From a virus: a DNA stretch of 64,000 nt. The stretch is taken from the IMG/VR virus record IMGVR_UViG_3300037311_000293. One strand, given 5' to 3'. The translations under genes and the position numbers were made by a program. The notes under the pieces were generated by a model, which had not been told where the DNA came from, made no database searches, and worked only from the letters and a program-made list of their open reading frames with translations. This document shows positions 1-64,000 of the stretch, piece after piece. Within the stretch, counting starts at the first letter, position 1. Each line of letters opens with the position of its first letter.

Positions 1-433
1 ACTGCTTGCGGACGTCGTGGACCCCATGGACCCTGCGGTATGGTTGCTTGTCGTTGCGAGCAACAGACATCCGGTGACTGAGTAGCTTGATCACCTCGAT
101 GGTCTCTGGTGTCCGTGCCTTTTCCGTGGCGCGGAAGACGTCGTCGAAGCTGTCGAGCACCACAGCAGTGAGCTCGGGCTTCAGCGTGCCAACGGAGTAG
201 TCGATCATCCATGTTTCCGCGGCCAGGAAAAACCTCGCTGCTGCGGGATCGAGGATGGCCTTGTCACGGGAGATCTCGGTTTTGGCGTTCTCATCAGATT
301 CTAGCCCGAAGAACACCGACACGTTCTGGATGCGGAGCGCACCGTATTCGTTGACGACTTGAACCCAGAGCACAGAGACCGTGTGATCCTTGATCAAGTT
401 GCACAATGCCTGTGCGGCTTCTGAAAAGCTCAT
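1..433 (-). CDS. hypothetical protein, 3' end runs off the window
   Basis: Hand translation MSFSEAAQALCNLIKDHTVSVLW... stays open to base 1; ATGA overlap with the stop of the upstream gene at 430-433. Confidence 0.7.
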   Translation of the reverse strand, partial: MSFSEAAQALCNLIKDHTVSVLWVQVVNEYGALRIQNVSVFFGLESDENAKTEISRDKAILDPAAARFFLAAETWMIDYSVGTLKPELTAVVLDSFDDVFRATEKARTPETIEVIKLLSHRMSVARNDKQPYRRVHGVHDVRKQ

Positions 434-1578
434 GTGCTCTCCTTGACGATGTAGTTGTGGTGGGCGACCGGCGTCGGCAGCTCGGCGCCTCTGATGTGTG
501 GCTCGATCCAGATCTTCTTCCGCTCGGCCCGCGCTTTGCCATGGGCCTGATTGCGCCAGTGCCCTCGAACCAGAGTTCGGTACGTCAGCGCCTCGCCGAC
601 ACCACCCTTGGCCACGGCCTCGCGGAAGACGGCAGATACCTCGACGCTGGTGCCGACGAGGAAGACTCGGTCATTCTTGAGCCGAGCAATACGATCTCTA
701 GTGACCTGCCTGAGTTGCTTCGGCTTCTTGCCTTGCATCAGCCGAGCGATTTCTTGCTCGTGCTGGAACACGACGTCGGCCTTCTCGGATGACATGTAGA
801 GGCAGAGATTGCAGACGAAGCGAAGAAGCGCGGCTCGTGCGTCCTCACCGGCGAGCTCGGTGTTGACGAGGCGGATGCGCATCGTCTTCGACCGTGTCGC
901 CCACTCGTCCTGAAGCGTCGGCGTGTTGTAGTGCAGGTGCATCCCCGCCGACACCTCAGCCGTAGGATCAGACGTATTGTAGACGAAGAAGGACCAACTG
1001 TCGTCGAAAGGGTTCTTCGACCGCTCGTTGGGCATTCCCTCCATCATCACGAGAAGGCGCTTACCCGGAAGGACGGCGGTGACAGAAGGATCACCCTGTG
1101 CCGCCCCCAGATCCACCGTTTCCTGCGTGATCTCCCCAGAGGCAATCGCCAGACTGCGGACTTCGTGGTATCGCGTAGTGCGATCGTAAGTCCACAAGAT
1201 CCCCGGAGGAATCTCGACACGAAAGCCCTCCATGGGTAGCCGGACATCACCGACTACCACACCCTTCATCTCAGTGGCCAAGAACTTGTAGGTCAGGCCC
1301 TCGCTGATCACAAACCAGTTCGTGGTTGGTGTCCGCATCCGCATACGAGCAGTCACCCAGCCCATGAGTGCGCTGTCGAAGTCCAGGTTAGGCCGCTGCT
1401 TCTTGACTTCTTCGTCGTGATAGAGCGCGCTGAACCACGAGGGTCCGCCGTTGTCGAGAAGTTTCCCGAACGCTTTGATCGAGATCAGGTCTTTGAGCTC
1501 CACAAGATCTCGGTGGAATGCTTGCTTGCGCTTCCACTTGTCTTCGATCCTGCTCTGTAGCGTCTCGAAATCAGCCAT
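430..1578 (-). CDS. phage hypothetical protein with C-terminal VRGHWRNQ...IWIEPHIRG motif
   Basis: Long ORF; start moved to MADFE (GAGGAG RBS); this C-terminal motif is common in phage hypotheticals. Confidence 0.75.
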   Translation of the reverse strand: MADFETLQSRIEDKWKRKQAFHRDLVELKDLISIKAFGKLLDNGGPSWFSALYHDEEVKKQRPNLDFDSALMGWVTARMRMRTPTTNWFVISEGLTYKFLATEMKGVVVGDVRLPMEGFRVEIPPGILWTYDRTTRYHEVRSLAIASGEITQETVDLGAAQGDPSVTAVLPGKRLLVMMEGMPNERSKNPFDDSWSFFVYNTSDPTAEVSAGMHLHYNTPTLQDEWATRSKTMRIRLVNTELAGEDARAALLRFVCNLCLYMSSEKADVVFQHEQEIARLMQGKKPKQLRQVTRDRIARLKNDRVFLVGTSVEVSAVFREAVAKGGVGEALTYRTLVRGHWRNQAHGKARAERKKIWIEPHIRGAELPTPVAHHNYIVKEST

Positions 1579-1595
1579 GTATCTCTCCTCACAGG

Positions 1596-1602
1596 CTGAT
1601 AG
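1596..1602 (-). promoter_or_regulatory. CTATNAG promoter-like motif (CTATCAG)
   Basis: Intergenic, 17 nt upstream of ATG 1578, directly after a terminator U-tract. Confidence 0.6.
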
Positions 1603-1606
1603 GGGC

Positions 1607-1630
1607 AAAAGAGAGGCGTATTGCCTCTCT
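1607..1630 (-). terminator. intrinsic terminator
   Basis: AGAGAGGC/GCCTCTCT stem followed by TTTT on the minus strand. Confidence 0.65.
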
Positions 1631-1633
1631 GGA

Positions 1634-1870
1634 TCAGAGGATCTTGTAGATGACAAGACCGTGCGACACGCGCTTGGTGAGCTCCTCAACAAGAAGGTCC
1701 CGCTGATCACGCAAAGAACGCAGCATGAGGGATATGGTGTCTTGTGGTGTCAAGCCATCACGCACGGCGATCTCGAAGACGTTGCGTAATATGGCGTCTC
1801 GATTCAGATCGTTTTCCGTAATGCCGTACGCCATCAGTTCCGCGAAAAGGCGTTCTCGGCACTCTACCAC
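1634..1870 (-). CDS. hypothetical protein
   Basis: 78-aa ORF tightly packed between neighbours in a minus-strand operon. Confidence 0.6.
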   Translation of the reverse strand: MVECRERLFAELMAYGITENDLNRDAILRNVFEIAVRDGLTPQDTISLMLRSLRDQRDLLVEELTKRVSHGLVIYKIL

Positions 1871-2229
1871 AGATCCTCCGTGGTCAATCTTCCTGGTGAG
1901 AGCTCCTGAGACTGGCGTAGCTGACCGGCGACGCGTGCAAGACCGAGGGCTTCTTCACGAGACACCCAACGACCCCGTGACGTCATGAAGCCCTGCATGT
2001 TCAACCGAATGCCTGCGACCCATGACTGCCCGTGATGGGCCAATGCGTAGGCATGGATCAGAACGTGATGCCGTGCTGGGCGCGGAAGCGTCCAGATCAC
2101 ACCATCGACGAGCAACGCCGCCGTGGTGATCATCTCCGGTGTCTTTTGTTGAAGACAGTGGTTGCACAGTCGCTTGAGCGTCCTGCAATGGCACTTGTTG
2201 TAGATCAGACTTTCGTCCTCGAGATTCAT
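1864..2229 (-). CDS. conserved phage protein (RHH...QGF.TS.GR.V.R.EA...EDLW type)
   Basis: Motif pattern typical of a widespread small phage family; ATGA-coupled start at 2229. Confidence 0.7.
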   Translation of the reverse strand: MNLEDESLIYNKCHCRTLKRLCNHCLQQKTPEMITTAALLVDGVIWTLPRPARHHVLIHAYALAHHGQSWVAGIRLNMQGFMTSRGRWVSREEALGLARVAGQLRQSQELSPGRLTTEDLW

Positions 2230-2696
2230 CTGTAAGCCTCCAAAGCCCGTTTGTATGCACGAAGAAGCGGACGCACCCGACGCAGCGGCAACAACCCGAG
2301 ACGCGTGAGATCGGCGATGACACGCTGAGGCTCCGTTGTACCATCGAGCCAACTGTGATCCATGAAGACGCCGTTCACGGCATCAGGCGGAGATTCAACA
2401 CGGACCAAGAACTCGATGCCTAGCAGTGACGCGCGCTCTTCTTCGTCCAATGCCGTGCGTGCGGACACCTCGCCACCTTCGCCCGCGGGGCTGCCAAGAC
2501 CGAAGTGTTTCTTCATCCGACGAGACGGTGGCGCAGCGACCCAATGACCCATCTCATGGGCCAGGTCTTCTACGCGATCGGCGAGATGCCCGACTCCCGG
2601 AAGAAAGCCGGGCCAGGGACCATAAGCCCAGCGAACTCCAATACGCCTGGCCAGTTGCTGCAACCGAAGTCCATCTGCTCTGTTGAGATCGTCCAT
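2226..2696 (-). CDS. HExxH protein resembling the EF-P hydroxylase (EpmC/YfcM)-like family
   Basis: HEMGHWVAAPPSRR..FGLG and EEERASLLGI segments. Confidence 0.5.
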   Translation of the reverse strand: MDDLNRADGLRLQQLARRIGVRWAYGPWPGFLPGVGHLADRVEDLAHEMGHWVAAPPSRRMKKHFGLGSPAGEGGEVSARTALDEEERASLLGIEFLVRVESPPDAVNGVFMDHSWLDGTTEPQRVIADLTRLGLLPLRRVRPLLRAYKRALEAYR

Positions 2697-2697
2697 C

Positions 2698-3069
2698 CTA
2701 CACCGCGCGCAGCTTCGGTCGCTTCGGTTTATCTGGTTCCGTCTCGGCGAAGGTGATGATGAGCTTCGGCGCGTGATACGTGTTCTGATCGCCGGCGCTA
2801 GCGTACGCCATGAAGCGGATGACGCCCTCCCATTTCACCGTGACCGGACGAGCCACACCGCCGAACGACACGCCGTGAAGTACGAGAAGATCGTCAGTGA
2901 TCTGGATGTCGACGGGACGAACCATACCGTGACCGGTGTGAAGCGCGATCTCCTCGGCCGGGTTCTTGTTCTCCGGCAACCCCGTCGCTGCCGCAGTCTT
3001 GATGAGCAAGAGCCCAAAGGGTACGTCTTGACTAAAGGCTTGAAAGAAAGCCTTGGCGCTGATCTGCAT
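2698..3069 (-). CDS. SspB-like ClpXP adaptor protein
   Basis: DIQITDD...VSFGGVARPVTVKW core plus C-terminal RPKLRAV tail resembling the SspB ClpX-binding tail (LRVVK). Confidence 0.5.
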   Translation of the reverse strand: MQISAKAFFQAFSQDVPFGLLLIKTAAATGLPENKNPAEEIALHTGHGMVRPVDIQITDDLLVLHGVSFGGVARPVTVKWEGVIRFMAYASAGDQNTYHAPKLIITFAETEPDKPKRPKLRAV

Positions 3070-3461
3070 CACTCCTCCTCCCTGTCTTCTGCCCACTTCG
3101 TCACGAACATGTTCACCACCCCGCGCTGAGCGAAGAACAGAACCAGGCTGCTCTGTTCGGTGAACCACTTCATGAAGACTTCCTGCGATCTCAGGTCGTT
3201 CACCCACTGCGGTACTGTGACGTGATCGGTGACCCACGTGTTGTCTGCGCGAAGACACGCAACCTCAAGGAGCACTACAGGCATGTGGTAGAACGACGTG
3301 TTCTCACGCACCTGATCAAGCAAGTTGTCGACCTCTGCCAGCACACGCCGTGTCACGCGCGTAGACTGATTCGGTGTGATCGACAGACCGCGATACTTCT
3401 CTTTGTAGTGCTTCAACGAACGAGTGATATCGGAGATCATTTGCGTAGCTCGGCTAGCCAT
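3069..3461 (-). CDS. hypothetical protein
   Basis: 130-aa ORF with RBS, coupled to neighbours. Confidence 0.7.
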   Translation of the reverse strand: MASRATQMISDITRSLKHYKEKYRGLSITPNQSTRVTRRVLAEVDNLLDQVRENTSFYHMPVVLLEVACLRADNTWVTDHVTVPQWVNDLRSQEVFMKWFTEQSSLVLFFAQRGVVNMFVTKWAEDREEE

Positions 3462-3630
3462 CGTCCTCCTCGAGATCCAGTTGCTTGTTTTGTCGTATAA
3501 TGATCATCAACGGCTTACCGCAGCGCATCACAACGACGCGACCCCGCTTGGCAAGCCGGATTGCCGATACGGGGTCTGAGAGGAACTCTTCCTCAGTGAT
3601 CGTGATCTCAGAGCTTCCGTCGTCCGACAT
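3454..3630 (-). CDS. Phd/YefM-like small protein (orphan antitoxin-like)
   Basis: ITEEEFLSDPVSAIRLAKRGRVVVMRCGKP matches the Phd N-terminal pattern. Confidence 0.5.
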   Translation of the reverse strand: MSDDGSSEITITEEEFLSDPVSAIRLAKRGRVVVMRCGKPLMIIIRQNKQLDLEEDDG

Positions 3631-4732
3631 GAAAGGTCTTGACCTTGCCGAAACGAGGGATGCCATCCGGCGTGCGTTGGGCGAAGTACTTCACGGTGGC
3701 CTGCCCGCCGATGTACTCGGCGCGTCGGCGCAAGATGTCTTTGCGCTCGGCAACGGTGCCTGTGATGTCAGCCTTGAAGATGACATCGGGATTGGTGTCG
3801 AGCCGAAGATGAGCGATCTTGGCGCCCCCGGCGGCGTTACCGACCCCTTCTTCGATGTCGACCACAACGAACTCGGAGTCCACGAACTCCTTACGCTTCA
3901 GCAGTAGCGAACTTCGCTTCTGCTCGTAAGGCCCGCTGATCCTGATCATCTGACCCTCGTAACCCGCATCGAGGTAGCTGGCGTAGTAGGCGTCGAGCTC
4001 GTCTCGGTCGTGGACTACTGCGGTGCTCACCGCAACCATTCCGGTGAGGTTCGCGACCTCGTGTGCGGACTGGATACGCGCATGAGTGGATTCCTCCCCG
4101 GCGCTGCCGGCGACGTCGAAGATGTGGTATTCGATCATCTCCTCGGAGTTGCGGATGTCGAGATCTGTGAGCTTCGTCTTCTTCGTCAAGCTGACGATGG
4201 CGTTGAAGTCCTCGCGAAGATCGTGGTTGTAGAGCTCGCCGTCGATGATGAGTCCCGGCCGGCTGCGGAATACTGGACGCAGCGCCTCCATGATGTGGGG
4301 CGTCGCCACGATCGGGTTACCGAGACGACTGAACAGCCCCGATGACGTAGCGATGCAGCGAATGCCGTCGAGCTTGGGTTGAACCAGCACGTACGATCCC
4401 GAGCAATGCGCGACCCACACTTTGTCATGATAGTCGTCGTAGTTCTTGGCCAACATGGGCTTGAACTTAGTGGACGCCTCGGCTTCCCCGATGCTGGGGA
4501 GATAGCCTTCCTTGGTCTTCTTGGTGTAGTTGGAGTCGACCTCCAACGACGCCTGCTGGATCGGGGTGGTCTCGTTGCTGCGGCCGACGTTCTTGGCTTG
4601 AGCCTCCGTCCACGCCGAGGTCACGATCTGCCCGCCGACCTGTCCACTATGCGTGCGGTAGCGGTGGCCCTGTTGCTCTTGCCACCACACCTGAACCGCG
4701 CCTGTTGCCGTCTTCTTGTAGAGCTTGTGCAT
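3608..4732 (-). CDS. lig: ATP-dependent DNA ligase with N-terminal WGR-like domain
   Basis: QPKLDGIR motif I, DGELY, EGQMIR, LLKRK; start MHKLYKK with RBS. Confidence 0.92.
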   Translation of the reverse strand: MHKLYKKTATGAVQVWWQEQQGHRYRTHSGQVGGQIVTSAWTEAQAKNVGRSNETTPIQQASLEVDSNYTKKTKEGYLPSIGEAEASTKFKPMLAKNYDDYHDKVWVAHCSGSYVLVQPKLDGIRCIATSSGLFSRLGNPIVATPHIMEALRPVFRSRPGLIIDGELYNHDLREDFNAIVSLTKKTKLTDLDIRNSEEMIEYHIFDVAGSAGEESTHARIQSAHEVANLTGMVAVSTAVVHDRDELDAYYASYLDAGYEGQMIRISGPYEQKRSSLLLKRKEFVDSEFVVVDIEEGVGNAAGGAKIAHLRLDTNPDVIFKADITGTVAERKDILRRRAEYIGGQATVKYFAQRTPDGIPRFGKVKTFHVGRRKL

Positions 4733-4745
4733 GTGTCCTCGGGAT

Positions 4746-4752
4746 CTTATAG
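4746..4752 (-). promoter_or_regulatory. CTATNAG motif (GCCTATAAGAT)
   Basis: 13 nt upstream of the ligase ATG. Confidence 0.6.
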
Positions 4753-4755
4753 GCC

Positions 4756-4786
4756 AAAAGAAAAGGGCGGGATTTCTCCCGCCCTT
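4756..4786 (-). terminator. intrinsic terminator
   Basis: AAGGGCGGGA/TCCCGCCCTT stem plus TTTTCTTTT. Confidence 0.8.
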
Positions 4787-4805
4787 GTTCTCGAGCTCGC
4801 TGGAC

Positions 4806-5144
4806 TCAGCCCTCTTCGCCCTCGACCACCTGACGCTCGGCGCGCGCCTTCTTCGCCTTGGCCGGCTTGGTCTTCTTCGCCGGCTTCGACTTGGTCGCCG
4901 GCTTCGCCTTCTCGGCCTTCGCCTTGGCGGGCTTGGTGGCCTTCGCCTTGGCCGGCTTGGCCTTCTTCGCCGCGCGCTTGGACGCGCCACCGCTGGCCTT
5001 GCTCGAGTACTTCGTGCTCGCGAGATGACGCGAGACGCCCGTGGCGAGAAGGCGGCGCTTTGCCTCCGCCGGGGTGATCTCCCGCTCCTTCGCGTACTGC
5101 TCGACGAACTTCTCGACTTCGGCCGTGCTCAACTCTCGGGGCAT
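4806..5144 (-). CDS. histone H1-like basic protein
   Basis: Lys/Ala/Pro-rich KPAK repeats; strong AGGAGG RBS; own promoter and terminator. Confidence 0.75.
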   Translation of the reverse strand: MPRELSTAEVEKFVEQYAKEREITPAEAKRRLLATGVSRHLASTKYSSKASGGASKRAAKKAKPAKAKATKPAKAKAEKAKPATKSKPAKKTKPAKAKKARAERQVVEGEEG

Positions 5145-5186
5145 GTGCTTCCTCCTGTAGAAGGACAGCAGATCGCTGTCCCAGAT

Positions 5187-5193
5187 CTCATAG
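5187..5193 (-). promoter_or_regulatory. CTATNAG motif (CTATGAG) followed by a 5' hairpin
   Basis: Intergenic; GGACAGC/GCTGTCC stem lies just downstream. Confidence 0.55.
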
Positions 5194-5212
5194 ACGGATC
5201 AGAGGTCTTACT

Positions 5213-5446
5213 CTACACACCCCGGATCTGGGCGCAAGACCTTTTGTGCGGATCGGTCAAAAATCCTCCGGATCGTCTTCGTCCTCGTCCCCCAGCATCG
5301 TCGAGCTCTTCGGCATCCAGGTTGTCGTCGATGTGCTCGGCGACGTGAGACCAGAACTCTGCGAACGTCAGATCCTCCTCATCGAAGTCCTCGAGAACGG
5401 TATCGATGATCTGGTGCATCCGCTTGGTAAACACGTGTTTCTTCAT
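5213..5446 (-). CDS. acidic hypothetical protein
   Basis: 77-aa ORF, ATGA-coupled. Confidence 0.65.
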   Translation of the reverse strand: MKKHVFTKRMHQIIDTVLEDFDEEDLTFAEFWSHVAEHIDDNLDAEELDDAGGRGRRRSGGFLTDPHKRSCAQIRGV

Positions 5447-5787
5447 GATTGTCCCCGTAGTAGTTGTGATGCCCGCGCCAGCGTCTCGTACAGATCTGGG
5501 AGCGGCGGACCCGCTGATACTACAAGCGCAGCGAAGTCCACAACGGCGGCGCGACCCGTGCGGTAGAGGTCAAAGGAGGCGTGAAGAACAGCTACCGGCC
5601 GACCCTGCGCCGTAGACCTGGAGAACGCAGCGGCGTACGACTTCCCCGCCACGAGCTCGAGCGCTAGGTCTTGCTCAACCCAAAGCAGCGGGGCAGCAAC
5701 GATACGGTGGTCCTTGTAATCGACCCACCGTGCTTGATCTGCCCACGCCACCTTGTTCGGTCCGGCGAACAGCTCGAGCTCATTCAT
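5443..5787 (-). CDS. hypothetical protein
   Basis: ORF coupled to neighbours; start MNELELF. Confidence 0.65.
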   Translation of the reverse strand: MNELELFAGPNKVAWADQARWVDYKDHRIVAAPLLWVEQDLALELVAGKSYAAAFSRSTAQGRPVAVLHASFDLYRTGRAAVVDFAALVVSAGPPLPDLYETLARASQLLRGQS

Positions 5788-5983
5788 CGGAAACCCCAGA
5801 AGGCTCGTTCTGAATCTCAAGCCGGGCCGCCCCGCACCGGATGCAAGACGCTGTCTCTGCGCCGAACCCGCTAGTCACCAGAAGAAGCGTCCCCTTCCTG
5901 AACGCCGGATTCGGGTACGCCAAGATCTTCTTCTTGGCTCCGCATTTCTGGCACTTGAGCTCCATATGGTACCTGTAGTCCAT
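5780..5983 (-). CDS. small Zn-ribbon protein
   Basis: CQKC...CIRC. Confidence 0.6.
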   Translation of the reverse strand: MDYRYHMELKCQKCGAKKKILAYPNPAFRKGTLLLVTSGFGAETASCIRCGAARLEIQNEPSGVSDE

Positions 5984-6524
5984 AGATAGTCCCCGAGATC
6001 ACTTTCTGTTCGAGCCAGGTCAGTGATACTTCGAGTGCCTGCGCATGTCTACGTCGGAGCTCGACTTCTACGCTCGAGGCCTGTGCTGCGCATGTTGAGC
6101 ACAGCAAGACCTTTCTCCAGATCGTAGTGTTGGCCGCGGTCAGCGGTACCTTACAGCTCATGCAGTCCACGTCGAGGCCTCTCTCTTCCTTGATCTCGCC
6201 GACTGCGGCGAGAAGATAAGGATACGTCGAGACCCGATCGACCTTCATCGAGAAACGACCAGCATGGCCGATCAGATCTGCGCGCACTATACCCAAGACG
6301 TCAAAGACTTGCTGAGGAATGGCTGCAAGTGACGCATCTGGGCGCCCTTGTTCCGCCGCCTTCTGTAGAAGCGAGCGTCGAGGTATCTCTGGCAAGTTGA
6401 TCAGCAACCGATAATCAAACCCCTTCTTGTCCAGAGCGTGAAGAAGAAGGGCTTTGAACATCTTCACATGGAGATCGAAGGGATCGAAAGGCCCGGAGAG
6501 GTCACCACCAGTCGTAGCGCTCAT
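5871..6524 (-). CDS. hypothetical protein with Zn finger
   Basis: CMSC...CSTC; C-terminus overlaps the next ORF. Confidence 0.65.
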   Translation of the reverse strand: MSATTGGDLSGPFDPFDLHVKMFKALLLHALDKKGFDYRLLINLPEIPRRSLLQKAAEQGRPDASLAAIPQQVFDVLGIVRADLIGHAGRFSMKVDRVSTYPYLLAAVGEIKEERGLDVDCMSCKVPLTAANTTIWRKVLLCSTCAAQASSVEVELRRRHAQALEVSLTWLEQKVISGTIYGLQVPYGAQVPEMRSQEEDLGVPESGVQEGDASSGD

Positions 6525-6786
6525 ACGCCAGCCTCACTGCCGAGATGTGAATGAACGCCTGCTCTGCCGGCAACCCCTCTGGGTACTCCAGTCCTGCCCA
6601 CCGAAAGACCTGACGTGTTGTAGTGAACGGGTCATCCCAATCCGGAGAATGACCCACGCAGTCGTTCCAAACGACCCAGCTACCCCAGCGTTCCTTCAGG
6701 AGCTCGATGTACACCACAGCATGGGCGTAGAGAACAGCCGTGGCGCTGTCGTAGCTCAGCCCAGACTGCTCATCACCGAGTCGCAT
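6502..6786 (-). CDS. hypothetical protein
   Basis: 94-aa Trp-rich ORF filling the gap between operon genes. Confidence 0.55.
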   Translation of the reverse strand: MRLGDEQSGLSYDSATAVLYAHAVVYIELLKERWGSWVVWNDCVGHSPDWDDPFTTTRQVFRWAGLEYPEGLPAEQAFIHISAVRLAYERYDWW

Positions 6787-7316
6787 GTTGTCCGAAACCG
6801 CTCGATCAGGCGCTTCACTCTGTCGTCGGTCGTGTCCTCTGCCGCCATGACAACGCGGAAGGCGTCCCTGACGTAGCTCTTGCGAGCGTTCACGCCCCAG
6901 GACGGGGGCTCCGAGATCATGCCACCGACGTTCGACATCTTGTCTGCGATCTTCACCGCTCGCGCCGAGTCATTCATGTGACCCATCATCGTGATCTGAT
7001 GCTGAGCCTTTGCGGCGTAGTCGTTCTGCAATGCAGGCGGAAGAGTCAGCCACTCGACCTCAAGTGCCACCTCGCCACCAAATGACTCCTTGATGTGCGA
7101 CAACGGGACATGGGTGTCCTCGACGACGTCGTGGAGAAGAGCCACGATGACAGTGTGATCAGGAAACCCTTCTTCGGCAACGATCTGTCCGACCTCGAAA
7201 CAGTGCGAGACGTACGGAATCTTCCGCTTGGTGATCGGGTCGTAGTGATCCACGCTGCGGTACTGGCCCTGATGCGCGCGGGCCGCAAGACGCGCTGCCT
7301 TCATGACGTCTTTCAT
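6756..7316 (-). CDS. HD-domain small alarmone hydrolase ((p)ppGpp hydrolase, Mesh1/SpoT-HD-like)
   Basis: AARAHQGQYR, PYVSH, ALLHDVVEDT, VKIADKMSN motifs. Confidence 0.85.
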   Translation of the reverse strand: MKDVMKAARLAARAHQGQYRSVDHYDPITKRKIPYVSHCFEVGQIVAEEGFPDHTVIVALLHDVVEDTHVPLSHIKESFGGEVALEVEWLTLPPALQNDYAAKAQHQITMMGHMNDSARAVKIADKMSNVGGMISEPPSWGVNARKSYVRDAFRVVMAAEDTTDDRVKRLIERFRTTCDSVMSSLG

Positions 7317-7660
7317 GCGTCCTCCTTCTTGGTGGACAACAAAGCGTTGAGTAGGGTTCCTCCCATCGACTGTGTCGCCGTTCCCTTGAGCTTCTTCTTG
7401 CCGTTGGCGAATCGGACGTGGGTGTCCGACGACGCATGCCTGATGAGATCGAGAATCTCGACGATCCTGTCATCCGGAAGATGACTCATGGGCTGGAACC
7501 CATCTGCGGTCAGGCGCCCGATCCTGTAGCTGTAGATCGGCTTGTCCATTTTGGTTCGCTGATCGAACACGAATGCCACGCTCACGCGACACACTACCCG
7601 CCACTTCAGGTGCTCGGGTCCCGTGTAGTCCAAGAAATCTTTCCACTCCAACTTTCTCAT
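7313..7660 (-). CDS. hypothetical protein
   Basis: ATGA-coupled on both sides; start MRKLEW. Confidence 0.65.
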   Translation of the reverse strand: MRKLEWKDFLDYTGPEHLKWRVVCRVSVAFVFDQRTKMDKPIYSYRIGRLTADGFQPMSHLPDDRIVEILDLIRHASSDTHVRFANGKKKLKGTATQSMGGTLLNALLSTKKEDA

Positions 7661-8424
7661 CGCCTTGCTCCTCGGGGGTATCCCCACGCCCAGATGTTCC
7701 ATCCTGCCCGTCGCTTGGACTCCAGCTTCCAGTCCTCGCGTGCGGCAAAGAAGCCCTCCCAGATATCGAGGGCGAATCGACAACTACGCGGAAACTTCTC
7801 CATCTCCTCCCAGACATCACCACAGATCACGTCGGCACCGTACTTCTTGCAAAGGTCGTTGCCGAACCAATCCAAGAGCTCTCTATTCTTCTCGATGACT
7901 GTGATCTTCTTCACCACCGAGCGCTTCTGCACCTCGTGAAGAAACCACCCCATCCCGAGCCCACCAATCACTACGTGATCACGGGAGAAGCGGATACCAC
8001 TCTGTTGAGACAAGATCTCAGCAGGGGTGAGACTCATCCACGTACTGCCCCCAAGCTGAAGACACGGAAAGACAATGTCTTCGGTGAAGAAGACATAGGG
8101 ATGGTGATCTGTCCGATGATCGAGAGGCATCGACAATGCCACACCCCTGGGGAGCTTGAGGGTCCGTACAGTGATGTCGCCATAGTCCAGGTAAGTGCCT
8201 TCTCTGTGATCCATCGGATTCGATGATATCACCTCCGTCTTGAGCGGGAACTCGAAGTCCGAAACGTATGTCTCGGCACGTACCAGGATGTCCCCGCGTG
8301 GCGCCTTCATCTTAGGGTTCCAGTCGATCTCCTCCTTGTTCTTGATCAGCATCTCGAAGCGGCGTTGCAGCATCGTAGCGCGACGTTCGCCTGTAGGATC
8401 TGAGAGCCACGAGTACATCATCAT
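7657..8424 (-). CDS. SAM-dependent methyltransferase / spermidine-synthase-like fold protein
   Basis: WMSLTPAE, VVIGGLGMG motif I, ITVIEK, ICGD. Confidence 0.75.
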   Translation of the reverse strand: MMMYSWLSDPTGERRATMLQRRFEMLIKNKEEIDWNPKMKAPRGDILVRAETYVSDFEFPLKTEVISSNPMDHREGTYLDYGDITVRTLKLPRGVALSMPLDHRTDHHPYVFFTEDIVFPCLQLGGSTWMSLTPAEILSQQSGIRFSRDHVVIGGLGMGWFLHEVQKRSVVKKITVIEKNRELLDWFGNDLCKKYGADVICGDVWEEMEKFPRSCRFALDIWEGFFAAREDWKLESKRRAGWNIWAWGYPRGARR

Positions 8425-9173
8425 GTTCTGATAGGTCTTCTGCCTGTTTTCTCGCCACTAGCGGCCTGGACGCGCTCGAGTCGTATCTGCTGCGCCACAT
8501 CGGCGTACTTGATGTGCGGAGGCTTGGCCTCTTCGTTCAGTACGTACTCCCACGCCCGTCCTTGCTTCTTACCGTTGGCCTTGATCCATTTGTTCTGCAC
8601 CCACCGCGTCATGCTCATCCCGATGTTGCGGAAGTCTGAGCTGGTGAGAAAGCCACGCTCCAAGCAATCAAGGCACAGATTGATCGCCTTGACCTTCCAT
8701 GGAGTGATCTTCGTCGGACTGCGTACACCGGCTGGCGTCCAGAGCTCGATGTCGGGATACCACAGCGGTGTGCCGTAGTACTGCTTCATCCGGAGCGGAA
8801 GAGCATCGAGAATAGTTGGATCCTTTTTCCGTTTCGGGTGGGTTTCATAGACCTCTACCTGAAGCCGGCGAGCGAGCTCACGAAAGTCCGAGGTGGCCGT
8901 GGGTACGAGTGCGACGTGGAAATCTGGACCCGCATCGCCGTGCCACGCAGGCATCGCCTGCCTAAGAACCGTGACGTTGGCCTGCATCTTGGCCTCTACA
9001 GCTATCTGCATGCCGGGCGTCGCCTGACGCGTCGTCGTCTTGTTCGTGGCAACGAGCAGAAGATCGCAATCCGAGGTCTCGGGATACACAGACCATCCCC
9101 TGCCACGTGCGAGCTCGCTAAAGCGGTCGCAAAGGTCTTTCTCGTTCTTGAGATCGTGCTTCTTTCGTCCCAT
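8421..9173 (-). CDS. PD-(D/E)XK nuclease-like phage protein
   Basis: YPET...DLLLV...IAVEAK pattern. Confidence 0.55.
   Translation of the reverse strand: MGRKKHDLKNEKDLCDRFSELARGRGWSVYPETSDCDLLLVATNKTTTRQATPGMQIAVEAKMQANVTVLRQAMPAWHGDAGPDFHVALVPTATSDFRELARRLQVEVYETHPKRKKDPTILDALPLRMKQYYGTPLWYPDIELWTPAGVRSPTKITPWKVKAINLCLDCLERGFLTSSDFRNIGMSMTRWVQNKWIKANGKKQGRAWEYVLNEEAKPPHIKYADVAQQIRLERVQAASGEKTGRRPIRT
8428..8434 (-). promoter_or_regulatory. CTATNAG motif (CTATCAG)
   Basis: At the gene junction, oriented toward the methyltransferase-like gene. Confidence 0.4.
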
Positions 9174-9188
9174 GACCAACACCGTAGC

Positions 9189-9215
9189 AAAAAGGGCGGT
9201 GAGATCACCGCCCTT
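9189..9215 (-). terminator. intrinsic terminator
   Basis: AAGGGCGGTGA/TCACCGCCCTT stem plus TTTTT. Confidence 0.8.
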
Positions 9216-9219
9216 GAGT

Positions 9220-9885
9220 TCAACTTCTGATGATGTCCGCTGCGGCTACTGTTCCTCGCCGCTGCTCCTCTTCTTGCTGAGCAGCGCGTTGTAGGCGCTG
9301 TCTTCGTGCGGCTTCACGATCTACTCGGTAGAACCGGTTGTGTAGACGAAGCTGAGCACCATCTTCGATGCTGCGTACTGTTCGTGTCAGAAGAACACCT
9401 CCAGCAGGCGTTCGGTCCATGCTGCCTCCCCAGTGCTCGGCCTGGGGAAGGGGGTCCGTCAGTCTGCCTGCCTCGAACAACGCCACTGTTTCACGGACAT
9501 GATCCCACGCCGGAGCGTAGTTCCGCCAATCCACGACACTCGGCATTCCGGGGTCGGATACCAGAGGACCCCACGGCAGAGCTCGAACCCATGCTTGTCT
9601 CGACGACGGGCGGCGAACTCTGTGAACGGAACAGTACCTCCGGATCGTGGTCTCGAACCGATAGGCACCTCGAGTTTCTCGGATCGACTGCCATCGACGA
9701 AGAAGCACGTGACTGATTGCTGAGTGCTCGGTCCGGTTTCTCCAACCGGCCTCGGCCACCAAGCACTGAGCCAGCGCCAATCGAGTGGAGTCGTCCCACA
9801 CCGGTGTCGTTTCCGACGCCGATGCCTCCTGGGGGCCAAGAAGGAGCCCCAAGGTGGTCAGAATCAAGATGGTGTACGTACGCAT
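9220..9885 (-). CDS. secreted cell-wall hydrolase-like (SleB/Hydrolase_2-like) protein
   Basis: N-terminal signal peptide ending ASA; LALAQCLVAEAG resembles the catalytic helix LA..I..EA.G. Confidence 0.55.
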   Translation of the reverse strand: MRTYTILILTTLGLLLGPQEASASETTPVWDDSTRLALAQCLVAEAGWRNRTEHSAISHVLLRRWQSIRETRGAYRFETTIRRYCSVHRVRRPSSRQAWVRALPWGPLVSDPGMPSVVDWRNYAPAWDHVRETVALFEAGRLTDPLPQAEHWGGSMDRTPAGGVLLTRTVRSIEDGAQLRLHNRFYRVDREAARRQRLQRAAQQEEEQRRGTVAAADIIRS

Positions 9886-9900
9886 TTCTATCTCCCAGGA

Positions 9901-10485
9901 TCAAGTGGTGTACTTGATCTGTCTGTGCACCGGTGTTGTGCCGTGCTTCTTGATGGCACGCCGGTGTTCCTCGGTGCCGTAACCAAAGTTCCTCTCCCAG
10001 CCGTATGCAGGGTACTCCGCGTGAAGTTTGATCATCGCGTCGTTTCTGAGGGTCTTTGCTACGACACTGGCCGCACCCACGGCGACGATGCGATCGTCGG
10101 CCTTGGGCATGAACCGAACATGTAGATGTGGTCTAACACGAGACAGCGTCCTGGCGACTATAGAGTCGGGGAGGCCGTCGATCACGATTTTTGCTGTAGT
10201 GTCCTCCGTAGTGAGACGCTTGATCACTTCGATTACGGCGCGACGCCATGCCGTACCGTGTCCTTCTTGCTTCATCTGATCGGCACTGACGTACTCGCAT
10301 ACGGCATGTGCCGTGTCAGCTATCTCGACGAACATGCGCCGACGAGCCTGGTCGCTGAGCTTCTTGGAGTCCCGTACCCCAGCCGCCCTTAGATAGGCCG
10401 CTGTGGTTTCATCCATCGCAGCAGCAACAACCGTGAACGGACCAGCCCACGCCCCAGTACCAGACTCATCGACGCCGATGATCAT
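9901..10485 (-). CDS. rnhB: ribonuclease HII
   Basis: IIGVDESG.G..AGP, DSKKLS, IDG, AASVVAK, GYGT..H. Confidence 0.93.
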   Translation of the reverse strand: MIIGVDESGTGAWAGPFTVVAAAMDETTAAYLRAAGVRDSKKLSDQARRRMFVEIADTAHAVCEYVSADQMKQEGHGTAWRRAVIEVIKRLTTEDTTAKIVIDGLPDSIVARTLSRVRPHLHVRFMPKADDRIVAVGAASVVAKTLRNDAMIKLHAEYPAYGWERNFGYGTEEHRRAIKKHGTTPVHRQIKYTT

Positions 10486-11078
10486 GCTTGCTTGAGCTCC
10501 ATCATGATTTCCACGAAGGCGTAGCTCTGTCTCCGTGCATCCTCAAGCGCAACATGAGGCTGATCGCCCGAGATCCATTCGGGCTTCCAATGCCGACGCC
10601 TGGATTCCGGGTACGTCTTACCCAAGGCGACCATCGCGAGCGTCGGCAGATCGAGGCATCCGATGCCGCAGTGGTTCTCCGCAGCGAACGCTGCCCAACG
10701 CGGCTCGTAGGACTCCATGTAATCGCGTAGGAGCGGGAAATCGAACGCCGCTGGGTTGGCGACGAAGGCGATGCCCTCGCCCTCCTTCTTCAGGCCGAGG
10801 AGCCAGTTCATGAAGTACGGGATCGCCGTTTCGGGCTCCCACGGAGAGCTGGTTGACGCCGCCAATGCCTTCTCGTTCTCCGGCAATGCCCACCACGCCC
10901 GCGTGTCCGCGTCCCAGGAGCGCCACGGCGGCACCTCGAGGTTCATCGTGAAGTCGGAGACCGGCTCCAGCGTACTTCCAACGAGCTCCTGTCGATGTGC
11001 GACGGCACCGATGCTCAGAACCGCATGACGGCGGGGCACCCATCCAGTGGTCTCGAGGTCGAAGTTGATGTAGATCAC
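10482..11078 (-). CDS. DEDD 3'-5' exonuclease (oligoribonuclease/Rv2179c-like)
   Basis: FDLETTG, FDFP, HVALEDAR. Confidence 0.85.
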   Translation of the reverse strand: MIYINFDLETTGWVPRRHAVLSIGAVAHRQELVGSTLEPVSDFTMNLEVPPWRSWDADTRAWWALPENEKALAASTSSPWEPETAIPYFMNWLLGLKKEGEGIAFVANPAAFDFPLLRDYMESYEPRWAAFAAENHCGIGCLDLPTLAMVALGKTYPESRRRHWKPEWISGDQPHVALEDARRQSYAFVEIMMELKQA

Positions 11079-11563
11079 AGATTCCTCTTGTGCTTTCGGA
11101 TCACAGACATGATTCGGTCAACGGCGATTTGGTGCCGTTCTCGTGTTGGAAACTTCGTCAGTACAGGACGGATAGCCTCGCGTCCCGCAGGGGTCATGTT
11201 GAGCTCAGACATCATCCGCAGGAAAGCGACTCCTAGCGGCCGGCCGAATACCTCTTTTCCGGTAACGATCTCGAAGACTCGCATCACAATGGCTTGCGTA
11301 CGAATCTCATCGATGTCCTTGGCGAGATTCCTACGATCCTTCTGAATCTCCCAAAACGCTGCCGGCGCCTCGCCAATATCCTCGGTCAGCACCCCGGCCA
11401 GTTCGTAGTGCGCGAGCTCGTGAACGATGTACTCGAAGTACCCGTATTCCTTTGCCCCGAAGGCGTGTGCAACGTGGGTGAAGCCGAAGGATTCGTCGAT
11501 CTCTATGTCCAGGTCATAGCCGATCGACAAGGCTATGGCCTCGAGTTTAGAGGGGGTGTACAT
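11075..11563 (-). CDS. HExxH-motif protein
   Basis: HELAHYEL plus downstream EIRTQA; start moved to MYTPSK. Confidence 0.6.
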   Translation of the reverse strand: MYTPSKLEAIALSIGYDLDIEIDESFGFTHVAHAFGAKEYGYFEYIVHELAHYELAGVLTEDIGEAPAAFWEIQKDRRNLAKDIDEIRTQAIVMRVFEIVTGKEVFGRPLGVAFLRMMSELNMTPAGREAIRPVLTKFPTRERHQIAVDRIMSVIRKHKRNL

Positions 11564-11574
11564 GCTCTCTAACG

Positions 11575-11581
11575 CTGATAG
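11575..11581 (-). promoter_or_regulatory. CTATNAG motif (CTATCAG)
   Basis: 11 nt upstream of ATG 11563, after a terminator. Confidence 0.6.
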
Positions 11582-11585
11582 GCGC

Positions 11586-11612
11586 AAAAAGATGATCGTT
11601 ACCGACCATCTT
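11586..11612 (-). terminator. intrinsic terminator
   Basis: AAGATG.TCG/CGA.CATCTT stem plus TTTTT. Confidence 0.6.
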
Positions 11613-11618
11613 CTTCAA

Positions 11619-12755
11619 TCACCACTGCACCTGGACGACTCCTGTGGTGTGCGTGCGGTAGCACCACAACCCGAAGTCGGCATAGGCACAGAGATGCGCG
11701 TTCCCCTGGAGCAGCGTGACTTCATAGTCCACGAGGTCAGTGATCACAGTGGTCTGCCAGAACGAGTCGCGGCGCTGACAACGTACGCGGTCGGTCACCC
11801 AGGCGCAGTCGTTCTGCAACCACAACCGGCGATCGTTCTCGCCGGCACGGCCGATCTGATACGACCCACAATCCGTCGTAGCACCGGGCTTGGAGCGGCA
11901 CGTACCGTCGAACAAGTCGAAGGCCACACCACCGGTCCCGTCGAACGCCAACACGCCTTCCGGGCGCGCGCCTGCGACTGACTGACGAACCACGACATCG
12001 GCGCACTCTCGAGGAATGTCCGTCGTTGTCACCCGGCAGTCGTAGGAGTAGAGACCGCGGGTCGAGTGATAGCACCTGACCTCGCTGCCTCTCCATCCGC
12101 AGACCGACATCACACCGTACTCCGAAGATCGCGAGCTGAACCCGCTGCCCTTGGCCAGCCTGTCGAGGACGAGCCCTGGCGCCTCGTACATCACACCCGA
12201 GGGCACTGCACCGGATACCGGGCGCTCTGCGTTGGCACACCACGTCGACCCGTCCGCCCGAAGCGCACAGGTCCCTGCGGCACTGACAAACCCGCTGCCG
12301 AACCAGCGCGGGCGCAGGAGCGCGTCGGCCTCGGCCTCCCAGCCGTATCGACCCCAGCACCAGAAGTGTCCGGCGTCGTCGACGGCACAGTTGGCCTCGG
12401 TGATGTCGACCGCAGCCCCCACCGGGGTCTCCGGAGGACCAGGCGGCCCGGCATCGACGCCGGAGTCCACACCACCATCGGTACCGCCATCCATCCCGGC
12501 GTCGCTGGGCTCGATCCCGACGTCGGCGCCGGCGTCAGAGCCATCCATCCCGGCATCCGTACCATCGACCCCAGAATCGGGCCCGGCGTCCGTACCGCCA
12601 TCCCCGAAGCCACCATCACTGCCGGCGTCATCACTGCCGGCGTCGCCGAAGATACCAGTATCCGCGACACCAGCGTCCTGCATGCTTTGCGCATCGATCC
12701 CCGGCACGGGGCGAGCGCTACCACACGCGACCAGAAACACGAAGATCATGCGCAT
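11619..12755 (-). CDS. lipoprotein with DAG/DGG low-complexity linker and RCC1-like repeats
   Basis: Lipobox LVAC-G; many DAG/DGG/DSG units; CAVDDAGHFWCWG and CALRADGSTWC repeats. Confidence 0.85.
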   Translation of the reverse strand: MRMIFVFLVACGSARPVPGIDAQSMQDAGVADTGIFGDAGSDDAGSDGGFGDGGTDAGPDSGVDGTDAGMDGSDAGADVGIEPSDAGMDGGTDGGVDSGVDAGPPGPPETPVGAAVDITEANCAVDDAGHFWCWGRYGWEAEADALLRPRWFGSGFVSAAGTCALRADGSTWCANAERPVSGAVPSGVMYEAPGLVLDRLAKGSGFSSRSSEYGVMSVCGWRGSEVRCYHSTRGLYSYDCRVTTTDIPRECADVVVRQSVAGARPEGVLAFDGTGGVAFDLFDGTCRSKPGATTDCGSYQIGRAGENDRRLWLQNDCAWVTDRVRCQRRDSFWQTTVITDLVDYEVTLLQGNAHLCAYADFGLWCYRTHTTGVVQVQW

Positions 12756-12775
12756 AGTTACCTCCTCTTCGCTAT

Positions 12776-12782
12776 CTTATAG
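12776..12782 (-). promoter_or_regulatory. CTATNAG motif (GCCTATAAGAT)
   Basis: 20 nt upstream of the lipoprotein ATG, with GAGGAGG RBS in between. Confidence 0.6.
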
Positions 12783-12800
12783 GCGATTTTGAGGGGGTAT

Positions 12801-13325
12801 TCAGACCATCGAAACGGCCTCCATGAGCGTGACACCTGCCGGCAGAAACCTCGACGCCTTCCGGGACAGCGCTTCACGCACGCGCCTCTGCTGACGATTC
12901 GCTCGACCAGACATCAACTGCTTGATGTGAGACAGCGTACGAAGTTGCTGATCGTTGAGGCGGCTGAGCTCCCTCATCACCTCGTCCCGCCTCCCGATGA
13001 GATCCGGCTCCGTATTGATCTCGTCGGTCTTCGGCTTTTCGGCGATGTGCACCGCATCCGGGCTTACGCCCAACGACGCCGCAACGCGGACCTCGAGGGC
13101 CGAGTAGTCGACACCGAGAAGAGTGCCGTCCGCGGTGCCCTTGACCTCGGTCTCTTCGGTCTTCGCGATCTCTTCGGTCTTCTGCGTGTCGATGTGCGCG
13201 CGGTACAGCTCGATGAGCTGGTCTTTCTTTTCGCGGGAGCGACCCTTCGCGAGCTCAGGATGCTCCTGGCGCAGGAACTGGATCATCTCGTCTCGCGTGA
13301 GGGCCTTGAACTCTTCGATCTTCAT
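12801..13325 (-). CDS. hypothetical protein with N-terminal Rho-N/HeH-like domain
   Basis: FKALTRDEMIQFLR...KKDQLIELY; internal DYSALEVRVAA segment. Confidence 0.6.
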   Translation of the reverse strand: MKIEEFKALTRDEMIQFLRQEHPELAKGRSREKKDQLIELYRAHIDTQKTEEIAKTEETEVKGTADGTLLGVDYSALEVRVAASLGVSPDAVHIAEKPKTDEINTEPDLIGRRDEVMRELSRLNDQQLRTLSHIKQLMSGRANRQQRRVREALSRKASRFLPAGVTLMEAVSMV

Positions 13326-13741
13326 AGCGGACCTTCCCATACTGTAGACCCGTCTCGGTACACACCGAGGATTGGGGTCCCTATCTTCCTGGCAAACTCA
13401 ACGATCTCACGATCTGCTGTATCCAACCGATGAACAGCAGATTTATCGAACACGTTTCGAGGAAACCCAATGAGCAGATCTACCCCATCCAGCAGAGCTA
13501 CAGATCGCTGCTCAGAGTCGTCGTGGAGCGCGTATCCCGACCATGCACACACGCACCCCGTCACGTGATCGAAAGCCACACGACTGCCACGTACGAACAG
13601 CGCTTGCGGATTCACAGACACAACGATGCTCAGCACATCGTGAAGCATGAAGTAGTCGGTCCATGCCGTACGCGACACATCGCCCACGACGGCGACTACA
13701 GCCGAGCCACGGCGCCGAAGATGATTGATCGCGTTCTGCAT
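13322..13741 (-). CDS. divergent SLOG/YspA-like protein
   Basis: VAVVGD...DLLIGFP...IVEFARKIGTPI pattern; next to a clear SLOG gene. Confidence 0.45.
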   Translation of the reverse strand: MQNAINHLRRRGSAVVAVVGDVSRTAWTDYFMLHDVLSIVVSVNPQALFVRGSRVAFDHVTGCVCAWSGYALHDDSEQRSVALLDGVDLLIGFPRNVFDKSAVHRLDTADREIVEFARKIGTPILGVYRDGSTVWEGPL

Positions 13742-13742
13742 G

Positions 13743-14090
13743 TCAGAGCTCGTGTACGTATACGGGCTTACCCCTACTCTTCATCTTTGCGATCATGTCT
13801 GCGGTTCCCCCACTCTTGGAGAACCACACGGCGATCAGGGCATCAGCATAGTCGGCCATGCGGGTGTTGCGCAGTTTGCCGGCGGCCATGTTCTTGTCCC
13901 AGTCGGCGTCTTCGACGTAGAACGTCTTGATCGGCTTGCGATTGACCCCGGCCCACACTTCTCCAAAGGTATCAGCGCCCGCAGCACCACCGCTCACGAC
14001 TTCCGTGATCGAATAGCCGGACAACCGTATGGCGTCGAGCACGTCGGTATACTTCACGCCCTTCCTGCTACCCGCGATGATCACTTTCAT
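13743..14090 (-). CDS. SLOG family protein (YspA/DUF2493-like)
   Basis: IIAGSR, VVSGGAAGAD, AGKLRN..MA..ADALIAVW, SGGTADM. Confidence 0.85.
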   Translation of the reverse strand: MKVIIAGSRKGVKYTDVLDAIRLSGYSITEVVSGGAAGADTFGEVWAGVNRKPIKTFYVEDADWDKNMAAGKLRNTRMADYADALIAVWFSKSGGTADMIAKMKSRGKPVYVHEL

Positions 14091-15300
14091 GTTCGATGAT
14101 CCTGTTGTAGAGAGTAGTAGTTCTTGACCGCGGATCGTTGTTGGTCAACGCCGAAGCGAGACCGGTGTCGCTGTAGAACATGACCACACCCTTCTTAGCG
14201 CGCGTAACCGCGGTGTAGAGTAGCTGGCGGTTCCACATGTAGTGGTGGCTGCCGTGTACCACCACGACAACCCAGTCCCATTCCGATCCCTGCGACTTGT
14301 GGATGGTGAGAGCATAGGCGAGCCGTAGAGTCGCCGCTTCCTCACGGGTGAAGTCAACTACGTTGCCGTCGAAGTCGACTGACATCTTGTCGTCTTTGAT
14401 CTCTACGACCTCTCCAATCTCCCCGTTGAAGACGTTCTTGTCGTAGTTGTTCTCGGTGGCCATCACTTGATCACGCGCACGGATTGCGTACTTCCCGCCC
14501 TTCGACGTCTTGGCGTTGAAGTGTGGTTCGTCCTCACCGTTGATCCGTTGAATCGGATTGATTGCAGACTGCAAGTAGTTGTTCAGCTTCTCGATGCCGA
14601 TGTCGCCTGAGTTCTGCGGAGCCAAGACTTGGATATCCTTGATCCCGGCTTCGGGCATGGACTTTGTGACCATGGCCGTGAGGGTACGCGCCAGCTTTTC
14701 TGCATCCGACAGCTTGTACGCCCGAAAGTCCGGACATCCTGTCAGGATGTCGATGTCTCCTGACAGGATCAGCGGAGCGTTTCTGCACACCCAGGACTCC
14801 AGCGCAGAACGATGAACCTTCTCGAGACGGACCACGGGCAGAGCATTGGACAAGATGATGTCTTCGAAGACGCGCCCAGGACCCACTGAAGGCAACTGAT
14901 CGACGTCTCCCATGAAGAAGAGTCGGGTCTTCTGCGTGTTGACGGCGTCGAGGAGCGCTGCCGCCGTCTCCGTGTCGAGCATGGAAGACTCGTCGACGAT
15001 CAATACATCGTGAGTCAGCGGATTCTGTGCGTTGTATCCGTATTCCCAACGACCAGGGCCGCCCTTGGCATCCAGAAGCCGATGAACCGTGAACGCCGCG
15101 GTGTTGGTGACCTCTGTGATCCTCTTGGCTGCTTTGCCGGTTGGGGCTACGAGACCAACAAGCCGCCCACGCATTCGCGACAGCGCCTCCTTGAGGATCG
15201 TAGTCTTACCCGTACCAGGCCCACCGGTGACGACACCGCTACGACTGTTCACCAACATCTGAACTGCTGTCTCTTGCGTCGGATCCAGTACGATCGTCAT
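14068..15300 (-). CDS. recD: RecD2-like SF1B helicase, motor (C-terminal) part
   Basis: TGGPGTGKTT, IVDESSM, GDVDQLPSVGPG, YALTIHKSQGSE, LLYTAVTRA. Confidence 0.93.
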   Translation of the reverse strand: MTIVLDPTQETAVQMLVNSRSGVVTGGPGTGKTTILKEALSRMRGRLVGLVAPTGKAAKRITEVTNTAAFTVHRLLDAKGGPGRWEYGYNAQNPLTHDVLIVDESSMLDTETAAALLDAVNTQKTRLFFMGDVDQLPSVGPGRVFEDIILSNALPVVRLEKVHRSALESWVCRNAPLILSGDIDILTGCPDFRAYKLSDAEKLARTLTAMVTKSMPEAGIKDIQVLAPQNSGDIGIEKLNNYLQSAINPIQRINGEDEPHFNAKTSKGGKYAIRARDQVMATENNYDKNVFNGEIGEVVEIKDDKMSVDFDGNVVDFTREEAATLRLAYALTIHKSQGSEWDWVVVVVHGSHHYMWNRQLLYTAVTRAKKGVVMFYSDTGLASALTNNDPRSRTTTLYNRIIEHESDHRG

Positions 15301-16177
15301 TGTCGTCCCTCGAAAGATTGATCAGTTTGTCTGCGATCGATTGTTCTGCACGAGCCAAACCGGCAAGTTGAATGTGGTCGCGATACAGAATGACCTGTTG
15401 CAGTAGTATCGCTTGCTCCACCGCAGAGACCGCTTCTTGATACTTGATGTCCGCGAGCCCGAGTACCAGGTTCACGACCTCGAAGGGGTCCACTGCGGTG
15501 TCGCCCTCTTGAGCTCTGCGCCGCATTGCCTCCACGACGCTTGCTACAAGCCTGTTCTCACTTGTACGGCTCTGAGCCTTGGCGGCCCGAATAGCATCCA
15601 AGCGGTCGTAGGACAGGTTGACGCCCTCGACGAAGTACAGGGCGAAGACCTCGTTGATGAAGTCGTCGAGTACGATCCCGGAGCGTCGAAGCCTGTGGAC
15701 CTCAGTCGCGGTGAACCCGCAGTTGTAGCAAGTGACGTAGTACTCGCGCTCTTCCTTGAACTTGATGTACGCAGTACGGATCTCTTCCGCGCGTTCGAGA
15801 GTGATACCGCTGATCGCAGCAAGACGTACCGGCTCGAACTCGATGACATCCCAGAGCTCCTCACCGAAGGTCTCCACGAGAGCCTTCACGCGCTGCGGCC
15901 CGATCTGGGGAAGTCGATCGATCATCCACTTCTCGTTGGCCGCGTTGCCCGTGGGTGCACTTCTGATCACCGTAGATACAGCGAACTGCCGCCCATACTT
16001 CGGGTGCTCTTTCCATTGACCCGTGAGATCGACGACATCGCCTACGCGAAACTCTTCAAGATGACCGCTGATTTGGTAGAACCGCGGACCGCTCTGAAGC
16101 GTGCCGTATTTCCACCCATCCCACGACTTGCTCGAAAGCGCGGTGATCTCACCGCTCAGCCCTACGATTACGCTCAT
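15239..16177 (-). CDS. RecD2 N-terminal part (OB fold plus HhH)
   Basis: GQWKEHPKYGRQF, LPQIGPQR...FG, AEEI. Confidence 0.85.
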   Translation of the reverse strand: MSVIVGLSGEITALSSKSWDGWKYGTLQSGPRFYQISGHLEEFRVGDVVDLTGQWKEHPKYGRQFAVSTVIRSAPTGNAANEKWMIDRLPQIGPQRVKALVETFGEELWDVIEFEPVRLAAISGITLERAEEIRTAYIKFKEEREYYVTCYNCGFTATEVHRLRRSGIVLDDFINEVFALYFVEGVNLSYDRLDAIRAAKAQSRTSENRLVASVVEAMRRRAQEGDTAVDPFEVVNLVLGLADIKYQEAVSAVEQAILLQQVILYRDHIQLAGLARAEQSIADKLINLSRDDNDDRTGSDARDSSSDVGEQS

Positions 16178-16445
16178 CCAGCAACTCCCTGAGTTTCGCA
16201 GGAGGACTGACCTCGTATCCCGGCGGATCGGCCAGAAAGGGTACCCACTCCTGTACGTCGAACACGAAAAAGATCACCCATACCTCGGAGGTGTGGCGAT
16301 CTACATAACATCCGATGTCAGAGCCCGACAGCATGAACCCTGATCCATCAGCCGCCGTGAACCGTGCATCGTTCCCTTCTCTGATCACCGTACCATACCC
16401 AAACAGCGGGCAGTATGTGATACAGGGATCAGAAAGGGATGTCAT
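16149..16445 (-). CDS. hypothetical protein
   Basis: Fills the operon gap; start uncertain. Confidence 0.45.
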   Translation of the reverse strand: MTSLSDPCITYCPLFGYGTVIREGNDARFTAADGSGFMLSGSDIGCYVDRHTSEVWVIFFVFDVQEWVPFLADPPGYEVSPPAKLRELLDERNRRAER

Positions 16446-16707
16446 CTGACCCGAAATCATCTTCGGGGAAGTCGACCCCACGAGGCTGTGGTCTTCGTCC
16501 TTTTGTATCAGACCGCTTCCCAGTCCCGCGCGGCTTGACCACGAGCTTGGCCGTTTCCGGGAGCCTGGACAGATCCAGAAGCGGATTGAGGTGCAGCACC
16601 AACCCGCTGTCGTCCCCGCGCAGGGGCCAGGCAACACCACAGACGTGCCATCTGTTGTCGATGACCACGAGAATGTCGTGCGTCGGGGGTACGCGCTCGT
16701 TACTCAT
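16429..16707 (-). CDS. small ssDNA-binding-like protein with acidic DDIPF tail
   Basis: W..CGVAW....G..L.L core; C-terminal EDDFGSDDIPF. Confidence 0.6.
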   Translation of the reverse strand: MSNERVPPTHDILVVIDNRWHVCGVAWPLRGDDSGLVLHLNPLLDLSRLPETAKLVVKPRGTGKRSDTKGRRPQPRGVDFPEDDFGSDDIPF

Positions 16708-16876
16708 CGTGAACCTCGAGACGTCGGTGCATCTTGTTGATCTTCGCACACAGAGCCGGAAAGGCTTTGTTTCTGCGAAGGACACTGGTGTCTCCACCAC
16801 GAGCCAGAGCGTTGAACAGCGCGTTCAGGAGGATGATCTCCTCGTCACTGAACGACGTAGAAAGTCGCTTCTTCAT
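16700..16876 (-). CDS. 58-aa hypothetical protein (absent from the ORF track)
   Basis: Hand translation MKKRLSTSFSDEEIILLNALFNALARGG...; GAGG RBS; overlaps the next start. Confidence 0.6.
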   Translation of the reverse strand: MKKRLSTSFSDEEIILLNALFNALARGGDTSVLRRNKAFPALCAKINKMHRRLEVHDE

Positions 16877-16894
16877 GTGGCCTCAGTTAGTAAC

Positions 16895-16951
16895 GAGGAT
16901 CCGCGCTTCATTGGAGGAGAGAACGAGAGGAGGTACGAAGCGCGGATCCTC
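16895..16951 (-). ncRNA. candidate structured leader/small RNA: 15-bp stem with an anti-SD loop
   Basis: GAGGATCCGCGCTTC / GAAGCGCGGATCCTC perfect inverted repeat; 27-nt loop contains ACCUCCU and CUCCUCC in the sense direction. Confidence 0.45.
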
Positions 16952-16956
16952 AAATA

Positions 16957-16963
16957 CTGATAG
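16957..16963 (-). promoter_or_regulatory. CTATNAG motif (CTATCAG)
   Basis: Between the thyA terminator and the hairpin. Confidence 0.6.
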
Positions 16964-16965
16964 GC

Positions 16966-16996
16966 AAAAATGAAAGGGATCCGAAGATCCCCTTCA
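16966..16996 (-). terminator. intrinsic terminator after thyA
   Basis: TGAAAGGGATC/GATCCCCTTCA stem plus TTTTT. Confidence 0.75.
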
Positions 16997-16997
16997 T

Positions 16998-17849
16998 TCA
17001 CACGGCAACAGGTGCCTTGATGGCTGGGTGGTGATTGTAGTCCACAACCCGCACGTTCTCTGGCCGCACCTTGAACAGATCGGTGGGCCCGTCGATGCGA
17101 AGCGTAGGAGACGGAAAGACCTCACGCCGCAGTTGCTCCAACGCCTGATCGCGGTGGTTGGCGTAGAGATGAACATCCCCGAAGGTGTGGACGAACTCGC
17201 CGACCTCGTATCCAGTGCTCCGTGCAACCAGATGCGTCAGCAACGCATAGCTCGCGATGTTGAAGGGGACGCCGAGGAAGATGTCGGCGCTGCGCTGGTA
17301 CAGGTGGCAGCTCAGCTTCCCGGACTCGACGTAGAACTGGAACAGCGTGTGGCACGGCGGAAGAGCCACCTCGGTCGCTTCCTTTGGGTTCCAGCCGCTC
17401 ACAACAAGACGTCGACTTGTCGGGTTTTTCTTGATCTCGTTCACCACCCACGAGAGCTGGTCGAAGCCATCACTGGCGTACGTACCGTCAGCGAGCTTCG
17501 TGGCCCCGAAGTTGCGCCACTGGTGCCCGTATACCGGACCGAGCTCGCCTTCGGGTCTGCCAAACCGCGCACACTGCTGCTCGGTGGCCCACTCGTCCCA
17601 GATCGTAACACCAGCCTGTTTCAGCGGAGCCACGTTCGTCGATCCGCTGATCATCCAGAACAACTCGTGGACGATCGACTTCACGTGCATCTTCTTCGTG
17701 GTCAGAAGCGGAAAGTTTCTCTCCAGGTTGAACCGAAGCTGCTCACCGAAGAGCCCGTAGGTGCCCACTCCCGTTCGGTCGGAACGCTCTGCTCCTCGAA
17801 GCAAGAGCTTCTCAAGAAGAGTGAGGTACGCCATGTCGTGATACATCAT
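16998..17849 (-). CDS. thyA: thymidylate synthase ThyA
   Basis: [49 protein letters not shown]. Confidence 0.98.
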
Positions 17850-18049
17850 TCCACCACCTTCTGATCCTGAACAAAACGCAAGAGCCCTTCCATCCGTGCG
17901 GCGATTGCCGCCCATGCCGCGGCGTGCCCGATGGCCCATTGATCGTTGTCATCGTGTGCGCCGGCCCGTGTGTCTTTCACCATGGACTTGGCGTGATCGA
18001 CTTCGCGGGCAACCCGCTGTTCGAGAGCCTTGCGTTCGTCATGCGTCAT
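17846..18049 (-). CDS. hypothetical protein
   Basis: Short helical ORF coupled between dcd and thyA. Confidence 0.6.
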
Positions 18050-18578
18050 CGTCTTGCTCCAACTTGCTTGGTGTGACCGTCGTAGAGCCCTGGTACTTGG
18101 ACTTGCGCGTCGCGGCACCGTAGGGTCGACGAGCCGGTCGATCCATCTTGTGAAGACTGACCTGACACACTCTCATGCCGGGGCGCAAGTACAGAGGCTT
18201 GGAGCCTACGAGGTCGATCTCCAGAGTGATGATGCCCTCGAAGCCGGGATCAATAAACCCCGCGGTGCTGTGTACACGAAGGCCCATGCGCCCCAAGCTG
18301 CTTCGACCATCGACACGACCGACGATATGATGGGGCAGCCTGATGTACTCCATCGTCTCGCCAAGGATGAAGTTGTCGTGTCCCGGCTCGAGCAGCAGTC
18401 CGCTCTCCGGAATCTTCCCACGACCCATCGTAGATGGGTCGATCCACGAATCACCCAGGCGAAGATCGATACTCGCTGGCTGCACCTGCACCAACCGATC
18501 AATGGTCCTGTTGCCCGGATGGCTGACCGGGAACAAGTCTTCGAGGTTCTCTTCGATGAAGAAGTCGGAGTAGATCAT
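18039..18578 (-). CDS. dcd: dCTP deaminase (possibly the dUMP-forming bifunctional type)
   Basis: QPASIDLRLG, GRSSLGRMGL.VHSTAGFIDPGFEG.ITLE, SKYQG. Confidence 0.95.
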   Translation of the reverse strand: MIYSDFFIEENLEDLFPVSHPGNRTIDRLVQVQPASIDLRLGDSWIDPSTMGRGKIPESGLLLEPGHDNFILGETMEYIRLPHHIVGRVDGRSSLGRMGLRVHSTAGFIDPGFEGIITLEIDLVGSKPLYLRPGMRVCQVSLHKMDRPARRPYGAATRKSKYQGSTTVTPSKLEQDDDA

Positions 18579-19072
18579 GCTGTTCCTCTGCTTCCCTGAA
18601 TACCCAGGGGAATGATCGAGGGAAACTTGCATGTCCATCCCTCGAAGATCGTTTGCTCCTCACCCACCTTGACCCACGTCTTGTAACCGTTGAACACGTG
18701 CTCGACGTGGAACAAGAAGACGGTCTCTTCGGTCTCCACCGGCAAGTAGGTAGCGATCACAGCGCCCGGAACCCGAGCCAGGAGCCCTACAGCCTCCAGA
18801 CGCGCGATGTTCGGGGGCTGCATGGCCCGAAGACCCGCTGCCACTGTCTCGAGCCGTTCTGCGCTGTCGATGGTATCGTGTTGGTGCGCGCTCAATGCGT
18901 GTTGCCCGTCTCTGAGCCCTGTGATGAACCCGATGCTTTGGGGACGCAATAGAGCTTCCTGGAGTGCCTTCTCGATGTAGGCCTCCGCAATGTCTGTGAT
19001 CCTGGACCACGTGTAGAAGATGTCCATTGGTTCCTGGTGCAAAAGAGACACCGAAGTGTCTCCTGGGGTCAT
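18575..19072 (-). CDS. hypothetical protein
   Basis: ATGA-coupled ORF. Confidence 0.65.
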   Translation of the reverse strand: MTPGDTSVSLLHQEPMDIFYTWSRITDIAEAYIEKALQEALLRPQSIGFITGLRDGQHALSAHQHDTIDSAERLETVAAGLRAMQPPNIARLEAVGLLARVPGAVIATYLPVETEETVFLFHVEHVFNGYKTWVKVGEEQTIFEGWTCKFPSIIPLGIQGSRGTA

Positions 19073-19482
19073 AGACCGAGCAGCTTTCGAAGAGCGACCC
19101 GAAGATCGTCTTCTTCTTCTGGCTCTGGCTTTCGGATGTAGGGAGCGTACTCGCCCCGATACGGGCGCCGCCTGCCCTGGGCGGCCTCGTCTTCGACGAA
19201 CTGTTTCTGGATCCGCTCGTGTTCATCGAATGCGGCATCGACGAGCTCGTGAAACTCCTCGCGGTTCATCCCGCTCAGAGCCACAGCATTCCGGCGCATG
19301 TCGCCGAAGTACCGGGGCTTGAAGCCCTGGAGCTCACCATCCCGGAAGACCGCCTCCTTCTCGTAGAGCAGGAGATAGACCTCGGGTCCCGCGTCGTCAT
19401 GGGAGACGTAGAGTCTCCCAAATGTAAGATCGCCGACCGGTTTCTCTCCCAGCCAGCGCTTACCCTTTCGCTCCTCGTGCAT
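19069..19482 (-). CDS. hypothetical protein
   Basis: GGAGG RBS, start MHEE. Confidence 0.7.
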   Translation of the reverse strand: MHEERKGKRWLGEKPVGDLTFGRLYVSHDDAGPEVYLLLYEKEAVFRDGELQGFKPRYFGDMRRNAVALSGMNREEFHELVDAAFDEHERIQKQFVEDEAAQGRRRPYRGEYAPYIRKPEPEEEDDLRVALRKLLGL

Positions 19483-19497
19483 TAGCACCTCCAAGAT

Positions 19498-19504
19498 CTT
19501 ATAG
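19498..19504 (-). promoter_or_regulatory. CTATNAG motif (AACGCCTATAAGATC)
   Basis: 15-mer identical to the copy at about 29433-29447. Confidence 0.65.
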
Positions 19505-19513
19505 GCGTTACGC

Positions 19514-19978
19514 CTACTGTTTTGTGGTGCTTGAGCCGGCTGGTTTGGGGCCGTTCTTCAAGAGACCGCGAACACCCCACATGTCTTCGAACACGCGGAT
19601 CAACGATACCAAGTAGGATGACACCCGGACGCTAGTCGGCGTCTTACCCTTGTCACCGACCCCGTGTACATGATCTCCCCACCTGCCGTTGACAGCGACA
19701 AAGCCCACGAACGTGGCGAAAGCAGCCGTAGTAGGCTGCATGTCTGTAGGCTTTGGGGCATCTTCTGGAGGATCATGCTTTGATAGCATGACTTGGATGA
19801 GAGCTCGACACGCCTGAAGCCGCTGGCCGTCAGGAAGATCACGTACCAGCAGGCTGAGAGTGCTCGCGCGCTGACGGAACTTCGGGTCCTTCAGTATGGC
19901 TTGTATCACTTGGTAGGCATCACCCATGGTTCCCTGATCTCTCGAGATCAGAAGAAACGACGCCCCAAGATCTTGCAT
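19514..19978 (-). CDS. hypothetical protein
   Basis: 154-aa ORF in operon. Confidence 0.65.
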   Translation of the reverse strand: MQDLGASFLLISRDQGTMGDAYQVIQAILKDPKFRQRASTLSLLVRDLPDGQRLQACRALIQVMLSKHDPPEDAPKPTDMQPTTAAFATFVGFVAVNGRWGDHVHGVGDKGKTPTSVRVSSYLVSLIRVFEDMWGVRGLLKNGPKPAGSSTTKQ

Positions 19979-20262
19979 CAGTCCCTCAACTTGATGATGG
20001 GTGTGTGGTGGATGGGCTTCGTGTCGGCTTCGAAGGACAACTTCACGCTGTCCTCTACCTGGACGACTCGAATCTCGAAGTCGAAGAAGCCCTTGCGACG
20101 TCCGTACTCAGCCCAAGCCACACGGCCGGCGGCTTCGTCGAGAGAAGTCATGGCGACGATTAGATCAGCATCCTGCATGGACGCCAAGATGTTGTAGATC
20201 TGCTCCGGAGGATCCGGATTGTAGGTCCACTTGACGAGGTTGTTGATGATCTCTTTGTTCAT
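19978..20262 (-). CDS. hypothetical protein
   Basis: Coupled ORF. Confidence 0.7.
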   Translation of the reverse strand: MNKEIINNLVKWTYNPDPPEQIYNILASMQDADLIVAMTSLDEAAGRVAWAEYGRRKGFFDFEIRVVQVEDSVKLSFEADTKPIHHTPIIKLRD

Positions 20263-20612
20263 GTGAAGTCGTAGTCACCTAGCAGCGTCCAGCCGACGTT
20301 ACCCTGACGATCAGGCGTAACCATGACAGACACCGGGTTGGTTGCGTTGAGGTTGAGTACTGCATCGACGTCCTCGCGTGTGATGGGACGGTCGAGCTCG
20401 AGCTGGTAGGTAGCGTCCGTGGGCCATGCCACGAACTCGATACGCCGAGGCGCCTGACCCCCGATGTCCTGCCATCGGATGAACAGGAAGTAGCGTCGTA
20501 CGCCGTTGTTGTTGTCGATGATGTCCCTGATCCTGCGGACCTCGTCCGTGTTACCGGCCAAGGCCGCCGTGATCAAAGCATCGTACTGCGTGCGCTCAAG
20601 AGTGATGGGCAT
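20259..20612 (-). CDS. hypothetical protein
   Basis: Coupled ORF. Confidence 0.7.
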   Translation of the reverse strand: MPITLERTQYDALITAALAGNTDEVRRIRDIIDNNNGVRRYFLFIRWQDIGGQAPRRIEFVAWPTDATYQLELDRPITREDVDAVLNLNATNPVSVMVTPDRQGNVGWTLLGDYDFT

Positions 20613-20619
20613 AGGCCCA

Positions 20620-21084
20620 TCATACCGAAAACCGCAGAATCAGACCCGAACGGATGCAGGAGTCGACGTAGTGGATCTCCTTGGTCGCGTTCGCCTCGGT
20701 GTCCGACCCGTGAACAGCATTTCGCATCACCGGACCCTTGTGGTCGCCAAAGGTACAGCGAAGTGTGTGCATCGGAGCCTTCTTCGGGTCCGTGGGCCCG
20801 ATGAGGGCGCGCCAACGCGACACCGCATCGCGCCCGGACAGCACCACCGAGAAGATCATCCCCGACGACATGAAGTCGACGAGGTCTGGGAAGAAGTCGC
20901 GATCTGCGAGATCGATGTAGAACCCCTCGACCGCCGATCGTGTCCATTGCGCGGCATGGACAGCCTTGATGTCGAACTGGGAGCTCATGACACCCAGAAT
21001 GGTGGGAGCGTACCCGCTTTCGACGGCATCCGGTTTGATCAGCGCGAGAGTACGCTCGATCTTTACAGCGGCAGTGATATCCAT
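20620..21084 (-). CDS. ndk: nucleoside diphosphate kinase
   Basis: ERTLALIKPDAV, FMSSG, IGPTDP, RNAVHGSD. Confidence 0.96.
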   Translation of the reverse strand: MDITAAVKIERTLALIKPDAVESGYAPTILGVMSSQFDIKAVHAAQWTRSAVEGFYIDLADRDFFPDLVDFMSSGMIFSVVLSGRDAVSRWRALIGPTDPKKAPMHTLRCTFGDHKGPVMRNAVHGSDTEANATKEIHYVDSCIRSGLILRFSV

Positions 21085-21094
21085 GTCTGTCTCC

Positions 21095-21127
21095 AAAAGA
21101 AAAGGCACGCAGTCTCCCGCGTGCCTT
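21095..21127 (-). terminator. intrinsic terminator
   Basis: AAGGCACGC/GCGTGCCTT stem plus TTTTCTTTT. Confidence 0.7.
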
Positions 21128-21145
21128 ACTTGTTGTCGTCGTCGG

Positions 21146-21928
21146 TCAGGTGGTCTCGGGCTTGAGGGCTTGGATGTACTTGGCGTAGTACGCGACCTTC
21201 TCGGGCTCGGCGTAGAGATCGATCACTTCCGCGAGGTTGTCGAAGAAGTCCGCGATGCCCTTGCGATTGAGACCCGCCGGCATGTTCTCGATCTCGGCGG
21301 CGTCGAGTGCGGGAAGAGCATACTCGGTGGGGTTGTCGGGCACCGCAGCCGCGATGTCAGCGAGCGTCTCGAGGTAGCGCATCGCATGGGCCGACACGAA
21401 GTACACGATCTGACGCACGTTGTTGCCGACACGCTTGACGAGGTTCGGGATGCCATCGGTGTCGGAGTCGTTGAACTCGACACCAGAGGTGAAGCGGTTG
21501 GACAGGATGCCCGCCACTCGCAGATCGGTCATCGCTAGAGCGGCCTCTTTGTAGCCGTCGTCGCTTCCGGAAACCCCGAGGGCTTCCCGCATCTCGGCGA
21601 ACGTGAAGCCGACCGGGCTCTTTCCTTCGTCGACTTGCGCCAAGAACTTCTCGACCACCAGACGCTTCCAGTTCGGCGCCTCCGCCTTCTTCTTCTTCGA
21701 TGCCATGATCCAATCCTCTCTGTATGCCTTCAAGAAGGCCTTCTCCCCGATGGGGGTCAGGCACCACTTCTTACGGAACGGAACGAACCACGCCGACGAC
21801 CCTAGTGCCGCCTCGATCTGTAGCGGGTCCGTGCCGCTTGGTAATACACCCAAGACGCTGTGTGTATCTACCGCCTTCTCGGGGTCGCGGAAAGCAAGCG
21901 TTGCCGCCGCGACAAGCCACCTCTTCAC
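21146..21928 (-). CDS. hypothetical protein, possibly winged-helix; alternative in-frame start at 21706 (MASKK)
   Basis: GTG start overlaps the upstream stop; strong RBS before the internal ATG; FTFAEMREALG segment. Confidence 0.55.
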   Translation of the reverse strand: MKRWLVAAATLAFRDPEKAVDTHSVLGVLPSGTDPLQIEAALGSSAWFVPFRKKWCLTPIGEKAFLKAYREDWIMASKKKKAEAPNWKRLVVEKFLAQVDEGKSPVGFTFAEMREALGVSGSDDGYKEAALAMTDLRVAGILSNRFTSGVEFNDSDTDGIPNLVKRVGNNVRQIVYFVSAHAMRYLETLADIAAAVPDNPTEYALPALDAAEIENMPAGLNRKGIADFFDNLAEVIDLYAEPEKVAYYAKYIQALKPETT

Positions 21929-22230
21929 TCCTCGGTCACCCCGTACTTGCGTGCGTCTTCGACACTCCCGAGACGCAGCGGATTCTTGTCTCCAACGATG
22001 TAGTAGTGCTCGGCCTCGCACTCCGCGCAGAAGATCGGACCACGAAGAGGCTGGTCCGGTCCTTGTTCGTGCCCACCGATCTTGTCCCACGAGTTCTTGG
22101 CGTCGGCTTGCCCGACCTTGAGACCACCGAGCTTGATGGTGCCATTGCGATCCGCAAGAGGAACCATCTTCGTGATCACGACCTTGCACAACAGCGCTGC
22201 GGAACCGCAGCTCAAGCACTTCTTCTTCAT
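21925..22230 (-). CDS. Zn-finger protein
   Basis: CLSC...CAEC; GGAGG RBS. Confidence 0.7.
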   Translation of the reverse strand: MKKKCLSCGSAALLCKVVITKMVPLADRNGTIKLGGLKVGQADAKNSWDKIGGHEQGPDQPLRGPIFCAECEAEHYYIVGDKNPLRLGSVEDARKYGVTEE

Positions 22231-22281
22231 GTCTCGCGCCACAAACACCTCCTTCAACAACTGATACGCGATCTGATGCTC

Positions 22282-22288
22282 CTATAAG
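22282..22288 (+). promoter_or_regulatory. CTATNAG motif (CTATAAG); a divergent GTATCAG variant lies at 22261-22267 on the minus strand
   Basis: Divergent intergenic gap, 14 nt before ATG 22303. Confidence 0.6.
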
Positions 22289-22302
22289 CACGTGGAGGTG
22301 CT

Positions 22303-22965
22303 ATGTACGAGCTACCCATCCACATCCTCGATCAACGAAGCATGACACAAGCCGACGAAGAGATCTTGTCGGCGATGACTGAGTACCCGCCGGCAACCAA
22401 CCTGAAGAAAGGCGACCTCGTCTATCTGACCGAAACCACCCCCTACACCCGCATCAGCCGTATCGGTGTTCCTCGCCTCTGGCAAGTGCGTCTCGTGATT
22501 TCGGCCTGGACGTTCGAGCTCCACCGAATCGCTCAGGACCCATACCACAAACCCGCAGGGATCGACTACGCCATCGGCGTGCTCGAAGCACAGAACTTCC
22601 CGCGCAGCAAATGGCGCAAGCCCATCGTCTACGCCCACGGCTATCCCCACGGCAACTGGCCAGACACCGCATCGTGGTTTCCGGAACGCGTGCTGCGGAA
22701 GATCACCTTCCGAGAAGCCACCCAGCCGTGGGAACGAATCCTCGACGAAGCTCAAGCGCCGTTCCGTGGATACGACGCCTCTCAGCTCGTCGTTCCCTAC
22801 ACCTTCGACCTGGCGCCCGACATGTACAGCGCGGGCGAGAACTTGGGCCGCCCGTTCAGCTTCGAGCAGGACACAGCGCACACCATCGCGCTTCTCGGTG
22901 GCGAAGAGATCCTGTTCCGCCCGCTGAAGAAAGAGCTCGACCGTGAGCACGATATCTTCCGGTGA
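22303..22965 (+). CDS. hypothetical protein
   Basis: 220 aa, GGAGG RBS. Confidence 0.8.
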   Translation: MYELPIHILDQRSMTQADEEILSAMTEYPPATNLKKGDLVYLTETTPYTRISRIGVPRLWQVRLVISAWTFELHRIAQDPYHKPAGIDYAIGVLEAQNFPRSKWRKPIVYAHGYPHGNWPDTASWFPERVLRKITFREATQPWERILDEAQAPFRGYDASQLVVPYTFDLAPDMYSAGENLGRPFSFEQDTAHTIALLGGEEILFRPLKKELDREHDIFR

Positions 22966-23206
22966 AATCGATCCCGAAGTGCTGGAGATCATGAGGTCAC
23001 GGCACAGCGAAGGAAAGAAGTGGGCTGCGTATCGTAACAGCGATCTCAGCAGCCCGAACGCGGGTCATCTGACGTTTCTCCAGGTCGGCGAAGGCTGTAC
23101 GTATCCTACGGCCCCGCCAAAACACCCCGACACCCCGTCGCTCATCGGCTGGCGCTATCTCCTGATCGGATTCGTAGAGCTCGAGTCCGGAGACATCGTG
23201 GAGTAG
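22943..23206 (+). CDS. hypothetical protein
   Basis: 87-aa ORF ending at a terminator. Confidence 0.7.
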   Translation: MSTISSGEIDPEVLEIMRSRHSEGKKWAAYRNSDLSSPNAGHLTFLQVGEGCTYPTAPPKHPDTPSLIGWRYLLIGFVELESGDIVE

Positions 23207-23208
23207 CG

Positions 23209-23233
23209 AAGAAGAGGCCAGGCCTCTTCTTTT
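23209..23233. terminator. bidirectional terminator
   Basis: AAGAAGAGGCC/GGCCTCTTCTT between convergent genes. Confidence 0.75.
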
Positions 23234-23235
23234 GC

Positions 23236-23811
23236 CTACTTCAGCCACTGCTCGCTGTACTTGGTGTAGGTCAGCTCTACGGGGCGCGTCCCCATCAAGG
23301 CGGGCATGAGCTGCACCAGCAGGTTGGTGTCGTATTCGGCGTTATGAGTACCGCTGAGATCGTAGTCGAAACCGAGAGCACCAGCGATCTCGACCAGCTT
23401 GTGTCCCCTACGCGTACTCAGTATGGGGTGCTTCTTCTTTGCGAAGTCCATCGTGCACAGCGTAGGAATGCCGCGAGGCCATTCGTCACGTGGGATCGAG
23501 TAACTCAGCATCCGAGTGTCGAAGGACATGTTGTGTGCGACCCACGGCGCATCGAGACGAAGGAACTCGAGAACTTGCCCCTTGATGTCTTCGAAGCGTG
23601 GTGCGTCCTTCAACATATACTCACTGATCCCATGCACGGCCTCCGCACCGGGCTCGATGGAGACCCCTGGATTGATGAGGCTGTGGAACTTCTTGAGGAC
23701 ACGAGAGCCCTGAGCCAGGACGATACAGATCTCACAGATCCTGTCCTCCTTGCTGAAGCCAGTCGTTTCGGTGTCGAAGGCGACGTAGTACGCGTTGTCC
23801 CAGGTTTCCAT
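23236..23811 (-). CDS. DEDDh exonuclease (DnaQ/epsilon-like)
   Basis: FDTETTG, AHNMSFD, HNAEYD. Confidence 0.92.
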   Translation of the reverse strand: METWDNAYYVAFDTETTGFSKEDRICEICIVLAQGSRVLKKFHSLINPGVSIEPGAEAVHGISEYMLKDAPRFEDIKGQVLEFLRLDAPWVAHNMSFDTRMLSYSIPRDEWPRGIPTLCTMDFAKKKHPILSTRRGHKLVEIAGALGFDYDLSGTHNAEYDTNLLVQLMPALMGTRPVELTYTKYSEQWLK

Positions 23812-24407
23812 TACGTATCTCCGTGAACCCTTTTGTGGTGGGCGTCGTTGGGGTCGTCGAAGACCCGAAGCATCTGAAGGGCCCCGGAGCGGCACAGCCC
23901 TTCTACGCGTTCGACGGGAATCACCAGTGTCGCGCCTCCAGGATCGGATGTCGAGGCCTCCAGTAGAAGATCACGAAGCGCCATGGCGGTCAGTGACAAC
24001 CGATGATTCAGCTCTTCGGGATCAAACCTCGACAGTTTCTCCTTGTCCCGGATCGGAGGAGAAAACGAAGCCAGCCATTGCTTCGCCATCTCAGCGATGA
24101 GCTCGAGGGGCCTTGCGTATCCCTTGGCGAGTAGGACGCCGCCGTTGTCGTGGTAGTTCTTGACTGCCTCTTTGATGGCGGCTTCGGTGGTCTCCAACAG
24201 CTTATCCCGGATACCAGTGTTGTGAGGGATCCTTTGGTCCTGCATTCCTGTGCTCAGCAGAACTGCCGCTACGGCTTCGACAGCCGGCTGGATCCTACCG
24301 GCTTCGCATTGCTGACGAACTACGCCTTGTCCCTTGGCGGTCATCAACCCCTGGGCCTTCAGGACACCCAGTAGCGTCGACACCAAGTAAGCATCACCCA
24401 TGACCAC
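23811..24407 (-). CDS. hypothetical protein
   Basis: 198-aa ORF, first gene of the leftward unit. Confidence 0.7.
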   Translation of the reverse strand: MVMGDAYLVSTLLGVLKAQGLMTAKGQGVVRQQCEAGRIQPAVEAVAAVLLSTGMQDQRIPHNTGIRDKLLETTEAAIKEAVKNYHDNGGVLLAKGYARPLELIAEMAKQWLASFSPPIRDKEKLSRFDPEELNHRLSLTAMALRDLLLEASTSDPGGATLVIPVERVEGLCRSGALQMLRVFDDPNDAHHKRVHGDT

Positions 24408-24426
24408 CCGCCTTCCTTCGTTTTCT

Positions 24427-24634
24427 CTCTATACTCTATACTATTTGGATCGTCCAGGGTATTGTTGTGCTCTGATTGTCTTCTTGTTCCTAAACATGTG
24501 TAATATTGAGTATAGAATATAGAGACTTCTACAGATAGAACTTCTCTATACACTATACTGAACGATCAAAGAACACTGGACGGCAGGTATAAGACGGTGT
24601 ACCACTGCTTGCCAGAAAAGTATAGAGTATAGAG
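24427..24634. repeat. four 16-bp CTCTATACTCTATACT elements in alternating orientation
   Basis: Copies at 24427-24442 (+), 24509-24524 (-, 1 mismatch), 24544-24559 (+, 1 mismatch), 24619-24634 (-), in an AT-rich divergent gap. Confidence 0.85.
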
Positions 24635-24642
24635 GAAAGCAG

Positions 24643-25290
24643 ATGAAGAAGAGCCTACCCGGAGACATCAAGGCCCGGCTGTCGAGCATCGTCGATGCCG
24701 CAGAGCGGCAGGCTTCTGCGCCCCGTGTAGTTGACAACGGCACTGAAGCCGAGAAGCCACGACCCACTCGACCAAAGACCCGGGAGGAATCGTTCAAGGA
24801 TCTCGATGCCTGGCTCGAGGAAGCCAACGCCGGGATGCCAGATGAGAACCTTGCACGAGCGGCAAACGTCTCGATGACTGCTGTTCTGGAATGGCGACGA
24901 GCCAGAGGAGTCAAGCGGCTTCGTGGTCACCTGCGCCGTCGTGAGAAAGAGCTCTGGGCAGTGGATGCCTTCGGTGACCACTACGATGCCGAGCTCCATG
25001 CCGTTAGCAGTACGCTCCGTGGGATGTGGGATCTTCCAGAGTACATGCTTCGGCAACCCCTGAACTACGATCTGCTGTGTCGGTATCTGTACTTCCTGCA
25101 CATCGAGCTCGGATGTACGCCCGATGCCCTGGCAGAAGCCTTTGGTATCAAGGAACGCGACGTCGAGATGGCGATCGCTGTCGAAGTCTCACATCTGTCC
25201 CGCGTCAGCGTGCCCTGCAAGACCTGCGGACAGTCTACCGACCCGGCCTACGGGCCGTATTGTTCTGAGCGCTGTAAGGTGACAAAATGA
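24643..25290 (+). CDS. HTH plus C-terminal Zn-ribbon putative regulator
   Basis: DENLARAANVSMTAVLEWRR HTH; CKTC...YCSERC. Confidence 0.7.
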   Translation: MKKSLPGDIKARLSSIVDAAERQASAPRVVDNGTEAEKPRPTRPKTREESFKDLDAWLEEANAGMPDENLARAANVSMTAVLEWRRARGVKRLRGHLRRREKELWAVDAFGDHYDAELHAVSSTLRGMWDLPEYMLRQPLNYDLLCRYLYFLHIELGCTPDALAEAFGIKERDVEMAIAVEVSHLSRVSVPCKTCGQSTDPAYGPYCSERCKVTK

Positions 25291-25964
25291 TCACTACATG
25301 GGACTGGCTACTCGCTCCTGCCGACGTGCTACGCGGCAACGGGGTAGATCCTGCGCATAGGATCGCAAAGACCGGGCATGCCCGACCCCTGGCACTCCGG
25401 TGGGCGCGTACCCTTGGTATGTGGTGCGTTGCTTCCCCAAAGGAGATCGTCGAGGTCGCGGCGACTACACGGACGACCTACGACATGTTTCGCCAGCGCC
25501 ATGCTCTACGCGTTGGTCGCAACACCGATCAACAGATCTCAGAGCGCTACGGACTCGCCAAGGCGTCAGAGATGTACCGTCAGGTCTTCGTCGCCAATGC
25601 GTGTCATCGAATGATTGCAAGCCGCCGCGCACGAGACCCCGGTCTCAGCTTTGGCGCAGCGGCAAACCTGTCTACCGGACGTGAATCCTACGACCAAAAG
25701 ATCCCACTGCGTCAGCGTCCGCCGGTTGTCGGGAATCTGGGTCTTCTCCCAATCGAGGTGCTGCTCTACTACTACGCCGTGGAGCATGTTCGTATAGACA
25801 GCGCCATCGAGCTCAGGCAGTGGCTTGTGCTCTCGGCTTCGGCAGAGGCAGCAGACCTCAAGCACATGCGTCTTCTTTGGGCAGCTTCTGAGGGCAGCGC
25901 GCTGGTGCGGTTGCCAGACAGCGTGCTTCAGCAATACGATGGCAACGATGAAGATCAAGAATGA
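25287..25964 (+). CDS. hypothetical protein
   Basis: ATGA-coupled 225-aa ORF. Confidence 0.65.
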   Translation: MITTWDWLLAPADVLRGNGVDPAHRIAKTGHARPLALRWARTLGMWCVASPKEIVEVAATTRTTYDMFRQRHALRVGRNTDQQISERYGLAKASEMYRQVFVANACHRMIASRRARDPGLSFGAAANLSTGRESYDQKIPLRQRPPVVGNLGLLPIEVLLYYYAVEHVRIDSAIELRQWLVLSASAEAADLKHMRLLWAASEGSALVRLPDSVLQQYDGNDEDQE

Positions 25965-26421
25965 GTTCATCGAGCTCCATCGGCCGCGGCATGTTCACTT
26001 CGAGGCCTTCCGGGAAGCTGTGCAAAACAAAACGCACGTAGCCCTTGCGGAGGAAGAGGTCAGCAGAAAAGAGCCCAGCAATCTGTTGGACGTCTATCTC
26101 AAGGGCGACATGAGGCAGATCATCCAGGACTTCTGGATGCGTCCTGATCACTACAGCCCTCGTCAGCAAGACATCTTGATTGCCCTGAGTCAGTACCAAG
26201 ACCCAGATCCCGCCATCACTGATCCGGAGAAGACAGACCTGCTGCTGACGTGGATGCGAGACACGGCAACACAGCAGCGCTTCAGAGAGCTCAACAGAAA
26301 GACTACCGATCCTGATGAAGAGATTGTCCTCGAAGACGGCCGAACGCTGGACGAATCGGTAAAGGCAGAGAAGGAGCCTGACTTCGAGACCCAAGACTTT
26401 GGCGATAAAATCATCATCTGA
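25939..26421 (+). CDS. hypothetical protein
   Basis: Coding-like ORF with acidic tail. Confidence 0.7.
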   Translation: MATMKIKNEFIELHRPRHVHFEAFREAVQNKTHVALAEEEVSRKEPSNLLDVYLKGDMRQIIQDFWMRPDHYSPRQQDILIALSQYQDPDPAITDPEKTDLLLTWMRDTATQQRFRELNRKTTDPDEEIVLEDGRTLDESVKAEKEPDFETQDFGDKIII

Positions 26422-26426
26422 TCCTC

Positions 26427-26433
26427 CTATGAG
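26427..26433 (+). promoter_or_regulatory. CTATNAG motif (CTATGAG)
   Basis: 17 nt before ATG 26451; GAGGAGG RBS. Confidence 0.6.
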
Positions 26434-26450
26434 AAGGTGAGGAGGCAATA

Positions 26451-26732
26451 ATGATCACGATTCAGGAGTATGCAGAAACAGCAGAACTCGTCTACGGCGA
26501 AGAAGACGTCGCCGAAGTCGCCAACGAGCAGCTCAAGCTGTTCATGGATTTGGCGCATGTACTGCGCCGGCAAGAGGTGCTGCGCGCCAACGTGAAGAGC
26601 CGAGCGCTGTCAGACCTGGCAGCGTCGATCCTGATGGCGCAGAACACGTACATGATCAACAAGTTGCAGTACAGCATCACGTTGAATCGTGTCGTGCTTC
26701 AAGCCCTTCGGTTGCCGAGGGCAGAAGCATGA
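26451..26732 (+). CDS. hypothetical protein
   Basis: Strong RBS. Confidence 0.75.
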   Translation: MITIQEYAETAELVYGEEDVAEVANEQLKLFMDLAHVLRRQEVLRANVKSRALSDLAASILMAQNTYMINKLQYSITLNRVVLQALRLPRAEA

Positions 26733-27190
26733 TCGCCGCAGCGGCTCACGGCGCCTGTGCGGATTGCGGATGCGCCCATGAAGAGTGCGAGTGCACAGAG
26801 GTCCCGGTCGCCGAGACCTATGTCTACGAAGGCGGGTTCGAGTGCCACGGCACTTACCTGTCCGAGTACCGCGGCTTCCGTGTCGTCCGTAAGCTCGGTC
26901 TCTACGAGGCCTTCGTGCTTCTGCGCGACAGCAAGCATGTCAAGGGTCCGCATAACTGGCCCGGCGATCGCGTGTTTCTCAGCCATGCGGGCCTGGTGAA
27001 CCGCGGATGGGCTGCCGTCGACGTCGATCGTGAGCGCGGTCGGATCCGTGTGGTCTACAACTACGACGGCCGCTACACCCTCCAGGAAGCCGGGCTTCAC
27101 GGCTTTCTCGAGGCCACGCGGCAGGCCACGACGTGGTCGGCGAGTCTACGAGCTCTCCACGACTACGCCGAAGACGGAGTGGATCAATGA
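26729..27190 (+). CDS. hypothetical protein with Cys-rich N-terminus
   Basis: CADCGCAHEECEC; ATGA coupling. Confidence 0.7.
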   Translation: MIAAAAHGACADCGCAHEECECTEVPVAETYVYEGGFECHGTYLSEYRGFRVVRKLGLYEAFVLLRDSKHVKGPHNWPGDRVFLSHAGLVNRGWAAVDVDRERGRIRVVYNYDGRYTLQEAGLHGFLEATRQATTWSASLRALHDYAEDGVDQ

Positions 27191-27217
27191 AGAAGAGGGC
27201 TCGCGCCCTCTTCTTTT
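27190..27217. terminator. bidirectional terminator
   Basis: AAGAAGAGGGC/GCCCTCTTCTT between convergent genes. Confidence 0.8.
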
Positions 27218-27220
27218 GCT

Positions 27221-29377
27221 TCAGAACGTACGGCCGACGCCTGCATATCCCGGAGGGGCCAGGGGCGTCTCGTGGTGGTGTTGGAGCATGTTGCCTACGG
27301 TTTGGATCCCTTTGTAGGCACCATAGAGCCCGAGACCCCCGACTCCGATCACTCCGGCCTTCGCCAGGTTCCCTGGGGTGACGAGTAGCTTCTTGGCCGC
27401 CACTCCCGCTGCACCCGTTGCGCCAGGTGCGTTGGTCGGCGCCGGAACTCCCGCTGCGGCCGGTGCTGTCGTCGCGGCCACAGGAGCCATCTTGGCCTTC
27501 TGAGCCTTGTGGGCCTGGAGACGGTCCCCCAAAGACGGAGCCGGCGCCTGGGCGTTCTGTGCCGCCCTCTGGGCGCGCACGACGTCGCGCTGTGCGAGTT
27601 GCTGGCCCACGGTACCCGTGGTGACCTCGCCGCGTGCGATGGCGCGGTTCCGCATCGCCTTCTCGCTGGCCCGGCTCGCCGAGGCGTTCGCGACTTGTGT
27701 CGATTGCCCTTGAAGGCCGGCTCGGAACTGGGCCTTTCGAGCCGCCGAAGAACCGGCACGGAGGTCTCCGATGTTGTGGCCGAAACCCTTTACCGCACGG
27801 GTGCCTTCCTCGACGAAGTCACGACCGAGCTGTCGGGCGCCCTGACCCATGTGCTTTGCCGTCTGCACGGCTTTGCCGACGACACCTCTGGCAACTCGGC
27901 CCGCCATGTTGGCGAGCACGTTGGAGATCTTCTCTTGTTCCTCGGTCGTCATGTACTCCCAATCGGGGTACAGCAACTGCGCGATCTTCTCGAGCTGCGC
28001 CTTCTTGGTACGATCGTCGATCGCCTTGGCCGCGCGATGGGTCACCCCGGGAGCGACCATGGCGAGCCCGGCGATCTCTCTACCGTGGCTCTTGCCGAAC
28101 TTGCTGTCGGTCCCGAGGCCCTTCTCGAGCGCCAATCCGGCAGCACGGATCTTGGGGTTGCGGGCCTTGGACAACCGATGACCCGCTGCGCTCGCTGCAT
28201 ACGGCGCGGCAAGAACGGCGAGACCTGCGTCGTCGATGCGGTCTGAGATGTGCTGCGCCCGCTCGCTCAGGGCCGCTGCCTTGATTTCGGCCTCTGCGGC
28301 TTCGACATCTTCTGCGGTCTGCGTGGCGCGAGCAAACGCCGATGTACCCGGGAGCGCAGAGATGCCGGCGTGGTCCTCCCCGAGAACCGGACGCGAGCGC
28401 GTCAGCTCTTCGCCCTTCGAGGCTTTGGCCATGTTGAGCTCGGCGGTGAGGCGGGCTGCCTTCTCCATCTTGTCGAGCTTGGTGTAGTAGTCCGGGCGTT
28501 CGCGAAGGTGATCGATCGCGATCTGCTTTGCGATGCTGGGCTTGTCGGTGTGTTCCTTCTCCACGGCGATTCCCTTTCTGACCTGCGAACCGGGTAGGCC
28601 GCGAGCAGAGTCGTGAGGTGTCGTCAGATCTTTCTTGCTGATGCCGGCGGCCTTCATCCGCTCTGCACGTCCAGCAAGACGAAGGCCTTCGTTGAGAGCC
28701 CCGAGCTGAGCCACGCGTTTCGGTGACGTCTTGGCCTTTGCAGCAGCATCGAAGGCCGCGTCGTAGCGAGCTCGTGTCGCCTTGGCCGCTGAGCCAATAC
28801 CACTGGGGGCCTTGTCCAATAGGCGCTTGCGAATCCAATCGGCACTCACGGCTTCTTTGATGCCCACAGAGCTGTCGGCTGCGGCACCACCGAATACCGC
28901 ACCCTCGCGGGTGTGGAGGATCTTGGCAACCTTCTTGCCGTGGTTTGCTTTGTCCAGAACCTTGGACTTGAAGTCTTCCATCGCCATCTCCTTCATCGAT
29001 CCGAAGAAGCGAGGATCGTTGTATTGCTTCATGTACGCGGCTTTGGCTTCCTCAGCGGACTTGAAGCCCAGCATGACCTTCTGTTCATCGAAGAGCATCC
29101 AGTCCAGACCGTCTCCGGGGGACGAACCGCGGGGCTTCTTCATCTGATCGATGATGAAGACCTTCTCGCTGGTGGTATCCGGGCCGATGTAGACGTCGAC
29201 GTGATCACCATCGGTACCCTCGGTGTTCCAGATGTAGCCGTAGTGGTGATGCATCTTGGTCGATCCAGTCTCCTTGCCATGAGGATCGAACCATCGGCGC
29301 ACAGAACCCCGGGCGTTCTCGATGCTGATGTCGAGTCCCCACAGTTTCATGCGGCCCTGGAGCTTGTGAGCAGTCAT
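27221..29377 (-). CDS. polyvalent virion-type protein: inorganic-pyrophosphatase-like domain plus DUF5661-like domain
   Basis: GLDISIEN..GS.R...HYGYI..T.G.DGD.VDVYIGP...FDEQKVMLGF; GIAVEKEH...IAIDHL.E.PDYYTKL. Confidence 0.75.
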   Translation of the reverse strand: MTAHKLQGRMKLWGLDISIENARGSVRRWFDPHGKETGSTKMHHHYGYIWNTEGTDGDHVDVYIGPDTTSEKVFIIDQMKKPRGSSPGDGLDWMLFDEQKVMLGFKSAEEAKAAYMKQYNDPRFFGSMKEMAMEDFKSKVLDKANHGKKVAKILHTREGAVFGGAAADSSVGIKEAVSADWIRKRLLDKAPSGIGSAAKATRARYDAAFDAAAKAKTSPKRVAQLGALNEGLRLAGRAERMKAAGISKKDLTTPHDSARGLPGSQVRKGIAVEKEHTDKPSIAKQIAIDHLRERPDYYTKLDKMEKAARLTAELNMAKASKGEELTRSRPVLGEDHAGISALPGTSAFARATQTAEDVEAAEAEIKAAALSERAQHISDRIDDAGLAVLAAPYAASAAGHRLSKARNPKIRAAGLALEKGLGTDSKFGKSHGREIAGLAMVAPGVTHRAAKAIDDRTKKAQLEKIAQLLYPDWEYMTTEEQEKISNVLANMAGRVARGVVGKAVQTAKHMGQGARQLGRDFVEEGTRAVKGFGHNIGDLRAGSSAARKAQFRAGLQGQSTQVANASASRASEKAMRNRAIARGEVTTGTVGQQLAQRDVVRAQRAAQNAQAPAPSLGDRLQAHKAQKAKMAPVAATTAPAAAGVPAPTNAPGATGAAGVAAKKLLVTPGNLAKAGVIGVGGLGLYGAYKGIQTVGNMLQHHHETPLAPPGYAGVGRTF

Positions 29378-29437
29378 TGCGGGAGTATAGCGTGCCGATC
29401 TCCTGTAAGGGAACGACCAAAATACCCGAGAAAACGC

Positions 29438-29444
29438 CTATAAG
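29438..29444 (+). promoter_or_regulatory. CTATNAG motif (AACGCCTATAAGATC)
   Basis: Upstream of the MYG1 gene in a divergent gap. Confidence 0.65.
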
Positions 29445-29487
29445 ATCATGAAGAGAACAACTAGTGCCATTGGCACACGGAGGTATC

Positions 29488-30402
29488 ATGATCATTGCAA
29501 CTCACAACGGCGTGTTTCAAGCGGACGACGTCTTCGCTGTGGCAACGCTTCTTCTCATCCACCCCAAGGCGCGCGTCATCAGGACGCGTGACCCCAAGGA
29601 GCTCGCGTCCGCCGACATCGTGGTGGACGTCGGCGGGGTCTACGACCCCGACACGAAGAGGTACGACCACCACCAGCGCGGACGCGCTGGCGTGCGCCCG
29701 CTCTCGGGGATTCCGTACTCGGCCTTCGGGCTGGTGTGGAAGCATCATCAGCACTGGCTCGCCACCACGCTGAGCTCCATGGCCGTGGAGGATGCGACGG
29801 AGGCACTGAAGCGCGTCGAGGAGACCCTCGTCATCGGAATCGACGCCACCGACAACGGCTTCGATCTCCCGCACTCGCCGTACGCGCTGAGCATCAGCGC
29901 GGTCATCTCTCAGATGAACCCGACGTGGGTGGGGTCGCCGGAGATGCCGACGTTCGACAGCCGCTTCTTCGAAGCCGTCGAGTTCGCGACGCGGGTGCTT
30001 CGTGACCGCATCGCGTCGGAGTACGCCACGGTCAAGGCGCGGAACAAGGTCCGCGAGGCGATCGACTACTCCAAGCGCAACGATCCTCGGATCATCCTGC
30101 TGGACAACGGCGGAATGCCGTGGACCGATGTTGTCTGCGCAGAGGCGCCATACGCCCAGTACGTCGTGTTCCAGGCGCCCGACAGCACCTGGATGTGCCA
30201 GGCGGTCCCGGATGCACCGGGGTCGTTCGGCATGCGCCGCGCGCTGCCTGAAGAATGGGCGGGTCTGCGTGACCAGGAGTTCCGCTCGAAGACTGCGGTG
30301 GAATCCGCAGTCTTCTGTCACCCCGGGCGCTTCATCTGCGGCGCCGGTACCAAGCTGGACGCCCTCAAGCTGGCCAACCAGGCCATGATGGGAAAGCAGT
30401 GA
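29488..30402 (+). CDS. MYG1-family (DHH) hydrolase/exonuclease
   Basis: IATHNG.F.ADDV, DIVVDVGG.YD...YDHHQ, YSAFGLVW, FCHPGRFI. Confidence 0.92.
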   Translation: MIIATHNGVFQADDVFAVATLLLIHPKARVIRTRDPKELASADIVVDVGGVYDPDTKRYDHHQRGRAGVRPLSGIPYSAFGLVWKHHQHWLATTLSSMAVEDATEALKRVEETLVIGIDATDNGFDLPHSPYALSISAVISQMNPTWVGSPEMPTFDSRFFEAVEFATRVLRDRIASEYATVKARNKVREAIDYSKRNDPRIILLDNGGMPWTDVVCAEAPYAQYVVFQAPDSTWMCQAVPDAPGSFGMRRALPEEWAGLRDQEFRSKTAVESAVFCHPGRFICGAGTKLDALKLANQAMMGKQ

Positions 30403-30644
30403 TCTACATCGCTTTTCTGTGGGGCATGTTCTTGATCATCGCGAATGCACCACTGCGTGCGTTCGCTCGAGGAGCTGGTTGGGGTGTCGCCCTGAACCCC
30501 GGCACGATCCTCGTTCTGGGTGCTCTCCTCCCCTTCATCGCCTTCGCCAAGCTCCTCCTCCTCTTCGGTGGTGGCGATGACGGGATGTACGAGGACGAGA
30601 TGCACGCCGCCGGGGCTGGGCTCCGGTGTCGTGATCGGAGTTGA
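30399..30644 (+). CDS. small membrane protein
   Basis: Two hydrophobic segments and an acidic tail; probable GTG start overlapping the upstream stop. Confidence 0.55.
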   Translation: MIYIAFLWGMFLIIANAPLRAFARGAGWGVALNPGTILVLGALLPFIAFAKLLLLFGGGDDGMYEDEMHAAGAGLRCRDRS

Positions 30645-30645
30645 G

Positions 30646-30690
30646 CCCCGGGGTTCGCCCCGGGGTTCCTCCGAACCCTTTGCTTTTCTT
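30646..30690 (+). terminator. terminator with overlapping alternative hairpins
   Basis: CCCCGGGG-TTCG-CCCCGGGG overlaps GGGTTC-CTCC-GAACCC followed by TTTGCTTTTCTT. Confidence 0.6.
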
Positions 30691-30697
30691 CTATGAG
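30691..30697 (+). promoter_or_regulatory. CTATNAG motif (CTATGAG)
   Basis: 14 nt before ATG 30712. Confidence 0.6.
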
Positions 30698-30711
30698 TCA
30701 GTGAGGAGCCC

Positions 30712-31029
30712 ATGAATACCAAGACAGTGATTGCCTTCGCCGAGCACGGACGAAACACCCCATCAGCAGTAGTGCTCAAGGAAGCACTGGATACCCCGGG
30801 ATTCAAGGAGCTGACACTTCTTGATCTGGAGGAACCATACATTCTCGAAGAGTTCGAAGCGTGCTCTTGGGGACATGCACAGACCTATCTACAAGCCAAG
30901 TACTTCCAAACGATCTATTCACCGCCTGACCCGATCGTTTGGCTTCCGTGGGATGAGATGCACAAGGCGGCTCGAACTCCTGTGGGAAAAGCAGTGATCA
31001 ATAAACTTCGACTCAAAAAGCCAAAGTGA
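30712..31029 (+). CDS. hypothetical protein
   Basis: GAGGAG RBS. Confidence 0.7.
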   Translation: MNTKTVIAFAEHGRNTPSAVVLKEALDTPGFKELTLLDLEEPYILEEFEACSWGHAQTYLQAKYFQTIYSPPDPIVWLPWDEMHKAARTPVGKAVINKLRLKKPK

Positions 31030-31047
31030 TGATGCATCGGTTTTCTC

Positions 31048-31054
31048 CTATGAG
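31048..31054 (+). promoter_or_regulatory. CTATNAG motif (CTATGAG)
   Basis: Shares CTATGAGT.AGTGAGGAGC with the copy at 30691. Confidence 0.6.
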
Positions 31055-31085
31055 TTAGTGAGGAGCGTTCCTCAGAGGAGACAAC

Positions 31086-31538
31086 ATGAGCATTCATCAG
31101 CAACTGCGGGCCCTCATCGAAGACAACGAGCTCACCAACGGCGACGTCGCCGCGCGTTCCCTGGAGATCTTGGGACTGACGCTCGACCAACTCCCGCAGG
31201 TCGACGGCAACATCTGGTGGGTTCCCGTCGTGCCCGACGAAGGCATGACGCTGGCCATCGCGGTCTCGTCGTACGCATTGGAGCACAATCGTCAGTCGGC
31301 CAAGAAGGTGCCGGTCGTCGAGATCCACGAGTACAGAGATCGGGGTGCTGCCCATCCGGTGACGGACGCACGTCACGCCTACATCACGGGACCGTCGACA
31401 CTGCTGTACACCCCCGACGAGCCTCTCGGTGGTGCTCCGCGCCGAACCGCGGTGCTCGTCACCACATCCGTCGTCCTCGCCGCCATGGACAAGGATCTGA
31501 TCAAGCGATTCAACACCGGGTTCATTCTCGGCTGCTGA
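31086..31538 (+). CDS. phage hypothetical protein (GPS.L.Y.PD.PL motif)
   Basis: ITGPSTLLYTPDEPL resembles a common phage family. Confidence 0.7.
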   Translation: MSIHQQLRALIEDNELTNGDVAARSLEILGLTLDQLPQVDGNIWWVPVVPDEGMTLAIAVSSYALEHNRQSAKKVPVVEIHEYRDRGAAHPVTDARHAYITGPSTLLYTPDEPLGGAPRRTAVLVTTSVVLAAMDKDLIKRFNTGFILGC

Positions 31539-31635
31539 GTCAATGAATCGGGTTCCCCACCCGATTCTTTTGCATACAAAAACAGATCATAGATCACATA
31601 TAAGTCTGTGTAGGGCACATGCCCCTGGAGGAGAC

Positions 31636-32145
31636 ATGAACGCACAAGAAATCAATCAGAAGATCCGCGACATCAAGGCTGGCGAAGGCACGCACGGGGA
31701 CAAGATGGCGGAAGCCATCCGGTTCCTCGAGGAGAACGGCATCGCCGTCGTACTGCCCGAGACCGCGTTCAAGGTGTACTGGGACATCATCCCGGTCCCC
31801 GAGACCGCGCAGATGATCTGCATCGCCGTCAGCGGCAACGCCCTCGAGCGCAACCTCTACGAGGACCACGACAAGCACTGGAACGTGCTCGAGCTCTTCG
31901 CCACGTCCGAGATGATGAAGGAGGCGGGTTCCATCCACCCCGTCATCGCGCGGCACGTCGTCATGACGGGACCGGGGGAGATCATCCATCGTCCCGGTGA
32001 CCTGCTCGCCGGCCAGGCGCGGCGCATGGCCGTCATGACGACGCGGTACCCAGTGTTCGGCGCGTCCGACACCGTCGAGCAGTCCGACCTCATCGGGCGC
32101 ACCCCGACGGCGACGCGAAGGGAGCGTGGCGCCTACGGCTGCTGA
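31636..32145 (+). CDS. hypothetical protein
   Basis: GGAGGAG RBS, high GC3. Confidence 0.8.
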   Translation: MNAQEINQKIRDIKAGEGTHGDKMAEAIRFLEENGIAVVLPETAFKVYWDIIPVPETAQMICIAVSGNALERNLYEDHDKHWNVLELFATSEMMKEAGSIHPVIARHVVMTGPGEIIHRPGDLLAGQARRMAVMTTRYPVFGASDTVEQSDLIGRTPTATRRERGAYGC

Positions 32146-32162
32146 TCAGCCAGGGCCAAATC

Positions 32163-32194
32163 AAAAGAGCGGGGCAATGCCCCGCTCTTTCTTT
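32163..32194. terminator. bidirectional terminator
   Basis: AAAGAGCGGG/CCGCTCTTT between convergent units. Confidence 0.75.
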
Positions 32195-32212
32195 GCTTGT
32201 GTCGCGCAGAGC

Positions 32213-32920
32213 TCAGGTGATGAGCTCGATGGTGCGCGTCGCGATGGGTACGGCGAGCTCGAACTGCACAGCGACCGACTCCTGCACGATGACACCCTGT
32301 GCATCCGTGGCGAACGTGTGGTTCGGGATGTAGCAGGACTCGAGGTAGAAGGCGCCGTAGGTGTCGAGGTTGCTGTCCTTGACGACCACCAGAAGACCGA
32401 TGGGCTGCGAGAACAGGTCCGACGCCAGGTTGATGTAGAAGTTCTCGTAGCCCGGCGGGATGACGACGTCGTGGGGATTCGGCATCGCCCCGGCGCCGAC
32501 GTTGGGGAACACCGACGGCACGATTGTCGACGGCACCAGGTCTTGGTAGTAGGCGTACAGCACCCGGAGGATGCTGGGGCCGTGGTAGAGCACGCGGCTG
32601 AGCCCGAGCTGCCCGATGGTGCGGCCCGAGATGAAGTAGCTGCGCTCCGAGCCGAGCTCGAAGATGCGGCTGATCTGCCGGTTGTGGCTGATGTTCATGT
32701 TCTGGGTGATACCGACCGGGTACACGATCTGACTCGCCGTTGCCGGAGAGCTCAGAGCGGCACCCAGACTCAACGCACCACCCACCGTCGCGAGGCGCGA
32801 GGGCCCCGCGAAGATGCCCATGAAGGCGCCGGAGATGAACTGGCCGTCCACCATCCCGGGCCCTTCGCCTCCGCTCTGTACGTAGGACTCGTACGGCTTC
32901 CAGTTGCTGTAGCTGGCCAT
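32213..32920 (-). CDS. tail tube protein
   Basis: Downstream of the sheath; VGITQNMNISHNRQISRIFELGS and YLESCYI pattern typical of tube proteins. Confidence 0.75.
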   Translation of the reverse strand: MASYSNWKPYESYVQSGGEGPGMVDGQFISGAFMGIFAGPSRLATVGGALSLGAALSSPATASQIVYPVGITQNMNISHNRQISRIFELGSERSYFISGRTIGQLGLSRVLYHGPSILRVLYAYYQDLVPSTIVPSVFPNVGAGAMPNPHDVVIPPGYENFYINLASDLFSQPIGLLVVVKDSNLDTYGAFYLESCYIPNHTFATDAQGVIVQESVAVQFELAVPIATRTIELIT

Positions 32921-32921
32921 T

Positions 32922-33236
32922 TCACTTTCTCCTGGTTGCGGTGTCGGCAGCCGTCAGGAAGTCGTCGATCACCGAGGCGTCTGGGGTCTTGAGCGCCGCC
33001 AGCTTCTGCCGTACCCGGTACTCCCTGAGATCTTCTTCGGCAGACTTGGTCTTGGTGCTCTCGATGATCGCCTTGACTTCGTCGAGGGGCGACTTCTCGC
33101 GAGCGATGCGAAGAACAGCGTTGCCCTTGTCGGGCTCGGCAGCTTTCTCTGCGGCTTTGAGCGTCTCGAGCTCGACGAGATCCTCGGTGAGGGCCTCATC
33201 GAACTCGTGCGCTGCCTTGAGGTATCGGTGCGTCAT
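32922..33236 (-). CDS. small virion/assembly protein
   Basis: Between sheath and tube; helical; contains KLAA. Confidence 0.6.
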   Translation of the reverse strand: MTHRYLKAAHEFDEALTEDLVELETLKAAEKAAEPDKGNAVLRIAREKSPLDEVKAIIESTKTKSAEEDLREYRVRQKLAALKTPDASVIDDFLTAADTATRRK

Positions 33237-33237
33237 C

Positions 33238-36200
33238 TCAGACCACCAGCGTGATGCGGATGTAGTTCAGGGGGTAGAGCACCCCGACCGTGATGTCGAT
33301 CTCGAGCGTGTCCGGAGCCGTCGCCGACTGCCGGATGGCGTTGATGCGGAGCTCGGAGAGCACGCCCTGACGCACGAGGAACGCCGCCAGGCCGTCGAGC
33401 GTGATGCTGATGGCGTCCTGGACGTTGGTCGAGATGTTGAAGCGGCCGATGAAGTTGCGAAGACCGACGCGAAGGAACTTCGCCGTGAAGTCGAGCGCCC
33501 GCGTGATGCTGGCCTCGCGCTTCTCGATCGTCGACATGTCCGTCGTGAGCTGGTGCCGCGTCTTGACCGGCTGGCCCACGGCCTCTTGGTACAGGACCCA
33601 GAGACCACCACCACTCATCATCTTGAGCTGGAGCTCGGAGTACCGGTCGGTGGCTCCGATGACACCGCTGAAGCCCGCGATCGATTCCTCGGTCAGGGGC
33701 TGCTGCGGCGGTACCGCGCTCATCTTGCCGGCGAGCGCGGCGGAGAGGTAGTAGCCCGGGACGGCGGTCTCGAGCCCGTCGATGGTGGCCTTGGCCGTAT
33801 CCGGGGCCGTGGTGATGACGCGACGATCGAGGTAGCCGCGCGCGATGTCGGCGTACGCCGTGGCCTCATCCGTCCGATTCGCCAGAGCGCCACCGCGAAT
33901 CTTGATGGACACCGGGCGGTCGACGACAGCGGAGGTGAACACCGGGCTTCCTCCGCCATCGAGGAAGAAGTCGTTGCTCGCGCTCAGCGGACCGTCATTG
34001 ACGGTGACGAGGGCGCCGCTGACGCTCTCGACGAGGTACTTGTTGGTGTCGCCCTCGAACTCAAGGAAGACGCCATCGCTCTCGGTGTACGTCGGGCCCG
34101 GAAGGCCCAGCGCAGCCAGAAGGCTCTGGACGTTGGCGATCCCCGTGGCCACGACATTCGTCGGGGCTCCGGAGACGTTGGCGGTCGGCGCCGACGCCAC
34201 GAGGGTGTCGGACTTCCGCGTCGGCCGGCGCGGATTCAGGATGGCGATGCGCTCGAGGCCGTTCTCGGGCTTCGAGAGCTCGTCGACGTGGATCTGAGCG
34301 GCCTGGCCGACGTCGTTGCTGTGCGTCAGCGGTGCGATGGCGTAGACGTCCTTGGACTCCAGATACTCCAGCGCCCGGATGTAGGCCGCCAAGGCGCCCT
34401 CGGGCTCGGTGTCGCTGGTGGTGTCGACGCCGCAGCCCGTGACCTCGATGCCCGGGGCGTTGAGCAGGGCGAAGTACATCCCGAGCCCCAAGGGGTTCTG
34501 GGTGTCGAGCGGCCCGAGCTCGGCCTCGAGGTCCGTGGTGTTGCCGTAGCGAGCGAGGTTGAAGTCCGTACCCAGGGGACTGACGTCACGACGAAGCGCG
34601 GTGTACGCCAGGTACGTGCTGAGCGGCCCAGCCAGGGTGGCGTCACCGTTGGTCTGTCGGAACAACTCGTACTTGATCAGAACCGTCCCGCTCTCTTCAT
34701 CGACACGGAGCTCCGAAGCCGGACGCGTTGCCGAGGCCGCGTTGTTGTCGAGGCCCTTGGCCACGATCGACCACGTCGAGCCCGTGTAGCTCAGGAGCTG
34801 CTCGGCGCTGAGACGGAGACGATTGGTCGGGGTCACTGGGATTTCGGTAATGGTTCCGATGCGGAGACCGTTGACCCAGACTTCGTCACCGACCTGCGGA
34901 GAGAACGCCTTGCCGTAGATCACAGCGGTGTTCTCGAAGGGCTCACCCGCCCCGGTCAGGCCGAGGTTCGTGAGTAGCGTGGCGTCGGACGCCGTGGTGT
35001 CGATGCGAATCGAGCTCTCACGGCCGCCGAACGTCGACGGGCTGCGGAGCACGAGCTCGTTTGCGGCGTTGAGGCTGGCAACGCCGGCCCAGAGCCCGTT
35101 GATTGCCGACACGATGTTCGCAGCAGACGCGATGGTGTTGGGCATCACGAGCTGCTGGAACTGGTCGCCGTCGATGCTCATGCGGAGCACACGGCCGTGG
35201 ACATCGGCCGCGAAGGTCAGCAGCGAGAGGTTGGCGCCGCCCTGGGCCCGCGCACGCGACGGCTTGCCATCGGCGAAGGCGCCCACGGCGAGGCCGAGGT
35301 TGCCCGAAGTCGCCGTACCGCCAGTGCGCTCGAAGGACGAGGACACGCCGGTCAGCGTCGACGTCAGAACCAGGACGTTTCCGGAGCCCAGGCTTGCCAC
35401 CGTGGCACCGAAGGCCGTGTTGATCGCCGTCACGACATCGGCAGCCGAAGCCAGGCCAGCGAAGTTGACGGTGACCGGAGCGGCGCCGTTCATCGAGAAC
35501 ACCGCCGACGTCGTGTTGAGGGCGCCGAAGGTTCCGCTGAGATCGATGTTGCCGACGAGTCGCGCGGCGGCATCGGCGAAGACGCCACCACTGAAGTTGA
35601 GGTACGGCGACAGGTTGTCGCCATCACCGTCGTCCTGCACCGAGACCGCAGAGGTCGCGCCGTCGAGGAAGGCCTCGGTGCGCAGGACTTCGCGGATGTT
35701 GCCGGCACCATCGTTCAGGAAGACCCGCACGGTGTCGTAGTCGATGACAAGATCGTCGATGTTGCCCCGGGGGTCGGGGTAATCACCACCGGCCAGCCGA
35801 AGCTGGGTGTAGTTGGTGTAGCCCGTTGCACCGGTGTTGCGGTATCCCGTGGTGACGCCGAACGCCGTGAGGACATCGGAGGCGGTACCGCTCCCGATTT
35901 CGAGGCTGGCGTTCTCGCCAGTGGCCGTGGTTTGGATCACGACACGTTGCTGCGTGCCGCTGGTCTCGACGACGGCCTCGAGGCCCGGGATGGCCTCGGT
36001 GTTGATGGCGTCGGCCACTTCCGTTGCCGTCAGGTCCGGTCCCGTGGGGAACGTCACGGTCCGCGCCGCGCCGTTGTTGACCGCGACCTCGAGGGCGTCG
36101 GTTCCGATGCCGGTGTACTCGAAGGGGCTGCTGACCCATGCGAAGGGGATGCGCGCCGGGAGGGAGACCCGGGCGTCGCTGTTCAGGCTGCCGTCGTCTT

Positions 36201-36327
36201 GTACGGCCTCGATCACTTGGTTCGCAGGACCCACGATACAAGCCGGAAGGGTCGGAACCAGAGTCGTCGGGCTGACGGTCTGGAACTCCTGAATGACCTG
36301 GACGCTGGGCCTCTCGATGGTAGCCAT
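33238..36327 (-). CDS. contractile tail sheath protein with inserted beta domains
   Basis: N-terminal RPSVQVIQEF...CIVGP; C-terminal SITRALDF...IDITVGVLYPLNYIRITL. Confidence 0.88.
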   Translation of the reverse strand: MATIERPSVQVIQEFQTVSPTTLVPTLPACIVGPANQVIEAVQDDGSLNSDARVSLPARIPFAWVSSPFEYTGIGTDALEVAVNNGAARTVTFPTGPDLTATEVADAINTEAIPGLEAVVETSGTQQRVVIQTTATGENASLEIGSGTASDVLTAFGVTTGYRNTGATGYTNYTQLRLAGGDYPDPRGNIDDLVIDYDTVRVFLNDGAGNIREVLRTEAFLDGATSAVSVQDDGDGDNLSPYLNFSGGVFADAAARLVGNIDLSGTFGALNTTSAVFSMNGAAPVTVNFAGLASAADVVTAINTAFGATVASLGSGNVLVLTSTLTGVSSSFERTGGTATSGNLGLAVGAFADGKPSRARAQGGANLSLLTFAADVHGRVLRMSIDGDQFQQLVMPNTIASAANIVSAINGLWAGVASLNAANELVLRSPSTFGGRESSIRIDTTASDATLLTNLGLTGAGEPFENTAVIYGKAFSPQVGDEVWVNGLRIGTITEIPVTPTNRLRLSAEQLLSYTGSTWSIVAKGLDNNAASATRPASELRVDEESGTVLIKYELFRQTNGDATLAGPLSTYLAYTALRRDVSPLGTDFNLARYGNTTDLEAELGPLDTQNPLGLGMYFALLNAPGIEVTGCGVDTTSDTEPEGALAAYIRALEYLESKDVYAIAPLTHSNDVGQAAQIHVDELSKPENGLERIAILNPRRPTRKSDTLVASAPTANVSGAPTNVVATGIANVQSLLAALGLPGPTYTESDGVFLEFEGDTNKYLVESVSGALVTVNDGPLSASNDFFLDGGGSPVFTSAVVDRPVSIKIRGGALANRTDEATAYADIARGYLDRRVITTAPDTAKATIDGLETAVPGYYLSAALAGKMSAVPPQQPLTEESIAGFSGVIGATDRYSELQLKMMSGGGLWVLYQEAVGQPVKTRHQLTTDMSTIEKREASITRALDFTAKFLRVGLRNFIGRFNISTNVQDAISITLDGLAAFLVRQGVLSELRINAIRQSATAPDTLEIDITVGVLYPLNYIRITLVV

Positions 36328-36336
36328 GGTGTCTCC

Positions 36337-37158
36337 TTATCGCGTCTGAATCTTGACCGTCAGAGGCTCCGTAGATTGTGCCACGTCGGAGCCTTCCTGT
36401 GGAAGCTGGGCGGATCCATCGACGGCACCTTGCCGGTCGGCGTCGCTTTGCTCGGGCTGCATCACGGCAGTTCCCTGAAGAGGAACCAGGGGCTCCACCA
36501 CAGCAGGTTGCTCCTGAGTAGTGGCCGTGACCTCGATCGACTGAACGATCGGACGGTTGAGCGGTAGGGTGTGCATGCCGTGGTGGAGGAACGCGGGGAG
36601 CGACACCACAACCACACACCATTCGAAGTCAGTGCTGTCCCCCACCAACGATCCCGCAGGGGAAGGCGGTCCAATCATCGGACGAGCTCCGAGGTAGAGC
36701 AGGGAGGGCTCTTCCTTCACAATCTCTTCTCGGAACGCGAAGATCTGAGTTGCCGCAAACCACGCCAGATTCTCTGCCTCCACCGGAAGGCGGCTCAGCA
36801 CGTTGATCATGATGTTCGTCGGAATCATGTCCATCCGGGCCTTTGCTCCGGTAGACAGATCGACAAAAGCAAGATCTCCAATACCGACCCCAGAGAAGGC
36901 GGCCTGGCTGCGGGTGATGGTGATGGCGGGTCGCTTGCCGACAACGGAAGGGCGGATTGGTGTATCGGCAGACAGAAAGATCTCCGACTCCTTTTGCTCC
37001 GGTGAGCTCTCACTCTCCGCGGCCCAGCGGTACGTACCCTGGGGCAGAAGAGAGAACCGCCACTTCAGAAACGACAACACATGCCGCTGTACTTGGAACA
37101 GCGGGGAGTAGTTGCCGGTGAAGACGGATTCCGGAGTCGTAGGAGTCGAAGCGCTCAC
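36337..37158 (-). CDS. tail completion/terminator-like protein
   Basis: Immediately upstream of the sheath; RPAITITR pattern; mainly positional inference. Confidence 0.55.
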   Translation of the reverse strand: MSASTPTTPESVFTGNYSPLFQVQRHVLSFLKWRFSLLPQGTYRWAAESESSPEQKESEIFLSADTPIRPSVVGKRPAITITRSQAAFSGVGIGDLAFVDLSTGAKARMDMIPTNIMINVLSRLPVEAENLAWFAATQIFAFREEIVKEEPSLLYLGARPMIGPPSPAGSLVGDSTDFEWCVVVVSLPAFLHHGMHTLPLNRPIVQSIEVTATTQEQPAVVEPLVPLQGTAVMQPEQSDADRQGAVDGSAQLPQEGSDVAQSTEPLTVKIQTR

Positions 37159-37544
37159 GCCTTTTCTCTCCTGTTGGCCAGGGCCTCACGCGCCCGGCTC
37201 GAGGCATAGGCACCCACGGCACCGCCGACTGCGATACCGGCCGGAAGCGCCTTGAGCCAGCCCGGTCGCTCGCCAGTACGTGCGATGCGTTCACCGATGA
37301 TCTCGGCGAGCGTCTTTCCGATACCGTAGCCCAACCCACCGCCAAGCACGGCGATAGGAAGATCCTTGGCCGTTTGCTTCCACTTCGCCGACGACATCAC
37401 GGGGTACTCGGTGCCCTGCATCGCTGTCTTCGTCGAAATGCCAAAGGAGCCAGGACGCGGCACCGCCGGAACCGGCGGCTTCGGCGGCTTCATCAGTTTG
37501 GCTTGGGTGCGTTGAAGCAACCCGGGTTGAAGCATCGGCTTCAT
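37155..37544 (-). CDS. putative internal head protein with Gly-rich hydrophobic helices
   Basis: KTA motif; GGGLGYGIG and AVGGAVGAYA segments. Confidence 0.6.
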   Translation of the reverse strand: MKPMLQPGLLQRTQAKLMKPPKPPVPAVPRPGSFGISTKTAMQGTEYPVMSSAKWKQTAKDLPIAVLGGGLGYGIGKTLAEIIGERIARTGERPGWLKALPAGIAVGGAVGAYASSRAREALANRREKA

Positions 37545-37548
37545 GGCG

Positions 37549-37968
37549 TCACGTCAACGCCTTGTGCGCCGCCAGACCGGCGCCGCCGAGGGCAACACCA
37601 CCGGCGACCTGTCTCATGCGGGTGACGCCGGCTTTGCCGCCCCCGAGGGCTTTGGCGCCGGCAGAGAGGCCTTTGCGGTAGGTGTCGTTGACCCCGAGGG
37701 CCTTGGCGCCGCGGCCGACGCCGCCGAGCACGGCTTTGCCGACGGTACCGAAGAAGGCGTGCTTCTGGAGCTCGAGGGCGAACGCCTCTTGAGCCGCAGC
37801 GGCTTCATCAGCGCTGAGCTTCTTGAGCAACGAGGCCATCAGGCCAGGCTTCTTCGTAGTCATGCGAGTCACTCCTGGCGGGAGGGCGTCTCCCGCAGAA
37901 CGTACGCCCTTGGTCCAGGGATCTTTGCCCTTCATGTGGTCGGGCTGCGGTACTCGGTAGCTCATCAC
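37549..37968 (-). CDS. putative internal head protein
   Basis: KLSA and KHA motifs; C-terminal VAGGVALGGAGLAA. Confidence 0.6.
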   Translation of the reverse strand: MMSYRVPQPDHMKGKDPWTKGVRSAGDALPPGVTRMTTKKPGLMASLLKKLSADEAAAAQEAFALELQKHAFFGTVGKAVLGGVGRGAKALGVNDTYRKGLSAGAKALGGGKAGVTRMRQVAGGVALGGAGLAAHKALT

Positions 37969-38867
37969 TCCTCCGGGGCGTTACGGGGGTAGGTGGGGTA
38001 GTTGGCGAAGATGTCGGGGGTCTTCTCGTCGATGGCGGTGTTCAGATCTGTGGGGTTCGTGAACATCCGCGGGGGACTGGGTTGGATGTCCTTGAGCGCT
38101 TCATCGAGTCGAAGCGGCAAACGATACTCGATATCGGTATCTGTGATCTGCCGCATCACGAGCTCTTGCTTGATGGGCGCACGAAGCCGCTCAGACTGCG
38201 TGACCTGCGTGATGCGCCAGCGCTTGTTCTCGGCCTCGACCAGCAGATCCCCTGGAACGATGTTGGGGTAGAACGATGTCCGCCCAGACGTCATGACAGT
38301 CTGTTCGATCTGCTGTGCGTGGTTCTGCTGAGCCTTGGCCGGCGGGTCGATCTGCACCCAGATCTCGATGGGGTTGTGGTAGCCGCGAAGGAAGCCGGTG
38401 TCGTAGCAGCTCAGGCAGTTCGCTCGAGTCCGCTTGTGCGAAGTGGTGTCCCAGCAAGACGGACAACGAGGCCCAAACGTCCGCGCCTTGAACAACCAGC
38501 ACAGACGCCCAGTCGCCTGGGTGAACAAGACGAGCTCGTGTCGCCGGATGTAGTTGGCGATCAGGTCGGGCTCGGCTTGCCGTGTGACAGGGCCGTAGTC
38601 GTGGATCTCAGACGAGGCCTTGTGTGTGACACGCAGCTTGTACCAGATCTGACGAAACTTGTCGCCAGCAGGCATCCTGGAATCCACGAAGATGTAGCGG
38701 TCCTCGAACGTGCCAGTGATGGGATCGAACGGTCCTTCAGGAGACTCCGAGCGCAAAACCTGGAAAGTGTAGTCCAACGCGTCATCCGAGGAGTCAGTCT
38801 CCCAGGTGACTTCGTTGCGATCTACATCCAGGCTTCGCACCCGGAGATTCTGAATCCCGAGGATCAT
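37965..38867 (-). CDS. neck/head-closure-like protein with Zn-binding Cys cluster
   Basis: N-terminal FnIII-like segment; RCPSCWD...CLSCYDTGF..GY; PGDLLVE. Confidence 0.6.
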   Translation of the reverse strand: MILGIQNLRVRSLDVDRNEVTWETDSSDDALDYTFQVLRSESPEGPFDPITGTFEDRYIFVDSRMPAGDKFRQIWYKLRVTHKASSEIHDYGPVTRQAEPDLIANYIRRHELVLFTQATGRLCWLFKARTFGPRCPSCWDTTSHKRTRANCLSCYDTGFLRGYHNPIEIWVQIDPPAKAQQNHAQQIEQTVMTSGRTSFYPNIVPGDLLVEAENKRWRITQVTQSERLRAPIKQELVMRQITDTDIEYRLPLRLDEALKDIQPSPPRMFTNPTDLNTAIDEKTPDIFANYPTYPRNAPEE

Positions 38868-40210
38868 CGGCGGCTCGCCATCTTGTACTTCTTCAGGAAC
38901 TCGATGCTCTGCATGCTACCCGGAGGCAGCGGCGCCGCAGGAGCATGGCGCGTTGCGGTACCCGTACCATCGAACGGCGACTTCTTCGGAGCCGCAGAAC
39001 GGAAGACATCGGTGGGCGCCGGGGTCGCCTTCGACGCCTTTGCCGCGATGCCTTGGCGAACGGCACTGAGACCCGATGCCGTGGTCTCGCCCTTGATGGC
39101 AGAGATCGGAACCCGCTTGGCGCTGCTCGCGGCTGCGGCTCGGCGGGCAAGATCAGCAATGCTGGCCTTCTTGCTCCGCTCTTCCTTTTGCTTTGCTCGG
39201 ATACGGCGATCACGCGCCTTGATTGCTGCTCCGGTTGCGCCAAGGGCAATCGCCCCGCCGAGCACACTACCGGCGATGCCCCGTGCATCTAGACGCGGCG
39301 ACCGAACGCGGGACTCGCCCGCGTTCTTCTCCTCGATCTTGTCGAAAGCACCGGGACGCGGGACCGGAATACCGGGTAGCGCAGCCTTGGGCCAGGTTGG
39401 TGCCGCGGCCTCACCGTTGTTGACGTGCCCGGTGTACTCGACCTCGGCCTTCTTTTTCTTGCCGCGATCTCGGAGCTTCTTTGCTGCGACGGCGCCAAGG
39501 CCTGCGGCCGCACCGATACCGACACCAGCGAGGTAGGCACCAGATCTTCCCGGTTTGCTCTTGCCCTTGACCGAGGAGACCATCTTGTCGATGACCTCCT
39601 TGGACTTCCGGGTGCTCTCAGCGGGATCCTTGATGAGGTTGCGCGCGATGTGGCGCGTAGATGCGGCCGCCCCGGCTGCCATGCGCTTCTTCCTTTGCTC
39701 AGGAGTCAGCCCTTTCTTCATGGCGGCCACGAGATTCTTGTCGGCAAACCGACCAAGCCTCTCCTGACTGGCATTCGATCCGCCCACTACCCTACGGATC
39801 ATATCCTCGCTTATCGCGCGCTTCTCACCATCTTCGGGTTGCTGACTTCGGCTCTTGTGGAGCTCGAGCACCAGAAGGGACTTCTGAAGCCGGATCTGGT
39901 CCTGCTTGGTCCAGAGATCTTGATCCTTGGGCTCCGCAAGCCGGCGCTGGATACGTTCGGCTTCCACTGCGAGATCTTGTTCAGCCAGCGCAACGGCCTT
40001 GGCGTGCAGCGGGGTCCCCTCGAACTGGCGAAGCCACCCCACGGAGGGATCGCAGTACCCAGACGCCTCCATCACCATCGAGGCGATCTTGGTGGGGTCG
40101 TCTTCGCCAAGAAGGGCCTCGAGCTCGTCGAAGTTCAAGATACGAAGGTCGTCGGCGCTGAGCTTTTCCTGGCTCATCGCATCCATGAAGTCTTGAAGGC
40201 TCATGATCAC
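38864..40210 (-). CDS. putative internal head protein
   Basis: KLSA, KIAS, KRA, KKAS motifs; two Gly/Ala hydrophobic helices followed by basic runs. Confidence 0.65.
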   Translation of the reverse strand: MIMSLQDFMDAMSQEKLSADDLRILNFDELEALLGEDDPTKIASMVMEASGYCDPSVGWLRQFEGTPLHAKAVALAEQDLAVEAERIQRRLAEPKDQDLWTKQDQIRLQKSLLVLELHKSRSQQPEDGEKRAISEDMIRRVVGGSNASQERLGRFADKNLVAAMKKGLTPEQRKKRMAAGAAASTRHIARNLIKDPAESTRKSKEVIDKMVSSVKGKSKPGRSGAYLAGVGIGAAAGLGAVAAKKLRDRGKKKKAEVEYTGHVNNGEAAAPTWPKAALPGIPVPRPGAFDKIEEKNAGESRVRSPRLDARGIAGSVLGGAIALGATGAAIKARDRRIRAKQKEERSKKASIADLARRAAAASSAKRVPISAIKGETTASGLSAVRQGIAAKASKATPAPTDVFRSAAPKKSPFDGTGTATRHAPAAPLPPGSMQSIEFLKKYKMASRR

Positions 40211-41877
40211 TCCTTCTTGGCGATGCGCTCGAGCGCATCCGCGATTCGCTTCTGGTTCTTGTCACGCTTGTGCTGCTGGTAGGCCTTGGCCCCACCAATA
40301 GCCGCGGCCCCGACGATTGCGGCACGGCCTTTGTTGCTGCGGATCGCCGCTCGCATCTTCTCCGAGGCACCTTCGACGAGCCGGCCGCCGGCTTCGGCAC
40401 CGTATTCCGCGATACCGCGACCCATTCCGCGGCCAACTTCTGGGGCGTGTTCTGCGAGCGCCTTGCCGGCGGCGCCCCCAGCAGGCCCGGCCTGTGAGGC
40501 AGCACCACGTGCCGTAGCAGCACCAGCGGCCTCAAGGACTTGCGTGGCCTTGTCCTTGGCGCGGTCGAGGACGCTGGCCGACTTCGCCTGCTCGGCTTGC
40601 TGGGTCTGCTGTGCGGCTTCCTGTTGGGCGCGTTGGGCCTGCTCGGTTTCCTTCTTGGCCTTGGGACCGCCGGTCTGCGCTGCGGCGTTCTGTTCCTCGA
40701 CCGCAGCGGCCTCTTGTTCCTGGGCCTGTTGTTCCGGGGTCATGAGCGGCGTGGTGTCGACACCTTCTTCGGCGACTGGATCGGAGCTCACGGTGTCGGC
40801 AAGCATCTGCCGCATCTGATTGATCCTCATGCTCAGGCGCATCTTGGCGTCGGCCTCCGAAGCTGCTTGCGCCGTTGCCGAAGCCGCTTCCTGGGACGCC
40901 TGCTGGGCCTGCTGACCGAGAACCTGCGCTTGCTCCGCAGTTGCAGCGGCCTGCTGCTGCACGGCTTGGTTCTCGGCACCAAGACTTTCGATCTGCTGAC
41001 CCTGCTGCACCATCTGCTGTTGGGTCTGCTCGAGGTTCTGCTTCAGCGCTTGGTTCTCAGCAGTGGCCTGGGCGTGGCTGAGCATCAGATCTCGGGTGAG
41101 ATACTGCTCCACGGGTTCCGTACCGGCTTCGGGCACGACGACATCACCGGGTTGCTGTGTCGGGGCCTTGGGCGCCGCGAGCTTCCGCCGCGCCGCAGCG
41201 AGCTTGTCGGCCGACGACTTCTTGGTCGTCTTCTCCGGCATGTACTGCCACAGCTTGTCGAGGTGCTCCTGAGCATCGCTTTGGAACTGCTCGAGTGTGA
41301 ACTTCATCGGGTTGTCGCCCAGCATCGAATGCAGGGTCTTGAACAACACGATGGCCTGTTGCTCGCCGGCAATGAGGAAGTTCAAGGCGGCGATGGGATC
41401 TGCCGTGGGCTCTGGTGTCGGCGCAACGGGGATCGGAACACCACCGGGAATGAGAACGCCAAGGCGACGAAGGAAGTACTTCATCTCCTTGATCTCATCG
41501 CGGCCCTGGGCATCGAACAGCTCGGAGAGCTCGCCGCGCCCGAGACCGCGCATTACCTCGCCGTAGTAGGCGTAGGCACCGTGCTGGCGCATGGAGTTGC
41601 TGACGATCTGAGCAAGTTGCATCGCGACGTCTTCCGGAGACACTGCGAACTCGCCTTCGAGGTGACCCGTGGTATCGGGCTTCCCGGCTTGCGTGTGCGC
41701 CGCGGCTTCGTCGGGCGTCGGTTCCTGACCCGTGGCGACGCCTTCGGCGTGCTCGACCAGGTCGGGATCTGCCGCGAGCTTTCGAAGCGCGGTGAAGAAG
41801 AACGAGGCATCCGCGAGCTCGGGCTTGGCACCGAACTCGCTGCGCAGGCTGTCATCCAGCTCTTCGTAGTGGTTCAT
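40207..41877 (-). CDS. putative internal head protein with ferritin-like domain and Gln-rich coiled coil
   Basis: ELSELF...DE.KE...LRRL..L.PGG, LNFLIAGEQQAI, DAQEHL; three KLAA sites. Confidence 0.6.
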   Translation of the reverse strand: MNHYEELDDSLRSEFGAKPELADASFFFTALRKLAADPDLVEHAEGVATGQEPTPDEAAAHTQAGKPDTTGHLEGEFAVSPEDVAMQLAQIVSNSMRQHGAYAYYGEVMRGLGRGELSELFDAQGRDEIKEMKYFLRRLGVLIPGGVPIPVAPTPEPTADPIAALNFLIAGEQQAIVLFKTLHSMLGDNPMKFTLEQFQSDAQEHLDKLWQYMPEKTTKKSSADKLAAARRKLAAPKAPTQQPGDVVVPEAGTEPVEQYLTRDLMLSHAQATAENQALKQNLEQTQQQMVQQGQQIESLGAENQAVQQQAAATAEQAQVLGQQAQQASQEAASATAQAASEADAKMRLSMRINQMRQMLADTVSSDPVAEEGVDTTPLMTPEQQAQEQEAAAVEEQNAAAQTGGPKAKKETEQAQRAQQEAAQQTQQAEQAKSASVLDRAKDKATQVLEAAGAATARGAASQAGPAGGAAGKALAEHAPEVGRGMGRGIAEYGAEAGGRLVEGASEKMRAAIRSNKGRAAIVGAAAIGGAKAYQQHKRDKNQKRIADALERIAKKE

Positions 41878-41878
41878 G

Positions 41879-42334
41879 TCACACATCCAGGATGATGGCG
41901 TAGGTGTTGGTGTTCGATGCAGTGAAGCCGATGAGCTGCGCCGCTGTGACCGCTCCCGCAGAGGTGAACGCCCCAGAGATGAGAGCGTCGGCGCCCCCGG
42001 AACCGGAGATCGCAAAGCCAGCGCCACGCTCGAGGATGAGATGAACCATCACGATGGGACCGCCTCCATCCGGTTGCGCCGAATAGTCTGTTCCCCTGGA
42101 CTTGCGCAGAGAAGCCATCCCCGCGATGATCGCGTTGATCTCTGCGACGATCTGCCGCATCGGCAGAACAGCACCGGCGGCCCCAGAGAAGGTCACTGGC
42201 GTCGCCGGGGTCGTGAAGTCCAGCGTCAGACCGCCTACCGGCAAGCCCGTGCTGGGAAACGGGCCGAAGACACCGCGACCGTTCAGGCGATCCTCGATCT
42301 CTTCGATGTTCCCGGTGTAGATGCGGTGGGTCAT
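41879..42334 (-). CDS. small structural protein sharing a sheath-type repeat
   Basis: PVTFSG...IVAEIN resembles the sheath insertion repeats. Confidence 0.55.
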   Translation of the reverse strand: MTHRIYTGNIEEIEDRLNGRGVFGPFPSTGLPVGGLTLDFTTPATPVTFSGAAGAVLPMRQIVAEINAIIAGMASLRKSRGTDYSAQPDGGGPIVMVHLILERGAGFAISGSGGADALISGAFTSAGAVTAAQLIGFTASNTNTYAIILDV

Positions 42335-42342
42335 TGTGCCTC

Positions 42343-42849
42343 CTAGTAGAACCCGAGGGCCGTCAGCGCGGCGTAGTCCGAATGCACCCCAGAGGGTCCG
42401 GAATCCATGATTCCGTTGATGTTGATGGCTGTCTTGATCTGCCTCTTCTCTTGCTCGTACGCGGCTTGGAAGAGGCTGAGGATCGACTGGTACAGCGGGG
42501 CCTTGTCGTTGAGGTTGACGCTCAAGCCGCCGTCGGAGAACGGGAGATGGTTGCGGGCGTACAGCAACATGACGCTTTGCAGCAGGCCGATGACGGTCCC
42601 GCGCACCGCGAAGTACTGGAGGTTGTAGGACACCATGTCGTCGAGGGTGAACGACGTGAACGGCGGTGTGCCGTTGAAGTTGCTCAAGAAGTCCATGGTC
42701 GCCCAGGCAATCATGCGATCACTGCTTTCCTCGCCGCGGATCAGCAAGTTGAGCGGCGTGAAGTCACGCATGAAGAGCCGCACACTCTGGATGTGGGCGT
42801 CGAAGGTAATCTGCGACGGCGGCTGACCAAGACCTTGTAGCTGGGACAT
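42343..42849 (-). CDS. head-tail adaptor-like protein
   Basis: Position after the capsid genes; VRLFMRD...NGTPP pattern. Confidence 0.55.
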   Translation of the reverse strand: MSQLQGLGQPPSQITFDAHIQSVRLFMRDFTPLNLLIRGEESSDRMIAWATMDFLSNFNGTPPFTSFTLDDMVSYNLQYFAVRGTVIGLLQSVMLLYARNHLPFSDGGLSVNLNDKAPLYQSILSLFQAAYEQEKRQIKTAININGIMDSGPSGVHSDYAALTALGFY

Positions 42850-42866
42850 CGTTCACCCCCGACGCA

Positions 42867-43601
42867 TCAGAGCGCAGACAACAGCTCGATGATGCGGGCG
42901 TTCGACATCTTGTCGTTGGCCTCGACACCGAACTCGGCACAGAGCTGGAGGAGCTCCTTCTTCGTGCGCTTCTCCCAACCCTCGGGGAGCCGCTTCGCTT
43001 CGACAGGGGCCTCGGCGACTTCCGTCTCCGCTTCCACTGCCTCCGAGGACTCCACCGGCGTCTCTGCGGCTTCCACGGGCGCCACATCGGTGTCGGGGAC
43101 CCCCTCGGTCTCAGGCGGGCCCGCAGGAGGCTCTGCCGGCGGGGCCGGGGGTTCGGTGCGTAGACCCTCAAGCCAGGCGCCCGGCACGAAGCCGAGGCCC
43201 TCGGCGTCGACGACCAGAACACCGGCGGCGTGGGCGGTCTGTACCTCTTCCGTGGTGAGCTCGCCGGTCGACACCGGGTTCTCCGGAAGTACGATGGCCT
43301 CGACTTCGTCCGCCACCTGAAGCTCCTCTTCGGGTGCAGTGCGCCCGAGAAGACTGCGGAGCTCGTCGATGCTGACATCGGTGTCGGCGTTGTACTGGAC
43401 CAGAAGGGTACCGTTGGCGATGTGCGCCTCGATCTCCTTCTGATGCTTGGCGCAGAACGCCAGCGTGACCGGTACCCGAAGATTCGGACGAATCGTCAGC
43501 TCTCCGATCCGAAATGCGCGCCGCGAGAAACGATGCGCCCGCCGCATCATGCGGGTGTGGACGTTTCGGCCCCCGCCGACGAGATACAACTTGTCGCTCA
43601 T
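42867..43601 (-). CDS. hypothetical protein with acidic linker and C-terminal HeH/Rho-N-like domain
   Basis: WEKRTKKELLQLCAEFGVEANDKMSNARIIELL. Confidence 0.65.
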   Translation of the reverse strand: MSDKLYLVGGGRNVHTRMMRRAHRFSRRAFRIGELTIRPNLRVPVTLAFCAKHQKEIEAHIANGTLLVQYNADTDVSIDELRSLLGRTAPEEELQVADEVEAIVLPENPVSTGELTTEEVQTAHAAGVLVVDAEGLGFVPGAWLEGLRTEPPAPPAEPPAGPPETEGVPDTDVAPVEAAETPVESSEAVEAETEVAEAPVEAKRLPEGWEKRTKKELLQLCAEFGVEANDKMSNARIIELLSAL

Positions 43602-43615
43602 GACTGTCTCCTAGC

Positions 43616-43649
43616 AAAGAAGGGGCACCGGCAGTGCCGATGCCCCTCC
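43616..43649 (-). terminator. terminator after the major capsid gene
   Basis: AGGGGCA...TGCCCCT stem plus TTCTTT. Confidence 0.65.
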
Positions 43650-43674
43650 GGTCGCATCAGGGTTGGGGGCGTGA

Positions 43675-44778
43675 TCAGAAGCTCACGACCTGGGGGAAGA
43701 ACTGGCGATTGCCGGCGCGGTTGTTCTCGGCTCCGAGACTCTCCTCGCTGACGGGCGTGACGCGCGACAGGATCGCGTCGGCGTCGTTCGTGGTCGCATC
43801 GCCCGAGTAGAGCTCGAGCTTGCGGACGCTCGCGATGTTCACGATCGACATCCCGACGTCCTTCCAGGCCACGAACTTGATCATGTTGATGACCTTGTCG
43901 ATGTAGAACTTCACGTTGTTGAGAACGTAGAAGCGGCCGAGGAAGTCCGGGGAGGTGAAGCAGTAGACGTTGCCGGGACGGAGGATGTCCGTCTTGATCG
44001 TCTTCACGTACCGCTTGCCCACGAGCATGTTGTACTTGAAGCCGCTCACGGCGGTCTCGGACTGGAGCTTGTCGCCCTGGTCTTCGACGGTCCACTGAAG
44101 GATGTCGTCCCAGTCGACCGACGTGATCAGGATCATGTCGCTCTCGAGGCGGTTGCCGTCGAGGAGCTTGATGAGCCGGACGATGTCGGGGCGCTGGAGC
44201 GGGCGGACGATGGCGTCGTCGGTGCCGGCGACGCGGGCGAGCTCGCCCTTGACGACGCTGAACTCGACCGTGGTACCGACGCTCGACGCGTTCAGCGTGG
44301 TGACCGAGCCACCGTTGGCCTCGGCCTGGAGAGCCTGCACCGCGGCCTCGATGTGGATCATGAACTCACGATCCTGGACCTCGCCCAGATCCTTCACGGC
44401 GTTCTGCTCGATCACCTTCCCGATGGGGAAGTTGTAGGCGAGGAACTCCTGTTCCGGCTTCTGGAACATGTCCGACATCACGGTGATGAAGGGAACCTCC
44501 ACCTTCGTGCCGCGGATGAAGTTCGCGCGCGGCTCGCCACGGAACGTGACGACCATGGCGCGGCTCTTCGGCTCGAGGAACTCGATCTTCACGAGGCTGT
44601 CGTGGTTGGTCGAGACCTGGCACTGGCTGCGATCCACGTTCTCCGGAGGGAGAACCTGTTCCGCGAAGCTCGCCTCGCGGAGGCGGTCGCGGATGTAGCC
44701 GCCGAACCGAGCGGCGATCTTGGTCTTCGCCCCCGGGTCGGAGAGCTGGTTGAGAAGCATCTCCTTGCTGTTCGACAT
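43675..44778 (-). CDS. major capsid protein (HK97-like)
   Basis: About 367 aa, highest GC3, follows the scaffold/decoration genes, has its own terminator; YIRDRLRE..F...VLPP...KP..E...Y..PI...AVKDL...DREF pattern. Confidence 0.8.
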   Translation of the reverse strand: MSNSKEMLLNQLSDPGAKTKIAARFGGYIRDRLREASFAEQVLPPENVDRSQCQVSTNHDSLVKIEFLEPKSRAMVVTFRGEPRANFIRGTKVEVPFITVMSDMFQKPEQEFLAYNFPIGKVIEQNAVKDLGEVQDREFMIHIEAAVQALQAEANGGSVTTLNASSVGTTVEFSVVKGELARVAGTDDAIVRPLQRPDIVRLIKLLDGNRLESDMILITSVDWDDILQWTVEDQGDKLQSETAVSGFKYNMLVGKRYVKTIKTDILRPGNVYCFTSPDFLGRFYVLNNVKFYIDKVINMIKFVAWKDVGMSIVNIASVRKLELYSGDATTNDADAILSRVTPVSEESLGAENNRAGNRQFFPQVVSF

Positions 44779-44825
44779 CTTGACTCTCCTGGTTGCCTGT
44801 TGGTGATGGGGTCCGGCTTGGGGGC

Positions 44826-45302
44826 TCAGACCAGCGTCTGAAGGATGCGGAGACGCCCGCCGTTGTTCGCCGCCACCTTGGTGACGTAGCCGATGATGAG
44901 GCCACCCGCCGAGGCGACGAGGCCACTGCGGTTGACGCTGCCGCTGGCGGCGGTGTTGACGGTGCCCTGCTGGACTGCCGCACCGAGGGTCGTCAGACCC
45001 GTGGCGAAGACGATGGTGTCGGCCTCGAAGGCTCCGCCGCCCATGATGGCGGAGAGCTTGCGGCTGGCCTGCACGTTGGTGTCGCCGCGGTCCTCGATGG
45101 CGAAGAACGAGGGGTGCGCGGGGTTGGAGGCACGCGCCCACTTGTACGTGCTGTCCATGAAGACGAGCTCGCCATCGATCAGCGGCACCACCGCCGTGTT
45201 CGTGGGGTCGAGGAGACGGACATCCGCCACCTCCAGGGGCTTGCGCACGAGTCGGTCCAGGGTGGGCTGGACGACCTCGAACTTGCGATCGTAGCTGGCC
45301 AT
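44826..45302 (-). CDS. capsid decoration/cement-like protein
   Basis: 158-aa beta-rich, high-GC3 gene directly before the MCP. Confidence 0.55.
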   Translation of the reverse strand: MASYDRKFEVVQPTLDRLVRKPLEVADVRLLDPTNTAVVPLIDGELVFMDSTYKWARASNPAHPSFFAIEDRGDTNVQASRKLSAIMGGGAFEADTIVFATGLTTLGAAVQQGTVNTAASGSVNRSGLVASAGGLIIGYVTKVAANNGGRLRILQTLV

Positions 45303-45348
45303 TGATTCATTCCTCCGGTTGGATCCTCAAAACCAGGTCGTCCGGCCT

Positions 45349-45741
45349 TCAGTTGAAGGCCCCCTGGGTCGTCACGAAGTCTTCCAGCTCGTCGCTGGAC
45401 TGGCGCTCACCATGAGACGCACGCTTGGTGTTGGTGTTGTCGGCGTTGTCGAGGCTGCCGAGACGAGCACCGCCAGCAGCCATCTCGATGGCCTGGGCGA
45501 AGCTCGCGAGCTTCTCTTCGTCGAACTCACGAAGAGCAGCGACCTTCTCCTCGAAGTCCATCTCGGGCTCGAGTCCGCGCTGCTCCATGCGACGGGCGAG
45601 CTTCATCAGACGGAGCTCGTGCTCCGCCGCCGATGCGCGCTTCATCAAGCTCTGATTGCTGCTGGCGAGCTTGCGCATGTGCTGAGCCGCGGTCTGCATG
45701 ATCGCGGGAACCTCACTCGCCACCTTCTTCATGTTGGTCAT
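45349..45741 (-). CDS. scaffold-like head protein
   Basis: Helical; 7 of its 8 lysines sit in K-x-A motifs. Confidence 0.6.
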   Translation of the reverse strand: MTNMKKVASEVPAIMQTAAQHMRKLASSNQSLMKRASAAEHELRLMKLARRMEQRGLEPEMDFEEKVAALREFDEEKLASFAQAIEMAAGGARLGSLDNADNTNTKRASHGERQSSDELEDFVTTQGAFN

Positions 45742-45767
45742 GGGCTGTCTCCTCGTGAAATACCGAC

Positions 45768-46907
45768 TCAGCCGAGCAGCGTGGCGGGGTCGACCCCGAG
45801 CTTGGACTTGATCGACGTCAGAATCGACGCCGCCTTCTGGCGCTCTTCGACAGGCGCATCTTCGTCGTTGTAGACGTCGAAGGCGCGCTTGATGTAGGCG
45901 CGTGCGGCAGCGGACGTCTTCTCCTCGTCCTTGTCGTCCTTCTTGTCCTTCTTGGCCTCTGCCTTCTCGGTCTTCTCAGGCTTCGACTCCTCGTGCGAGG
46001 AAGCGCGCTTGCGAATCGCCGAGCTGAGCTTCTGGCCTTCGGTCGTGAGCGTGTGGGCGCCGACCGCCGGGTCCTTCTTCGGGGGCTCCGAGAAGTGCTT
46101 GGTGGTCTCTCGCGTCGTGGCGTCGCGGGCCTGAGAGCGCGTCATCGAGATCAGGCCGGCGTTGTCCGGGATGTGCGAGCTGGGCCCAGGCTCGGTGTCG
46201 AGCTTGAAGCTGTCGCTGTGCCCCGGCATCGAGGGCGGCGGGCTCGACGGATCCTGAGCCGCCTTGACCTGCTGCATGATGGCTTCGGCTTGATCGATCA
46301 GCCCGAGGCTCATCAGCGTCTCGGCCTGCGCCATCTTCGCCCGAAGAAGACGATTGGCCGCCGTCTTGTCCTTCGTCCAGCCCGCCGTCTTGCCGGGCTC
46401 GTTCTTCGGGGCACCGCTGTCGTCGCCGGGGGACGTGAACTCTTCCTTGTTCGTGTCCTGGCCGGCGGGATGGAGCTTGCCGCCGCTGAAGCGGTCCGTG
46501 ACCTTCGACGTCGCCTTGGGCGAGGCCGTGGCCGTGGTGATGAAGCCGGATTCCGACACCGCAGGACCCGGGGCATCGTGGACGGTGCCCTCGGCGATCT
46601 TGGTGACGATGCTGCTGCCGGCCTCGAGCGCTTCGGCGAGCTTGAAGGCGAAGTCGACGTCCGCCAGCGCGGATTCCTTCGTCTCTTCCTTCTCTTCCTT
46701 CTTCTCCTTGCGCTTCTCGCGGCTCTTCTCGTCGTCACCCTCGAACGGGGTGTCTTCGGAGGCGCGCTTGGTGATGGGCAGAAGGTCGCTGAGGAAGTCG
46801 CCGGGATCCCCGGCGGGCTCCGCGTCGCGGGCCGACGCCAACTTCAGGCCGCTCTCCGCCTTGGAGAGGGCGCTGCTGACGATATCGCTGAGGGTCAAAC
46901 CGGGCAT
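45768..46907 (-). CDS. scaffold/internal head protein
   Basis: Low-complexity charged sequence with many K-x-A/S motifs. Confidence 0.6.
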   Translation of the reverse strand: MPGLTLSDIVSSALSKAESGLKLASARDAEPAGDPGDFLSDLLPITKRASEDTPFEGDDEKSREKRKEKKEEKEETKESALADVDFAFKLAEALEAGSSIVTKIAEGTVHDAPGPAVSESGFITTATASPKATSKVTDRFSGGKLHPAGQDTNKEEFTSPGDDSGAPKNEPGKTAGWTKDKTAANRLLRAKMAQAETLMSLGLIDQAEAIMQQVKAAQDPSSPPPSMPGHSDSFKLDTEPGPSSHIPDNAGLISMTRSQARDATTRETTKHFSEPPKKDPAVGAHTLTTEGQKLSSAIRKRASSHEESKPEKTEKAEAKKDKKDDKDEEKTSAAARAYIKRAFDVYNDEDAPVEERQKAASILTSIKSKLGVDPATLLG

Positions 46908-46914
46908 GGGTTCC

Positions 46915-47133
46915 TCACGTAACTGGGGGTGGGGGAAGTGCTTTCTGGGAGGAGATCAGGTCGGGCCGGGTCTCAGCGGTCGGCGCAGCGGGCTGCGCGT
47001 ACTCCTGGCGGTCCTTGCCGACGTCACGCTGCTTCATCCGGCGACGTGCGTCGCCCATCCCAGCGGGACCCATGACCGTTTGGGCTTCCTTGAGGAAGCG
47101 CTCGATCAGGAGACTGGGATGGGCAGCACGCAT
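46915..47133 (-). CDS. small head-module protein
   Basis: Fills the gap exactly; KEA motif. Confidence 0.55.
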   Translation of the reverse strand: MRAAHPSLLIERFLKEAQTVMGPAGMGDARRRMKQRDVGKDRQEYAQPAAPTAETRPDLISSQKALPPPPVT

Positions 47134-47136
47134 CGA

Positions 47137-48204
47137 TCAACCCTCCAGGTAGCCGTTCTCCTGAAGGAGCTCCTCGGCGCGGGCGTACACCGCGGCGTAG
47201 TAGTCGTCGCCCGCGAACTCAGAGAACTCCGAGAACTCGGTCTGTTCGGCTGCGAGCTTGGTGGGCTCGACGATCCCGTTCTCGACGAGGATGTGGTTCG
47301 CGAACGCGACGGCATCTTGCTCGAAGGCCTCGTCGAACGACTGCTTCTTCCGCATCGCTGCCGCTCCGGCGCCCGCACCAGCGGTGGCCAGGGCCGCGCC
47401 ACCCAGCGCCGCGCGCCCCGTGCGCCGCGACTTCGCCGCATCCTCGAGGGCGTTACCCCCAGCAGCCATGCGCTTCTTGGCGCCTTCGGCTCCCCCACGC
47501 AGCTTGTAGCCGACGCGGGTGCTCACGGCGTGCTCCTTCTCCCGCACGGCACCCGCTGCGCCGCTTGCCGCGCTGCGTGCCTTGCTGGCGGCACCGCGGA
47601 CCTTGTCGGCCGCGCCGCTTGCCGCCCCACGGACCTTGCCGATCGCGCCACGAACGGCGTCCGTGGCGGCCGCCATGCGGGACGCTTCCTTCGTCGCTTC
47701 GTCCTCGCCGTCGCCGCCCTCGAGCTCGGCGAGCTTCTCGACGAAGCCCTCCGCCATCGCGCGACCGATCTCTCGGGCATCCGCGATCTTCTCCTCGGCG
47801 GCGATCTTCTGCTCGAAGTACGAGGGGTCGCTCATGTTCTGGGCGAGCTCCGCGAAGAGCTGGTGGTAGTCCTCACGGCTGAGCTCGTTGAGGTCGATGC
47901 CCTCGGCCTGGGCGATCTTGCCCAGCTCGACGGCCACATCGGCGTTGGTGATCTCGTTCGGGATCTGCGTCTCGTCGCTCATGGTCTGTTCCTTCTGGGG
48001 CTCCTGATGGGCGCTTGCGGTCTTCTCCGGAGGGAGCAACTCCGAAAGTAGACTCGCCACGTCTTCGTCGCTGAGGTCGTCGAGCTCGATGCCCTCTTGT
48101 TCAGCGATCTTCTGAAGGACGTGGCTCGCGTTCGCAAGATCGATGTCCAGGTCCTCGGAAGAGTCTTCCGTGTCCTGCTCGAAGATGTCGGTGACGCGTT
48201 CCAT
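47137..48204 (-). CDS. scaffold/internal head protein
   Basis: Two repeated acidic KIA..EGI.L..LS.ED units, 8 K-x-A motifs, Gly/Ala helix. Confidence 0.65.
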   Translation of the reverse strand: MERVTDIFEQDTEDSSEDLDIDLANASHVLQKIAEQEGIELDDLSDEDVASLLSELLPPEKTASAHQEPQKEQTMSDETQIPNEITNADVAVELGKIAQAEGIDLNELSREDYHQLFAELAQNMSDPSYFEQKIAAEEKIADAREIGRAMAEGFVEKLAELEGGDGEDEATKEASRMAAATDAVRGAIGKVRGAASGAADKVRGAASKARSAASGAAGAVREKEHAVSTRVGYKLRGGAEGAKKRMAAGGNALEDAAKSRRTGRAALGGAALATAGAGAGAAAMRKKQSFDEAFEQDAVAFANHILVENGIVEPTKLAAEQTEFSEFSEFAGDDYYAAVYARAEELLQENGYLEG

Positions 48205-48252
48205 GTTCTGTCCTTTGTGGGCGAACCTTCGTCGTTGGCTGCTCGGAGCTGC

Positions 48253-49965
48253 CTAGAAGGACTTCAGTGCACCCCGCGCCGCCGAAACGAGAGAGGTCGC
48301 AGCCTGACGAAGACCGCCGGCATTGTCCACAGCCATCGCTGCACGAAGAACCGCTCCGATCGTTGCCATCGAAGTGAAAGTCGGATTCTCGGCGACGAAC
48401 TGTGCCATGGCCCCTAGCTGCTCACCCTCTTCGTTCCTTCGACGAAGGTGCGATGAAACCAAATGTATCACGGGCGCTAGACCGAGGAGAAGCGCACTCA
48501 GGCCGATCCCTTTCAGGTCACGCGGAACCGAGAGCAGCGAAGCCGCCTTGGGCATCAGATTTTCAGCGTTCTCGAGTACGCTGATCCTATAGCCATTGTA
48601 CGCCGCCGCGATCTTCTCCAAACGGATGTAGTTGGGTTCCGAAGATCCGAGTTTGGGCTCGTCGGACGACAGCCGGGCATTCAGATACGGCGCATACGCC
48701 GAACGCTCCGGCACCAGCGGTACAAGGGCGCTTGCCAACTTGGCGTCGAACAACACGGGGTCGACGGCATAGCTGTCGTCGATGCCGCCTGTGGTATCGA
48801 ACACCGCATTCATCGAAGCCAGTGCTTGCTTCTCGGCAGCAGGAAGAACGATGGCCTGGAACTCCCGTGGAGTCGGGATGATGCCCAGCCCAGCAAGTAC
48901 GGTCAGCAGCGTGCGGGGCTCGGTACCTGCATCGACGATCGCGGACAGCGTCTCAGAAGCATCCGGAGCTGACTTCGCGTCGACCTCAACGGCCTGCGCG
49001 ATGCCATCTGGGATCTCCTTTTCCATCGACGACAGCTTCATCGACGACATCAAGGTATCGAGGATCTTGTCGATTCGACGTGTACCAGGAGCCGGTGCGG
49101 GGAGCTCGCTACCCGCCATGAACCACATGACGCGGGCGGTACGGTCGGCGCCGACCCAGACGAAGCTGATGTCAAAGAACCGCGGGAAGTCGTTGTAGAC
49201 GAACACCTTGCGGCCGTCGGGATAGATCTTCCCCGGCTCATTCCTCATGTGCTCGCAGTAGTCGACGCGCGTTACTGCGAGACCGCGGATCTTGGTGTGA
49301 AACCGATGGTAGGCCAGGATGGCAACACCGGGAGTGCGGTGTTTCTTGAGGTCGAAGAGCTTCCAAGCCTTCCGAATCGCATCCCAATCGGTGCAGATCG
49401 AGCACAAGTCGAAGGGCACTCGGCAACCCATCGAGACGTCGACGCGTTCACCCGCGGCGATTCGACTCAGGATGGATGTGTGGCCCTTCTTGGCGGCCTC
49501 TTCGTTGAACACGCGCTCGACGAGCTCGATGCGCTTCATCGTGGGGTTCAGCGCGACGTAGATGACGTCGCCGAAGCCGAGCTGCTGAGGATCAGTGTTC
49601 TTGTGATGGGCGTAGACCGTCGCGCCGTAGTACGTAGGGTAGCCGTAAGGCCAGTCCTTCCCCTGCATTTTGTCGGTCTCGTAATCCTGCCCAAAGGATT
49701 CTGGGGCGTTGAGGAGACCGTTGAAGTCGAGCGGCGCGTTGTACCCGTACCAGTCTCGGTTCGAGTTCGATCCGTAGAACTCGGAGTACCCCATCGCGTT
49801 TACGAGGGTGTAGGTGTACCGGGGATCAGGTTTCAACGAGTCGATGAAGCGCTGGACGGAGGGCACCAGGGGACTCGCCGTCTTCACCTGTTCACCAGGC
49901 GTGATGACGCGTACCAGGGGCTCTCCGTCAGGCTCACCTTGGAGATATGCGCGCTTGATCAGCAT
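48253..49965 (-). CDS. prohead (capsid maturation) protease
   Basis: VYAHH, DVSMGCRVPFDLCSIC, YCEHM, FFDISFV..ADRTA; start MLIKRAY. Confidence 0.75.
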   Translation of the reverse strand: MLIKRAYLQGEPDGEPLVRVITPGEQVKTASPLVPSVQRFIDSLKPDPRYTYTLVNAMGYSEFYGSNSNRDWYGYNAPLDFNGLLNAPESFGQDYETDKMQGKDWPYGYPTYYGATVYAHHKNTDPQQLGFGDVIYVALNPTMKRIELVERVFNEEAAKKGHTSILSRIAAGERVDVSMGCRVPFDLCSICTDWDAIRKAWKLFDLKKHRTPGVAILAYHRFHTKIRGLAVTRVDYCEHMRNEPGKIYPDGRKVFVYNDFPRFFDISFVWVGADRTARVMWFMAGSELPAPAPGTRRIDKILDTLMSSMKLSSMEKEIPDGIAQAVEVDAKSAPDASETLSAIVDAGTEPRTLLTVLAGLGIIPTPREFQAIVLPAAEKQALASMNAVFDTTGGIDDSYAVDPVLFDAKLASALVPLVPERSAYAPYLNARLSSDEPKLGSSEPNYIRLEKIAAAYNGYRISVLENAENLMPKAASLLSVPRDLKGIGLSALLLGLAPVIHLVSSHLRRRNEEGEQLGAMAQFVAENPTFTSMATIGAVLRAAMAVDNAGGLRQAATSLVSAARGALKSF

Positions 49966-50660
49966 CGCTTCCGGATCGCGGAGGACAGGCGCCGCGCCGC
50001 CGAGGTCTTGAAAGCACCCTGAGCCACGGCCTCGAGAAGTTGCTTCTGGTCCATCCCATACTGCTGGGCGGCGTGGCCGAGGTTCCGGGCCACCCGATCG
50101 GCGTACGCCGTGACCTTCTCCTGCGCCTGTCGCTCTTGTACGCCCTTGAGCTGGCCCTTCAGCGAGGCGATCTCGCCGTGCTCCTTGTCGACTTCGCGGT
50201 ACCGCGTGATGCCGCGGTCGACAAGACGCTCCACCGCGGCCCCAGGGCCGGGCCCGGCTTCGGAACGCGCGGCCGAGGCCATCTGGGAACGAATGCCGCT
50301 GAGATCCTTCACGGCGTCGAGGAGTGCGCGGCTCGATTGAACGGCGTCGAGCCCGCCGGACTCCACGATGGTGTCGACCCAAGCCCCAGCCACCATGGGG
50401 TCTTTCGCCATGGTGGGGTTGACGTTGTGGAGGCTGTTGTAGATCCGTCCCACCAGCACGGGATCACGGCCCTTGAGCTGTGGGTGGATGTTCAGCATCT
50501 CCTTGTACGCCACGGCCTTCCGCTTGGCTTCGCGCATGCGGCCGATCGCGCCGGCCGCAGCCGTCACACCGAGACCAGCACCCGCAGCGGCCATGGGGCC
50601 CCAGAATCCAGGATCTTTGATGAGGCTCTTGAAAACCCCGTGCTGAGAGTACTTCGGCAT
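49959..50660 (-). CDS. putative internal head protein
   Basis: N-terminal Gly/Ala hydrophobic helix; KTSA; start MPKYSQ. Confidence 0.6.
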   Translation of the reverse strand: MPKYSQHGVFKSLIKDPGFWGPMAAAGAGLGVTAAAGAIGRMREAKRKAVAYKEMLNIHPQLKGRDPVLVGRIYNSLHNVNPTMAKDPMVAGAWVDTIVESGGLDAVQSSRALLDAVKDLSGIRSQMASAARSEAGPGPGAAVERLVDRGITRYREVDKEHGEIASLKGQLKGVQERQAQEKVTAYADRVARNLGHAAQQYGMDQKQLLEAVAQGAFKTSAARRLSSAIRKRC

Positions 50661-50667
50661 GAACTCC

Positions 50668-50949
50668 TCACGTGTAGAGAAGGCGGTACTTCGCCTCGTC
50701 GTACTTCTGCTTGGCCTTCCGGCCGCCCAAGTAGGTACCACCAGCCAGCGCGGCGTACCCCGCCACACGACCGGCCTTCTCGTTGGTCCCGAGGCCGCGG
50801 GCCAGCCCGGCACCGGCCTCGCCGCTGCCCTTGGCCACCCGACGAAGGAAGGCGCCCGCGGCTTCTGCCTTTTCGGCCGCGGACGCCGTCTTCAAGAGAC
50901 CGATCGAAAGCGCGAGGGTCTTCGTCTTCATCGCTCTTCCTCCAGCCAC
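50668..50949 (-). CDS. small putative internal head protein
   Basis: KTAS; VAGYAALAGGTYLGG followed by a basic tail. Confidence 0.6.
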   Translation of the reverse strand: MAGGRAMKTKTLALSIGLLKTASAAEKAEAAGAFLRRVAKGSGEAGAGLARGLGTNEKAGRVAGYAALAGGTYLGGRKAKQKYDEAKYRLLYT

Positions 50950-51740
50950 GCCGTGACATCGGCGAGGTTCTTCTCCAGATCGCGGAGCGCGAGCTGGTGG
51001 GCCTGGTAGGTCTTGGCCTCCTTCACGAGTTCCGCGAAAGCAGACACGACCGGGGCGGCAGGATTGATGATCCGAGACGCCACCTTCTGATTGCTGGCCT
51101 TCATGAAAGGCGAGAACCGACGAAACGCGACCTTCGCGGATTCGGCGTCGACGAGACTCCAGGCCTCAAGAAGCTCGGAGGGCGAAGTACCCTGTGAAGT
51201 CGCAGAGACCACGGCCTCCGCCAGCTTCTCCACGGCCATCGACATCCGCTCCTTGGCAGCCTCAGAGCTCTGTACGAGCTCGTCGTGTCCCGCAGCCAGC
51301 TTGCTGCGGAGCGACATGACGTCGCCCAACACCCCGGCACGGGTACGCTCGGATTCAGTGAAGGACGCCGCAGAAGACTTCGAGAAGTCCGGCGGCATGG
51401 AGTATTCGAGGGCGTCGATGGTGACCTCCCGAGGCCGTGCCTCTTTGTGCAGAGCCTGTAGCACTTCCACGGGGTCTGCGGGTCCGCCGTCGATGTGGAC
51501 GTGGCGAAGATGCCCCGAGGTCGAGGCGTACTTGCGCTGGAACGCTTCGATGTTGGCGAACTCCACGACGCGACGAACCTGCTCGGAGTTCAGTTTCTCG
51601 TGACCCACCGTTTGGACGACGGCGTCGGTGAGGCTGATTCCTGCGGTGTCTGCGAGGTGCGCGGCCTGCTTTCCCAGGTGCTCGAAGAGCCCGGGGTCGA
51701 CTGACCGCCCGCGTACGTGGAGCGTGTCGTGGCGCGTCAT
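50928..51740 (-). CDS. head-module protein
   Basis: LNSEQVRRVVEFAN; KQAA, KLAA, KVAS motifs. Confidence 0.65.
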   Translation of the reverse strand: MTRHDTLHVRGRSVDPGLFEHLGKQAAHLADTAGISLTDAVVQTVGHEKLNSEQVRRVVEFANIEAFQRKYASTSGHLRHVHIDGGPADPVEVLQALHKEARPREVTIDALEYSMPPDFSKSSAASFTESERTRAGVLGDVMSLRSKLAAGHDELVQSSEAAKERMSMAVEKLAEAVVSATSQGTSPSELLEAWSLVDAESAKVAFRRFSPFMKASNQKVASRIINPAAPVVSAFAELVKEAKTYQAHQLALRDLEKNLADVTAWLEEER

Positions 51741-51811
51741 GGTATGGATCTCCAGCCGATCTGCCTGTGAGTAGGGTACCTTACGTGGCACCAGTAGGGG
51801 AATACATCGCA

Positions 51812-52324
51812 ATGATTCGTACACTGGATCGCGCGTTGCTACAAGCAAGAGTCGAAGACCTCGAGCGCCAGGTCGACGCCCTGAATGCTCAGATCGTCGG
51901 GCGAACCTCCGGGCTTTTCCGGCCTGAACAGCTTGTCACGCTCTACATGGACGCGGCGAAGACCCCGGCTTACGACGAGATGTCGGCGCGTCATTGGGCC
52001 CGGCAAATCTTCTGCCTCGATGTCCGCCAGTTCCTGTTCATGGCCCGGCTGTGCCGTGACCCCTTCCCCTGGCAGCCCTTTCTCCGCCTACTCGACCTCT
52101 ACGTAGTCGAGGGCTTCGACTACCTCGTCGACGACGCCCACAGCCATGTGTTGTCCGTGGCTCAGGGCCTGTTGAACATCCAGGGTCTCCGTAAGATCGG
52201 CCCACGAGATGTCATGGGCAACCCGCTGCGCATAAAAGCTGCGATCTCTACTATCAGAGATCGAGGAGGCTCTAGTGCAGCTAACCGTAAAGATCTCGGA
52301 TCTGTGGACGGCAACCGTCGATAA
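51812..52324 (+). CDS. hypothetical protein
   Basis: First gene of the plus-strand island. Confidence 0.6.
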   Translation: MIRTLDRALLQARVEDLERQVDALNAQIVGRTSGLFRPEQLVTLYMDAAKTPAYDEMSARHWARQIFCLDVRQFLFMARLCRDPFPWQPFLRLLDLYVVEGFDYLVDDAHSHVLSVAQGLLNIQGLRKIGPRDVMGNPLRIKAAISTIRDRGGSSAANRKDLGSVDGNRR

Positions 52325-52490
52325 CGTCAGCGTCATTCTGACGGCCGGAAAATCCGGACTACGGATCAAGATCACACCACAGGCCGTGACGCTGACCGCG
52401 ACGGGTGCGGACGACAGCGTCTTGGGCGAGCGTGTCTTCTCGATGGAAGAGGTTCTCAAGGCCGTCCCGGCCATCTTGGGGGTTCAATGA
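52275..52490 (+). CDS. small hypothetical protein
   Basis: GAGGAGG RBS, probable GTG start; ATGA overlap with gyrB. Confidence 0.6.
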   Translation: MQLTVKISDLWTATVDNVSVILTAGKSGLRIKITPQAVTLTATGADDSVLGERVFSMEEVLKAVPAILGVQ

Positions 52491-54409
52491 GTAAGGGCAA
52501 GGCATACAACGCCAGTGCGATTCGTCAGCTCAAGGGTCTCGAGGCCGTCCGAGAACGACCCGGCATGTATCTCGGCGACCCCACCAGCGGCGACGCCCTC
52601 CACCACCTCATCAAGGAGGTCGTCGACAACAGCGTCGACGAACATCTCGCCGGGTACTGCAATGAGATCGAGGTCGAGCTCTTCACCAACGGGTTGTGTT
52701 CCGTTCGAGACAATGGCCGTGGCATCCCCGTCGACATCCACCCCGAAGAAGGGGTCAGCGCCCTCCAGATGGTGATGTGCTCGTTGCACGCCGGAGGGAA
52801 GTTCGACCACGACAGCTACGAGAAGTCGGCCGGTCTTCACGGTGTCGGCGTCTCCGCCGTCAACGCCGTTAGCGAGGAATGCGCCGCCCACATCTGGCGC
52901 GACGGTACCTACTGGACGCAGACCTACACCCGCGGTGTACCTGACGGTCCGGTACAGAAGATGGGCCCGTGGCCCGGTCCCACCGGCACGATGATCGTAT
53001 GGAAGCGCGACCTCGAGATCTTCCGTGACGTCATCGAGTACGACAGGAAGATCGTCGCAGACCGCCTTCGTGAGCTCGCCTTCCTGAACCCCGGGCTCAA
53101 GATCACGCTCAAGGACCATCGGGAGAAGAAGCCGGTGGTGGAGGTCTACGACTATCGAAACGGGATCGTCGACTACCTCAAGGAGGTCGTGGGCAACAAA
53201 GGCGCGCTGTTCCCCGTTCTGTACTTCACGGACTCCGCAGCAGTCGAGATGGCGTTCACCTGGACCGGAAAGCACGACGAAGACATCCGCTGCTACGCCA
53301 ACAACACGCACAACAGAGACGGCGGAACCCACCTCACTGGGTTCAAGAACGGGCTCACACGCCTGATCACAAACTACGCCAAGGAGCACAACATGCTCCG
53401 AGATCTTCCCGGCGACGGCCTGACTGGTGGCGACATCCGAGAGGGCATCGTGGCCATCGTGAACACCCGGTTGAAGGAAGTGGCCTTCAGCTCGCAGACC
53501 AAAGACAAGTTGGTCACGCCCAGAGCAAAGACGGTGGTCGAGGAGCTCTTCGTCGACCAAGTCGCCCACTACTTCGAGAAGGAGCCTGGTCTGGCCAAGA
53601 AGATCGCCGAGAAAGCGATCATCAATGCGAAGGCCAGAGAGGCGGCGCGGAAGGCCCGAGATCAGGTCCAGCGCAAGGAATGGATGGACCCGTTGAGCCT
53701 TCCGGGCAAGCTGGCCGACTGCCAGAGCAAGCGCCCGGACGAATGTGAGCTCTTCATCGTCGAAGGCGATTCTGCCGGTGGCTCAGCCAAGGGCGGACGC
53801 GATCGCCGATTCCAAGCCATTCTCCCGCTGCGTGGCAAGGTGCTGAACGTCGAGCGCGCCGATGCCGAAAGCATCCTCGAGAACAAGGAGATCGGAACGC
53901 TCATCACCGCCATGGGTTGCGGTATCGAGCAGTCCAACACCTTCAACTCGAAGAAGCTGAGGTACGGCAAGATCATCATCATGACCGATGCAGATGTTGA
54001 TGGCGCCCACATCCGCACGCTGCTGCTGACCTTCTTCTACCGCTGCATGCCGCGGCTGCTCCACGACGGCCACATCTACATCGCGCAGCCCCCGCTTTAC
54101 GGGGTTCACATGGGGAAGACCACGAAGTACTTCACAGATCCCGAAAGTCTCGAGGCCTTCCGGGCCACCTTGGACGTAGGCTCGCGGAAGTCGTACCGCA
54201 TCACACGGTACAAGGGTCTAGGTGAGATGAACGCCGAGGATCTGTGGCACACCACACTGAACCCGGATAACCGCGTGCTGCGTCAGGTGACGGTTGCAGA
54301 TGCCGTCGAGGCCGAAGACTACTTCACGTTGCTCATGGGAGACGACGTCGACGATCGCAGGCGTTGGATCGACAACAACGCACAGTACGCCGGTGATCTG
54401 GATATCTGA
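52487..54409 (+). CDS. gyrB: DNA gyrase subunit B
   Basis: LKGLEAVRERPGMY, EVVDNS, GLHGVG, VEGDSAGG, PLRGK, MTDADVDGAHI, YKGLGEM, LMGDDV..RR. Confidence 0.95.
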   Translation: MSKGKAYNASAIRQLKGLEAVRERPGMYLGDPTSGDALHHLIKEVVDNSVDEHLAGYCNEIEVELFTNGLCSVRDNGRGIPVDIHPEEGVSALQMVMCSLHAGGKFDHDSYEKSAGLHGVGVSAVNAVSEECAAHIWRDGTYWTQTYTRGVPDGPVQKMGPWPGPTGTMIVWKRDLEIFRDVIEYDRKIVADRLRELAFLNPGLKITLKDHREKKPVVEVYDYRNGIVDYLKEVVGNKGALFPVLYFTDSAAVEMAFTWTGKHDEDIRCYANNTHNRDGGTHLTGFKNGLTRLITNYAKEHNMLRDLPGDGLTGGDIREGIVAIVNTRLKEVAFSSQTKDKLVTPRAKTVVEELFVDQVAHYFEKEPGLAKKIAEKAIINAKAREAARKARDQVQRKEWMDPLSLPGKLADCQSKRPDECELFIVEGDSAGGSAKGGRDRRFQAILPLRGKVLNVERADAESILENKEIGTLITAMGCGIEQSNTFNSKKLRYGKIIIMTDADVDGAHIRTLLLTFFYRCMPRLLHDGHIYIAQPPLYGVHMGKTTKYFTDPESLEAFRATLDVGSRKSYRITRYKGLGEMNAEDLWHTTLNPDNRVLRQVTVADAVEAEDYFTLLMGDDVDDRRRWIDNNAQYAGDLDI

Positions 54410-54433
54410 GTGCAAAAACCAGTCCGAAATCAC

Positions 54434-54440
54434 CTATTAG
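54434..54440 (+). promoter_or_regulatory. CTATNAG motif (CTATTAG)
   Basis: Intergenic after gyrB. Confidence 0.5.
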
Positions 54441-54476
54441 TAGATGAAGAGGAACTATCCCTTCACAACACAAACA

Positions 54477-54504
54477 CCCTGCATCAGTGATGCGGGTTTT
54501 TTTT
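54477..54504 (+). terminator. intrinsic terminator (possible attenuator)
   Basis: CCCTGCATCA/TGATGCGGG stem plus T8, located between the promoter motif and the next RBS. Confidence 0.7.
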
Positions 54505-54519
54505 CTGGAGGAGAGAACC

Positions 54520-55140
54520 ATGACGCAGACCACCGCCGCGAAGAAGACCGAGAAGAACAACGAGCAGCTCGACGCCGTCGTCGAGGCCGTCGAGAGCCGC
54601 ATCGCCTCCTCGGAGGCGAAGGTGGCCGCCCACGTGGCGTCCGAGATGGAGGCCACGAAGAGTCAGATCAAGTTCCTGGCCCGCGGGCTCCAGCAGATCA
54701 TCGACGGTGGGCCCGCGCCCACCGCCGGCCTGGTCATCCCGGCCTCGTCGCCGCGGCCGATCGAGGAGGGCCTCCTGGGCCTGCGCAAGCGGCCCGCCCC
54801 GGTGAAGGTGACGCTCACCGAGATGGAGGCGCTCGCTCGCGTGCCCAGCATCGCGGCGCACATGATGACCGGGGCCAGCGAGGACCCGGCGACGCAGGAG
54901 GTGCTCGACACCGCTGCCGCCGGCCTGCTGTCCGCCGCCGTCAAGGCCGCGTACGACGGCGGCCTCATCGAGGCGCCGAAGAAGCCGATGAGCACGGCCA
55001 TGAAGGTCGGGCTCGCGGTCGGTGGGGTCGCGGTCGTCGGCGGCCTCGGCTACCTCGGCTACCGCGCCTACAAGGCGGCGGAGGCCACGGAAGCCGAGGA
55101 CGAGCTGGTGGAGGCGGTGGACGCCGAGATCATCGTCTGA
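54520..55140 (+). CDS. C-terminally anchored membrane protein
   Basis: Very high GC3; GLAVGGVAVVGGLGYLGY transmembrane segment followed by an acidic tail. Confidence 0.75.
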   Translation: MTQTTAAKKTEKNNEQLDAVVEAVESRIASSEAKVAAHVASEMEATKSQIKFLARGLQQIIDGGPAPTAGLVIPASSPRPIEEGLLGLRKRPAPVKVTLTEMEALARVPSIAAHMMTGASEDPATQEVLDTAAAGLLSAAVKAAYDGGLIEAPKKPMSTAMKVGLAVGGVAVVGGLGYLGYRAYKAAEATEAEDELVEAVDAEIIV

Positions 55141-55154
55141 CCCCGACCAGGGGT

Positions 55155-55206
55155 AAAACAAAAGAATGGGGGACGGGCCGTAGGGCCTAGTCTCCCGCTC
55201 TTTTGC
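55155..55206. terminator. bidirectional terminator
   Basis: Hairpin flanked by A- and T-tracts between convergent genes. Confidence 0.6.
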
Positions 55207-57114
55207 TTACATCGCGTAGTCCTGCGAAATCTTTGCTTCGATCTCTTCCATCGCGAAGTCTTCACTCCGACTTCGAGCCGCGTCATCCGTACTGTGCTCC
55301 TGAATCGGCGCGATGATGTCAGGCCGCCGGTGCTGCAAGAAGCTCGCGAGCATACAGTAGATGATCGAATGGAAGGTGTCGTCCGGAATACCCCGTGGTT
55401 TGTCGTATTTGATCATCTTCATCGAATCCGAGTACTCGGAATGGATCGACAAGATGTCATCGGCAAACGGGGTCTTGTAGACGTCCCAGTCGGGTAGGCG
55501 GATCTTCTTGGTCTTCAGTGCCATGAAGATGTCCGCCATGATGGGGGTGCGGAACACGATGTAGCGGTTGAGCGCGCTCTTGTACGTCACCTTCCGAGGG
55601 GATCGTGCCGCGTACTGGAACTGGTGGATACGCTTCGGGCCGAACACCGAGGTCAGCTTCTTGTTGGGGTGGAAGCCCATACCGTAGTCGACGCCAACGA
55701 ACTTCAAGCGGAACTTCCGGATGAGCCGCATGATCTCTTCCATCTGCGGATCAGGATCTACAAGCTGACCATCGAAGCGCTTGGAATACAAGATCTGAAA
55801 GCTCGAGTCGTTTCGTACGTAACCGCCGACCGTGAGCACGGTGTAGGCGTGCTCACCAGTACCCCAGTCGATGCCGCCAAAGAGCTCGTGGCTCTGCGCC
55901 AACGTAGCCACGGCATCTTCGTCCATGGTGTAGGTACTGGTCTCGTCGCAGGACATGACGAGTTCGGCGCGAGTGATCGGTTTGGTGCCGGCGTCGAAGC
56001 TCAGCGCCATGACCTCGTTCATGAACTGCGCCGTGGGGTAGTTCTCCATGGCGTGGATGATCGAGCGCCACTTCGAATACGGATCTGGAGAGTCCATGTC
56101 GGGCTTCCAGAACCACGGCACCATGAGGCGGCAGATCCTATACCCCTCGAACTCTGCCCCTGGATTCATCTCAACCCAACGCGCCGCCGGATGCTCGGGG
56201 TTGATGGGGTGACCACAGCGGTCGCAGATCGGTCCTTTCTTGCCGATGTTCTTCGGACCCAACACGTTCCAGTGCCAGGTACCCGGCTGGTTCGGCGTAC
56301 CGTGCCTGTCGCAGGGGATGCACCACTCGGCTTGGGTCGACTGCTTTGACCAAATGCTCTCGATCGTGTTGTCGAAGGTCTTCGGGGTCCCGCTGTACAT
56401 GTAGAGCGGGTTCTTGAAGTGCGACGCCGTCTCCGCGATGACGGGCATGACGTCCTGCAAAAGATCCTGAACCTCATCGGCGAACACTGCGTTGTTCGAC
56501 AAGCCGCGAATACGGTCAGCGCTCAAGAAGGCATAGCGAAGGTAGATCTTCGACCGATTCAGGAACTCCTTCTCCAACAGGTTGTAAGTGAGGCTCTTGT
56601 GCGTAAGGGCCTTCACCATCGGCGACAGATCAATGATGTCGTCGATACGCGCAGTCGAAAACACCTTCGTCTGCATAGCGGACGGCGTGACGAACAACGC
56701 CGTGTACATCGGATTCATGCCGACCAAGCTCAGCAGCCGGTTGCCGATCGTCGTCGACTTCTCGGTCTGACGACTCGTCATGAACAAGATCTTGCGCGCC
56801 TGTGTGTCGTAGACCCGGCGAAGATACTCGCGCTCCGAGAACTCGATGGGCTTGACTGCACCACGATCTCCGTCTTTGATACGGACGAAATGCTCAACCC
56901 ATTGCGAGCTCTTGAGCTTGATCTTGGTTGTACGACGCCGAACCTTCTTCTTCGTGAACGGATCGTCGACCCGAGTGTTCGGCTCTCGACTGGCGTAAGC
57001 AGAGGGATCGATGTCTGAATCCGAAAAGATGGGCCTGCTCGGCATGACTGGCTTCTTCCTCGGCCTTCTAGGTTCTGCGGTCTCGGAGTCCCGTAGCGGC
57101 AGCGACGGTGCCAC
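55207..57114 (-). CDS. terL: terminase large subunit (GpA-type ATPase plus nuclease)
   Basis: TSRQTEKST Walker A, IRG...FADEVQD Walker B, SGTPKT, Zn-binding Cys pairs, GGIDWG; start uncertain. Confidence 0.9.
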   Translation of the reverse strand: MAPSLPLRDSETAEPRRPRKKPVMPSRPIFSDSDIDPSAYASREPNTRVDDPFTKKKVRRRTTKIKLKSSQWVEHFVRIKDGDRGAVKPIEFSEREYLRRVYDTQARKILFMTSRQTEKSTTIGNRLLSLVGMNPMYTALFVTPSAMQTKVFSTARIDDIIDLSPMVKALTHKSLTYNLLEKEFLNRSKIYLRYAFLSADRIRGLSNNAVFADEVQDLLQDVMPVIAETASHFKNPLYMYSGTPKTFDNTIESIWSKQSTQAEWCIPCDRHGTPNQPGTWHWNVLGPKNIGKKGPICDRCGHPINPEHPAARWVEMNPGAEFEGYRICRLMVPWFWKPDMDSPDPYSKWRSIIHAMENYPTAQFMNEVMALSFDAGTKPITRAELVMSCDETSTYTMDEDAVATLAQSHELFGGIDWGTGEHAYTVLTVGGYVRNDSSFQILYSKRFDGQLVDPDPQMEEIMRLIRKFRLKFVGVDYGMGFHPNKKLTSVFGPKRIHQFQYAARSPRKVTYKSALNRYIVFRTPIMADIFMALKTKKIRLPDWDVYKTPFADDILSIHSEYSDSMKMIKYDKPRGIPDDTFHSIIYCMLASFLQHRRPDIIAPIQEHSTDDAARSRSEDFAMEEIEAKISQDYAM

Positions 57115-57239
57115 ATGGTTCCGTTTCGGGATGGAACCGCTACCGCAGCTACGGGACTCAGCGAAGAAGTTCTTGAAAGCCTACAACGCAGAGCACGGCA
57201 CGAAGTTCACCGTCTCCTTTGCGCCGTACCGCATGGTAC

Positions 57240-57614
57240 TCAGAGAGGGGCGTCGATCACCGAAAAAAAGCGCTCGACGATCGGCCAAGGGTCAGGGGAC
57301 GCCCCGAGATTCTTGACGATGATGCAGAAGCTGTTGAGCTCTTCGGTGAACACGGCCTTGAGATTCTCGAGGCGAAAGCACTGAGGCATCGCCTTCTCCA
57401 AGCGCTCGGGCATCTTGAACGAAGGGTCCCAGGAGCCGTTGCTGTCCTTCGTCCGGTCCGGTGGGAAGAACTGGAACACCATCGCGCCGTCGTCGTACCG
57501 GACGCCGTACTCGGCGACGTAGTACGTTGTGACGCGTGCCAGGCGATTCGGAAGGGCTTCGCGCAGAGAGCTGCCTTCGACGGGCGCTCCTGCGAACTCG
57601 TTGATGTCAGTCAT
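57240..57614 (-). CDS. hypothetical protein
   Basis: ATGA-coupled, upstream of terL. Confidence 0.7.
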   Translation of the reverse strand: MTDINEFAGAPVEGSSLREALPNRLARVTTYYVAEYGVRYDDGAMVFQFFPPDRTKDSNGSWDPSFKMPERLEKAMPQCFRLENLKAVFTEELNSFCIIVKNLGASPDPWPIVERFFSVIDAPL

Positions 57615-58582
57615 GCGATCTCCTCGTCAGGTTCCTTGTCAGCAGGAACTTCAGCGTAATCGGTTGCTGGAAGATCCACCACATTACCCGGCCTAAGTGC
57701 CGGGAGGTCTTTGACCGTGTCGATCTTTGTGGCGTCGTACGTCGTCTCGATACGACGGAACTCGTCGATCAGCTCAGACGTACTGCCACGATGGCGCGTG
57801 AGCTCCTCATCGGCGCCGCGAACCATCTGAAAAGCCATGAAGGCTGCTTGTGTCCTCTGCAAGGACGGTCGCGTACTAAGCAACGCGTGCCCCATGAACA
57901 TGTTGAAGCCTTGATCTCGAATGGCGGTGTACATCGCCACCGAGCTCAACGAGTCGGCACTACGGTCTGTAAGGGCAAGAACCAATGCCGCCCCAGCCGC
58001 AGAGCGCGGGGCATTGAGCGCCGCGAGGTAGTCAGAGTTGAGCTCAGCCGTTTCCTTGGGATCTTCGCCGTCGGCTCCGAGCCAGGACACCGCGATGCGT
58101 CGCCACTCCGGGATCGAGAGCGCCCCGGGATCCCAGTAGTAATGGGCAAAGGCGCGGACAACGCGGACGTTCATCGAGCGCTCTGGAAGACCGAAGCGTC
58201 CAGCGATTCGCGTCGCAATGGCCGCAGGGGTCAGCGGTCCCAACAGAAGGGCTTGAAGCACGCGACGAATCATGGGCTCGAACAGAAGGTCGGTCGCAGC
58301 CCCCACGAACGGGTCGTTGGTCCACATGCCGTGGATGCCCATGCGCTCCAGGAACATCGAAGTCGCCTTCTCCATCGGCTTCTTCAACGGATCGAACTCC
58401 GGAGGCAGGAGTAGCTTGCGACGATAGCGGATGAGTTCTTCCGTGAACTTGATGAGCTCCTTCTCTTTTCGAGGCAGAGGCAAAGACAGATCATCGAGAT
58501 GCTCGATGATCTGTGCAGTGCTGTAGGCCCTCTTCGTGAGGAGGTAGTTGATGTAATGCCTACTGGGGTGCCGAAGCATCAC
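57611..58582 (-). CDS. hypothetical protein (terminase small subunit candidate by position only)
   Basis: Helical 323 aa; IATRIAGRFG helix-turn segment; position near terL. Confidence 0.55.
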   Translation of the reverse strand: MMLRHPSRHYINYLLTKRAYSTAQIIEHLDDLSLPLPRKEKELIKFTEELIRYRRKLLLPPEFDPLKKPMEKATSMFLERMGIHGMWTNDPFVGAATDLLFEPMIRRVLQALLLGPLTPAAIATRIAGRFGLPERSMNVRVVRAFAHYYWDPGALSIPEWRRIAVSWLGADGEDPKETAELNSDYLAALNAPRSAAGAALVLALTDRSADSLSSVAMYTAIRDQGFNMFMGHALLSTRPSLQRTQAAFMAFQMVRGADEELTRHRGSTSELIDEFRRIETTYDATKIDTVKDLPALRPGNVVDLPATDYAEVPADKEPDEEIA

Positions 58583-60603
58583 GTCCCCGAGAGATCGCGA
58601 AGCGAGAGCGCCTTGAGCCCCTGGATGACGTCGTCGAGTCCTCGAGCCGCGCGCGCCGCCGCGGCTTCCGGTACCTCACTGAGGCCCACACGAGAACCGA
58701 GAACGAGCTCGCACAGCATGGAAAGGCACTTCTCGAAGTACGGGATCCGGCTGATGTAGAGATGAACGTTCTCGGAGTTGATCAGCCCGAGGCTGAGGAC
58801 TGCGTCCACCGTCATCGACGACGGCATCGCCGCGGCTTCCTTCACGAGCTCTCGACGCAGACTCATGACCGCGGCGCTGTTCTCTGCTGCGATCTTCCGG
58901 GTACCGCTCGCGATGTCCCGGGCGAGCTTGACGTCGTTGAACCCCGTCACCGCTACGGGGTTGTCCATGGAAGCCGCGGCGATCTTGTTGGCGTGTGCTG
59001 CGTCGGCTCCGGCGAGGCAGAGGACGAACACCGCATCGTCGTAGCTCAGCGACTTCGACGTCACCGAGGCCAGCTTCGGAAGCCCGCGGAGCTCGAGCTG
59101 GAACGTTTCGCCATCCCATCCACCCAGGCGAATCGAGGCCCGACTCACCTCGGCCGCCGTCTTCGTAGCGGCTTCCGGTTCCTCGACCAAAGCAACGAGA
59201 CTTTCGTTCTCGAGCGGCAAGAACTTCGCCGATGCCGGGAGAAGGAACTCACCCTTCAGCACCTGCATGACCTTGAGGCCCGGAACCATGCGGACGCGGG
59301 TGTGCTCTCCGGTCAGCGAACGGCACAACCAGGAATCACCACCACCGAGCTCGGCCTCACCTCCCTGCACCAGAAGCGGCACAGTGGCTTCCACGCCGCC
59401 CTGGCCTGCCATGTAGAAGCACCCGGTGCCCTTGGGAGGCGCCGAAGGCAGGTCGACACCCTCGGCGACCCGGGCACCCGCAATCTGGCCCTGTACGACC
59501 GCTGCGGCGCCGTTGGTGAACACCGCCATGGGTACGCGGGAGCCATCGAGATCGACGAGGTTGGGAAGTACCCAGCCCGTCATCTCCTTGCCATGAACGG
59601 TCTTGACCTTGTAGATGCCTGGGGTATCGACGCGTACCCACTTCGAGCTGTCGGTGTCGATCTTCATCGCACCACCGGCAACGGTCACGGTACCTTCGGT
59701 GTCGACACGACGCGTCACGTCGTCACCAGCGAACTTGAGGAAGCGAGCTCGCGACATCAGAACAGGAGCCGTGTCGTGCAGCGCTGAGCGCGACGCCGCC
59801 TTGACCCAGTAGGATCCATCGGCGTAGCCGCACTGGACGACGTCTGCGGAGGCCGCAGACAGCGCGGTGTTGAAGACCTCATCGCTTCGGTGCGTCGCAG
59901 TCTTCTCGGCAGCGGAGAGCAGCAGCAACGCGTGAGTCATCACGGGATTGACGCCCTCGAGGATTGCCGGCTCCTTCTCCGCGATCTTGGCGAGGCCCGT
60001 GAGGTCGGGTCGCAGGAGCGTCGGAGCCACTGCCGAGAGCATGGGGTAGTCCGCAGCACTGAGCTTCATGCCGGGACCCTGGATCATCGTAACAGCGCCC
60101 TGGGTTCCACCGCCCATGCCCTGCGAGATGCCGGCACCGAAGTCATTGTCACTCCGCCCCGGCGGATAGAACATGTTGTAGAGGTTCGTGTCGCCCCAGT
60201 CGTCGGTGATCATCTCGAACGTCTCAGGGCGGAACAACGCCTCACGAAGACGCACGGCGTTAAGCGGGGCCATTTTGCCCGAGCGAGTCATCAGGATGTC
60301 GAGCGGGGACAACTCGTGGTTCTTGATGACGATGGGGATCACGACACGGCGGGCGTTGGCTCCAGGACGAGCCACCGACAAGGCGCTATCGGTCGAGTTC
60401 TCGACGATGATGACGCCGTAGCCGTACCCCTGTTCTTCGTCGACCTTCATCATCGCGACGCGGGGTGTGTAGTCCGATGCCTCCGGCAGCGTACGGAACA
60501 GCTCGACGAGAATCTGGCGCGGCCAGGCCTCGGGGTCCTCATCGAGGGTGACGGCTGCCGTCTTCTCGAACTTCAGGGAAGGCTTCTGGAGGAAAAGATC
60601 CAT
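58579..60603 (-). CDS. large head-module protein of unknown function
   Basis: About 674 aa, at least 10 K-x-A/S motifs, start MDLFLQK. Confidence 0.7.
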   Translation of the reverse strand: MDLFLQKPSLKFEKTAAVTLDEDPEAWPRQILVELFRTLPEASDYTPRVAMMKVDEEQGYGYGVIIVENSTDSALSVARPGANARRVVIPIVIKNHELSPLDILMTRSGKMAPLNAVRLREALFRPETFEMITDDWGDTNLYNMFYPPGRSDNDFGAGISQGMGGGTQGAVTMIQGPGMKLSAADYPMLSAVAPTLLRPDLTGLAKIAEKEPAILEGVNPVMTHALLLLSAAEKTATHRSDEVFNTALSAASADVVQCGYADGSYWVKAASRSALHDTAPVLMSRARFLKFAGDDVTRRVDTEGTVTVAGGAMKIDTDSSKWVRVDTPGIYKVKTVHGKEMTGWVLPNLVDLDGSRVPMAVFTNGAAAVVQGQIAGARVAEGVDLPSAPPKGTGCFYMAGQGGVEATVPLLVQGGEAELGGGDSWLCRSLTGEHTRVRMVPGLKVMQVLKGEFLLPASAKFLPLENESLVALVEEPEAATKTAAEVSRASIRLGGWDGETFQLELRGLPKLASVTSKSLSYDDAVFVLCLAGADAAHANKIAAASMDNPVAVTGFNDVKLARDIASGTRKIAAENSAAVMSLRRELVKEAAAMPSSMTVDAVLSLGLINSENVHLYISRIPYFEKCLSMLCELVLGSRVGLSEVPEAAAARAARGLDDVIQGLKALSLRDLSGT

Positions 60604-60614
60604 GTTGATCACCT

Positions 60615-61757
60615 TTACTCGAGTAGAACTTTCTGAGACAGGATTCGCTGTAGAGCCTGGATCCACGCCGGTGAGGGAGAGGCTACCATAGCACCCCCGA
60701 CTACGGTCACTGGCCATACGGCTGACGACAGCAGTTGCACGAGCTCGCGTCCCTTGACGGCTGGGTTCGACGCCGACTCGCTGGCCAGCTTGACCTGAGA
60801 GCCGCCGATTACGTGTACACGAGAGGCGATCTGTTTGATTCCACGATCAGATCGAAGCTCTACGTTACCTTTCACCCTTACGGTCTGATCCCCGTCGACA
60901 TCGAGCACGTCGTTACCGGTGACGGTAACGGTACGATCAGCGCCGATGACCTCGGTCTTTGTACCATCGGTAGTGATGATCAGAGAATAGACTTCGTTCT
61001 CGACCTCGCCGGTATCGCGGTCAATGCCCTTGGGGGCGATGTGTACTTGCCAAGCCGTCTTGGTACCTCCGGGCGCGGCAAGTGGGAAATGACTGACGCG
61101 GACAGAAGCCTTCGCGTCTTGAGCGAACTCGTTGACGTGGAACACGTAGGACGCCGGAGCGTCGCCGCTGGGATCGTCCTCCTGACGCGCCACGGTCCAG
61201 GAGACATCTCCGCCGAAAGTCGAGAGCTCGTAGTTCTCTGCGAAGTCCTTGATGTAGTTCAAGACCGGAATGTAGATCCGTTGCGACAACGGAGTGCTTC
61301 CGATCTGAAGAACACCACCGCGCTTGAGGATGAGGAAGTTCTCGTCTCGAGTCGTGATGGCGATGTCGCCCGGGTTCAACTGCGGGCGCCGAGAACGAAA
61401 GCTCACGTCCGTAGCAGAGCCCTCCGCGGCAGCCGTAGAGCGTTCCGGACCTTCTTCTTCGTTCAGCGTCTGCAACGTCGACGCAGCGCCGAGATACCCC
61501 ATGATGAACGGCGGAGTGTTGTCGCTGGGGAAAGCGATCAAACAGATCGCACCGACCTCGGGGAGATGGTGAATGCCCTCGCCGCTGGAGAAGTGATGGT
61601 AAGGCGACATCACTTGGATGTCTTCGACCGTCTTGCCGCTGTGTCTCGTATCCACGCGCACCGTGAAGGTCTTACGGTTCACGTCCGTGATCACGCCTTC
61701 TTCGCAGCGGAAGTAGGAGTAGCGGTTGTGCGACGGTGCGCCTTCTGTACGTGCCAT
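60615..61757 (-). CDS. baseplate spike/hub (Gp5/VgrG-like OB fold plus beta-helix)
   Basis: GVITDVN...LPEVGAICLIAF...PFIMGY; TVTGNDVLDVDGDQTVRVKGN repeats. Confidence 0.8.
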   Translation of the reverse strand: MARTEGAPSHNRYSYFRCEEGVITDVNRKTFTVRVDTRHSGKTVEDIQVMSPYHHFSSGEGIHHLPEVGAICLIAFPSDNTPPFIMGYLGAASTLQTLNEEEGPERSTAAAEGSATDVSFRSRRPQLNPGDIAITTRDENFLILKRGGVLQIGSTPLSQRIYIPVLNYIKDFAENYELSTFGGDVSWTVARQEDDPSGDAPASYVFHVNEFAQDAKASVRVSHFPLAAPGGTKTAWQVHIAPKGIDRDTGEVENEVYSLIITTDGTKTEVIGADRTVTVTGNDVLDVDGDQTVRVKGNVELRSDRGIKQIASRVHVIGGSQVKLASESASNPAVKGRELVQLLSSAVWPVTVVGGAMVASPSPAWIQALQRILSQKVLLE

Positions 61758-64000
61758 TACGACCTCTTCAGCGGAGCGGCCGTACCCCAAGGTTTGGCGT
61801 CCGGCCCGGCGCCGACTGTAACACCTACAGCCAGAGCTGGGATCGGGTGCGGACCGGCCACCGAGGAACGCTGACCCGTCTGTGCGGCAGTCATCAAGTT
61901 CTGGCCCAGGCGCTCGCCCTGAAGGCGCGCCATCCAGTCGGTCTGACGACGCAGTGGGTTCTCCTTGGTCGGCACCAGCATCGATTCGTAGCGGATGGGC
62001 TTCTTCCCGTGGAGCACCGTACGGTTGACCTCGTCGATGACGGACTTCTGTACGGTGTCGCCGCGGATGTAGCTACCGTGGTCACCGGGATCTGTGATGC
62101 GAACGATACCAGTGGCGCTGCGTACCGCGAGCTCGACGTGACGACGAAGCACGCCTTCGCGGCCGTAGATGGTTCCGACGCGATCGACCATGTGAGACTG
62201 GACTGCATCCAGACCCTTGGTCTTCAGAAGATCGTGGATGTTGGCCTCACCAGCCGTCAGCTTTTCGCCGCGCTCGACCATCACACCTGGGCGAATGTGA
62301 GGCATCGGCTTCTGCCGCGTCTTGATCGGCGTCGTCTTGCCCTCAAGCACGATGGCCCACCCGCCTTGCTGGAGCTCGCGGACTGAAACCACCTTTCCGG
62401 CCCGGGGCGCCAGAGCTGCGTCTTCGCGGCCGGGCTTTGCCGCGTCGAACAACCGCTGCACCTCTTCGAACTCAGATACCGACTGGCCTGCGGTGCTGAC
62501 GATGCCGCCGCCATGCGTTTGCTTCAGCATGATCTGAGCAGCGCGTTCACCAAGGGCTTGCGCCGCGATGAGACCGACATTCTCACCAGAGCGATACTCC
62601 GCACCGTTGGGGTGGATACCCATGCACTTCGAGCACACGCCCTGCGGCATGCGGCACTTCAATGGACTTCGGACCACGAAACGATCGATGCGGCTTTCCT
62701 TCGCCTTGGCCAGCATGTCGGGAGTCACGACGGCACCAGCGGGGTAGGTGTGCCCGCCGAGCGTGACAGGTTGAGCCAAGTGACGATCGACCACGTCCTT
62801 GTCGGCTACGGACAACGCCATCCCCTGCTGGGTGCCGCAATCGTCGCCAGAGATCGCCTGATCGATGTTGCTTTGCACCAGCAGCTTGGACATGTAGCCG
62901 GGCTTACGAACCGAATCCGTCTTCTGAATCACACCACGGCGAGCACCGGCGGCCTGTAGGAAGTAGCCGCCGAGATCGACACCCTCAGCAAAGCTCTTGG
63001 TCACCGGCACACGAGACGGCTTCCCCAGATGATCCTCTACCAGCATCGGAGCCATGATCAGGCCCTGGAACTGCTCACGCTTGGCCTTGATGCCAGAGCC
63101 CAAGGGAGCAGGGGCCATGTCGCTGACGTTCGTGGGCTTGGCCGCGAGCATCTTGTTGTAGACGTCGTGAATCCGACGCGTCGCCGCCAACCACTTGTCC
63201 GTCGCCTGATCGCTATTCAACGAGGCAACGTCCTTCTTCGTCTCCGAAATGATCTTGTCGCGCTCTCGACGAAGCGGCTCGATGTCCTGAAGCGACACCG
63301 TATGCCCAGACTCGTATGCCATCTGGAATCCCAGGCGGCTCATCCCATCGACTACCTCGACGAAGTGCTTGGGCTGCGTCTTGGCGACATCCTTGAGGAT
63401 CTTCTCCTGGTACTTACGGTCCAGCGGCTTGCTGAGATTCGTGAGGATGTCGGAGCGGTACTTCTCCGGAACGATGAAGGCCATGCGAAGCCGCCCGAGC
63501 GTCGTGTTGCCGACGTTCTTGACGTGGATCTCATCGTTCAGATTGATCCTGTTCTCTCGGAACGCCTTCTCGGCTTCGTCCTTGCTGGCGAAGGTCCCAC
63601 TGCGCTTCCCACGAGGAATCGACATCCGATACAGCGACAGCGCTGCTTCATTGGCCGGAGCGAAGATCACATCACCCGACGCTTCTGAGATGGTACGCGC
63701 GGACGGAAGAATCCGGTGTGCTTCGTCTACGGCCTCCCGAGTGAGAGGAACCATGAGGGCGACGGTGTCACCGTCGATGTCGCCGCCGATCGGAGGAAGA
63801 ATCAGGGGGCTCACCTTGATGGCGGGATCGTCGGTCAGTCGGATGCGCTGAGCCACCAAGCCGTATTGATGAAGCACGGGGTCACGCTTCATCAGCACCG
63901 GGCGCGTCTCCACTTCCTTCTCGAGGGCCTTGATGGCCATCGGGTGCTTCTCGGAGATCATACGTTGCGCCATGTCCGGTCGAACGCGCGCAGCGAGTAG
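61757..64000 (-). CDS. rpoC: multi-subunit RNA polymerase beta-prime-like subunit, C-terminal part (5' end beyond the window)
   Basis: KRDPVLH, GGDIDGD, bridge helix GARRG...GY, DCGT, RSPLKC...VCSKC, AAQALGE...HGGG; the frame stays open to base 64000. Confidence 0.92.
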   Translation of the reverse strand, partial: LLAARVRPDMAQRMISEKHPMAIKALEKEVETRPVLMKRDPVLHQYGLVAQRIRLTDDPAIKVSPLILPPIGGDIDGDTVALMVPLTREAVDEAHRILPSARTISEASGDVIFAPANEAALSLYRMSIPRGKRSGTFASKDEAEKAFRENRINLNDEIHVKNVGNTTLGRLRMAFIVPEKYRSDILTNLSKPLDRKYQEKILKDVAKTQPKHFVEVVDGMSRLGFQMAYESGHTVSLQDIEPLRRERDKIISETKKDVASLNSDQATDKWLAATRRIHDVYNKMLAAKPTNVSDMAPAPLGSGIKAKREQFQGLIMAPMLVEDHLGKPSRVPVTKSFAEGVDLGGYFLQAAGARRGVIQKTDSVRKPGYMSKLLVQSNIDQAISGDDCGTQQGMALSVADKDVVDRHLAQPVTLGGHTYPAGAVVTPDMLAKAKESRIDRFVVRSPLKCRMPQGVCSKCMGIHPNGAEYRSGENVGLIAAQALGERAAQIMLKQTHGGGIVSTAGQSVSEFEEVQRLFDAAKPGREDAALAPRAGKVVSVRELQQGGWAIVLEGKTTPIKTRQKPMPHIRPGVMVERGEKLTAGEANIHDLLKTKGLDAVQSHMVDRVGTIYGREGVLRRHVELAVRSATGIVRITDPGDHGSYIRGDTVQKSVIDEVNRTVLHGKKPIRYESMLVPTKENPLRRQTDWMARLQGERLGQNLMTAAQTGQRSSVAGPHPIPALAVGVTVGAGPDAKPWGTAAPLKRS

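Follow-up and report, generated by a model that had tools for sequence, protein, structure and literature searches.

Hairpins with unpaired, C/U-rich loops that base-pair with the Shine-Dalgarno (SD) regions of target mRNAs are established in the Bacillota, where they occur in RNAIII and in RsaE/RoxS. The anti-SD motifs of these RNAs (UCCC or CCCC) are carried by separate small RNAs or by a long host regulatory RNA. Stem-loops at the 5' terminus of an mRNA that stabilise the message are likewise established (the ompA-type leaders). In the Alphaproteobacteria, the cuckoo RNAs (Cuckoo, CcsR and NfeR1, alpha-r14) consist of two to four adjacent hairpins, each of which exposes CCUCCUCCC in its loop (PMC4615179). 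Their stems drift by compensatory change while the CU-rich anti-SD loop motif is kept, and repression of translation by occlusion of the ribosome-binding site has been proposed or shown for them (PMC4615179).

The hairpin described here was found in a virus record of IMG/VR (177,453 bp, 60% G+C), of which a stretch of 64,000 nucleotides, referred to as the window, was analysed; coordinates and strands are those of the window unless a contig is named. Like the cuckoo family, the phage hairpin has compensatory changes in its stem and a conserved, CU-rich anti-SD loop. Unlike the cuckoo RNAs, which are free-standing sRNA genes, it is situated within an mRNA leader, without a terminator and with an open reading frame (ORF) about 20 nt further on; it consists of one hairpin, the large loop of which bears two different tracts, it does not contain CCUCCUCCC, and it is without a match in Rfam (no family was hit at E values up to 10). 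It is not a member of the cuckoo family and at most works in the manner of that kind of RNA. With RNAIII and RsaE/RoxS it shares an unpaired, C/U-rich loop, and it differs from them in host, sequence and architecture. As in the ompA-type leaders, the stem would be placed at the extreme 5' end of the message if transcription begins at the predicted start, but those leaders impose no requirement on the loop, whereas the loop is the most conserved part of the phage element. Of the features of the trans-acting anti-SD riboregulator class, an exposed loop complementary to SD sequences, a covarying stem and a fixed loop sequence were found.

Genomic setting and fold of the hairpin

The hairpin and its surroundings comprise the following features:

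16998-17846, minus strand: thyA (thymidylate synthase), upstream of the hairpin (Pfam PF00303, E 2.6e-108)
16966-16999, minus strand: intrinsic terminator of thyA, with a 14-bp stem, a UUCG loop and a U-run (RNA fold)
16957-16964, minus strand: promoter-like box CCTATCAG; the stem starts 5 nt past the box
16937-16951, minus strand: 5' arm of the RNA hairpin, opening with GAGGA at the invariant G of the box units (fold, covariation)
16910-16936, minus strand: 27-nt loop with two anti-SD tracts, including the invariant blocks UACCUCCUC and GUUCUCUCCUCCAA
16895-16909, minus strand: 3' arm of the RNA hairpin, with UCCUC at its end (fold, covariation)
16874-16894, minus strand: stretch left unpaired in the centroid fold, comprising the spacer, GAGG (16881-16884) as a weak SD, and the start codon ATG of the first ORF
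16700-16876, minus strand: 58-aa ORF, the first gene past the hairpin, with the orthologues B62 (55% identical) and E91 (45%)
14068-16707, minus strand: remainder of the operon (Pfam; synteny in L006, L007, L009, L013 and L067), with the four genes below
16429-16707, minus strand: 92-aa ORF
16149-16445, minus strand: 98-aa ORF
15239-16177, minus strand: RecD2 N-terminal OB/HHH protein (Pfam)
14068-15300, minus strand: RecD2-type helicase core (Pfam)

All real genes around the hairpin are located on the minus strand, in the order dCTP-deaminase-like gene, thyA, 58-aa, 92-aa and 98-aa ORFs, and split RecD2-type helicase; the plus-strand ORFs in the hairpin region were rejected as shadows of real genes. 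The thyA gene, annotated with 282 aa in the identical contig L006, has its closest cellular homologues in the Myxococcota (about 68% identical), which hints at a host from this group. A gap of 121 nt separates its stop codon (16998) from the start of the 58-aa ORF (ATG, 16876); in this gap, the terminator, CCTATCAG, 5 bases, the stem-loop, a 10-nt spacer, GAGG, 4 bases and the ATG follow one another along the minus strand. The terminator is kept in relatives, and its G-U pairs are valid on the minus strand. The hairpin is part of the 80-nt leader of the mRNA of the 58-aa ORF/RecD2-helicase operon.

Searches of Pfam and PHROGs gave no match for the small ORFs of the operon, the 58-aa ORF included. 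The AF2 model of the 58-aa protein is helical and gave no significant match with Foldseek against the PDB; its N-terminus is weakly ribbon-helix-helix-like, with CopG-type PDB matches at E values of about 8-9, which are not significant. Pattern and word searches with this protein returned no relatives outside its own cluster. The family (58, 62 and 91 aa; window 16700-16876, minus strand; L007:4970-5158; L067:3313-3588) has a helical body and, at the N-terminus, the shared motif K/R-R-(L/F)-S-x-S-F-S-x-E-E. The two parts of the split helicase (14068-16177, minus strand), OB/HHH protein and core, overlap by about 60 nt, and the split is kept in relatives; the helicase core of one relative (P0135, L066:292-2724) is 810 aa long and has weak Pfam matches to intein-splicing and LAGLIDADG domains.

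An earlier note on this DNA, made from the sequence alone, had described 15-bp perfect arms enclosing 27 nt and a minus-strand loop with two anti-SD tracts. The inverted repeat was found exactly so (16895-16909 and 16937-16951, 100% complementary), and the loop contains CCUCCU and CUCCUCC, the two tracts being CCUCCUCUC and CUCUCCUCC. The note had also placed the stem 5 nt past a CTATCAG motif that follows the thyA terminator; the spacing and the terminator stand, and the motif has to be redefined as the 8-mer CCTATMAG.

When the RNA of the minus strand is folded, G-U and U-A pairs extend the stem to 15-17 bp, the main stem amounts to about -30 kcal/mol, and the loop is unpaired in the minimum free energy (MFE) fold as well as in the centroid fold. 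The fold z-score against shuffled sequences is -6.7 for leader plus terminator and -3.8 for the leader alone. The hairpin is the longest perfect intergenic stem across the 177-kb phage and occurs once. Since only about 0.014 perfect 15-bp inverted repeats (spacer 3-45 nt) are expected in the whole phage genome, it is not a product of chance. Past the stem, the window continues with GUUACUAAC and has no U-tract; the hairpin was not called in a scan for intrinsic terminators, the typical loops of which measure 3-8 nt vs 27 nt here.

The pyrimidine tracts of the loop (16912-16932, minus strand) form a mirror repeat of 9+9 nt around GTT (7+7 nt in the sister lineage B, see below), which is not clearly above chance given the two-letter composition. 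Such mirror tracts could in principle bind one purine run by Watson-Crick plus Hoogsteen pairing, or form H-DNA.

Promoter-like box and predicted transcript start

The 8-mer CCTATMAG is present in 17 copies in the genome, compared with 7.5 +/- 2.8 in shuffled sequences; every copy points into a gene (17/17), and many come after the U-run of a terminator. The sixth base past the box is a G in 17/17 units, and at the unit 16957-16964 this G is the first base of the hairpin. A GGAG/GAGG motif begins exactly five bases past the box in 10 of the 17 units. An ORF starts at most 35 nt from the box in 16/17 units, the only exception being the hairpin unit (80 nt), where the hairpin fills the extra distance and the GAGGA of its 5' arm sits in the place that is occupied by the Shine-Dalgarno sequence in other units.

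From this arrangement we infer that CCTATMAG would be the promoter of a phage-specific class and that transcription would start at the invariant G, which would make the stem 5'-terminal without an overhang. With the G as the transcription start, an SD-like 5' end would be hidden by the UCCUC of the 3' arm. At other box sites (e.g. window 1603, 4753, 12783, 19505 and 22281) the invariant G usually opens an SD of the GGAGG type. Most messages of the box class would begin at their own ribosome-binding site, and their leaders would measure no more than about 10-15 nt.

Covariation in the sister lineage

When the phage collection was searched at the DNA level for close and remote matches, only thyA was hit, and no GenBank phage was found to carry the hairpin; scans of IMG/VR for the exact arms and for the loop pattern gave no copy either. 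Syntenic contigs were located via protein look-ups instead. The window and the near-identical contigs L006 and L009 constitute lineage A, and L007, L008 and L010-L013 the sister lineage B, the proteins of which are 73% (ThyA), 78% (helicase) and 55% (58-aa ORF) identical to those of the window.

The flanking genes of the two lineages are 60-73% identical at the DNA level vs about 90% for terminator, box and hairpin. All 15 stem pairs (15/15) are kept in each of four distinct sequences, and the search for covariation that the earlier note had called for revealed three pairs in which both partners differ. The series U-A in lineage A, U-G in lineage B and C-G in L013, observed at one pair, keeps its pairing on the minus strand alone; read from the opposite strand, the lineage B step becomes a C-A mismatch. 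When the partner strand was slid as a control, the paired fraction dropped to 26-66%. In the loop, 23/25 aligned bases are identical between A and B. Both CCUCC tracts are included in two invariant blocks (9 nt with CCUCCU and 14 nt with CUCCUCC), and the loop centre differs by one substitution and one indel. The spacer between stem and ATG has diverged.

Compensatory changes in the stem combined with a fixed loop indicate two kinds of selection, one for base pairing of the stem in the gene-sense RNA and one for the sequence of the loop. That the minus strand encodes a functional RNA structure, as the earlier note had supposed, is therefore very likely, and the conservation of the loop in relatives expected from that reading was found as well, with both anti-SD tracts invariant between A and B. 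The region contains indels of 1, 1 and 2 nt between A and B, so no coding frame runs across it. A 42-codon ORF that spans the hairpin was rejected, its frame being broken by indels in lineage B.

Recurrence in more distant relatives

In lineage E (L067; helicase 54% identical), CCTATCAG is followed by a stem of 19-22 bp of unrelated sequence and a loop that contains CCUCCU. This hairpin heads the same RecD2-helicase operon, and its stem ends only 2 nt before a GGGAGG SD. In this lineage, the 58-aa ORF has its orthologue upstream of the hairpin, and the first gene past the hairpin is the orthologue of the 98-aa ORF; the hairpin is thus not tied to the 58-aa gene. The loop is exposed and the downstream SD unpaired in the folds of all lineages. 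The slot of thyA is occupied by a ThyX-type enzyme (L067:1952-2848), a non-orthologous replacement.

In lineage G (L070/L071; helicase 59%), the same operon begins with a variant of the box and a short leader of the usual kind without a hairpin, and the hairpin is dispensable at the helicase operon of this lineage. Elsewhere in lineage G (L151:1500-1622; G002:69850) a box, a G and a 9-bp hairpin with the loop AUCCUCCUUC are followed by a second strong hairpin and an unrelated 220-aa gene, which has no orthologue in the phage of the window; the leader is 110 nt long, the second hairpin is a near-perfect one of 24 bp, and the fold z-score is -7.9. The 9-bp hairpin was found with a pattern that requires CCTCC, and reversed-pattern controls matched equally often; as a recurrence of the design it is only suggestive.

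The relative L068 (helicase 48%) is without the gap and without the element. At L068:6232-6280, a CCTATAAG box is bracketed by an inverted repeat, formed by CTCCACCT on the upstream side and the complementary AGGTGGAG, which contains an SD, immediately downstream. A scan with the single helicase protein returned nothing, and a search with a two-sequence alignment returned only a relative of 37% identity, which is without the element. Contigs L065 and L066 begin too near the helicase to cover the leader, and G001 (IMG/VR, 38 kb, twin of the contig behind L017) is without the helicase region. Judged by the contigs compared, the predicted design of box, 5' stem and anti-SD loop has a recurrent but patchy distribution in this phage group.

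Complementarity of the loop to phage messages

SDs of the GGAG type are present at 80/201 crude gene starts of the phage. Duplex energies of the loop over all start regions of the phage were no better than those of shuffled CU-rich loops, so the general complementarity reflects base composition. The earlier note had proposed a riboregulator that silences GGAGG-led mRNAs. General silencing of this kind is not supported by the duplex energies, and nothing points to a discrete RNA, as no terminator follows the stem and the element is an operon leader. The prediction of targets that the note had suggested gave one extended match that is better than chance in the set of start regions:

54506-54522, plus strand: start region (ribosome-binding site plus ATG) of the 206-aa gene 54520-55140, a candidate trans target with 13 nt of perfect complementarity to the loop

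At this site, 13 contiguous nucleotides of the invariant 14-nt loop block are perfectly complementary to the ribosome-binding site, and the SD is covered. The gene is located between the topoisomerase and terminase genes. A match of 13 nt was reached by 0/300 shuffled loops with the set of start regions and by 7/100 with the whole genome, and the duplex amounts to about -25 kcal/mol vs -10 for an oligonucleotide resembling the 16S tail. In L017 (topoisomerase 67%), the gene past the topoisomerase keeps 9 of the 13 matched bases at its ribosome-binding site. A 10-nt loop match to the ribosome-binding site of a lipoprotein gene is lost in lineage B with the loop unchanged, which calls for caution with short matches, and no extended target for the loop of lineage E was found in 11 kb of sequence from that lineage.

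Just past the stop of the topoisomerase gene (window 54432-54522, plus strand) there is a box variant, CCTATTAG, where L017 and L018 have CCTATAAG. About 60 nt past CCTATTAG, there is a terminator-like hairpin with nine consecutive T, which directly adjoin the SD of the 206-aa gene; the hairpin could be a leader attenuator, or simply the terminator of the topoisomerase gene.

Proposed function and alternative explanations

We propose that the mRNA of this replication/recombination operon would be transcribed from a phage-specific promoter box just past the thyA terminator and would carry the cis-encoded hairpin at, or within a few bases of, its 5' end. The stem of 15-17 bp, starting from the first base of the transcript, would cap the 5' end and hide the 5'-terminal, SD-like GAGGA, a type of sequence that would be the real ribosome-binding site in other box units. 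The open 27-nt pyrimidine loop would present an exposed anti-Shine-Dalgarno sequence, which would pair with purine-rich ribosome-binding sites of other phage messages in competition with the 30S subunit, whether the hairpin is still attached to its mRNA or persists as a stable 5' fragment after decay. Among the candidate targets, gene 54520 (206 aa) would rank first, an uninterrupted duplex of 13 bp covering its SD. The hairpin probably controls translation, as the comparison of lineages suggests; SD pairing in trans by the loop of a 5'-terminal leader hairpin is the reading that we prefer, and we hold it tentatively. If it remains attached to an mRNA, the loop may not be abundant enough for the titration of many messages. 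In a more far-reaching version, which we consider unlikely, the hairpin would be a phage-made mimic of the 16S rRNA tail, a stable 5' fragment that would silence the box-class messages with their SD at the 5' end together with gene 54520, perhaps as a Watson-Crick/Hoogsteen clamp on one ribosome-binding site, and would serve as a timing device.

The most serious alternative to trans pairing, possible though on the unlikely side, is a purely structural 5' element that protects from 5'-end-dependent decay or provides an RNase III site, with a loop that serves as a protein-binding site, e.g. for ribosomal protein S1 or a phage RNA-binding protein. A stem that starts at the predicted first transcribed base, is long and G+C-rich, is kept by compensatory change and is replaced in relatives by a long 5' stem of quite different sequence would suit such a role, and so would a loop that pairs with start regions no better than shuffled loops do. 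A stabiliser, however, needs no set loop, yet 23/25 loop bases are fixed and CCUCC recurs in loops on unrelated stems. No candidate binding protein was identified, and bS21 was not found in the genome. A search of the genome for RegB gave no match, the control being silent too.

Control of the first gene in cis, in which the anti-SD of the loop, or the CCUCG at the end of the 3' arm after opening of the stem, would pair with the downstream SD, appears improbable. The operon's own SD lies 10-12 nt past the stem in A and B, loop-SD duplexes of 4-6 bp can be drawn (-6.5, -9.2 and -10.8 kcal/mol in A, B and E, respectively), and the end of the 3' arm could pair with the (U/C)GAGG of the SD in A and B. 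This pairing of 4-6 bp, however, neither extends nor covaries. The SD is free in every fold, any extra pairing predicted there in E being small and weak; in A and B, the centroid folds leave both the SD and the ATG past the stem single-stranded, which is not the arrangement of a sequestering leader. In lineage E, a linker of 2 nt after a stem of 19-22 bp makes a loop-SD pseudoknot sterically implausible on geometric grounds, and the gene past the hairpin differs (58-aa ORF in A/B vs the 98-aa ORF orthologue in E).

Little probability is likewise given to a co-transcriptional signal for a phage RNA polymerase, i.e. an attenuator, pause or antitermination hairpin, positioned like HK022 put or acting as a leader terminator that yields a short RNA and read-through. 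The hairpin is promoter-proximal, very stable and placed at the head of a long operon, and a U-rich run follows the stem in B (four consecutive U) and in E (seven U in nine bases). The window, on the other hand, has GUUACUAAC in place of a U-tract past the stem, and the 27-nt loop is unlike the 3-8 nt loops of terminators; no downstream terminator in need of override was identified, and such a signal would leave the fixed anti-SD sequence unexplained.

A DNA-level element (an operator for the 58-aa protein, a cruciform, an origin element, or H-DNA formed from the mirror repeat of the loop) is very improbable. The perfect inverted repeat adjoins the promoter-like box, the loop has its 9+9 nt mirror repeat, and the first ORF is weakly ribbon-helix-helix-like, albeit with the non-significant CopG-type matches (E about 8-9) given above; but compensatory arm changes with a wobble intermediate fit RNA pairing and not a protein half-site, the 58-aa orthologue of lineage E is upstream of a hairpin with an unrelated stem sequence, and the context is without an AT-rich stretch or iterons. 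The remaining suggestion of the earlier note, a plus-strand RNA with GGA motifs acting as a CsrA/RsmA sponge, is left with a negligible probability and was rejected: the plus-strand loop is GGA-rich and the plus strand folds too, but the wobble pair of lineage B becomes a C-A mismatch there, the neighbouring genes, box and terminator are all oriented along the minus strand, and neither a plus-strand promoter-like site nor an Rfam match was found.

Conclusions

The regulatory RNAs of lytic phages, above all of uncultured large ones with their own transcription machinery, are almost unexplored. For the hairpin described here the comparative support is unusually clean, comprising a compensatory stem, an anti-SD loop kept in sequence and a defined site at the start of an operon message. 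Even if it does no more than cap the 5' end, the hairpin indicates where transcription from a phage-specific promoter class probably starts. If pairing of the loop with ribosome-binding sites is true, large phages would time their own translation as bacterial RNAs of the cuckoo and RNAIII types do.

What the first reader, a model, noticed from the sequence alone, without database searches (positions are those of the whole stretch)
27221..60603. K-x-A motif confined to head-module proteins: candidate protease cleavage code
Seen: in 45349-45741, 7 of 8 lysines are K-x-A (KVAS, KLAS, KRAS, KLAR, KVAA, KLAS, KRAS). 47137-48204 has 8 and 58579-60603 at least 10. The protease itself carries KTAS, KLAS, KIAA and KAAS. 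The MCP has exactly one, KIAA near residue 20, where a propeptide would end. The 1029-aa sheath has none among 15 lysines. Established: T4 gp21 and phiKZ gp175 cleave many head proteins at short Glu-ending motifs. Inference: this protease uses a different, Lys-anchored rule (K-x-A/S), and the motif marks which proteins are packaged inside the head.
Basis: partly seen in the sequence, partly recalled or inferred. Interest (0 to 1): 0.82.

Follow-up and report, generated by a model that had tools for sequence, protein, structure and literature searches.

The report
Lys-x-Ala head-protease cleavage code
A 177-kb uncultured phage and its relatives, including the cultured Salmonella phage Arash, load their head-assembly proteins with the signal Lys-x-Ala-(Ser/Ala). 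It most likely marks where the phage's own T4/herpes-type capsid protease cuts, a rule unlike the cut-after-glutamate rule of studied phage proteases, but no cut has been measured.

Summary
In the eight genes 45349-51740, a block chosen by position, K-x-A-S occurs 17 times against 1.6 expected. 58579-60612 and one gene beyond the window are also enriched, and the rest of the genome is at expectation.

A-x-K, K-A, K-xx-A and R-x-A are not enriched, so composition and helix periodicity do not explain it. The same proteins carry the motif in about 70 related uncultured loci, in Salmonella phage Arash and in Vibrio phage D69. K-x-A was the top residue pair in 39 of 56 loci.

The gene 48253-49965 matches no Pfam, PHROG or NCBIfam model. 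Its N-domain folds like T4 gp21 (Z 9.0) and herpesvirus proteases, and it has an invariant His and Ser.

The same scan on T4 core proteins returns the known I/L-x-E rule. This supports reading K-x-A as a cleavage code, probably cut after Ala, as in assemblin (x-A|S) and SPN3US (A-x-E|S).

Cleavage itself is inferred, not shown. The claim that the motif marks packaged proteins is not supported, because the RNA polymerase lacks it. K-x-S is not enriched.

Earlier notes of this scan report the same Lys-x-Ala code in other genomes. No paper on it was found.

The parts
48253..49965 (-). Head maturation protease (residues about 29-300) fused to a helical C-terminal domain (about 320-570). It carries 7 K-x-A.
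   Evidence: The N-domain AF2 model has pLDDT 91. VIA-align puts T4 gp21 (5jbl) first at Z 9.0, rmsd 3.2 over 136 aa, then VZV protease 7.0, HCMV 5.2 and KSHV 4.0. The top Foldseek rows are mostly gp21 and herpes proteases, with weak E-values. H121 and S178 are invariant in 58 sequences. There is no Pfam, PHROG or NCBIfam hit. The start at MLIKRA is supported by homologues.
49873..49884 (-). K28-T-A-S31, the candidate self-cleavage site that would remove an N-terminal propeptide of about 30 aa.
   Evidence: K-x-A is in the same alignment column in 90% of 61 orthologues. It lies 10-45 aa upstream of the NAMG anchor in 85 of 89 representatives from 50%-identity clusters. It sits in a segment with pLDDT below 50 (residues 18-31).
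49027..49038 (-). K310-L-S-S in the linker after the protease domain, a candidate release site. The family consensus here is K-x-A-S-M-E-K-E-I-P.
   Evidence: K310 is nearly invariant. The linker 290-319 has pLDDT below 50. The family consensus shows two to three K-x-A in this linker.
47137..48204 (-). Acidic 355-aa protein with 8 K-x-A, a candidate scaffold or core protein.
   Evidence: 8 observed, 3.7 expected. Orthologues have K-x-A-[AS] at 4.2 times expectation. Five sites are conserved in at least 73% of 11 orthologues.
45768..46907 (-). Charged 379-aa protein with 11 K-x-A, a candidate scaffold or core protein.
   Evidence: 11 observed, 5.3 expected. Orthologues are at 3.4 times expectation. 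Cutting at every site would give pieces of 8-85 aa.
45349..45741 (-). 130-aa protein in which 7 of 8 Lys lie in K-x-A. It is the densest substrate candidate.
   Evidence: 7 observed, 1.26 expected, p=0.001. Orthologues are at 12.6 times expectation. Cutting at every site would give pieces of 8-29 aa.
50928..51740 (-). 270-aa protein with 8 K-x-A. It has a weak similarity to Arash gp220.
   Evidence: 8 observed, 1.9 expected. 41 orthologues are at 9.9 times expectation. K24 and K219 are conserved as K-x-A in 94% and 92%. blastp to gp220 gives E 5e-4, and gp220 itself has 10 K-x-A against 3.0 expected.
50668..50931 (-). 87-aa protein with KTAS at residue 14, a possible propeptide site.
   Evidence: This is a single site and is not significant on its own.
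58579..60612 (-). 677-aa head-module protein of unknown function with 12 K-x-A. It is not the portal.
   Evidence: 12 observed, 3.7 expected. 36 orthologues are at 9.95 times expectation. K591 is conserved as K-x-A in 97% and K271 in 74%. The portal is a different gene outside the window. There is no family or Atlas match.
44710..44721 (-). K20-I-A-A in the N-terminus of the major capsid protein (gene 43675-44778), a candidate propeptide boundary.
   Evidence: K-x-A is present at this position in 26 of 27 aligned capsid proteins, and the next residue is A, E or Q. The capsid-protein identity rests on PHROG 2522 at 1.8e-8 and an NCBIfam HK97-fold model at 1.3e-10.
38864..41877 (-). Two further possible substrates, 38864-40204 and 40207-41877, with a few K-x-A-[AS] sites including N-terminal ones (K39, K33).
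   Evidence: 38864 has K-x-A-S 3 observed, 0.53 expected (p 0.02). 40207 has K-x-A-[AS] 4 observed, 1.26 expected (p 0.03). Orthologues of 40207 are at 2.6 times expectation. This is weak.
33238..36327 (-). Tail sheath, a negative control.
   Evidence: 0 K-x-A among 15 Lys, 1.84 expected. PHROG tail sheath hit at 2.6e-17.
55207..57045 (-). Large terminase, a negative control.
   Evidence: 1 K-x-A, 2.65 expected. 68 orthologues have K-x-A-[AS] 7 observed, 16.2 expected. Pfam GpA_ATPase hit at 9.6e-13.
61757..64000 (-). Single-chain RNA polymerase, which runs off the window. It lacks the motif.
   Evidence: 0 K-x-A-[AS] and 8 K-x-A against 14.9 expected, among 168 Lys. It is homologous to Arash gp206 and gp216.

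Best explanation
K-x-A, in fuller form [L/M/F]-[E/V/T]-K-[T/V/L/I/Q]-A-[S>A,G,E]-A, is the recognition code of the phage's own head-maturation protease.

Shown:
- The N-domain of 48253-49965 has the T4 gp21 / herpes assemblin fold.
- His121 and Ser178 are invariant.
- The motif is concentrated in, and conserved across, the neighbouring head-assembly proteins.

Inferred:
- Inside the prohead the enzyme frees itself at K28-T-A|S31 and in the linker near residue 310.
- It chops the scaffold-like proteins 45349, 45768 and 47137 into small peptides of roughly 8-85 aa (one stretch of 47137 stays 144 aa) that can leave the shell.
- It trims short N-terminal leaders from other head proteins and perhaps about 22 aa from the capsid protein.
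- The cut most likely falls after Ala, with Lys at P3, Ala at P1 and Ser/Ala at P1'.
For: 1. Enrichment is confined to the head block. K-x-A-S is 17/1.58 and the rest of the genome is at expectation.
2. The signal is register- and direction-specific. K-x-A is 64/22.7 (z 8.7), while A-x-K, K-A, K-xx-A and R-x-A are at expectation. All four Ala codons are used, so it is not a DNA word.
3. It is conserved where protease identity falls to 28-30%. Orthologues show 3-13 times expectation, against 0.2-0.4 times for terminase, topoisomerase and 57611. A profile by gene position over 69 loci gives 4-6 times next to the protease gene and 0.8 times elsewhere. K-x-A is the top pair in 39 of 56 loci.
4. 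Cultured relatives agree: Arash gp220, gp223 and gp225 and Vibrio phage D69.
5. Motif lysines are more conserved than the other lysines in the same proteins (0.43-0.68 against 0.00-0.31).
6. Protease identity rests on fold matches. hhalign pairs gp21 Ser140 with Ser178 and places His85 within 3 residues of His120/121, although that alignment is not significant. Inteins sit 3 and 10 residues after Ser178 in homologues. The phage G homologue gp19 is called a head maturation protease in PMC12484599.
7. Positive control: the same scan on T4 gp67, gp68, gp21 and gp22 ranks I-x-E and L-x-E first.
8. For the cut after Ala: information lies at positions -2 to +1 around K-x-A, and Pro, Val and Asp are avoided after Ala. 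This matches the P3-x-P1|S layout of SPN3US A-x-E|S (PMC10052503) and assemblin V-Q-A|S (PMC4498786).
Against: - No cleavage product has been observed for any member of this group. The Arash proteome paper gives only coverage figures, which are high (gp223 100%, gp220 96%), and no peptide lists.
- Several window motifs lie in confidently modelled helices of the protease C-domain (K409, K451, K473) and may not be accessible.
- The capsid-protein site is followed by A, E or Q rather than S, A or G, and it could be conserved for structural reasons.
- The third catalytic residue is not identified.
- The hhalign match to gp21 is not significant (probability 0.12).
- The scissile bond is inferred only by analogy and from the shape of the logo.
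Confidence: 0.62

Rival explanations
1. It is the protease's cleavage code, but the cut falls after Lys (P1 = Lys, with Ala at P2' and Ser at P3').
For: From my own knowledge, not checked here: the HK97 prohead protease cuts its capsid protein after a Lys. Lys is the most fixed residue of the motif along with Ala.
Against: This would put most of the information on the prime side (an invariant P2' and a strong P3'), which is unusual for serine proteases. The characterised enzymes of this fold whose rule was checked here read P3-x-P1. The avoidance of Pro, Val and Asp directly after Ala fits a P1' position better.
Confidence: 0.12
2. K-x-A is a binding or targeting motif and is not cut. For example, it could be a repeated contact between core proteins and the inner capsid surface or the protease C-domain.
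For: Some motifs sit in predicted helices. The capsid-protein N-terminal motif may be structural. Arash motif-rich proteins are detected with high coverage in the virion preparation.
Against: The most conserved site lies in a flexible leader directly before the catalytic domain in 85 of 89 family representatives, and more sites lie in the linker after it. That is the classic self-release layout. The residue avoidances around the site look like protease subsites. T4's proven cut sites leave the same statistical footprint. The Arash preparation also contains many non-structural enzymes, so precursors may be present.
Confidence: 0.15
3. The motif is read by some other enzyme, such as a different protease or a lysine-modifying enzyme, and not by the product of 48253-49965.
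For: There is no direct link between enzyme and motif. Many neighbouring genes have no known function.
Against: The motif travels with this protease gene across loci with only 28-30% identity, and it peaks in the genes flanking it. The protease itself carries the best conserved copies. No second protease was found in the block.
Confidence: 0.06
4. It is a by-product of Lys/Ala-rich helical composition or of chance.
For: The proteins are Ala-rich and largely helical.
Against: Composition-matched shuffles give p of 0.001 or less for several genes. The reverse and shifted pairs are at expectation. The block test gives p 1.5e-12. The enrichment recurs in relatives chosen by homology or by position, not by motif.
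Confidence: 0.02

Closest known systems
Bacteriophage T4 prohead protease gp21 (PDB 5jbl) with its substrates gp22, gp67, gp68, gp23 and the internal proteins
   Same: It is the best structural match (Z 9.0). The Ser and His positions correspond. The gene sits just upstream of scaffold-like genes and the capsid gene. The core proteins carry many copies of a P3-x-P1 type motif, and an unbiased scan detects this in both systems. Short N-terminal leaders ending in the motif are common: 15 of 29 module proteins against 45 of 185 elsewhere.
   Different: There is no detectable sequence-family membership (no Pfam, PHROG or NCBIfam hit). The motif is K-x-A rather than (L/I)-x-E, and [LI]-x-E is not enriched here (35/29.6). 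The protein has an extra 250-aa C-terminal domain. The portal gene is not adjacent.
Herpesvirus assemblin-scaffold precursor (pUL26, Ser-His-His protease; PMC4498786)
   Same: The fold matches (VZV Z 7.0, HCMV 5.2, KSHV 4.0). The protease is N-terminal to a helical domain in one chain, with candidate release sites in the linker. The small-residue junction Ala|Ser is shared (PrV sites YLQA-T and VQA-S).
   Different: P3 is Lys here, against Val/Leu in herpesviruses, and [VLI]-x-A is not enriched (66/82.8). There are many sites per substrate rather than one or two. The third catalytic residue is unknown. The C-domain has not been shown to be a scaffold.
Giant-phage prohead proteases phiKZ gp175 and SPN3US gp245 (PMC10052503)
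   Same: One protease processes many head proteins at a three-residue P3-x-P1 motif with Ser preferred at P1'. N-terminal propeptides are removed.
   Different: P1 is Glu there (A-x-E). [ASG]-x-E is at or below expectation here (58/70.4).
Bacillus phage G gp19, Salmonella phage Arash gp222, Vibrio phage D69 protein 0270
   Same: They are true sequence homologues of the protease domain (tblastn E 7e-8 to 6e-18). Arash and D69 show the same K-x-A enrichment in neighbouring genes. gp19 is annotated as a head maturation protease in PMC12484599.
   Different: None has a published cleavage rule. The phage G signal is weak: gp19 has 8 against 2.45 expected, and its capsid protein has R-V-A at the homologous place.

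Membership tests
Assemblin-fold prohead proteases (T4 gp21 type / herpes assemblin type) | Shared three-dimensional fold of the catalytic domain | tested here: met
   The model has pLDDT 91. VIA-align gives 5jbl Z 9.0, rmsd 3.2, 136 of 165 aa, and VZV protease Z 7.0. The next unrelated rows are at Z 5.4 or lower. The top Foldseek rows are mostly gp21 and herpes proteases, with weak E-values of 0.07-1.
Assemblin-fold prohead proteases (T4 gp21 type / herpes assemblin type) | Catalytic Ser and His at the equivalent positions | tested here: inconclusive
   H121 and S178 are invariant in 58 sequences, 57 residues apart against 55 in gp21. hhalign pairs S140 with S178 and H85 within 3 residues of H120/121, but at probability 0.12. 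No residue-level structural superposition was available. The third triad member was not assigned.
Assemblin-fold prohead proteases (T4 gp21 type / herpes assemblin type) | Match to a curated sequence model of a prohead protease family | tested here: not met
   There is no Pfam hit at E up to 0.1, no functional PHROG, no NCBIfam hit and no relevant PDB sequence hit. At sequence level it is a separate family with 2150 cluster representatives at E up to 1e-3.
Assemblin-fold prohead proteases (T4 gp21 type / herpes assemblin type) | Gene placed with the scaffold and major capsid genes | tested here: met
   The order on the minus strand is protease, three motif-rich charged proteins (with a 72-aa gene among them), a 158-aa protein, then the capsid protein. 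The order is the same in Arash, gp222 to gp226.
Assemblin-fold prohead proteases (T4 gp21 type / herpes assemblin type) | Proteolytic activity on head proteins | not testable with these tools
   This needs a biochemical assay or virion N-terminomics.
T4 / phiKZ-type Glu-P1 cleavage code | Head core proteins enriched in (L/I)-x-E or (A/S/G)-x-E | tested here: not met
   [LI]-x-E is 35/29.6 and [ASG]-x-E is 58/70.4 in the ten head proteins. The same scan does find I/L-x-E in T4.
Herpesvirus assemblin-scaffold fusion (pUL26) | Cleavage at (V/L/I)-x-A|S release and maturation sites | tested here: not met
   [VLI]-x-A is 66/82.8. The conserved sites have Lys at that position. Only the Ala-Ser junction is shared.
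Herpesvirus assemblin-scaffold fusion (pUL26) | Protease fused N-terminally to a scaffold domain | tested here: inconclusive
   A conserved helical C-domain (residues 320-570) follows a flexible linker that bears the motif. A scaffold role for it was not tested.

The most novel reading that the evidence does not exclude
A very large, unannotated family of capsid proteases has switched to Lys-P3/Ala-P1 specificity. The family has at least 2150 clusters at 50% identity and no Pfam model, and it includes Salmonella phage Arash, Vibrio phages and relatives of phage G. It would link the Glu-cutting phage enzymes with the Ala-cutting herpesvirus assemblins. If so, K-x-A-[S/A] density can be read straight from sequence to predict the scaffold or core proteins and the propeptides of thousands of uncultured large phages.
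Probability: 0.5. Interest if true: 0.72.

Novelty: new variant of a known kind. Interest (0 to 1): 0.62.

Why it matters
Every phage head protease of this fold whose cleavage rule was looked up here cuts after Glu (SPN3US in a paper read here; T4 and phiKZ from my own knowledge). A Lys-x-Ala rule would be a new specificity in the fold shared by tailed phages and herpesviruses. It would lie closer to the herpes Ala|Ser junction.

It would also give function to a protease family that current libraries leave unnamed, and to the orphan proteins around it in many uncultured genomes of 120-200 kb. It offers a sequence-only way to find scaffold or core proteins and mature N-termini.

The question is directly testable, because Arash and the Vibrio phages are in culture.

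Tried and rejected
- megablast of the block against the phage collection found nothing.
- Pfam, PHROG and NCBIfam gave no function for the protease or the motif-rich proteins.
- The full-length protease model was mediocre (pLDDT 70), and Foldseek on it against PDB found nothing significant. Folding the domain alone resolved this.
- A profile search against PDB sequences returned only one irrelevant hit.
- The ESM Atlas gave nothing usable for 58579-60612. I considered that this gene is the portal and rejected it: the portal is a different gene outside the window.
- The Arash paper and its supplements hold no peptide-level data, so the cleavage prediction could not be tested there.
- Literature searches for a Lys-x-Ala prohead-protease rule found nothing.
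- A DNA-level explanation was rejected, because all four Ala codons are used.
- Composition and helix periodicity were rejected.
- Depletion of K-x-A in the large structural proteins (11 against 24.1) is suggestive of avoidance. That set was chosen after the fact, so I do not lean on it.

Full report
**Setting.** I called 214 genes with a simple codon-bias model, giving 89% coding. Gene starts are therefore approximate. The start of the protease gene is confirmed by homologues.

- 45349-45741: 7 of 8 Lys lie in K-x-A.
- 47137-48204: 8.
- 58579-60612: 12.
- 48253-49965: 7, including KTAS, KLAS, KIAA and KAAS.
- The capsid protein has one, at residue 20.
- The sheath has none among 15 Lys.

Against 1000 composition-matched shuffles per gene, six window genes reach p of 0.02 or less. 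They are 45349, 45768, 47137, 48253, 50928 and 58579. One gene beyond the window end, 76727-78226 in window numbering, does too.

To avoid choosing genes by their motif, I tested the eight consecutive genes 45349-51740 as a block. These are the genes between the 44826-45302 gene, which lies next to the capsid gene, and the topoisomerase island.
- K-x-A-S: 17 observed, 1.58 expected (p 1.5e-12).
- K-x-A-[AS]: 24 observed, 4.5 expected.
- The other 204 genes of the genome: 210 K-x-A, 223 expected.

The gene 27221-29377, at the start of the stated range, is not enriched (10 observed, 10.05 expected).

**Is it a specific signal?** In the seven enriched proteins K-x-A is 64 against 22.7 expected (z 8.7). 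The pairs A-x-K, K-A, A-K, K-xx-A, K-xxx-A and R-x-A are all at expectation. The second strongest pair is K-xx-S (35 against 13.3). So the signal has a direction and a register, which composition or helical periodicity would not give.

K-x-S is at expectation and K-x-G is depleted. Motif alanines use all four codons in the usual proportions, so this is not a DNA word.

**Relatives.**
- The protease protein has more than 900 homologues in metagenomes, none named and none with a Pfam domain apart from inteins.
- Its catalytic domain alone finds 2150 representatives of 50%-identity clusters at E up to 1e-3.
- I fetched 80 IMG/VR loci with 10 kb on each side, called ORFs and assigned orthologues by blastp.

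K-x-A-[AS] relative to composition in the orthologues:

| Orthologue of | Observed / expected |
|---|---|
| 45349 | 12.6x |
| 58579 | 9.95x |
| 50928 | 9.9x |
| protease | 5.1x |
| 47137 | 4.2x |
| 45768 | 3.4x |
| terminase | 0.43x |
| topoisomerase | 0.36x |
| 57611 | 0.23x |

- A profile that uses only gene position in 69 distinct loci gives 4-6x for same-strand genes within -1.5 to +3 kb of the protease gene. There is a second peak 6-9 kb upstream. The terminase bins (0.8x) and opposite-strand genes (0.79x) are at about expectation.
- In an unbiased scan of all residue pairs at gaps 0-3, K-x-A ranks first in 39 of 56 loci and in the top three in 46. Some other winners, L-x-K and M-x-K, are the upstream part of the same motif.
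- Motif lysines are more conserved than other lysines of the same proteins. Some sites are nearly universal: protease K28 at 90%, 50928 K24 at 94% and K219 at 92%, 58579 K591 at 97%.
- A logo from 1345 instances reads [L/M/F]-[E/V/T]-K-[T/V/L/I/Q]-A-[S>A,E,G]-A. Gly, Asp and Ser are avoided between K and A. Val, Pro and Asp are avoided after Ala. K-x-A instances in control proteins show no preference for Ser after Ala.

**Cultured relatives.** tblastn finds only distant cultured relatives: Salmonella phage Arash, Vibrio phages D69, D181 and D148, and Bacillus phage G gp19.
- Arash: the genes around the protease homologue gp222 repeat the pattern. gp220 has 10 against 3.0, gp223 has 8 against 3.0 and gp225 has 7 against 1.8. 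gp222 has K-Q-A-A just before its catalytic domain, and the capsid protein has V-K-E-A-G at residue 27.
- Vibrio phage D69: a scan of nine genes chosen by position puts K-x-A first (50 against 20.7) and K-xx-S second. One protein has ten K-x-A, all followed by S or A.
- Phage G: the signal is weak.

**What is 48253-49965?** It matches no curated family.
- Fold. Residues 29-300, folded with 58 homologues, give a confident model (pLDDT 91). An exhaustive structural search puts the T4 capsid assembly protease gp21 first (Z 9.0, rmsd 3.2 over 136 of 165 residues). VZV protease follows at 7.0, with HCMV (5.2) and KSHV (4.0) proteases also listed. The top Foldseek rows are mostly the same two groups, with weak E-values.
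- Catalytic residues. His121 and Ser178 are invariant. A statistically insignificant hhalign alignment nevertheless pairs gp21 Ser140 with Ser178 and puts His85 within three residues of His120/121.
- Inteins. Homologues carry inteins at two separate points, 3 and 10 residues after Ser178. From my own knowledge, inteins tend to sit at functional cores.
- Literature. The phage G homologue gp19 is listed as a head maturation protease in PMC12484599.

I therefore accept it as a head protease of the gp21/assemblin fold that forms a sequence family of its own. The residues after about 320 form a conserved helical domain.

**From motif to mechanism.** Three observations tie the motif to this enzyme.
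- The best conserved copies are in the enzyme itself. One lies in a flexible leader just before the catalytic domain: 85 of 89 diverse representatives have it, with consensus F/L-E-K-T/V-A-S/A/G. Others lie in the low-confidence linker after the domain. That is the layout of self-release sites in herpes pUL26 (PMC4498786).
- The neighbouring charged, scaffold-like proteins carry so many copies that cutting them all would leave mostly small pieces: 8-29 aa for 45349, 8-85 aa for 45768, and 6-37 aa plus one 144-aa stretch for 47137. From my own knowledge, this is how T4 disposes of its core.
- As a positive control, the same blind scan on T4 gp67, gp68, gp21 and gp22 returns I-x-E and L-x-E as its top two pairs. 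From my own knowledge, that is the experimentally known gp21 rule. The known codes leave no footprint here.

**Which bond is cut?** This is inference. I favour the bond after Ala for three reasons.
- The information lies from two residues before Lys to one after Ala, a P5-P1' spread.
- The avoidance of Pro after Ala fits a P1' position.
- The two enzymes of this fold whose rule I checked in papers here read P3-x-P1 with Ser at P1': SPN3US A-x-E|S and pseudorabies V-Q-A|S.

A cut after Lys remains possible.

**Limits.**
- Nothing here shows a cut.
- The Arash proteome reports high coverage of the motif-rich proteins. That preparation also contains many non-structural enzymes, and no peptide lists are available.
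- Some motifs lie in predicted helices.
- The capsid-protein site is conserved as K-x-A in 26 of 27 sequences but is followed by A, E or Q. It may be structural.
- The idea that the motif marks packaged proteins does not fit two cases. The RNA polymerase has 0 K-x-A-[AS] among 168 Lys, and its Arash counterpart tops the virion proteome. The portal has 1 K-x-A.
- A milder version holds: K-x-A within the first 45 residues is more common in the head module (15 of 29) than elsewhere (45 of 185, p 0.004).

**Novelty.** I found no paper describing a Lys-x-Ala rule for a prohead protease. The papers on Arash and phage G say nothing on cleavage specificity. Earlier notes of this scan report the same code in other genomes. 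They are unchecked AI notes and I did not use them as evidence.

The kind of system is well known: one assemblin-fold protease processing many head proteins at a short motif. The specificity and the sequence family are new. I rate it a new variant of a known kind.

Noticed in passing
homologues P0007 and P0053 of window 48253-49965 (not in the window itself): Many homologues of the protease carry one to three inteins and reach lengths of 900-1700 aa. Two independent insertion points lie 3 and 10 residues after the invariant Ser178, at Cys181 and Cys188.
   Followed up: partly
window 52275-55140 (+ strand): A small plus-strand island with a topoisomerase II large subunit (PHROG 543, E 3.5e-162) interrupts the minus-strand head and packaging module, between the terminase and the protease block.
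   Followed up: no
window 42867-43601 (-): The 244-aa protein just downstream of the capsid gene has a C-terminal match to endonuclease VII and Arc-like repressor PHROGs (E 8e-5 and 3e-3). It may be a DNA-binding or homing-type gene inside the structural module.
   Followed up: no
window 27221-29377 (-): The N-terminal 140 residues match a domain found in minor head proteins, DarB-like proteins and endolysins (PHROGs, E down to 1e-28). The protein is Lys- and Ala-rich, but K-x-A is exactly at expectation (10 against 10.05).
   Followed up: partly
window 61757-64000 (runs on beyond the window): The 2077-aa single-chain RNA polymerase has 168 Lys but only 8 K-x-A (14.9 expected) and no K-x-A-[AS]. 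Together with the sheath, portal, terminase and capsid protein this gives 11 against 24.1, which may reflect avoidance of the cut site.
   Followed up: partly
L082 (Bacillus phage G) gp27, residues about 20-28: At the place where the capsid proteins of this group have K-x-A, phage G has R-V-A. This hints at an Arg variant of the same site in that lineage.
   Followed up: no
genome outside the window, 72284-78226 in window numbering: The portal (633 aa, 29% identical to Arash gp204) lies about 8 kb beyond the window end. A further motif-rich 499-aa protein (11 K-x-A against 3.8) lies four genes from it, so the head genes form at least two sub-modules.
   Followed up: partly
window 60615-61757 (-): There are weak PHROG matches to baseplate assembly and hub or tail-lysozyme proteins (E 4e-4 and 9e-4) for a gene lying between the RNA polymerase and a motif-rich head-module protein.
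   Followed up: no

Follow-up and report, generated by a model that had tools for sequence, protein, structure and literature searches.

Glycine-zipper segments with basic flanks in head-module proteins of an uncultured Arash-like myovirus

The head gene block and its zipper carriers

The DNA analysed here, referred to as the window, is a stretch of 64,000 nucleotides from IMG/VR record IMGVR_UViG_3300037311_000293. The source is an uncultured phage with a complete 177-kb genome of about 60% G+C, distantly related to Salmonella phage Arash. The presence of a tail sheath gene (33238..36327; phrog_2839, E=2.6e-17) identifies it as contractile-tailed. The major capsid protein (43675..44778) matches phrog_2522 and the Arash major capsid protein (24% identity), and has K20-I-A close to its N-terminus. 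These two genes, and those of the zipper carriers and D570 described below, are on the minus strand. With the tail sheath gene on one side and the upstream head genes on the other, seven minus-strand genes encode proteins that carry short Gly/Ala-rich segments, here called zippers. All nine strings quoted in the original prediction were recovered in minus-strand ORFs, each in its expected place. The carrier ORFs are judged to be real genes because GC3 is far higher than GC2 and because syntenic counterparts are kept in relatives. Their products are fast-evolving proteins of the head block.

Three of the carriers are small and basic. P129 (37155..37544; 129 aa, net charge +13) has two zippers, IAVLGGGLGYGIG at 37317-37355 and AGIAVGGAVGAYASS at 37197-37241, and a leader-type K39-T-A site N-terminal of both. 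Residues G70, G72 and G76 are invariant across nine orthologues, and the ESM Atlas gave a low-confidence model with no informative match. O139 (37549..37968; 139 aa, net +13) has a C-terminal zipper, VAGGVALGGAGLAA, at 37567-37608 and a leader-type LLKKLSADE site from near residue 48. A BLAST search found no O139 orthologue; relatives have small zipper ORFs at the syntenic place. B93 (50668..50949; 93 aa, net +11) has a LLKTASAAE site at residue 18-20 and, near its C-terminus, the zipper VAGYAALAGGTYLGG at 50722-50766, followed by RKAKQK. At locus L011 the B93 counterpart is fused to an A306 orthologue.

The remaining four carriers of the block are larger. M448 (38864..40210; 448 aa) is very basic (net +29), with the N-terminal leader SLQDFMDAMSQEKLSA and two zippers at 39482-39544 and 39221-39280 (mean Kyte-Doolittle hydropathy 1.66 and 1.72). 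L559 (40207..41886), the likely product of a 606-aa ORF, is acidic overall. Profile matches place a ferritin/bacterioferritin-like domain at residues ~90-212 (nt ~41251-41619). Next come a coiled region rich in Gln, a short C-terminal zipper (40288-40323) and KAYQQHKRDKNQKR. Relatives of L559 exceed the Pfam Ferritin cutoff with up to 52 bits, L559 matches bacterioferritin 4am2 at E=4.7e-5, and an RKLAADP site lies at residue 36. E355 (47137..48204; 355 aa) is acidic (net -34), with an internal zipper, AALGGAALATAGAGAGAAAM, at 47353-47412 between RRTGR and RKK; the zipper is kept in orthologues, and the protein has three strict K-[LIT]-A sites. C233 (49959..50660; net +13) resembles Arash gp221. 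Its true start is MPKYSQ, with a GAGGAG ribosome site, and a basic linker joins its N-terminal zipper (50541-50594) to a domain that is conserved and all-helical. The AF2 model of C233 (pLDDT 75.6) has the zipper segment as a helix. The model had no PDB match, a PDB profile search gave no significant match, and the sole match in BFVD was an uncharacterised protein of an uncultured phage.

The feature reaches beyond the range originally predicted, to one protein outside that range and one that the prediction had passed over. X718 (27221..29377; 718 aa, net +33) is a polyvalent-type protein with InPase (PF18823) and DUF5661 domains and a C-terminal zipper at 27314-27358. D570 (48253..49965) is a conserved, Arash gp222-like head-module protein with a hydrophobic C-terminal helix at 48454-48510 (Kyte-Doolittle 1.91) and RRR directly after it. 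H120, H121 and S178 are invariant in D570, which was examined as a candidate prohead protease. It had zero Pfam, PHROG or PDB profile matches, and Foldseek found no PDB match for its AF2 model (pLDDT 57); no prohead protease was identified by these profile and fold searches.

Periodicity, charge, hydrophobicity and conservation of the segments

The segments were counted with a strict pattern that called for 12 or more uncharged residues, a Gly+Ala content of 45% or more and a minimum of three Gly. Eight were found in the module (about 4.9k residues), or nine when C233, merged by a crude gene call, is counted. The module total of 8-10 segments compares with an expectation of 0.76, the mean of 300 within-protein shuffles (maximum 4). 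The rest of the genome (47k residues) holds 15 segments versus 6.9 expected. Among 268 segments from relatives, Gly-Gly spacing was tested against within-segment shuffles and gave z=13.6 at i+4 and z=7.1 at i+8; GxxxG occurs in 87% of these segments and GxxxGxxxG in 47%. The segments are glycine zippers by the definition of Gly or another small residue at i, i+4 and i+8 in a helix (Kim et al. 2005, cited in PMC10240207). The periodicity, together with Pfam glycine-zipper profile matches in relatives, bears out the prediction of glycine-zipper helices.

The profile matches are distributed over three families. Of 43 zipper proteins of relatives, seven matched Gly-zipper_YMGG (PF13441; best E=6e-8), six the glycine zipper 2TM domain (PF05433; best E=9e-5) and five Gly-zipper_Omp (PF13488; best E=4e-5). 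One listed score was 23.9 bits against a cutoff of 25, and these matches may be driven by composition alone. The three families comprise mainly bacterial outer-membrane lipoproteins. Paired segments 3-13 residues apart in relatives form hairpins that resemble the 2TM domain, whereas the window's own proteins fall under every threshold, with zero matches to the Pfam glycine-zipper profiles at E<=0.1. PHROGs and Pfam families were sought for the window's zipper proteins and none was found; PHROGs gave scattered weak matches for the 43 proteins of relatives, two of them to tape-measure families.

The basic runs predicted to follow the segments are present downstream, but the upstream flank is basic as well. 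Mean net charge in the 268 segments of relatives is +1.07 over the eight residues before and +1.19 over the eight after. In the window, Arg directly precedes five of the nine quoted segments, as G-R in four of these five. The distribution departs from the positive-inside pattern, with both flanks basic and no charge alternation in multi-segment relatives. Aromatic enrichment was not found in the flanks.

Hydrophobicity is marginal overall (KD19 1.1-1.7). A membrane span was taken as about 19 or more uncharged residues with a mean Kyte-Doolittle value of at least 1.6. Of the nine quoted segments only the two of M448 reach this value, as does the D570 helix. The other seven have values of 1.09-1.31 or lower and uncharged runs of 12-20 residues, mostly 12-15. 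By hydropathy measures, the expectation of membrane helices holds for the M448 segments but not for those seven, and most segments do not qualify as classical transmembrane helices. Free energies on the additive Hessa scale range from +2.5 to +8 kcal/mol for them.

Zipper segments occur at syntenic positions across 80 related contigs. They survive in relatives of 57-86% capsid identity, including cases in which BLAST no longer finds similarity between the proteins; composition is kept and residue identity is not. The C233 family has 1,924 representative clusters, and the segment with its basic linker is present in 108 of 110 members checked. Position and number vary: segments are also N-terminal and internal, with copy numbers of up to 7-8 per protein in relatives. 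The module is shown to be real, periodic, conserved and associated with head-module genes.

Probable head packaging and the N-terminal leader

The original prediction called the carriers internal head proteins, and they are probably head-packaged cargo. This view draws on gene position, the K-[LIT]-[AS] motif, the leader, the virions of Arash and the InPase domain. The strict K-[LIT]-[AS] motif is present in eight of 16 module ORFs versus three of 184 elsewhere (p=3e-8). In relatives, a leader of the FFDELEK[IVL][AGS] type near the N-terminus is 3.2-fold commoner on zipper ORFs (p=1.5e-4). The signal is visible only with the stricter motif and its N-terminal position; loose K-x-[AS] counts show no enrichment in five of seven zipper proteins. 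The K-[LIT]-[AS] end of the leader is probably a maturation-protease or targeting site. A protein of 712 aa (58579-60717) with four motif sites was considered as a portal and rejected, having no match in the phage collection.

Processing at K-x-A had been proposed to free a set of membrane-active peptides. The position of the sites and the lack of loose-motif enrichment in five of the seven zipper proteins leave this proposal unsupported. Most motif sites are leader-like in position, N-terminal of the zippers, so cleavage would strip leaders and not release peptides. The zippers would be left in mature proteins of about 75-430 residues.

Mass spectrometry of Arash virions detected four proteins with similar segments, gp220, gp221, gp224 and gp231, along with the phage RNA polymerase. 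The Arash virion proteome comprises 116 of 252 proteins, metabolic enzymes among them, and because the list is so inclusive, detection in it is weak evidence for packaging. A comparison of zipper carriers with this proteome was dropped, since such a list does not discriminate. An InPase domain of the X718 type is held to be virion-packaged (PMC5512222).

A possible membrane role after ejection

Three kinds of known system resemble the carriers in part. The internal proteins IPI-III and Alt of phage T4 have a capsid-targeting sequence that is cut by the prohead protease. Like the carriers, the T4 internal proteins are small, mostly basic and encoded among head genes, and they share a short N-terminal leader, here K-[LIT]-[AS] or FFDELEK[IVL][AGS] with a likely protease site. 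The T4 leader differs in sequence from the one described here, and to our knowledge the T4 proteins have no glycine-zipper module.

A likeness in the segments themselves is found in podoviruses. In T7, the segment regex matches gp7.3, gp14 and gp16, as well as the holin and, weakly, a stretch of the tail fibre gp17 that is low in Gly/Ala; the gp16 matches (387-410 and 1136-1155) fall within TMH I and II as published. In P22, it detects a two-zipper hairpin at the gp7 C-terminus; the coat protein and gp10 give weaker matches. T7 gp14, gp16 and gp7.3 and P22 gp7 are podovirus ejection proteins (reviewed in PMC8954989). They are head-packaged, as the carriers probably are, soluble before ejection, and have marginally hydrophobic Gly/Ala-rich helices with positive charge close to the hydrophobic regions. 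In contrast to the three carriers of podoviruses, there are at least 8-9 here, in a contractile-tailed phage, and the module is shuffled and present in one to eight copies. Neither the PHROG, Pfam and PDB profiles nor the C233 fold search revealed homology with gp14, gp15 or gp16.

[quoted passage not shown] The glycine zipper of Tde1 is required for crossing the prey cytoplasmic membrane (PMC10240207), and Tse4/Ssp6 form ion-selective pores (PMC6889166). These are soluble proteins whose helices repeat GxxxG, and a contractile machine injects them. The Tde1 zipper acts in cis to help an enzyme domain across the membrane, and here zippers are found on ferritin-like and InPase domains. Unlike the carriers, Tde1 and Tse4/Ssp6 are bacterial toxins and not virion proteins, and the likeness is one of motif. 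We found no paper linking glycine zippers to phage internal or ejection proteins.

Our tentative preference is to regard the zippers as modules for membrane insertion or translocation after ejection. The sequence of packaging, cleavage, ejection and membrane action that we infer for the carriers would run as follows. Short GxxxG/GxxxGxxxG alpha-helices between basic residues would serve as a portable module in one to several copies. An Arash-like large myovirus would load the fast-evolving proteins that bear it into the head, and the N-terminal leader of most of them would be removed at K-[LIT]-[AS]. The leader-type position of this site implies that the zipper would remain in the mature protein. 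The zippers are not hydrophobic enough to insert constitutively while still in the producing cell, which would leave the carriers soluble and packageable. The carriers would then be ejected via the contractile tail. Their zippers may assemble with one another and enter the cytoplasmic membrane of the host, helped by contacts of the positive flanks with anionic lipid and by the response of these charges to the membrane potential. As a result, the membrane would be permeabilised, or DNA and other cargo would be helped across. Such a role would parallel the hydrophobic regions that refold in T7 gp16 and gp14 and in P22 gp7, and the Tde1 zipper. The marginal hydropathy fits proteins that are soluble first and enter a membrane later. 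The short runs, the sub-threshold hydropathy, the basic character of both flanks and their lack of aromatics count against a membrane role. In addition, the tape-measure protein of a myovirus is already a candidate for forming the membrane channel. Two longer zippers occur in a protein of 1,182 aa encoded outside the block; as a putative tape measure it had no PHROG match.

The same features allow other explanations. The module could act inside the capsid, with zipper packing building a prohead core or an assembly like an inner body, basic flanks neutralising DNA and no membrane role. We consider this doubtful, though it accounts for the strongly basic character of many carriers (B93, C233, O139, P129, M448 and X718), for segments often too short to span a bilayer, and for the two basic flanks, which fit DNA contact better than membrane topology. 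The invariant Gly residues in P129 zipper 1 also suggest a specific packing interface, and L559 resembles ferritin/Dps proteins, whose fold is known to form DNA-associated shells. Conservation of composition and not of residue identity is, however, unlike that of specific interfaces, E355 and L559 are acidic overall, and the like segments of T7 gp16 and P22 gp7 sit in regions linked to membrane insertion. It is improbable that the zippers anchor head-assembly or late proteins to the membrane of the producing cell in the manner of the ElaB/YqjD (DUF883) tail anchors. Most segments are below the hydrophobicity thresholds for insertion, some are N-terminal, internal or multiple, and the carriers have head-type leader motifs and Arash orthologues in virions. 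This holds even though five carriers (B93, O139, L559, P129 and X718) have a segment no more than about 35 residues from the C-terminus, the C-terminal helix of D570 is truly hydrophobic, and one relative resembles the C-terminal glycine-zipper region of DUF883 (E=6.5e-4; 19.7 bits, below the cutoff of 27).

The zipper itself might be a capsid-targeting label, with the scaffold, the portal or the inner face of the capsid as its binding partner, comparable to the encapsulin peptide or the T4 sequence. A label would explain a module common to unrelated types of cargo (ferritin-like, InPase and others), and encapsulins classically package ferritin-like proteins whose C-terminal peptides are rich in Gly. 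It is very improbable nonetheless: the segments differ in position, in length (12-27 residues) and in number of copies and have no conserved sequence, and the separate conserved N-terminal leader is the better candidate. An encapsulin-like cargo-loading peptide was rejected for the variable position and copy number. Finally, a genome of this G+C content with 13% Ala in the module proteins could produce low-complexity linkers by codon bias, with no specific function. The excess over composition-preserving shuffles, the strong i+4 and i+8 Gly periodicity, the near-constant segment in the C233 family and the persistence of segments in relatives with 53-56% G+C, Arash included, all oppose this. 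Between them, the tests of periodicity and of conservation largely exclude the linker reading, and we give it hardly any weight.

Within the preferred reading of the zippers as membrane modules after ejection, a more specific form can be proposed, although we think it unlikely. The basic zipper would be a portable, cis-acting membrane-crossing tag for any head-loaded protein in a very large clade of uncultured large myoviruses with a virion RNA polymerase. After periplasmic delivery through the contractile tail, a tagged protein would cross the cytoplasmic membrane, perhaps with DNA and the polymerase. If true, the tag would do for the phage what the Tde1 zipper does in type VI secretion, and it would explain why ferritin-like, pyrophosphatase-like and other cargo have a module in common.

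The passage of ejected phage proteins and DNA across the cytoplasmic membrane is poorly understood, above all for myoviruses that deliver large proteins, a virion RNA polymerase for example. The present finding is a simple, recognisable and conserved sequence module in diverse head-module proteins of a very large group of uncultured phages. In character it resembles both a T6SS translocation zipper and the regions with which the ejection proteins of T7 and P22 insert into membranes. Since Arash is cultured and its gp221, gp224 and gp231 carry the module, the idea is open to bench testing. The module may also be a useful marker for predicting head-packaged cargo in metagenomic phages.

Glycine zippers in the head gene block

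The window corresponds to the minus strand of positions 49517-113516 in a complete virus record of 177,453 bp. All zipper genes lie on the minus strand of the window and form a single co-directional block, the head module. In the direction of transcription the block reads A306, B93, C233, D570, E355, a 72-aa ORF, F379, G130, H158 and the major capsid protein, followed by I244, J168, K151, L559, M448, N300, O139, P129, Q273 and the tail sheath (numbers in protein names are lengths in amino acids). The major capsid protein (43675-44778, minus strand) and the tail sheath (33238-36327, minus strand) belong to phrog_2522 and phrog_2839, respectively, F379 is charged and scaffold-like, and the large terminase is encoded at 55207-57114. 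The sole match of the capsid protein among 50,697 phage records is to Salmonella phage Arash, at 24% identity, a 181-kb myovirus without close cultured relatives (PMC10585845). I244 (42867-43601, minus strand) is encoded directly after the capsid gene, and its small C-terminal domain (residues 185-243) matches PHROG families annotated as endonuclease VII and Arc-like repressor. This part of the protein is probably a small DNA-binding domain.

Each Gly/Ala-rich string of the original prediction was located in its gene. Segments were called by a strict pattern, as stretches of 12 or more uncharged residues that include three or more Gly and consist of Gly+Ala to at least 45%. By this pattern the roughly 4.9k residues of the head module hold eight segments, or nine counting C233, while 300 composition-preserving shuffles within each protein gave a mean of 0.76 and a maximum of 4. 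Elsewhere in the genome, 47k residues contain 15 segments, with 6.9 expected. The clustering is real and not a by-product of G+C content, because shuffles with the same composition yield far fewer segments. Basic runs do follow the segments as predicted, but they also precede them; five of the nine window segments come directly after an Arg, four of these as G-R. The segments do occur within 37155-50949, but further ones lie outside the quoted range or list, in the InPase protein X718 and in D570.

The nature of the segments was characterized with 268 distinct examples from the head-module ORFs of 80 related IMG/VR loci (capsid identity 57-86%). Gly makes up 34% of their residues, Ala 31% and Leu 13%; in the six residues on each side, Lys accounts for 14%, Arg for 10% and His for 5%, as opposed to 8% for Asp+Glu. 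Gly-Gly spacings of i+4 (z=13.6) and i+8 (z=7.1) are over-represented, and i+1, i+3 and i+9 to i+11 are depleted; GxxxG is found in 87% of the segments and GxxxGxxxG in 47%. This periodicity and GxxxG content indicate that the segments are helical glycine zippers, as had been proposed, and not featureless low-complexity sequence. Of 43 zipper proteins from the relatives, 7 match the YMGG-like Pfam glycine-zipper family (best E=6e-8), 6 match the 2TM domain and 5 the Omp type. In multi-segment relatives many segment pairs are 3-13 residues apart, as in zipper hairpins.

The hydrophobicity of the segments is marginal. The best 19-residue Kyte-Doolittle means of most segments are 1.09-1.31; the value of 1.6 is exceeded solely by the D570 helix (1.91) and by the two segments of M448 (1.66 and 1.72). 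Hessa free energies, calculated by simple addition, range from +2.5 to +8 kcal/mol. The two sides of a segment carry similar charge, and in multi-segment proteins there is no alternation of charge from loop to loop. The segments are not conventional membrane-protein helices.

Probable head packaging, possible processing and conservation of the carriers

Four agreeing lines of evidence, each indirect, point to the zipper carriers as head cargo: gene position, a shared motif, Arash proteomics and known packaged domains. The carriers are located among head-morphogenesis genes. The motif [LIVMFT]-x-K-[LIT]-[AS]-[SAEQ] is present in 8 of 16 module ORFs versus 3 of 184 others (p=3e-8). Among those three are X718 and a protein of 712 aa that is encoded close to the terminase. 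A K20-I-A site is present in the capsid protein. In relatives, a leader of the form (A/G)FFDELEK[IVL][AGS] at residues ~10-20 is common to several head ORFs per genome and is 3.2-fold commoner in zipper ORFs (21 of 168) than in others (35 of 819; p=1.5e-4). Judged by its sequence, the leader motif is similar to leaders that target proteins to the capsid and include a protease site. It was seen in L022, L043, L045, L056 and other loci, in up to six ORFs in L022, and Arash gp223 and gp225 carry a related repeat, (D/E)LEKAAAV. Proteomics of Arash virions detected all of gp220-gp225, gp231 and the phage RNA polymerase subunits, although in a very inclusive list. As for known packaged domains, the InPase domain that X718 joins to the module is of a type confined to polyvalent proteins of phages, whose packaging and injection are considered likely (PMC5512222), and L559 joins the module to a ferritin/bacterioferritin-like domain.

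The original prediction held that K-x-A processing frees a set of membrane-active peptides. The arrangement of the sites speaks against this, as one lies N-terminal of the zipper in B93, O139, M448, L559, P129 and E355; a cut there would strip off the leader, and the mature protein would keep its zipper. E355 and M448, however, have further sites just after their zippers.

The zipper carriers evolve fast. At a BLAST threshold of 1e-5, orthologues of B93, E355, M448, O139 and P129 were found in 0-9 of the 80 loci, and those of J168, H158 and N300 in 25-78. Zipper ORFs nevertheless keep their syntenic positions in diverged relatives, where each protein has from one to 7-8 segments. Among the carriers, conservation is best anchored on C233, whose family profile recovers 1,924 representative clusters at E<=1e-3 from 1.84 billion proteins. 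An uncharged Ala/Gly-rich run lies immediately upstream of the conserved motif in 108 of the 110 top representatives that have this motif; it averages 18.6 residues, and the linker after it has a net charge of +2.4. The segment is present in the Arash homologue gp221; Arash gp224 has three segments, and gp231 and gp220 have C-terminal ones. An AF2 model from a 35-sequence alignment places the C233 zipper, at low confidence (pLDDT 50-67), in the N-terminal part of a long helix that runs into a confident core (pLDDT >90); fold and profile searches with C233 gave no match. B93 (50668-50949) has its own gene in the window and in L007, but is joined to the A306 orthologue in L011 (3422-4483). The end of Arash gp220 has a zipper-like region comparable to this fusion. 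A P129 orthologue in L009 has an additional zipper at its C-terminus that is similar to the end of O139. The fusion and the extra zipper therefore indicate that the module is shuffled between genes.

Individual carriers and other candidate proteins

In L559 (40207-41886, minus strand) a ferritin/bacterioferritin-like domain occurs together with a coiled region rich in Gln and a zipper at the C-terminus; the protein also has a leader-type K-L-A site. Relatives exceed the Pfam Ferritin cutoff, reaching 52 bits, and the profile matches bacterioferritin 4am2 (E=4.7e-5). One possibility is that L559 is packaged as Dps- or ferritin-like cargo. X718 (27221-29377, minus strand) is a very basic protein of 718 aa with an InPase domain (PF18823, E=2e-37), a DUF5661 domain, one strict K-I-A site and a glycine zipper at its C-terminus. 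D570 (48253-49965, minus strand) is a conserved, Arash gp222-like head-module protein of 570 aa in which H120, H121 and S178 are invariant and a more hydrophobic C-terminal helix is followed by RRR. Some of its counterparts are 1,100-1,340 aa long (L010, L043). Profile and fold searches with D570 gave no match; it may be the maturation protease.

The 712-aa protein (58579-60717, minus strand) has four strict K-[LIT]-A sites and no match in PHROG, Pfam or the phage collection; it may be the portal or some other head protein that undergoes processing. A protein of 1,182 aa encoded outside the window (G000:C1:156557-160105) has two long glycine-zipper segments near its N-terminus, of 22 and 25 uncharged residues, and no PHROG match; it may be the tape measure. 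A 217-aa ORF (54487-55140, plus strand) lies between the genes for a GyrB-like type II topoisomerase and the terminase. Its N-terminal part is weakly apolipoprotein-like, and its C-terminal Gly-rich helix is clearly hydrophobic (VGLAVGGVAVVGGLGYLGY).

Precedents and possible roles of the zippers

When the identical pattern was applied to T7, it matched the holin, gp7.3, gp14 and gp16, along with a run in the tail fibre gp17 that is weak and low in Gly/Ala. The gp16 matches (387-410 and 1136-1155) fall within the published TMH I and TMH II regions, which take a soluble, folded form in the virion and have been proposed to refold into the inner membrane (PMC8954989). In P22 the strong match is in the injection protein gp7, whose C-terminus forms a hairpin of two zippers by this pattern; the coat protein and gp10 have weaker runs. 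With the exception of the T7 holin, all Gly/Ala-rich matches in the two phages are in known internal or ejected proteins. In the T6SS effector Tde1, a GxxxG zipper is required for crossing the prey cytoplasmic membrane, and the zipper region resembles prophage tape-measure proteins (PMC10240207). Tse4 and Ssp6 are pore formers that use the same kind of delivery machine (PMC6889166). The phage matches and these effectors are therefore real precedents for the membrane activity originally predicted.

The reading that we tentatively favor, though it is somewhat short of an even chance, is that the carriers would be made as soluble proteins and directed to the prohead by their leaders. They would then be trimmed and later ejected, and their basic zippers would bind and insert into the cytoplasmic membrane, either permeabilizing it or helping cargo and DNA across. 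A role inside the capsid, with the zippers packing against one another and the basic flanks binding DNA, is rather unlikely; in its favor are the symmetry of the basic flanks, the shortness of the segments and the fact that many carriers have a high net charge. It is improbable that the zippers tether the carriers to the membrane of the producing cell in the manner of tail anchors, and more improbable still that the zipper itself is the packaging label. That the segments have no function is very hard to credit, given the periodicity and conservation tests.

A full-text literature search found no paper linking glycine zippers to internal or ejection proteins of phages. If the carriers are, as they appear to be, internal or ejection proteins that are packaged in the head and tagged with leaders, they are of a known kind; the new part would be the portable basic glycine-zipper module that they share.
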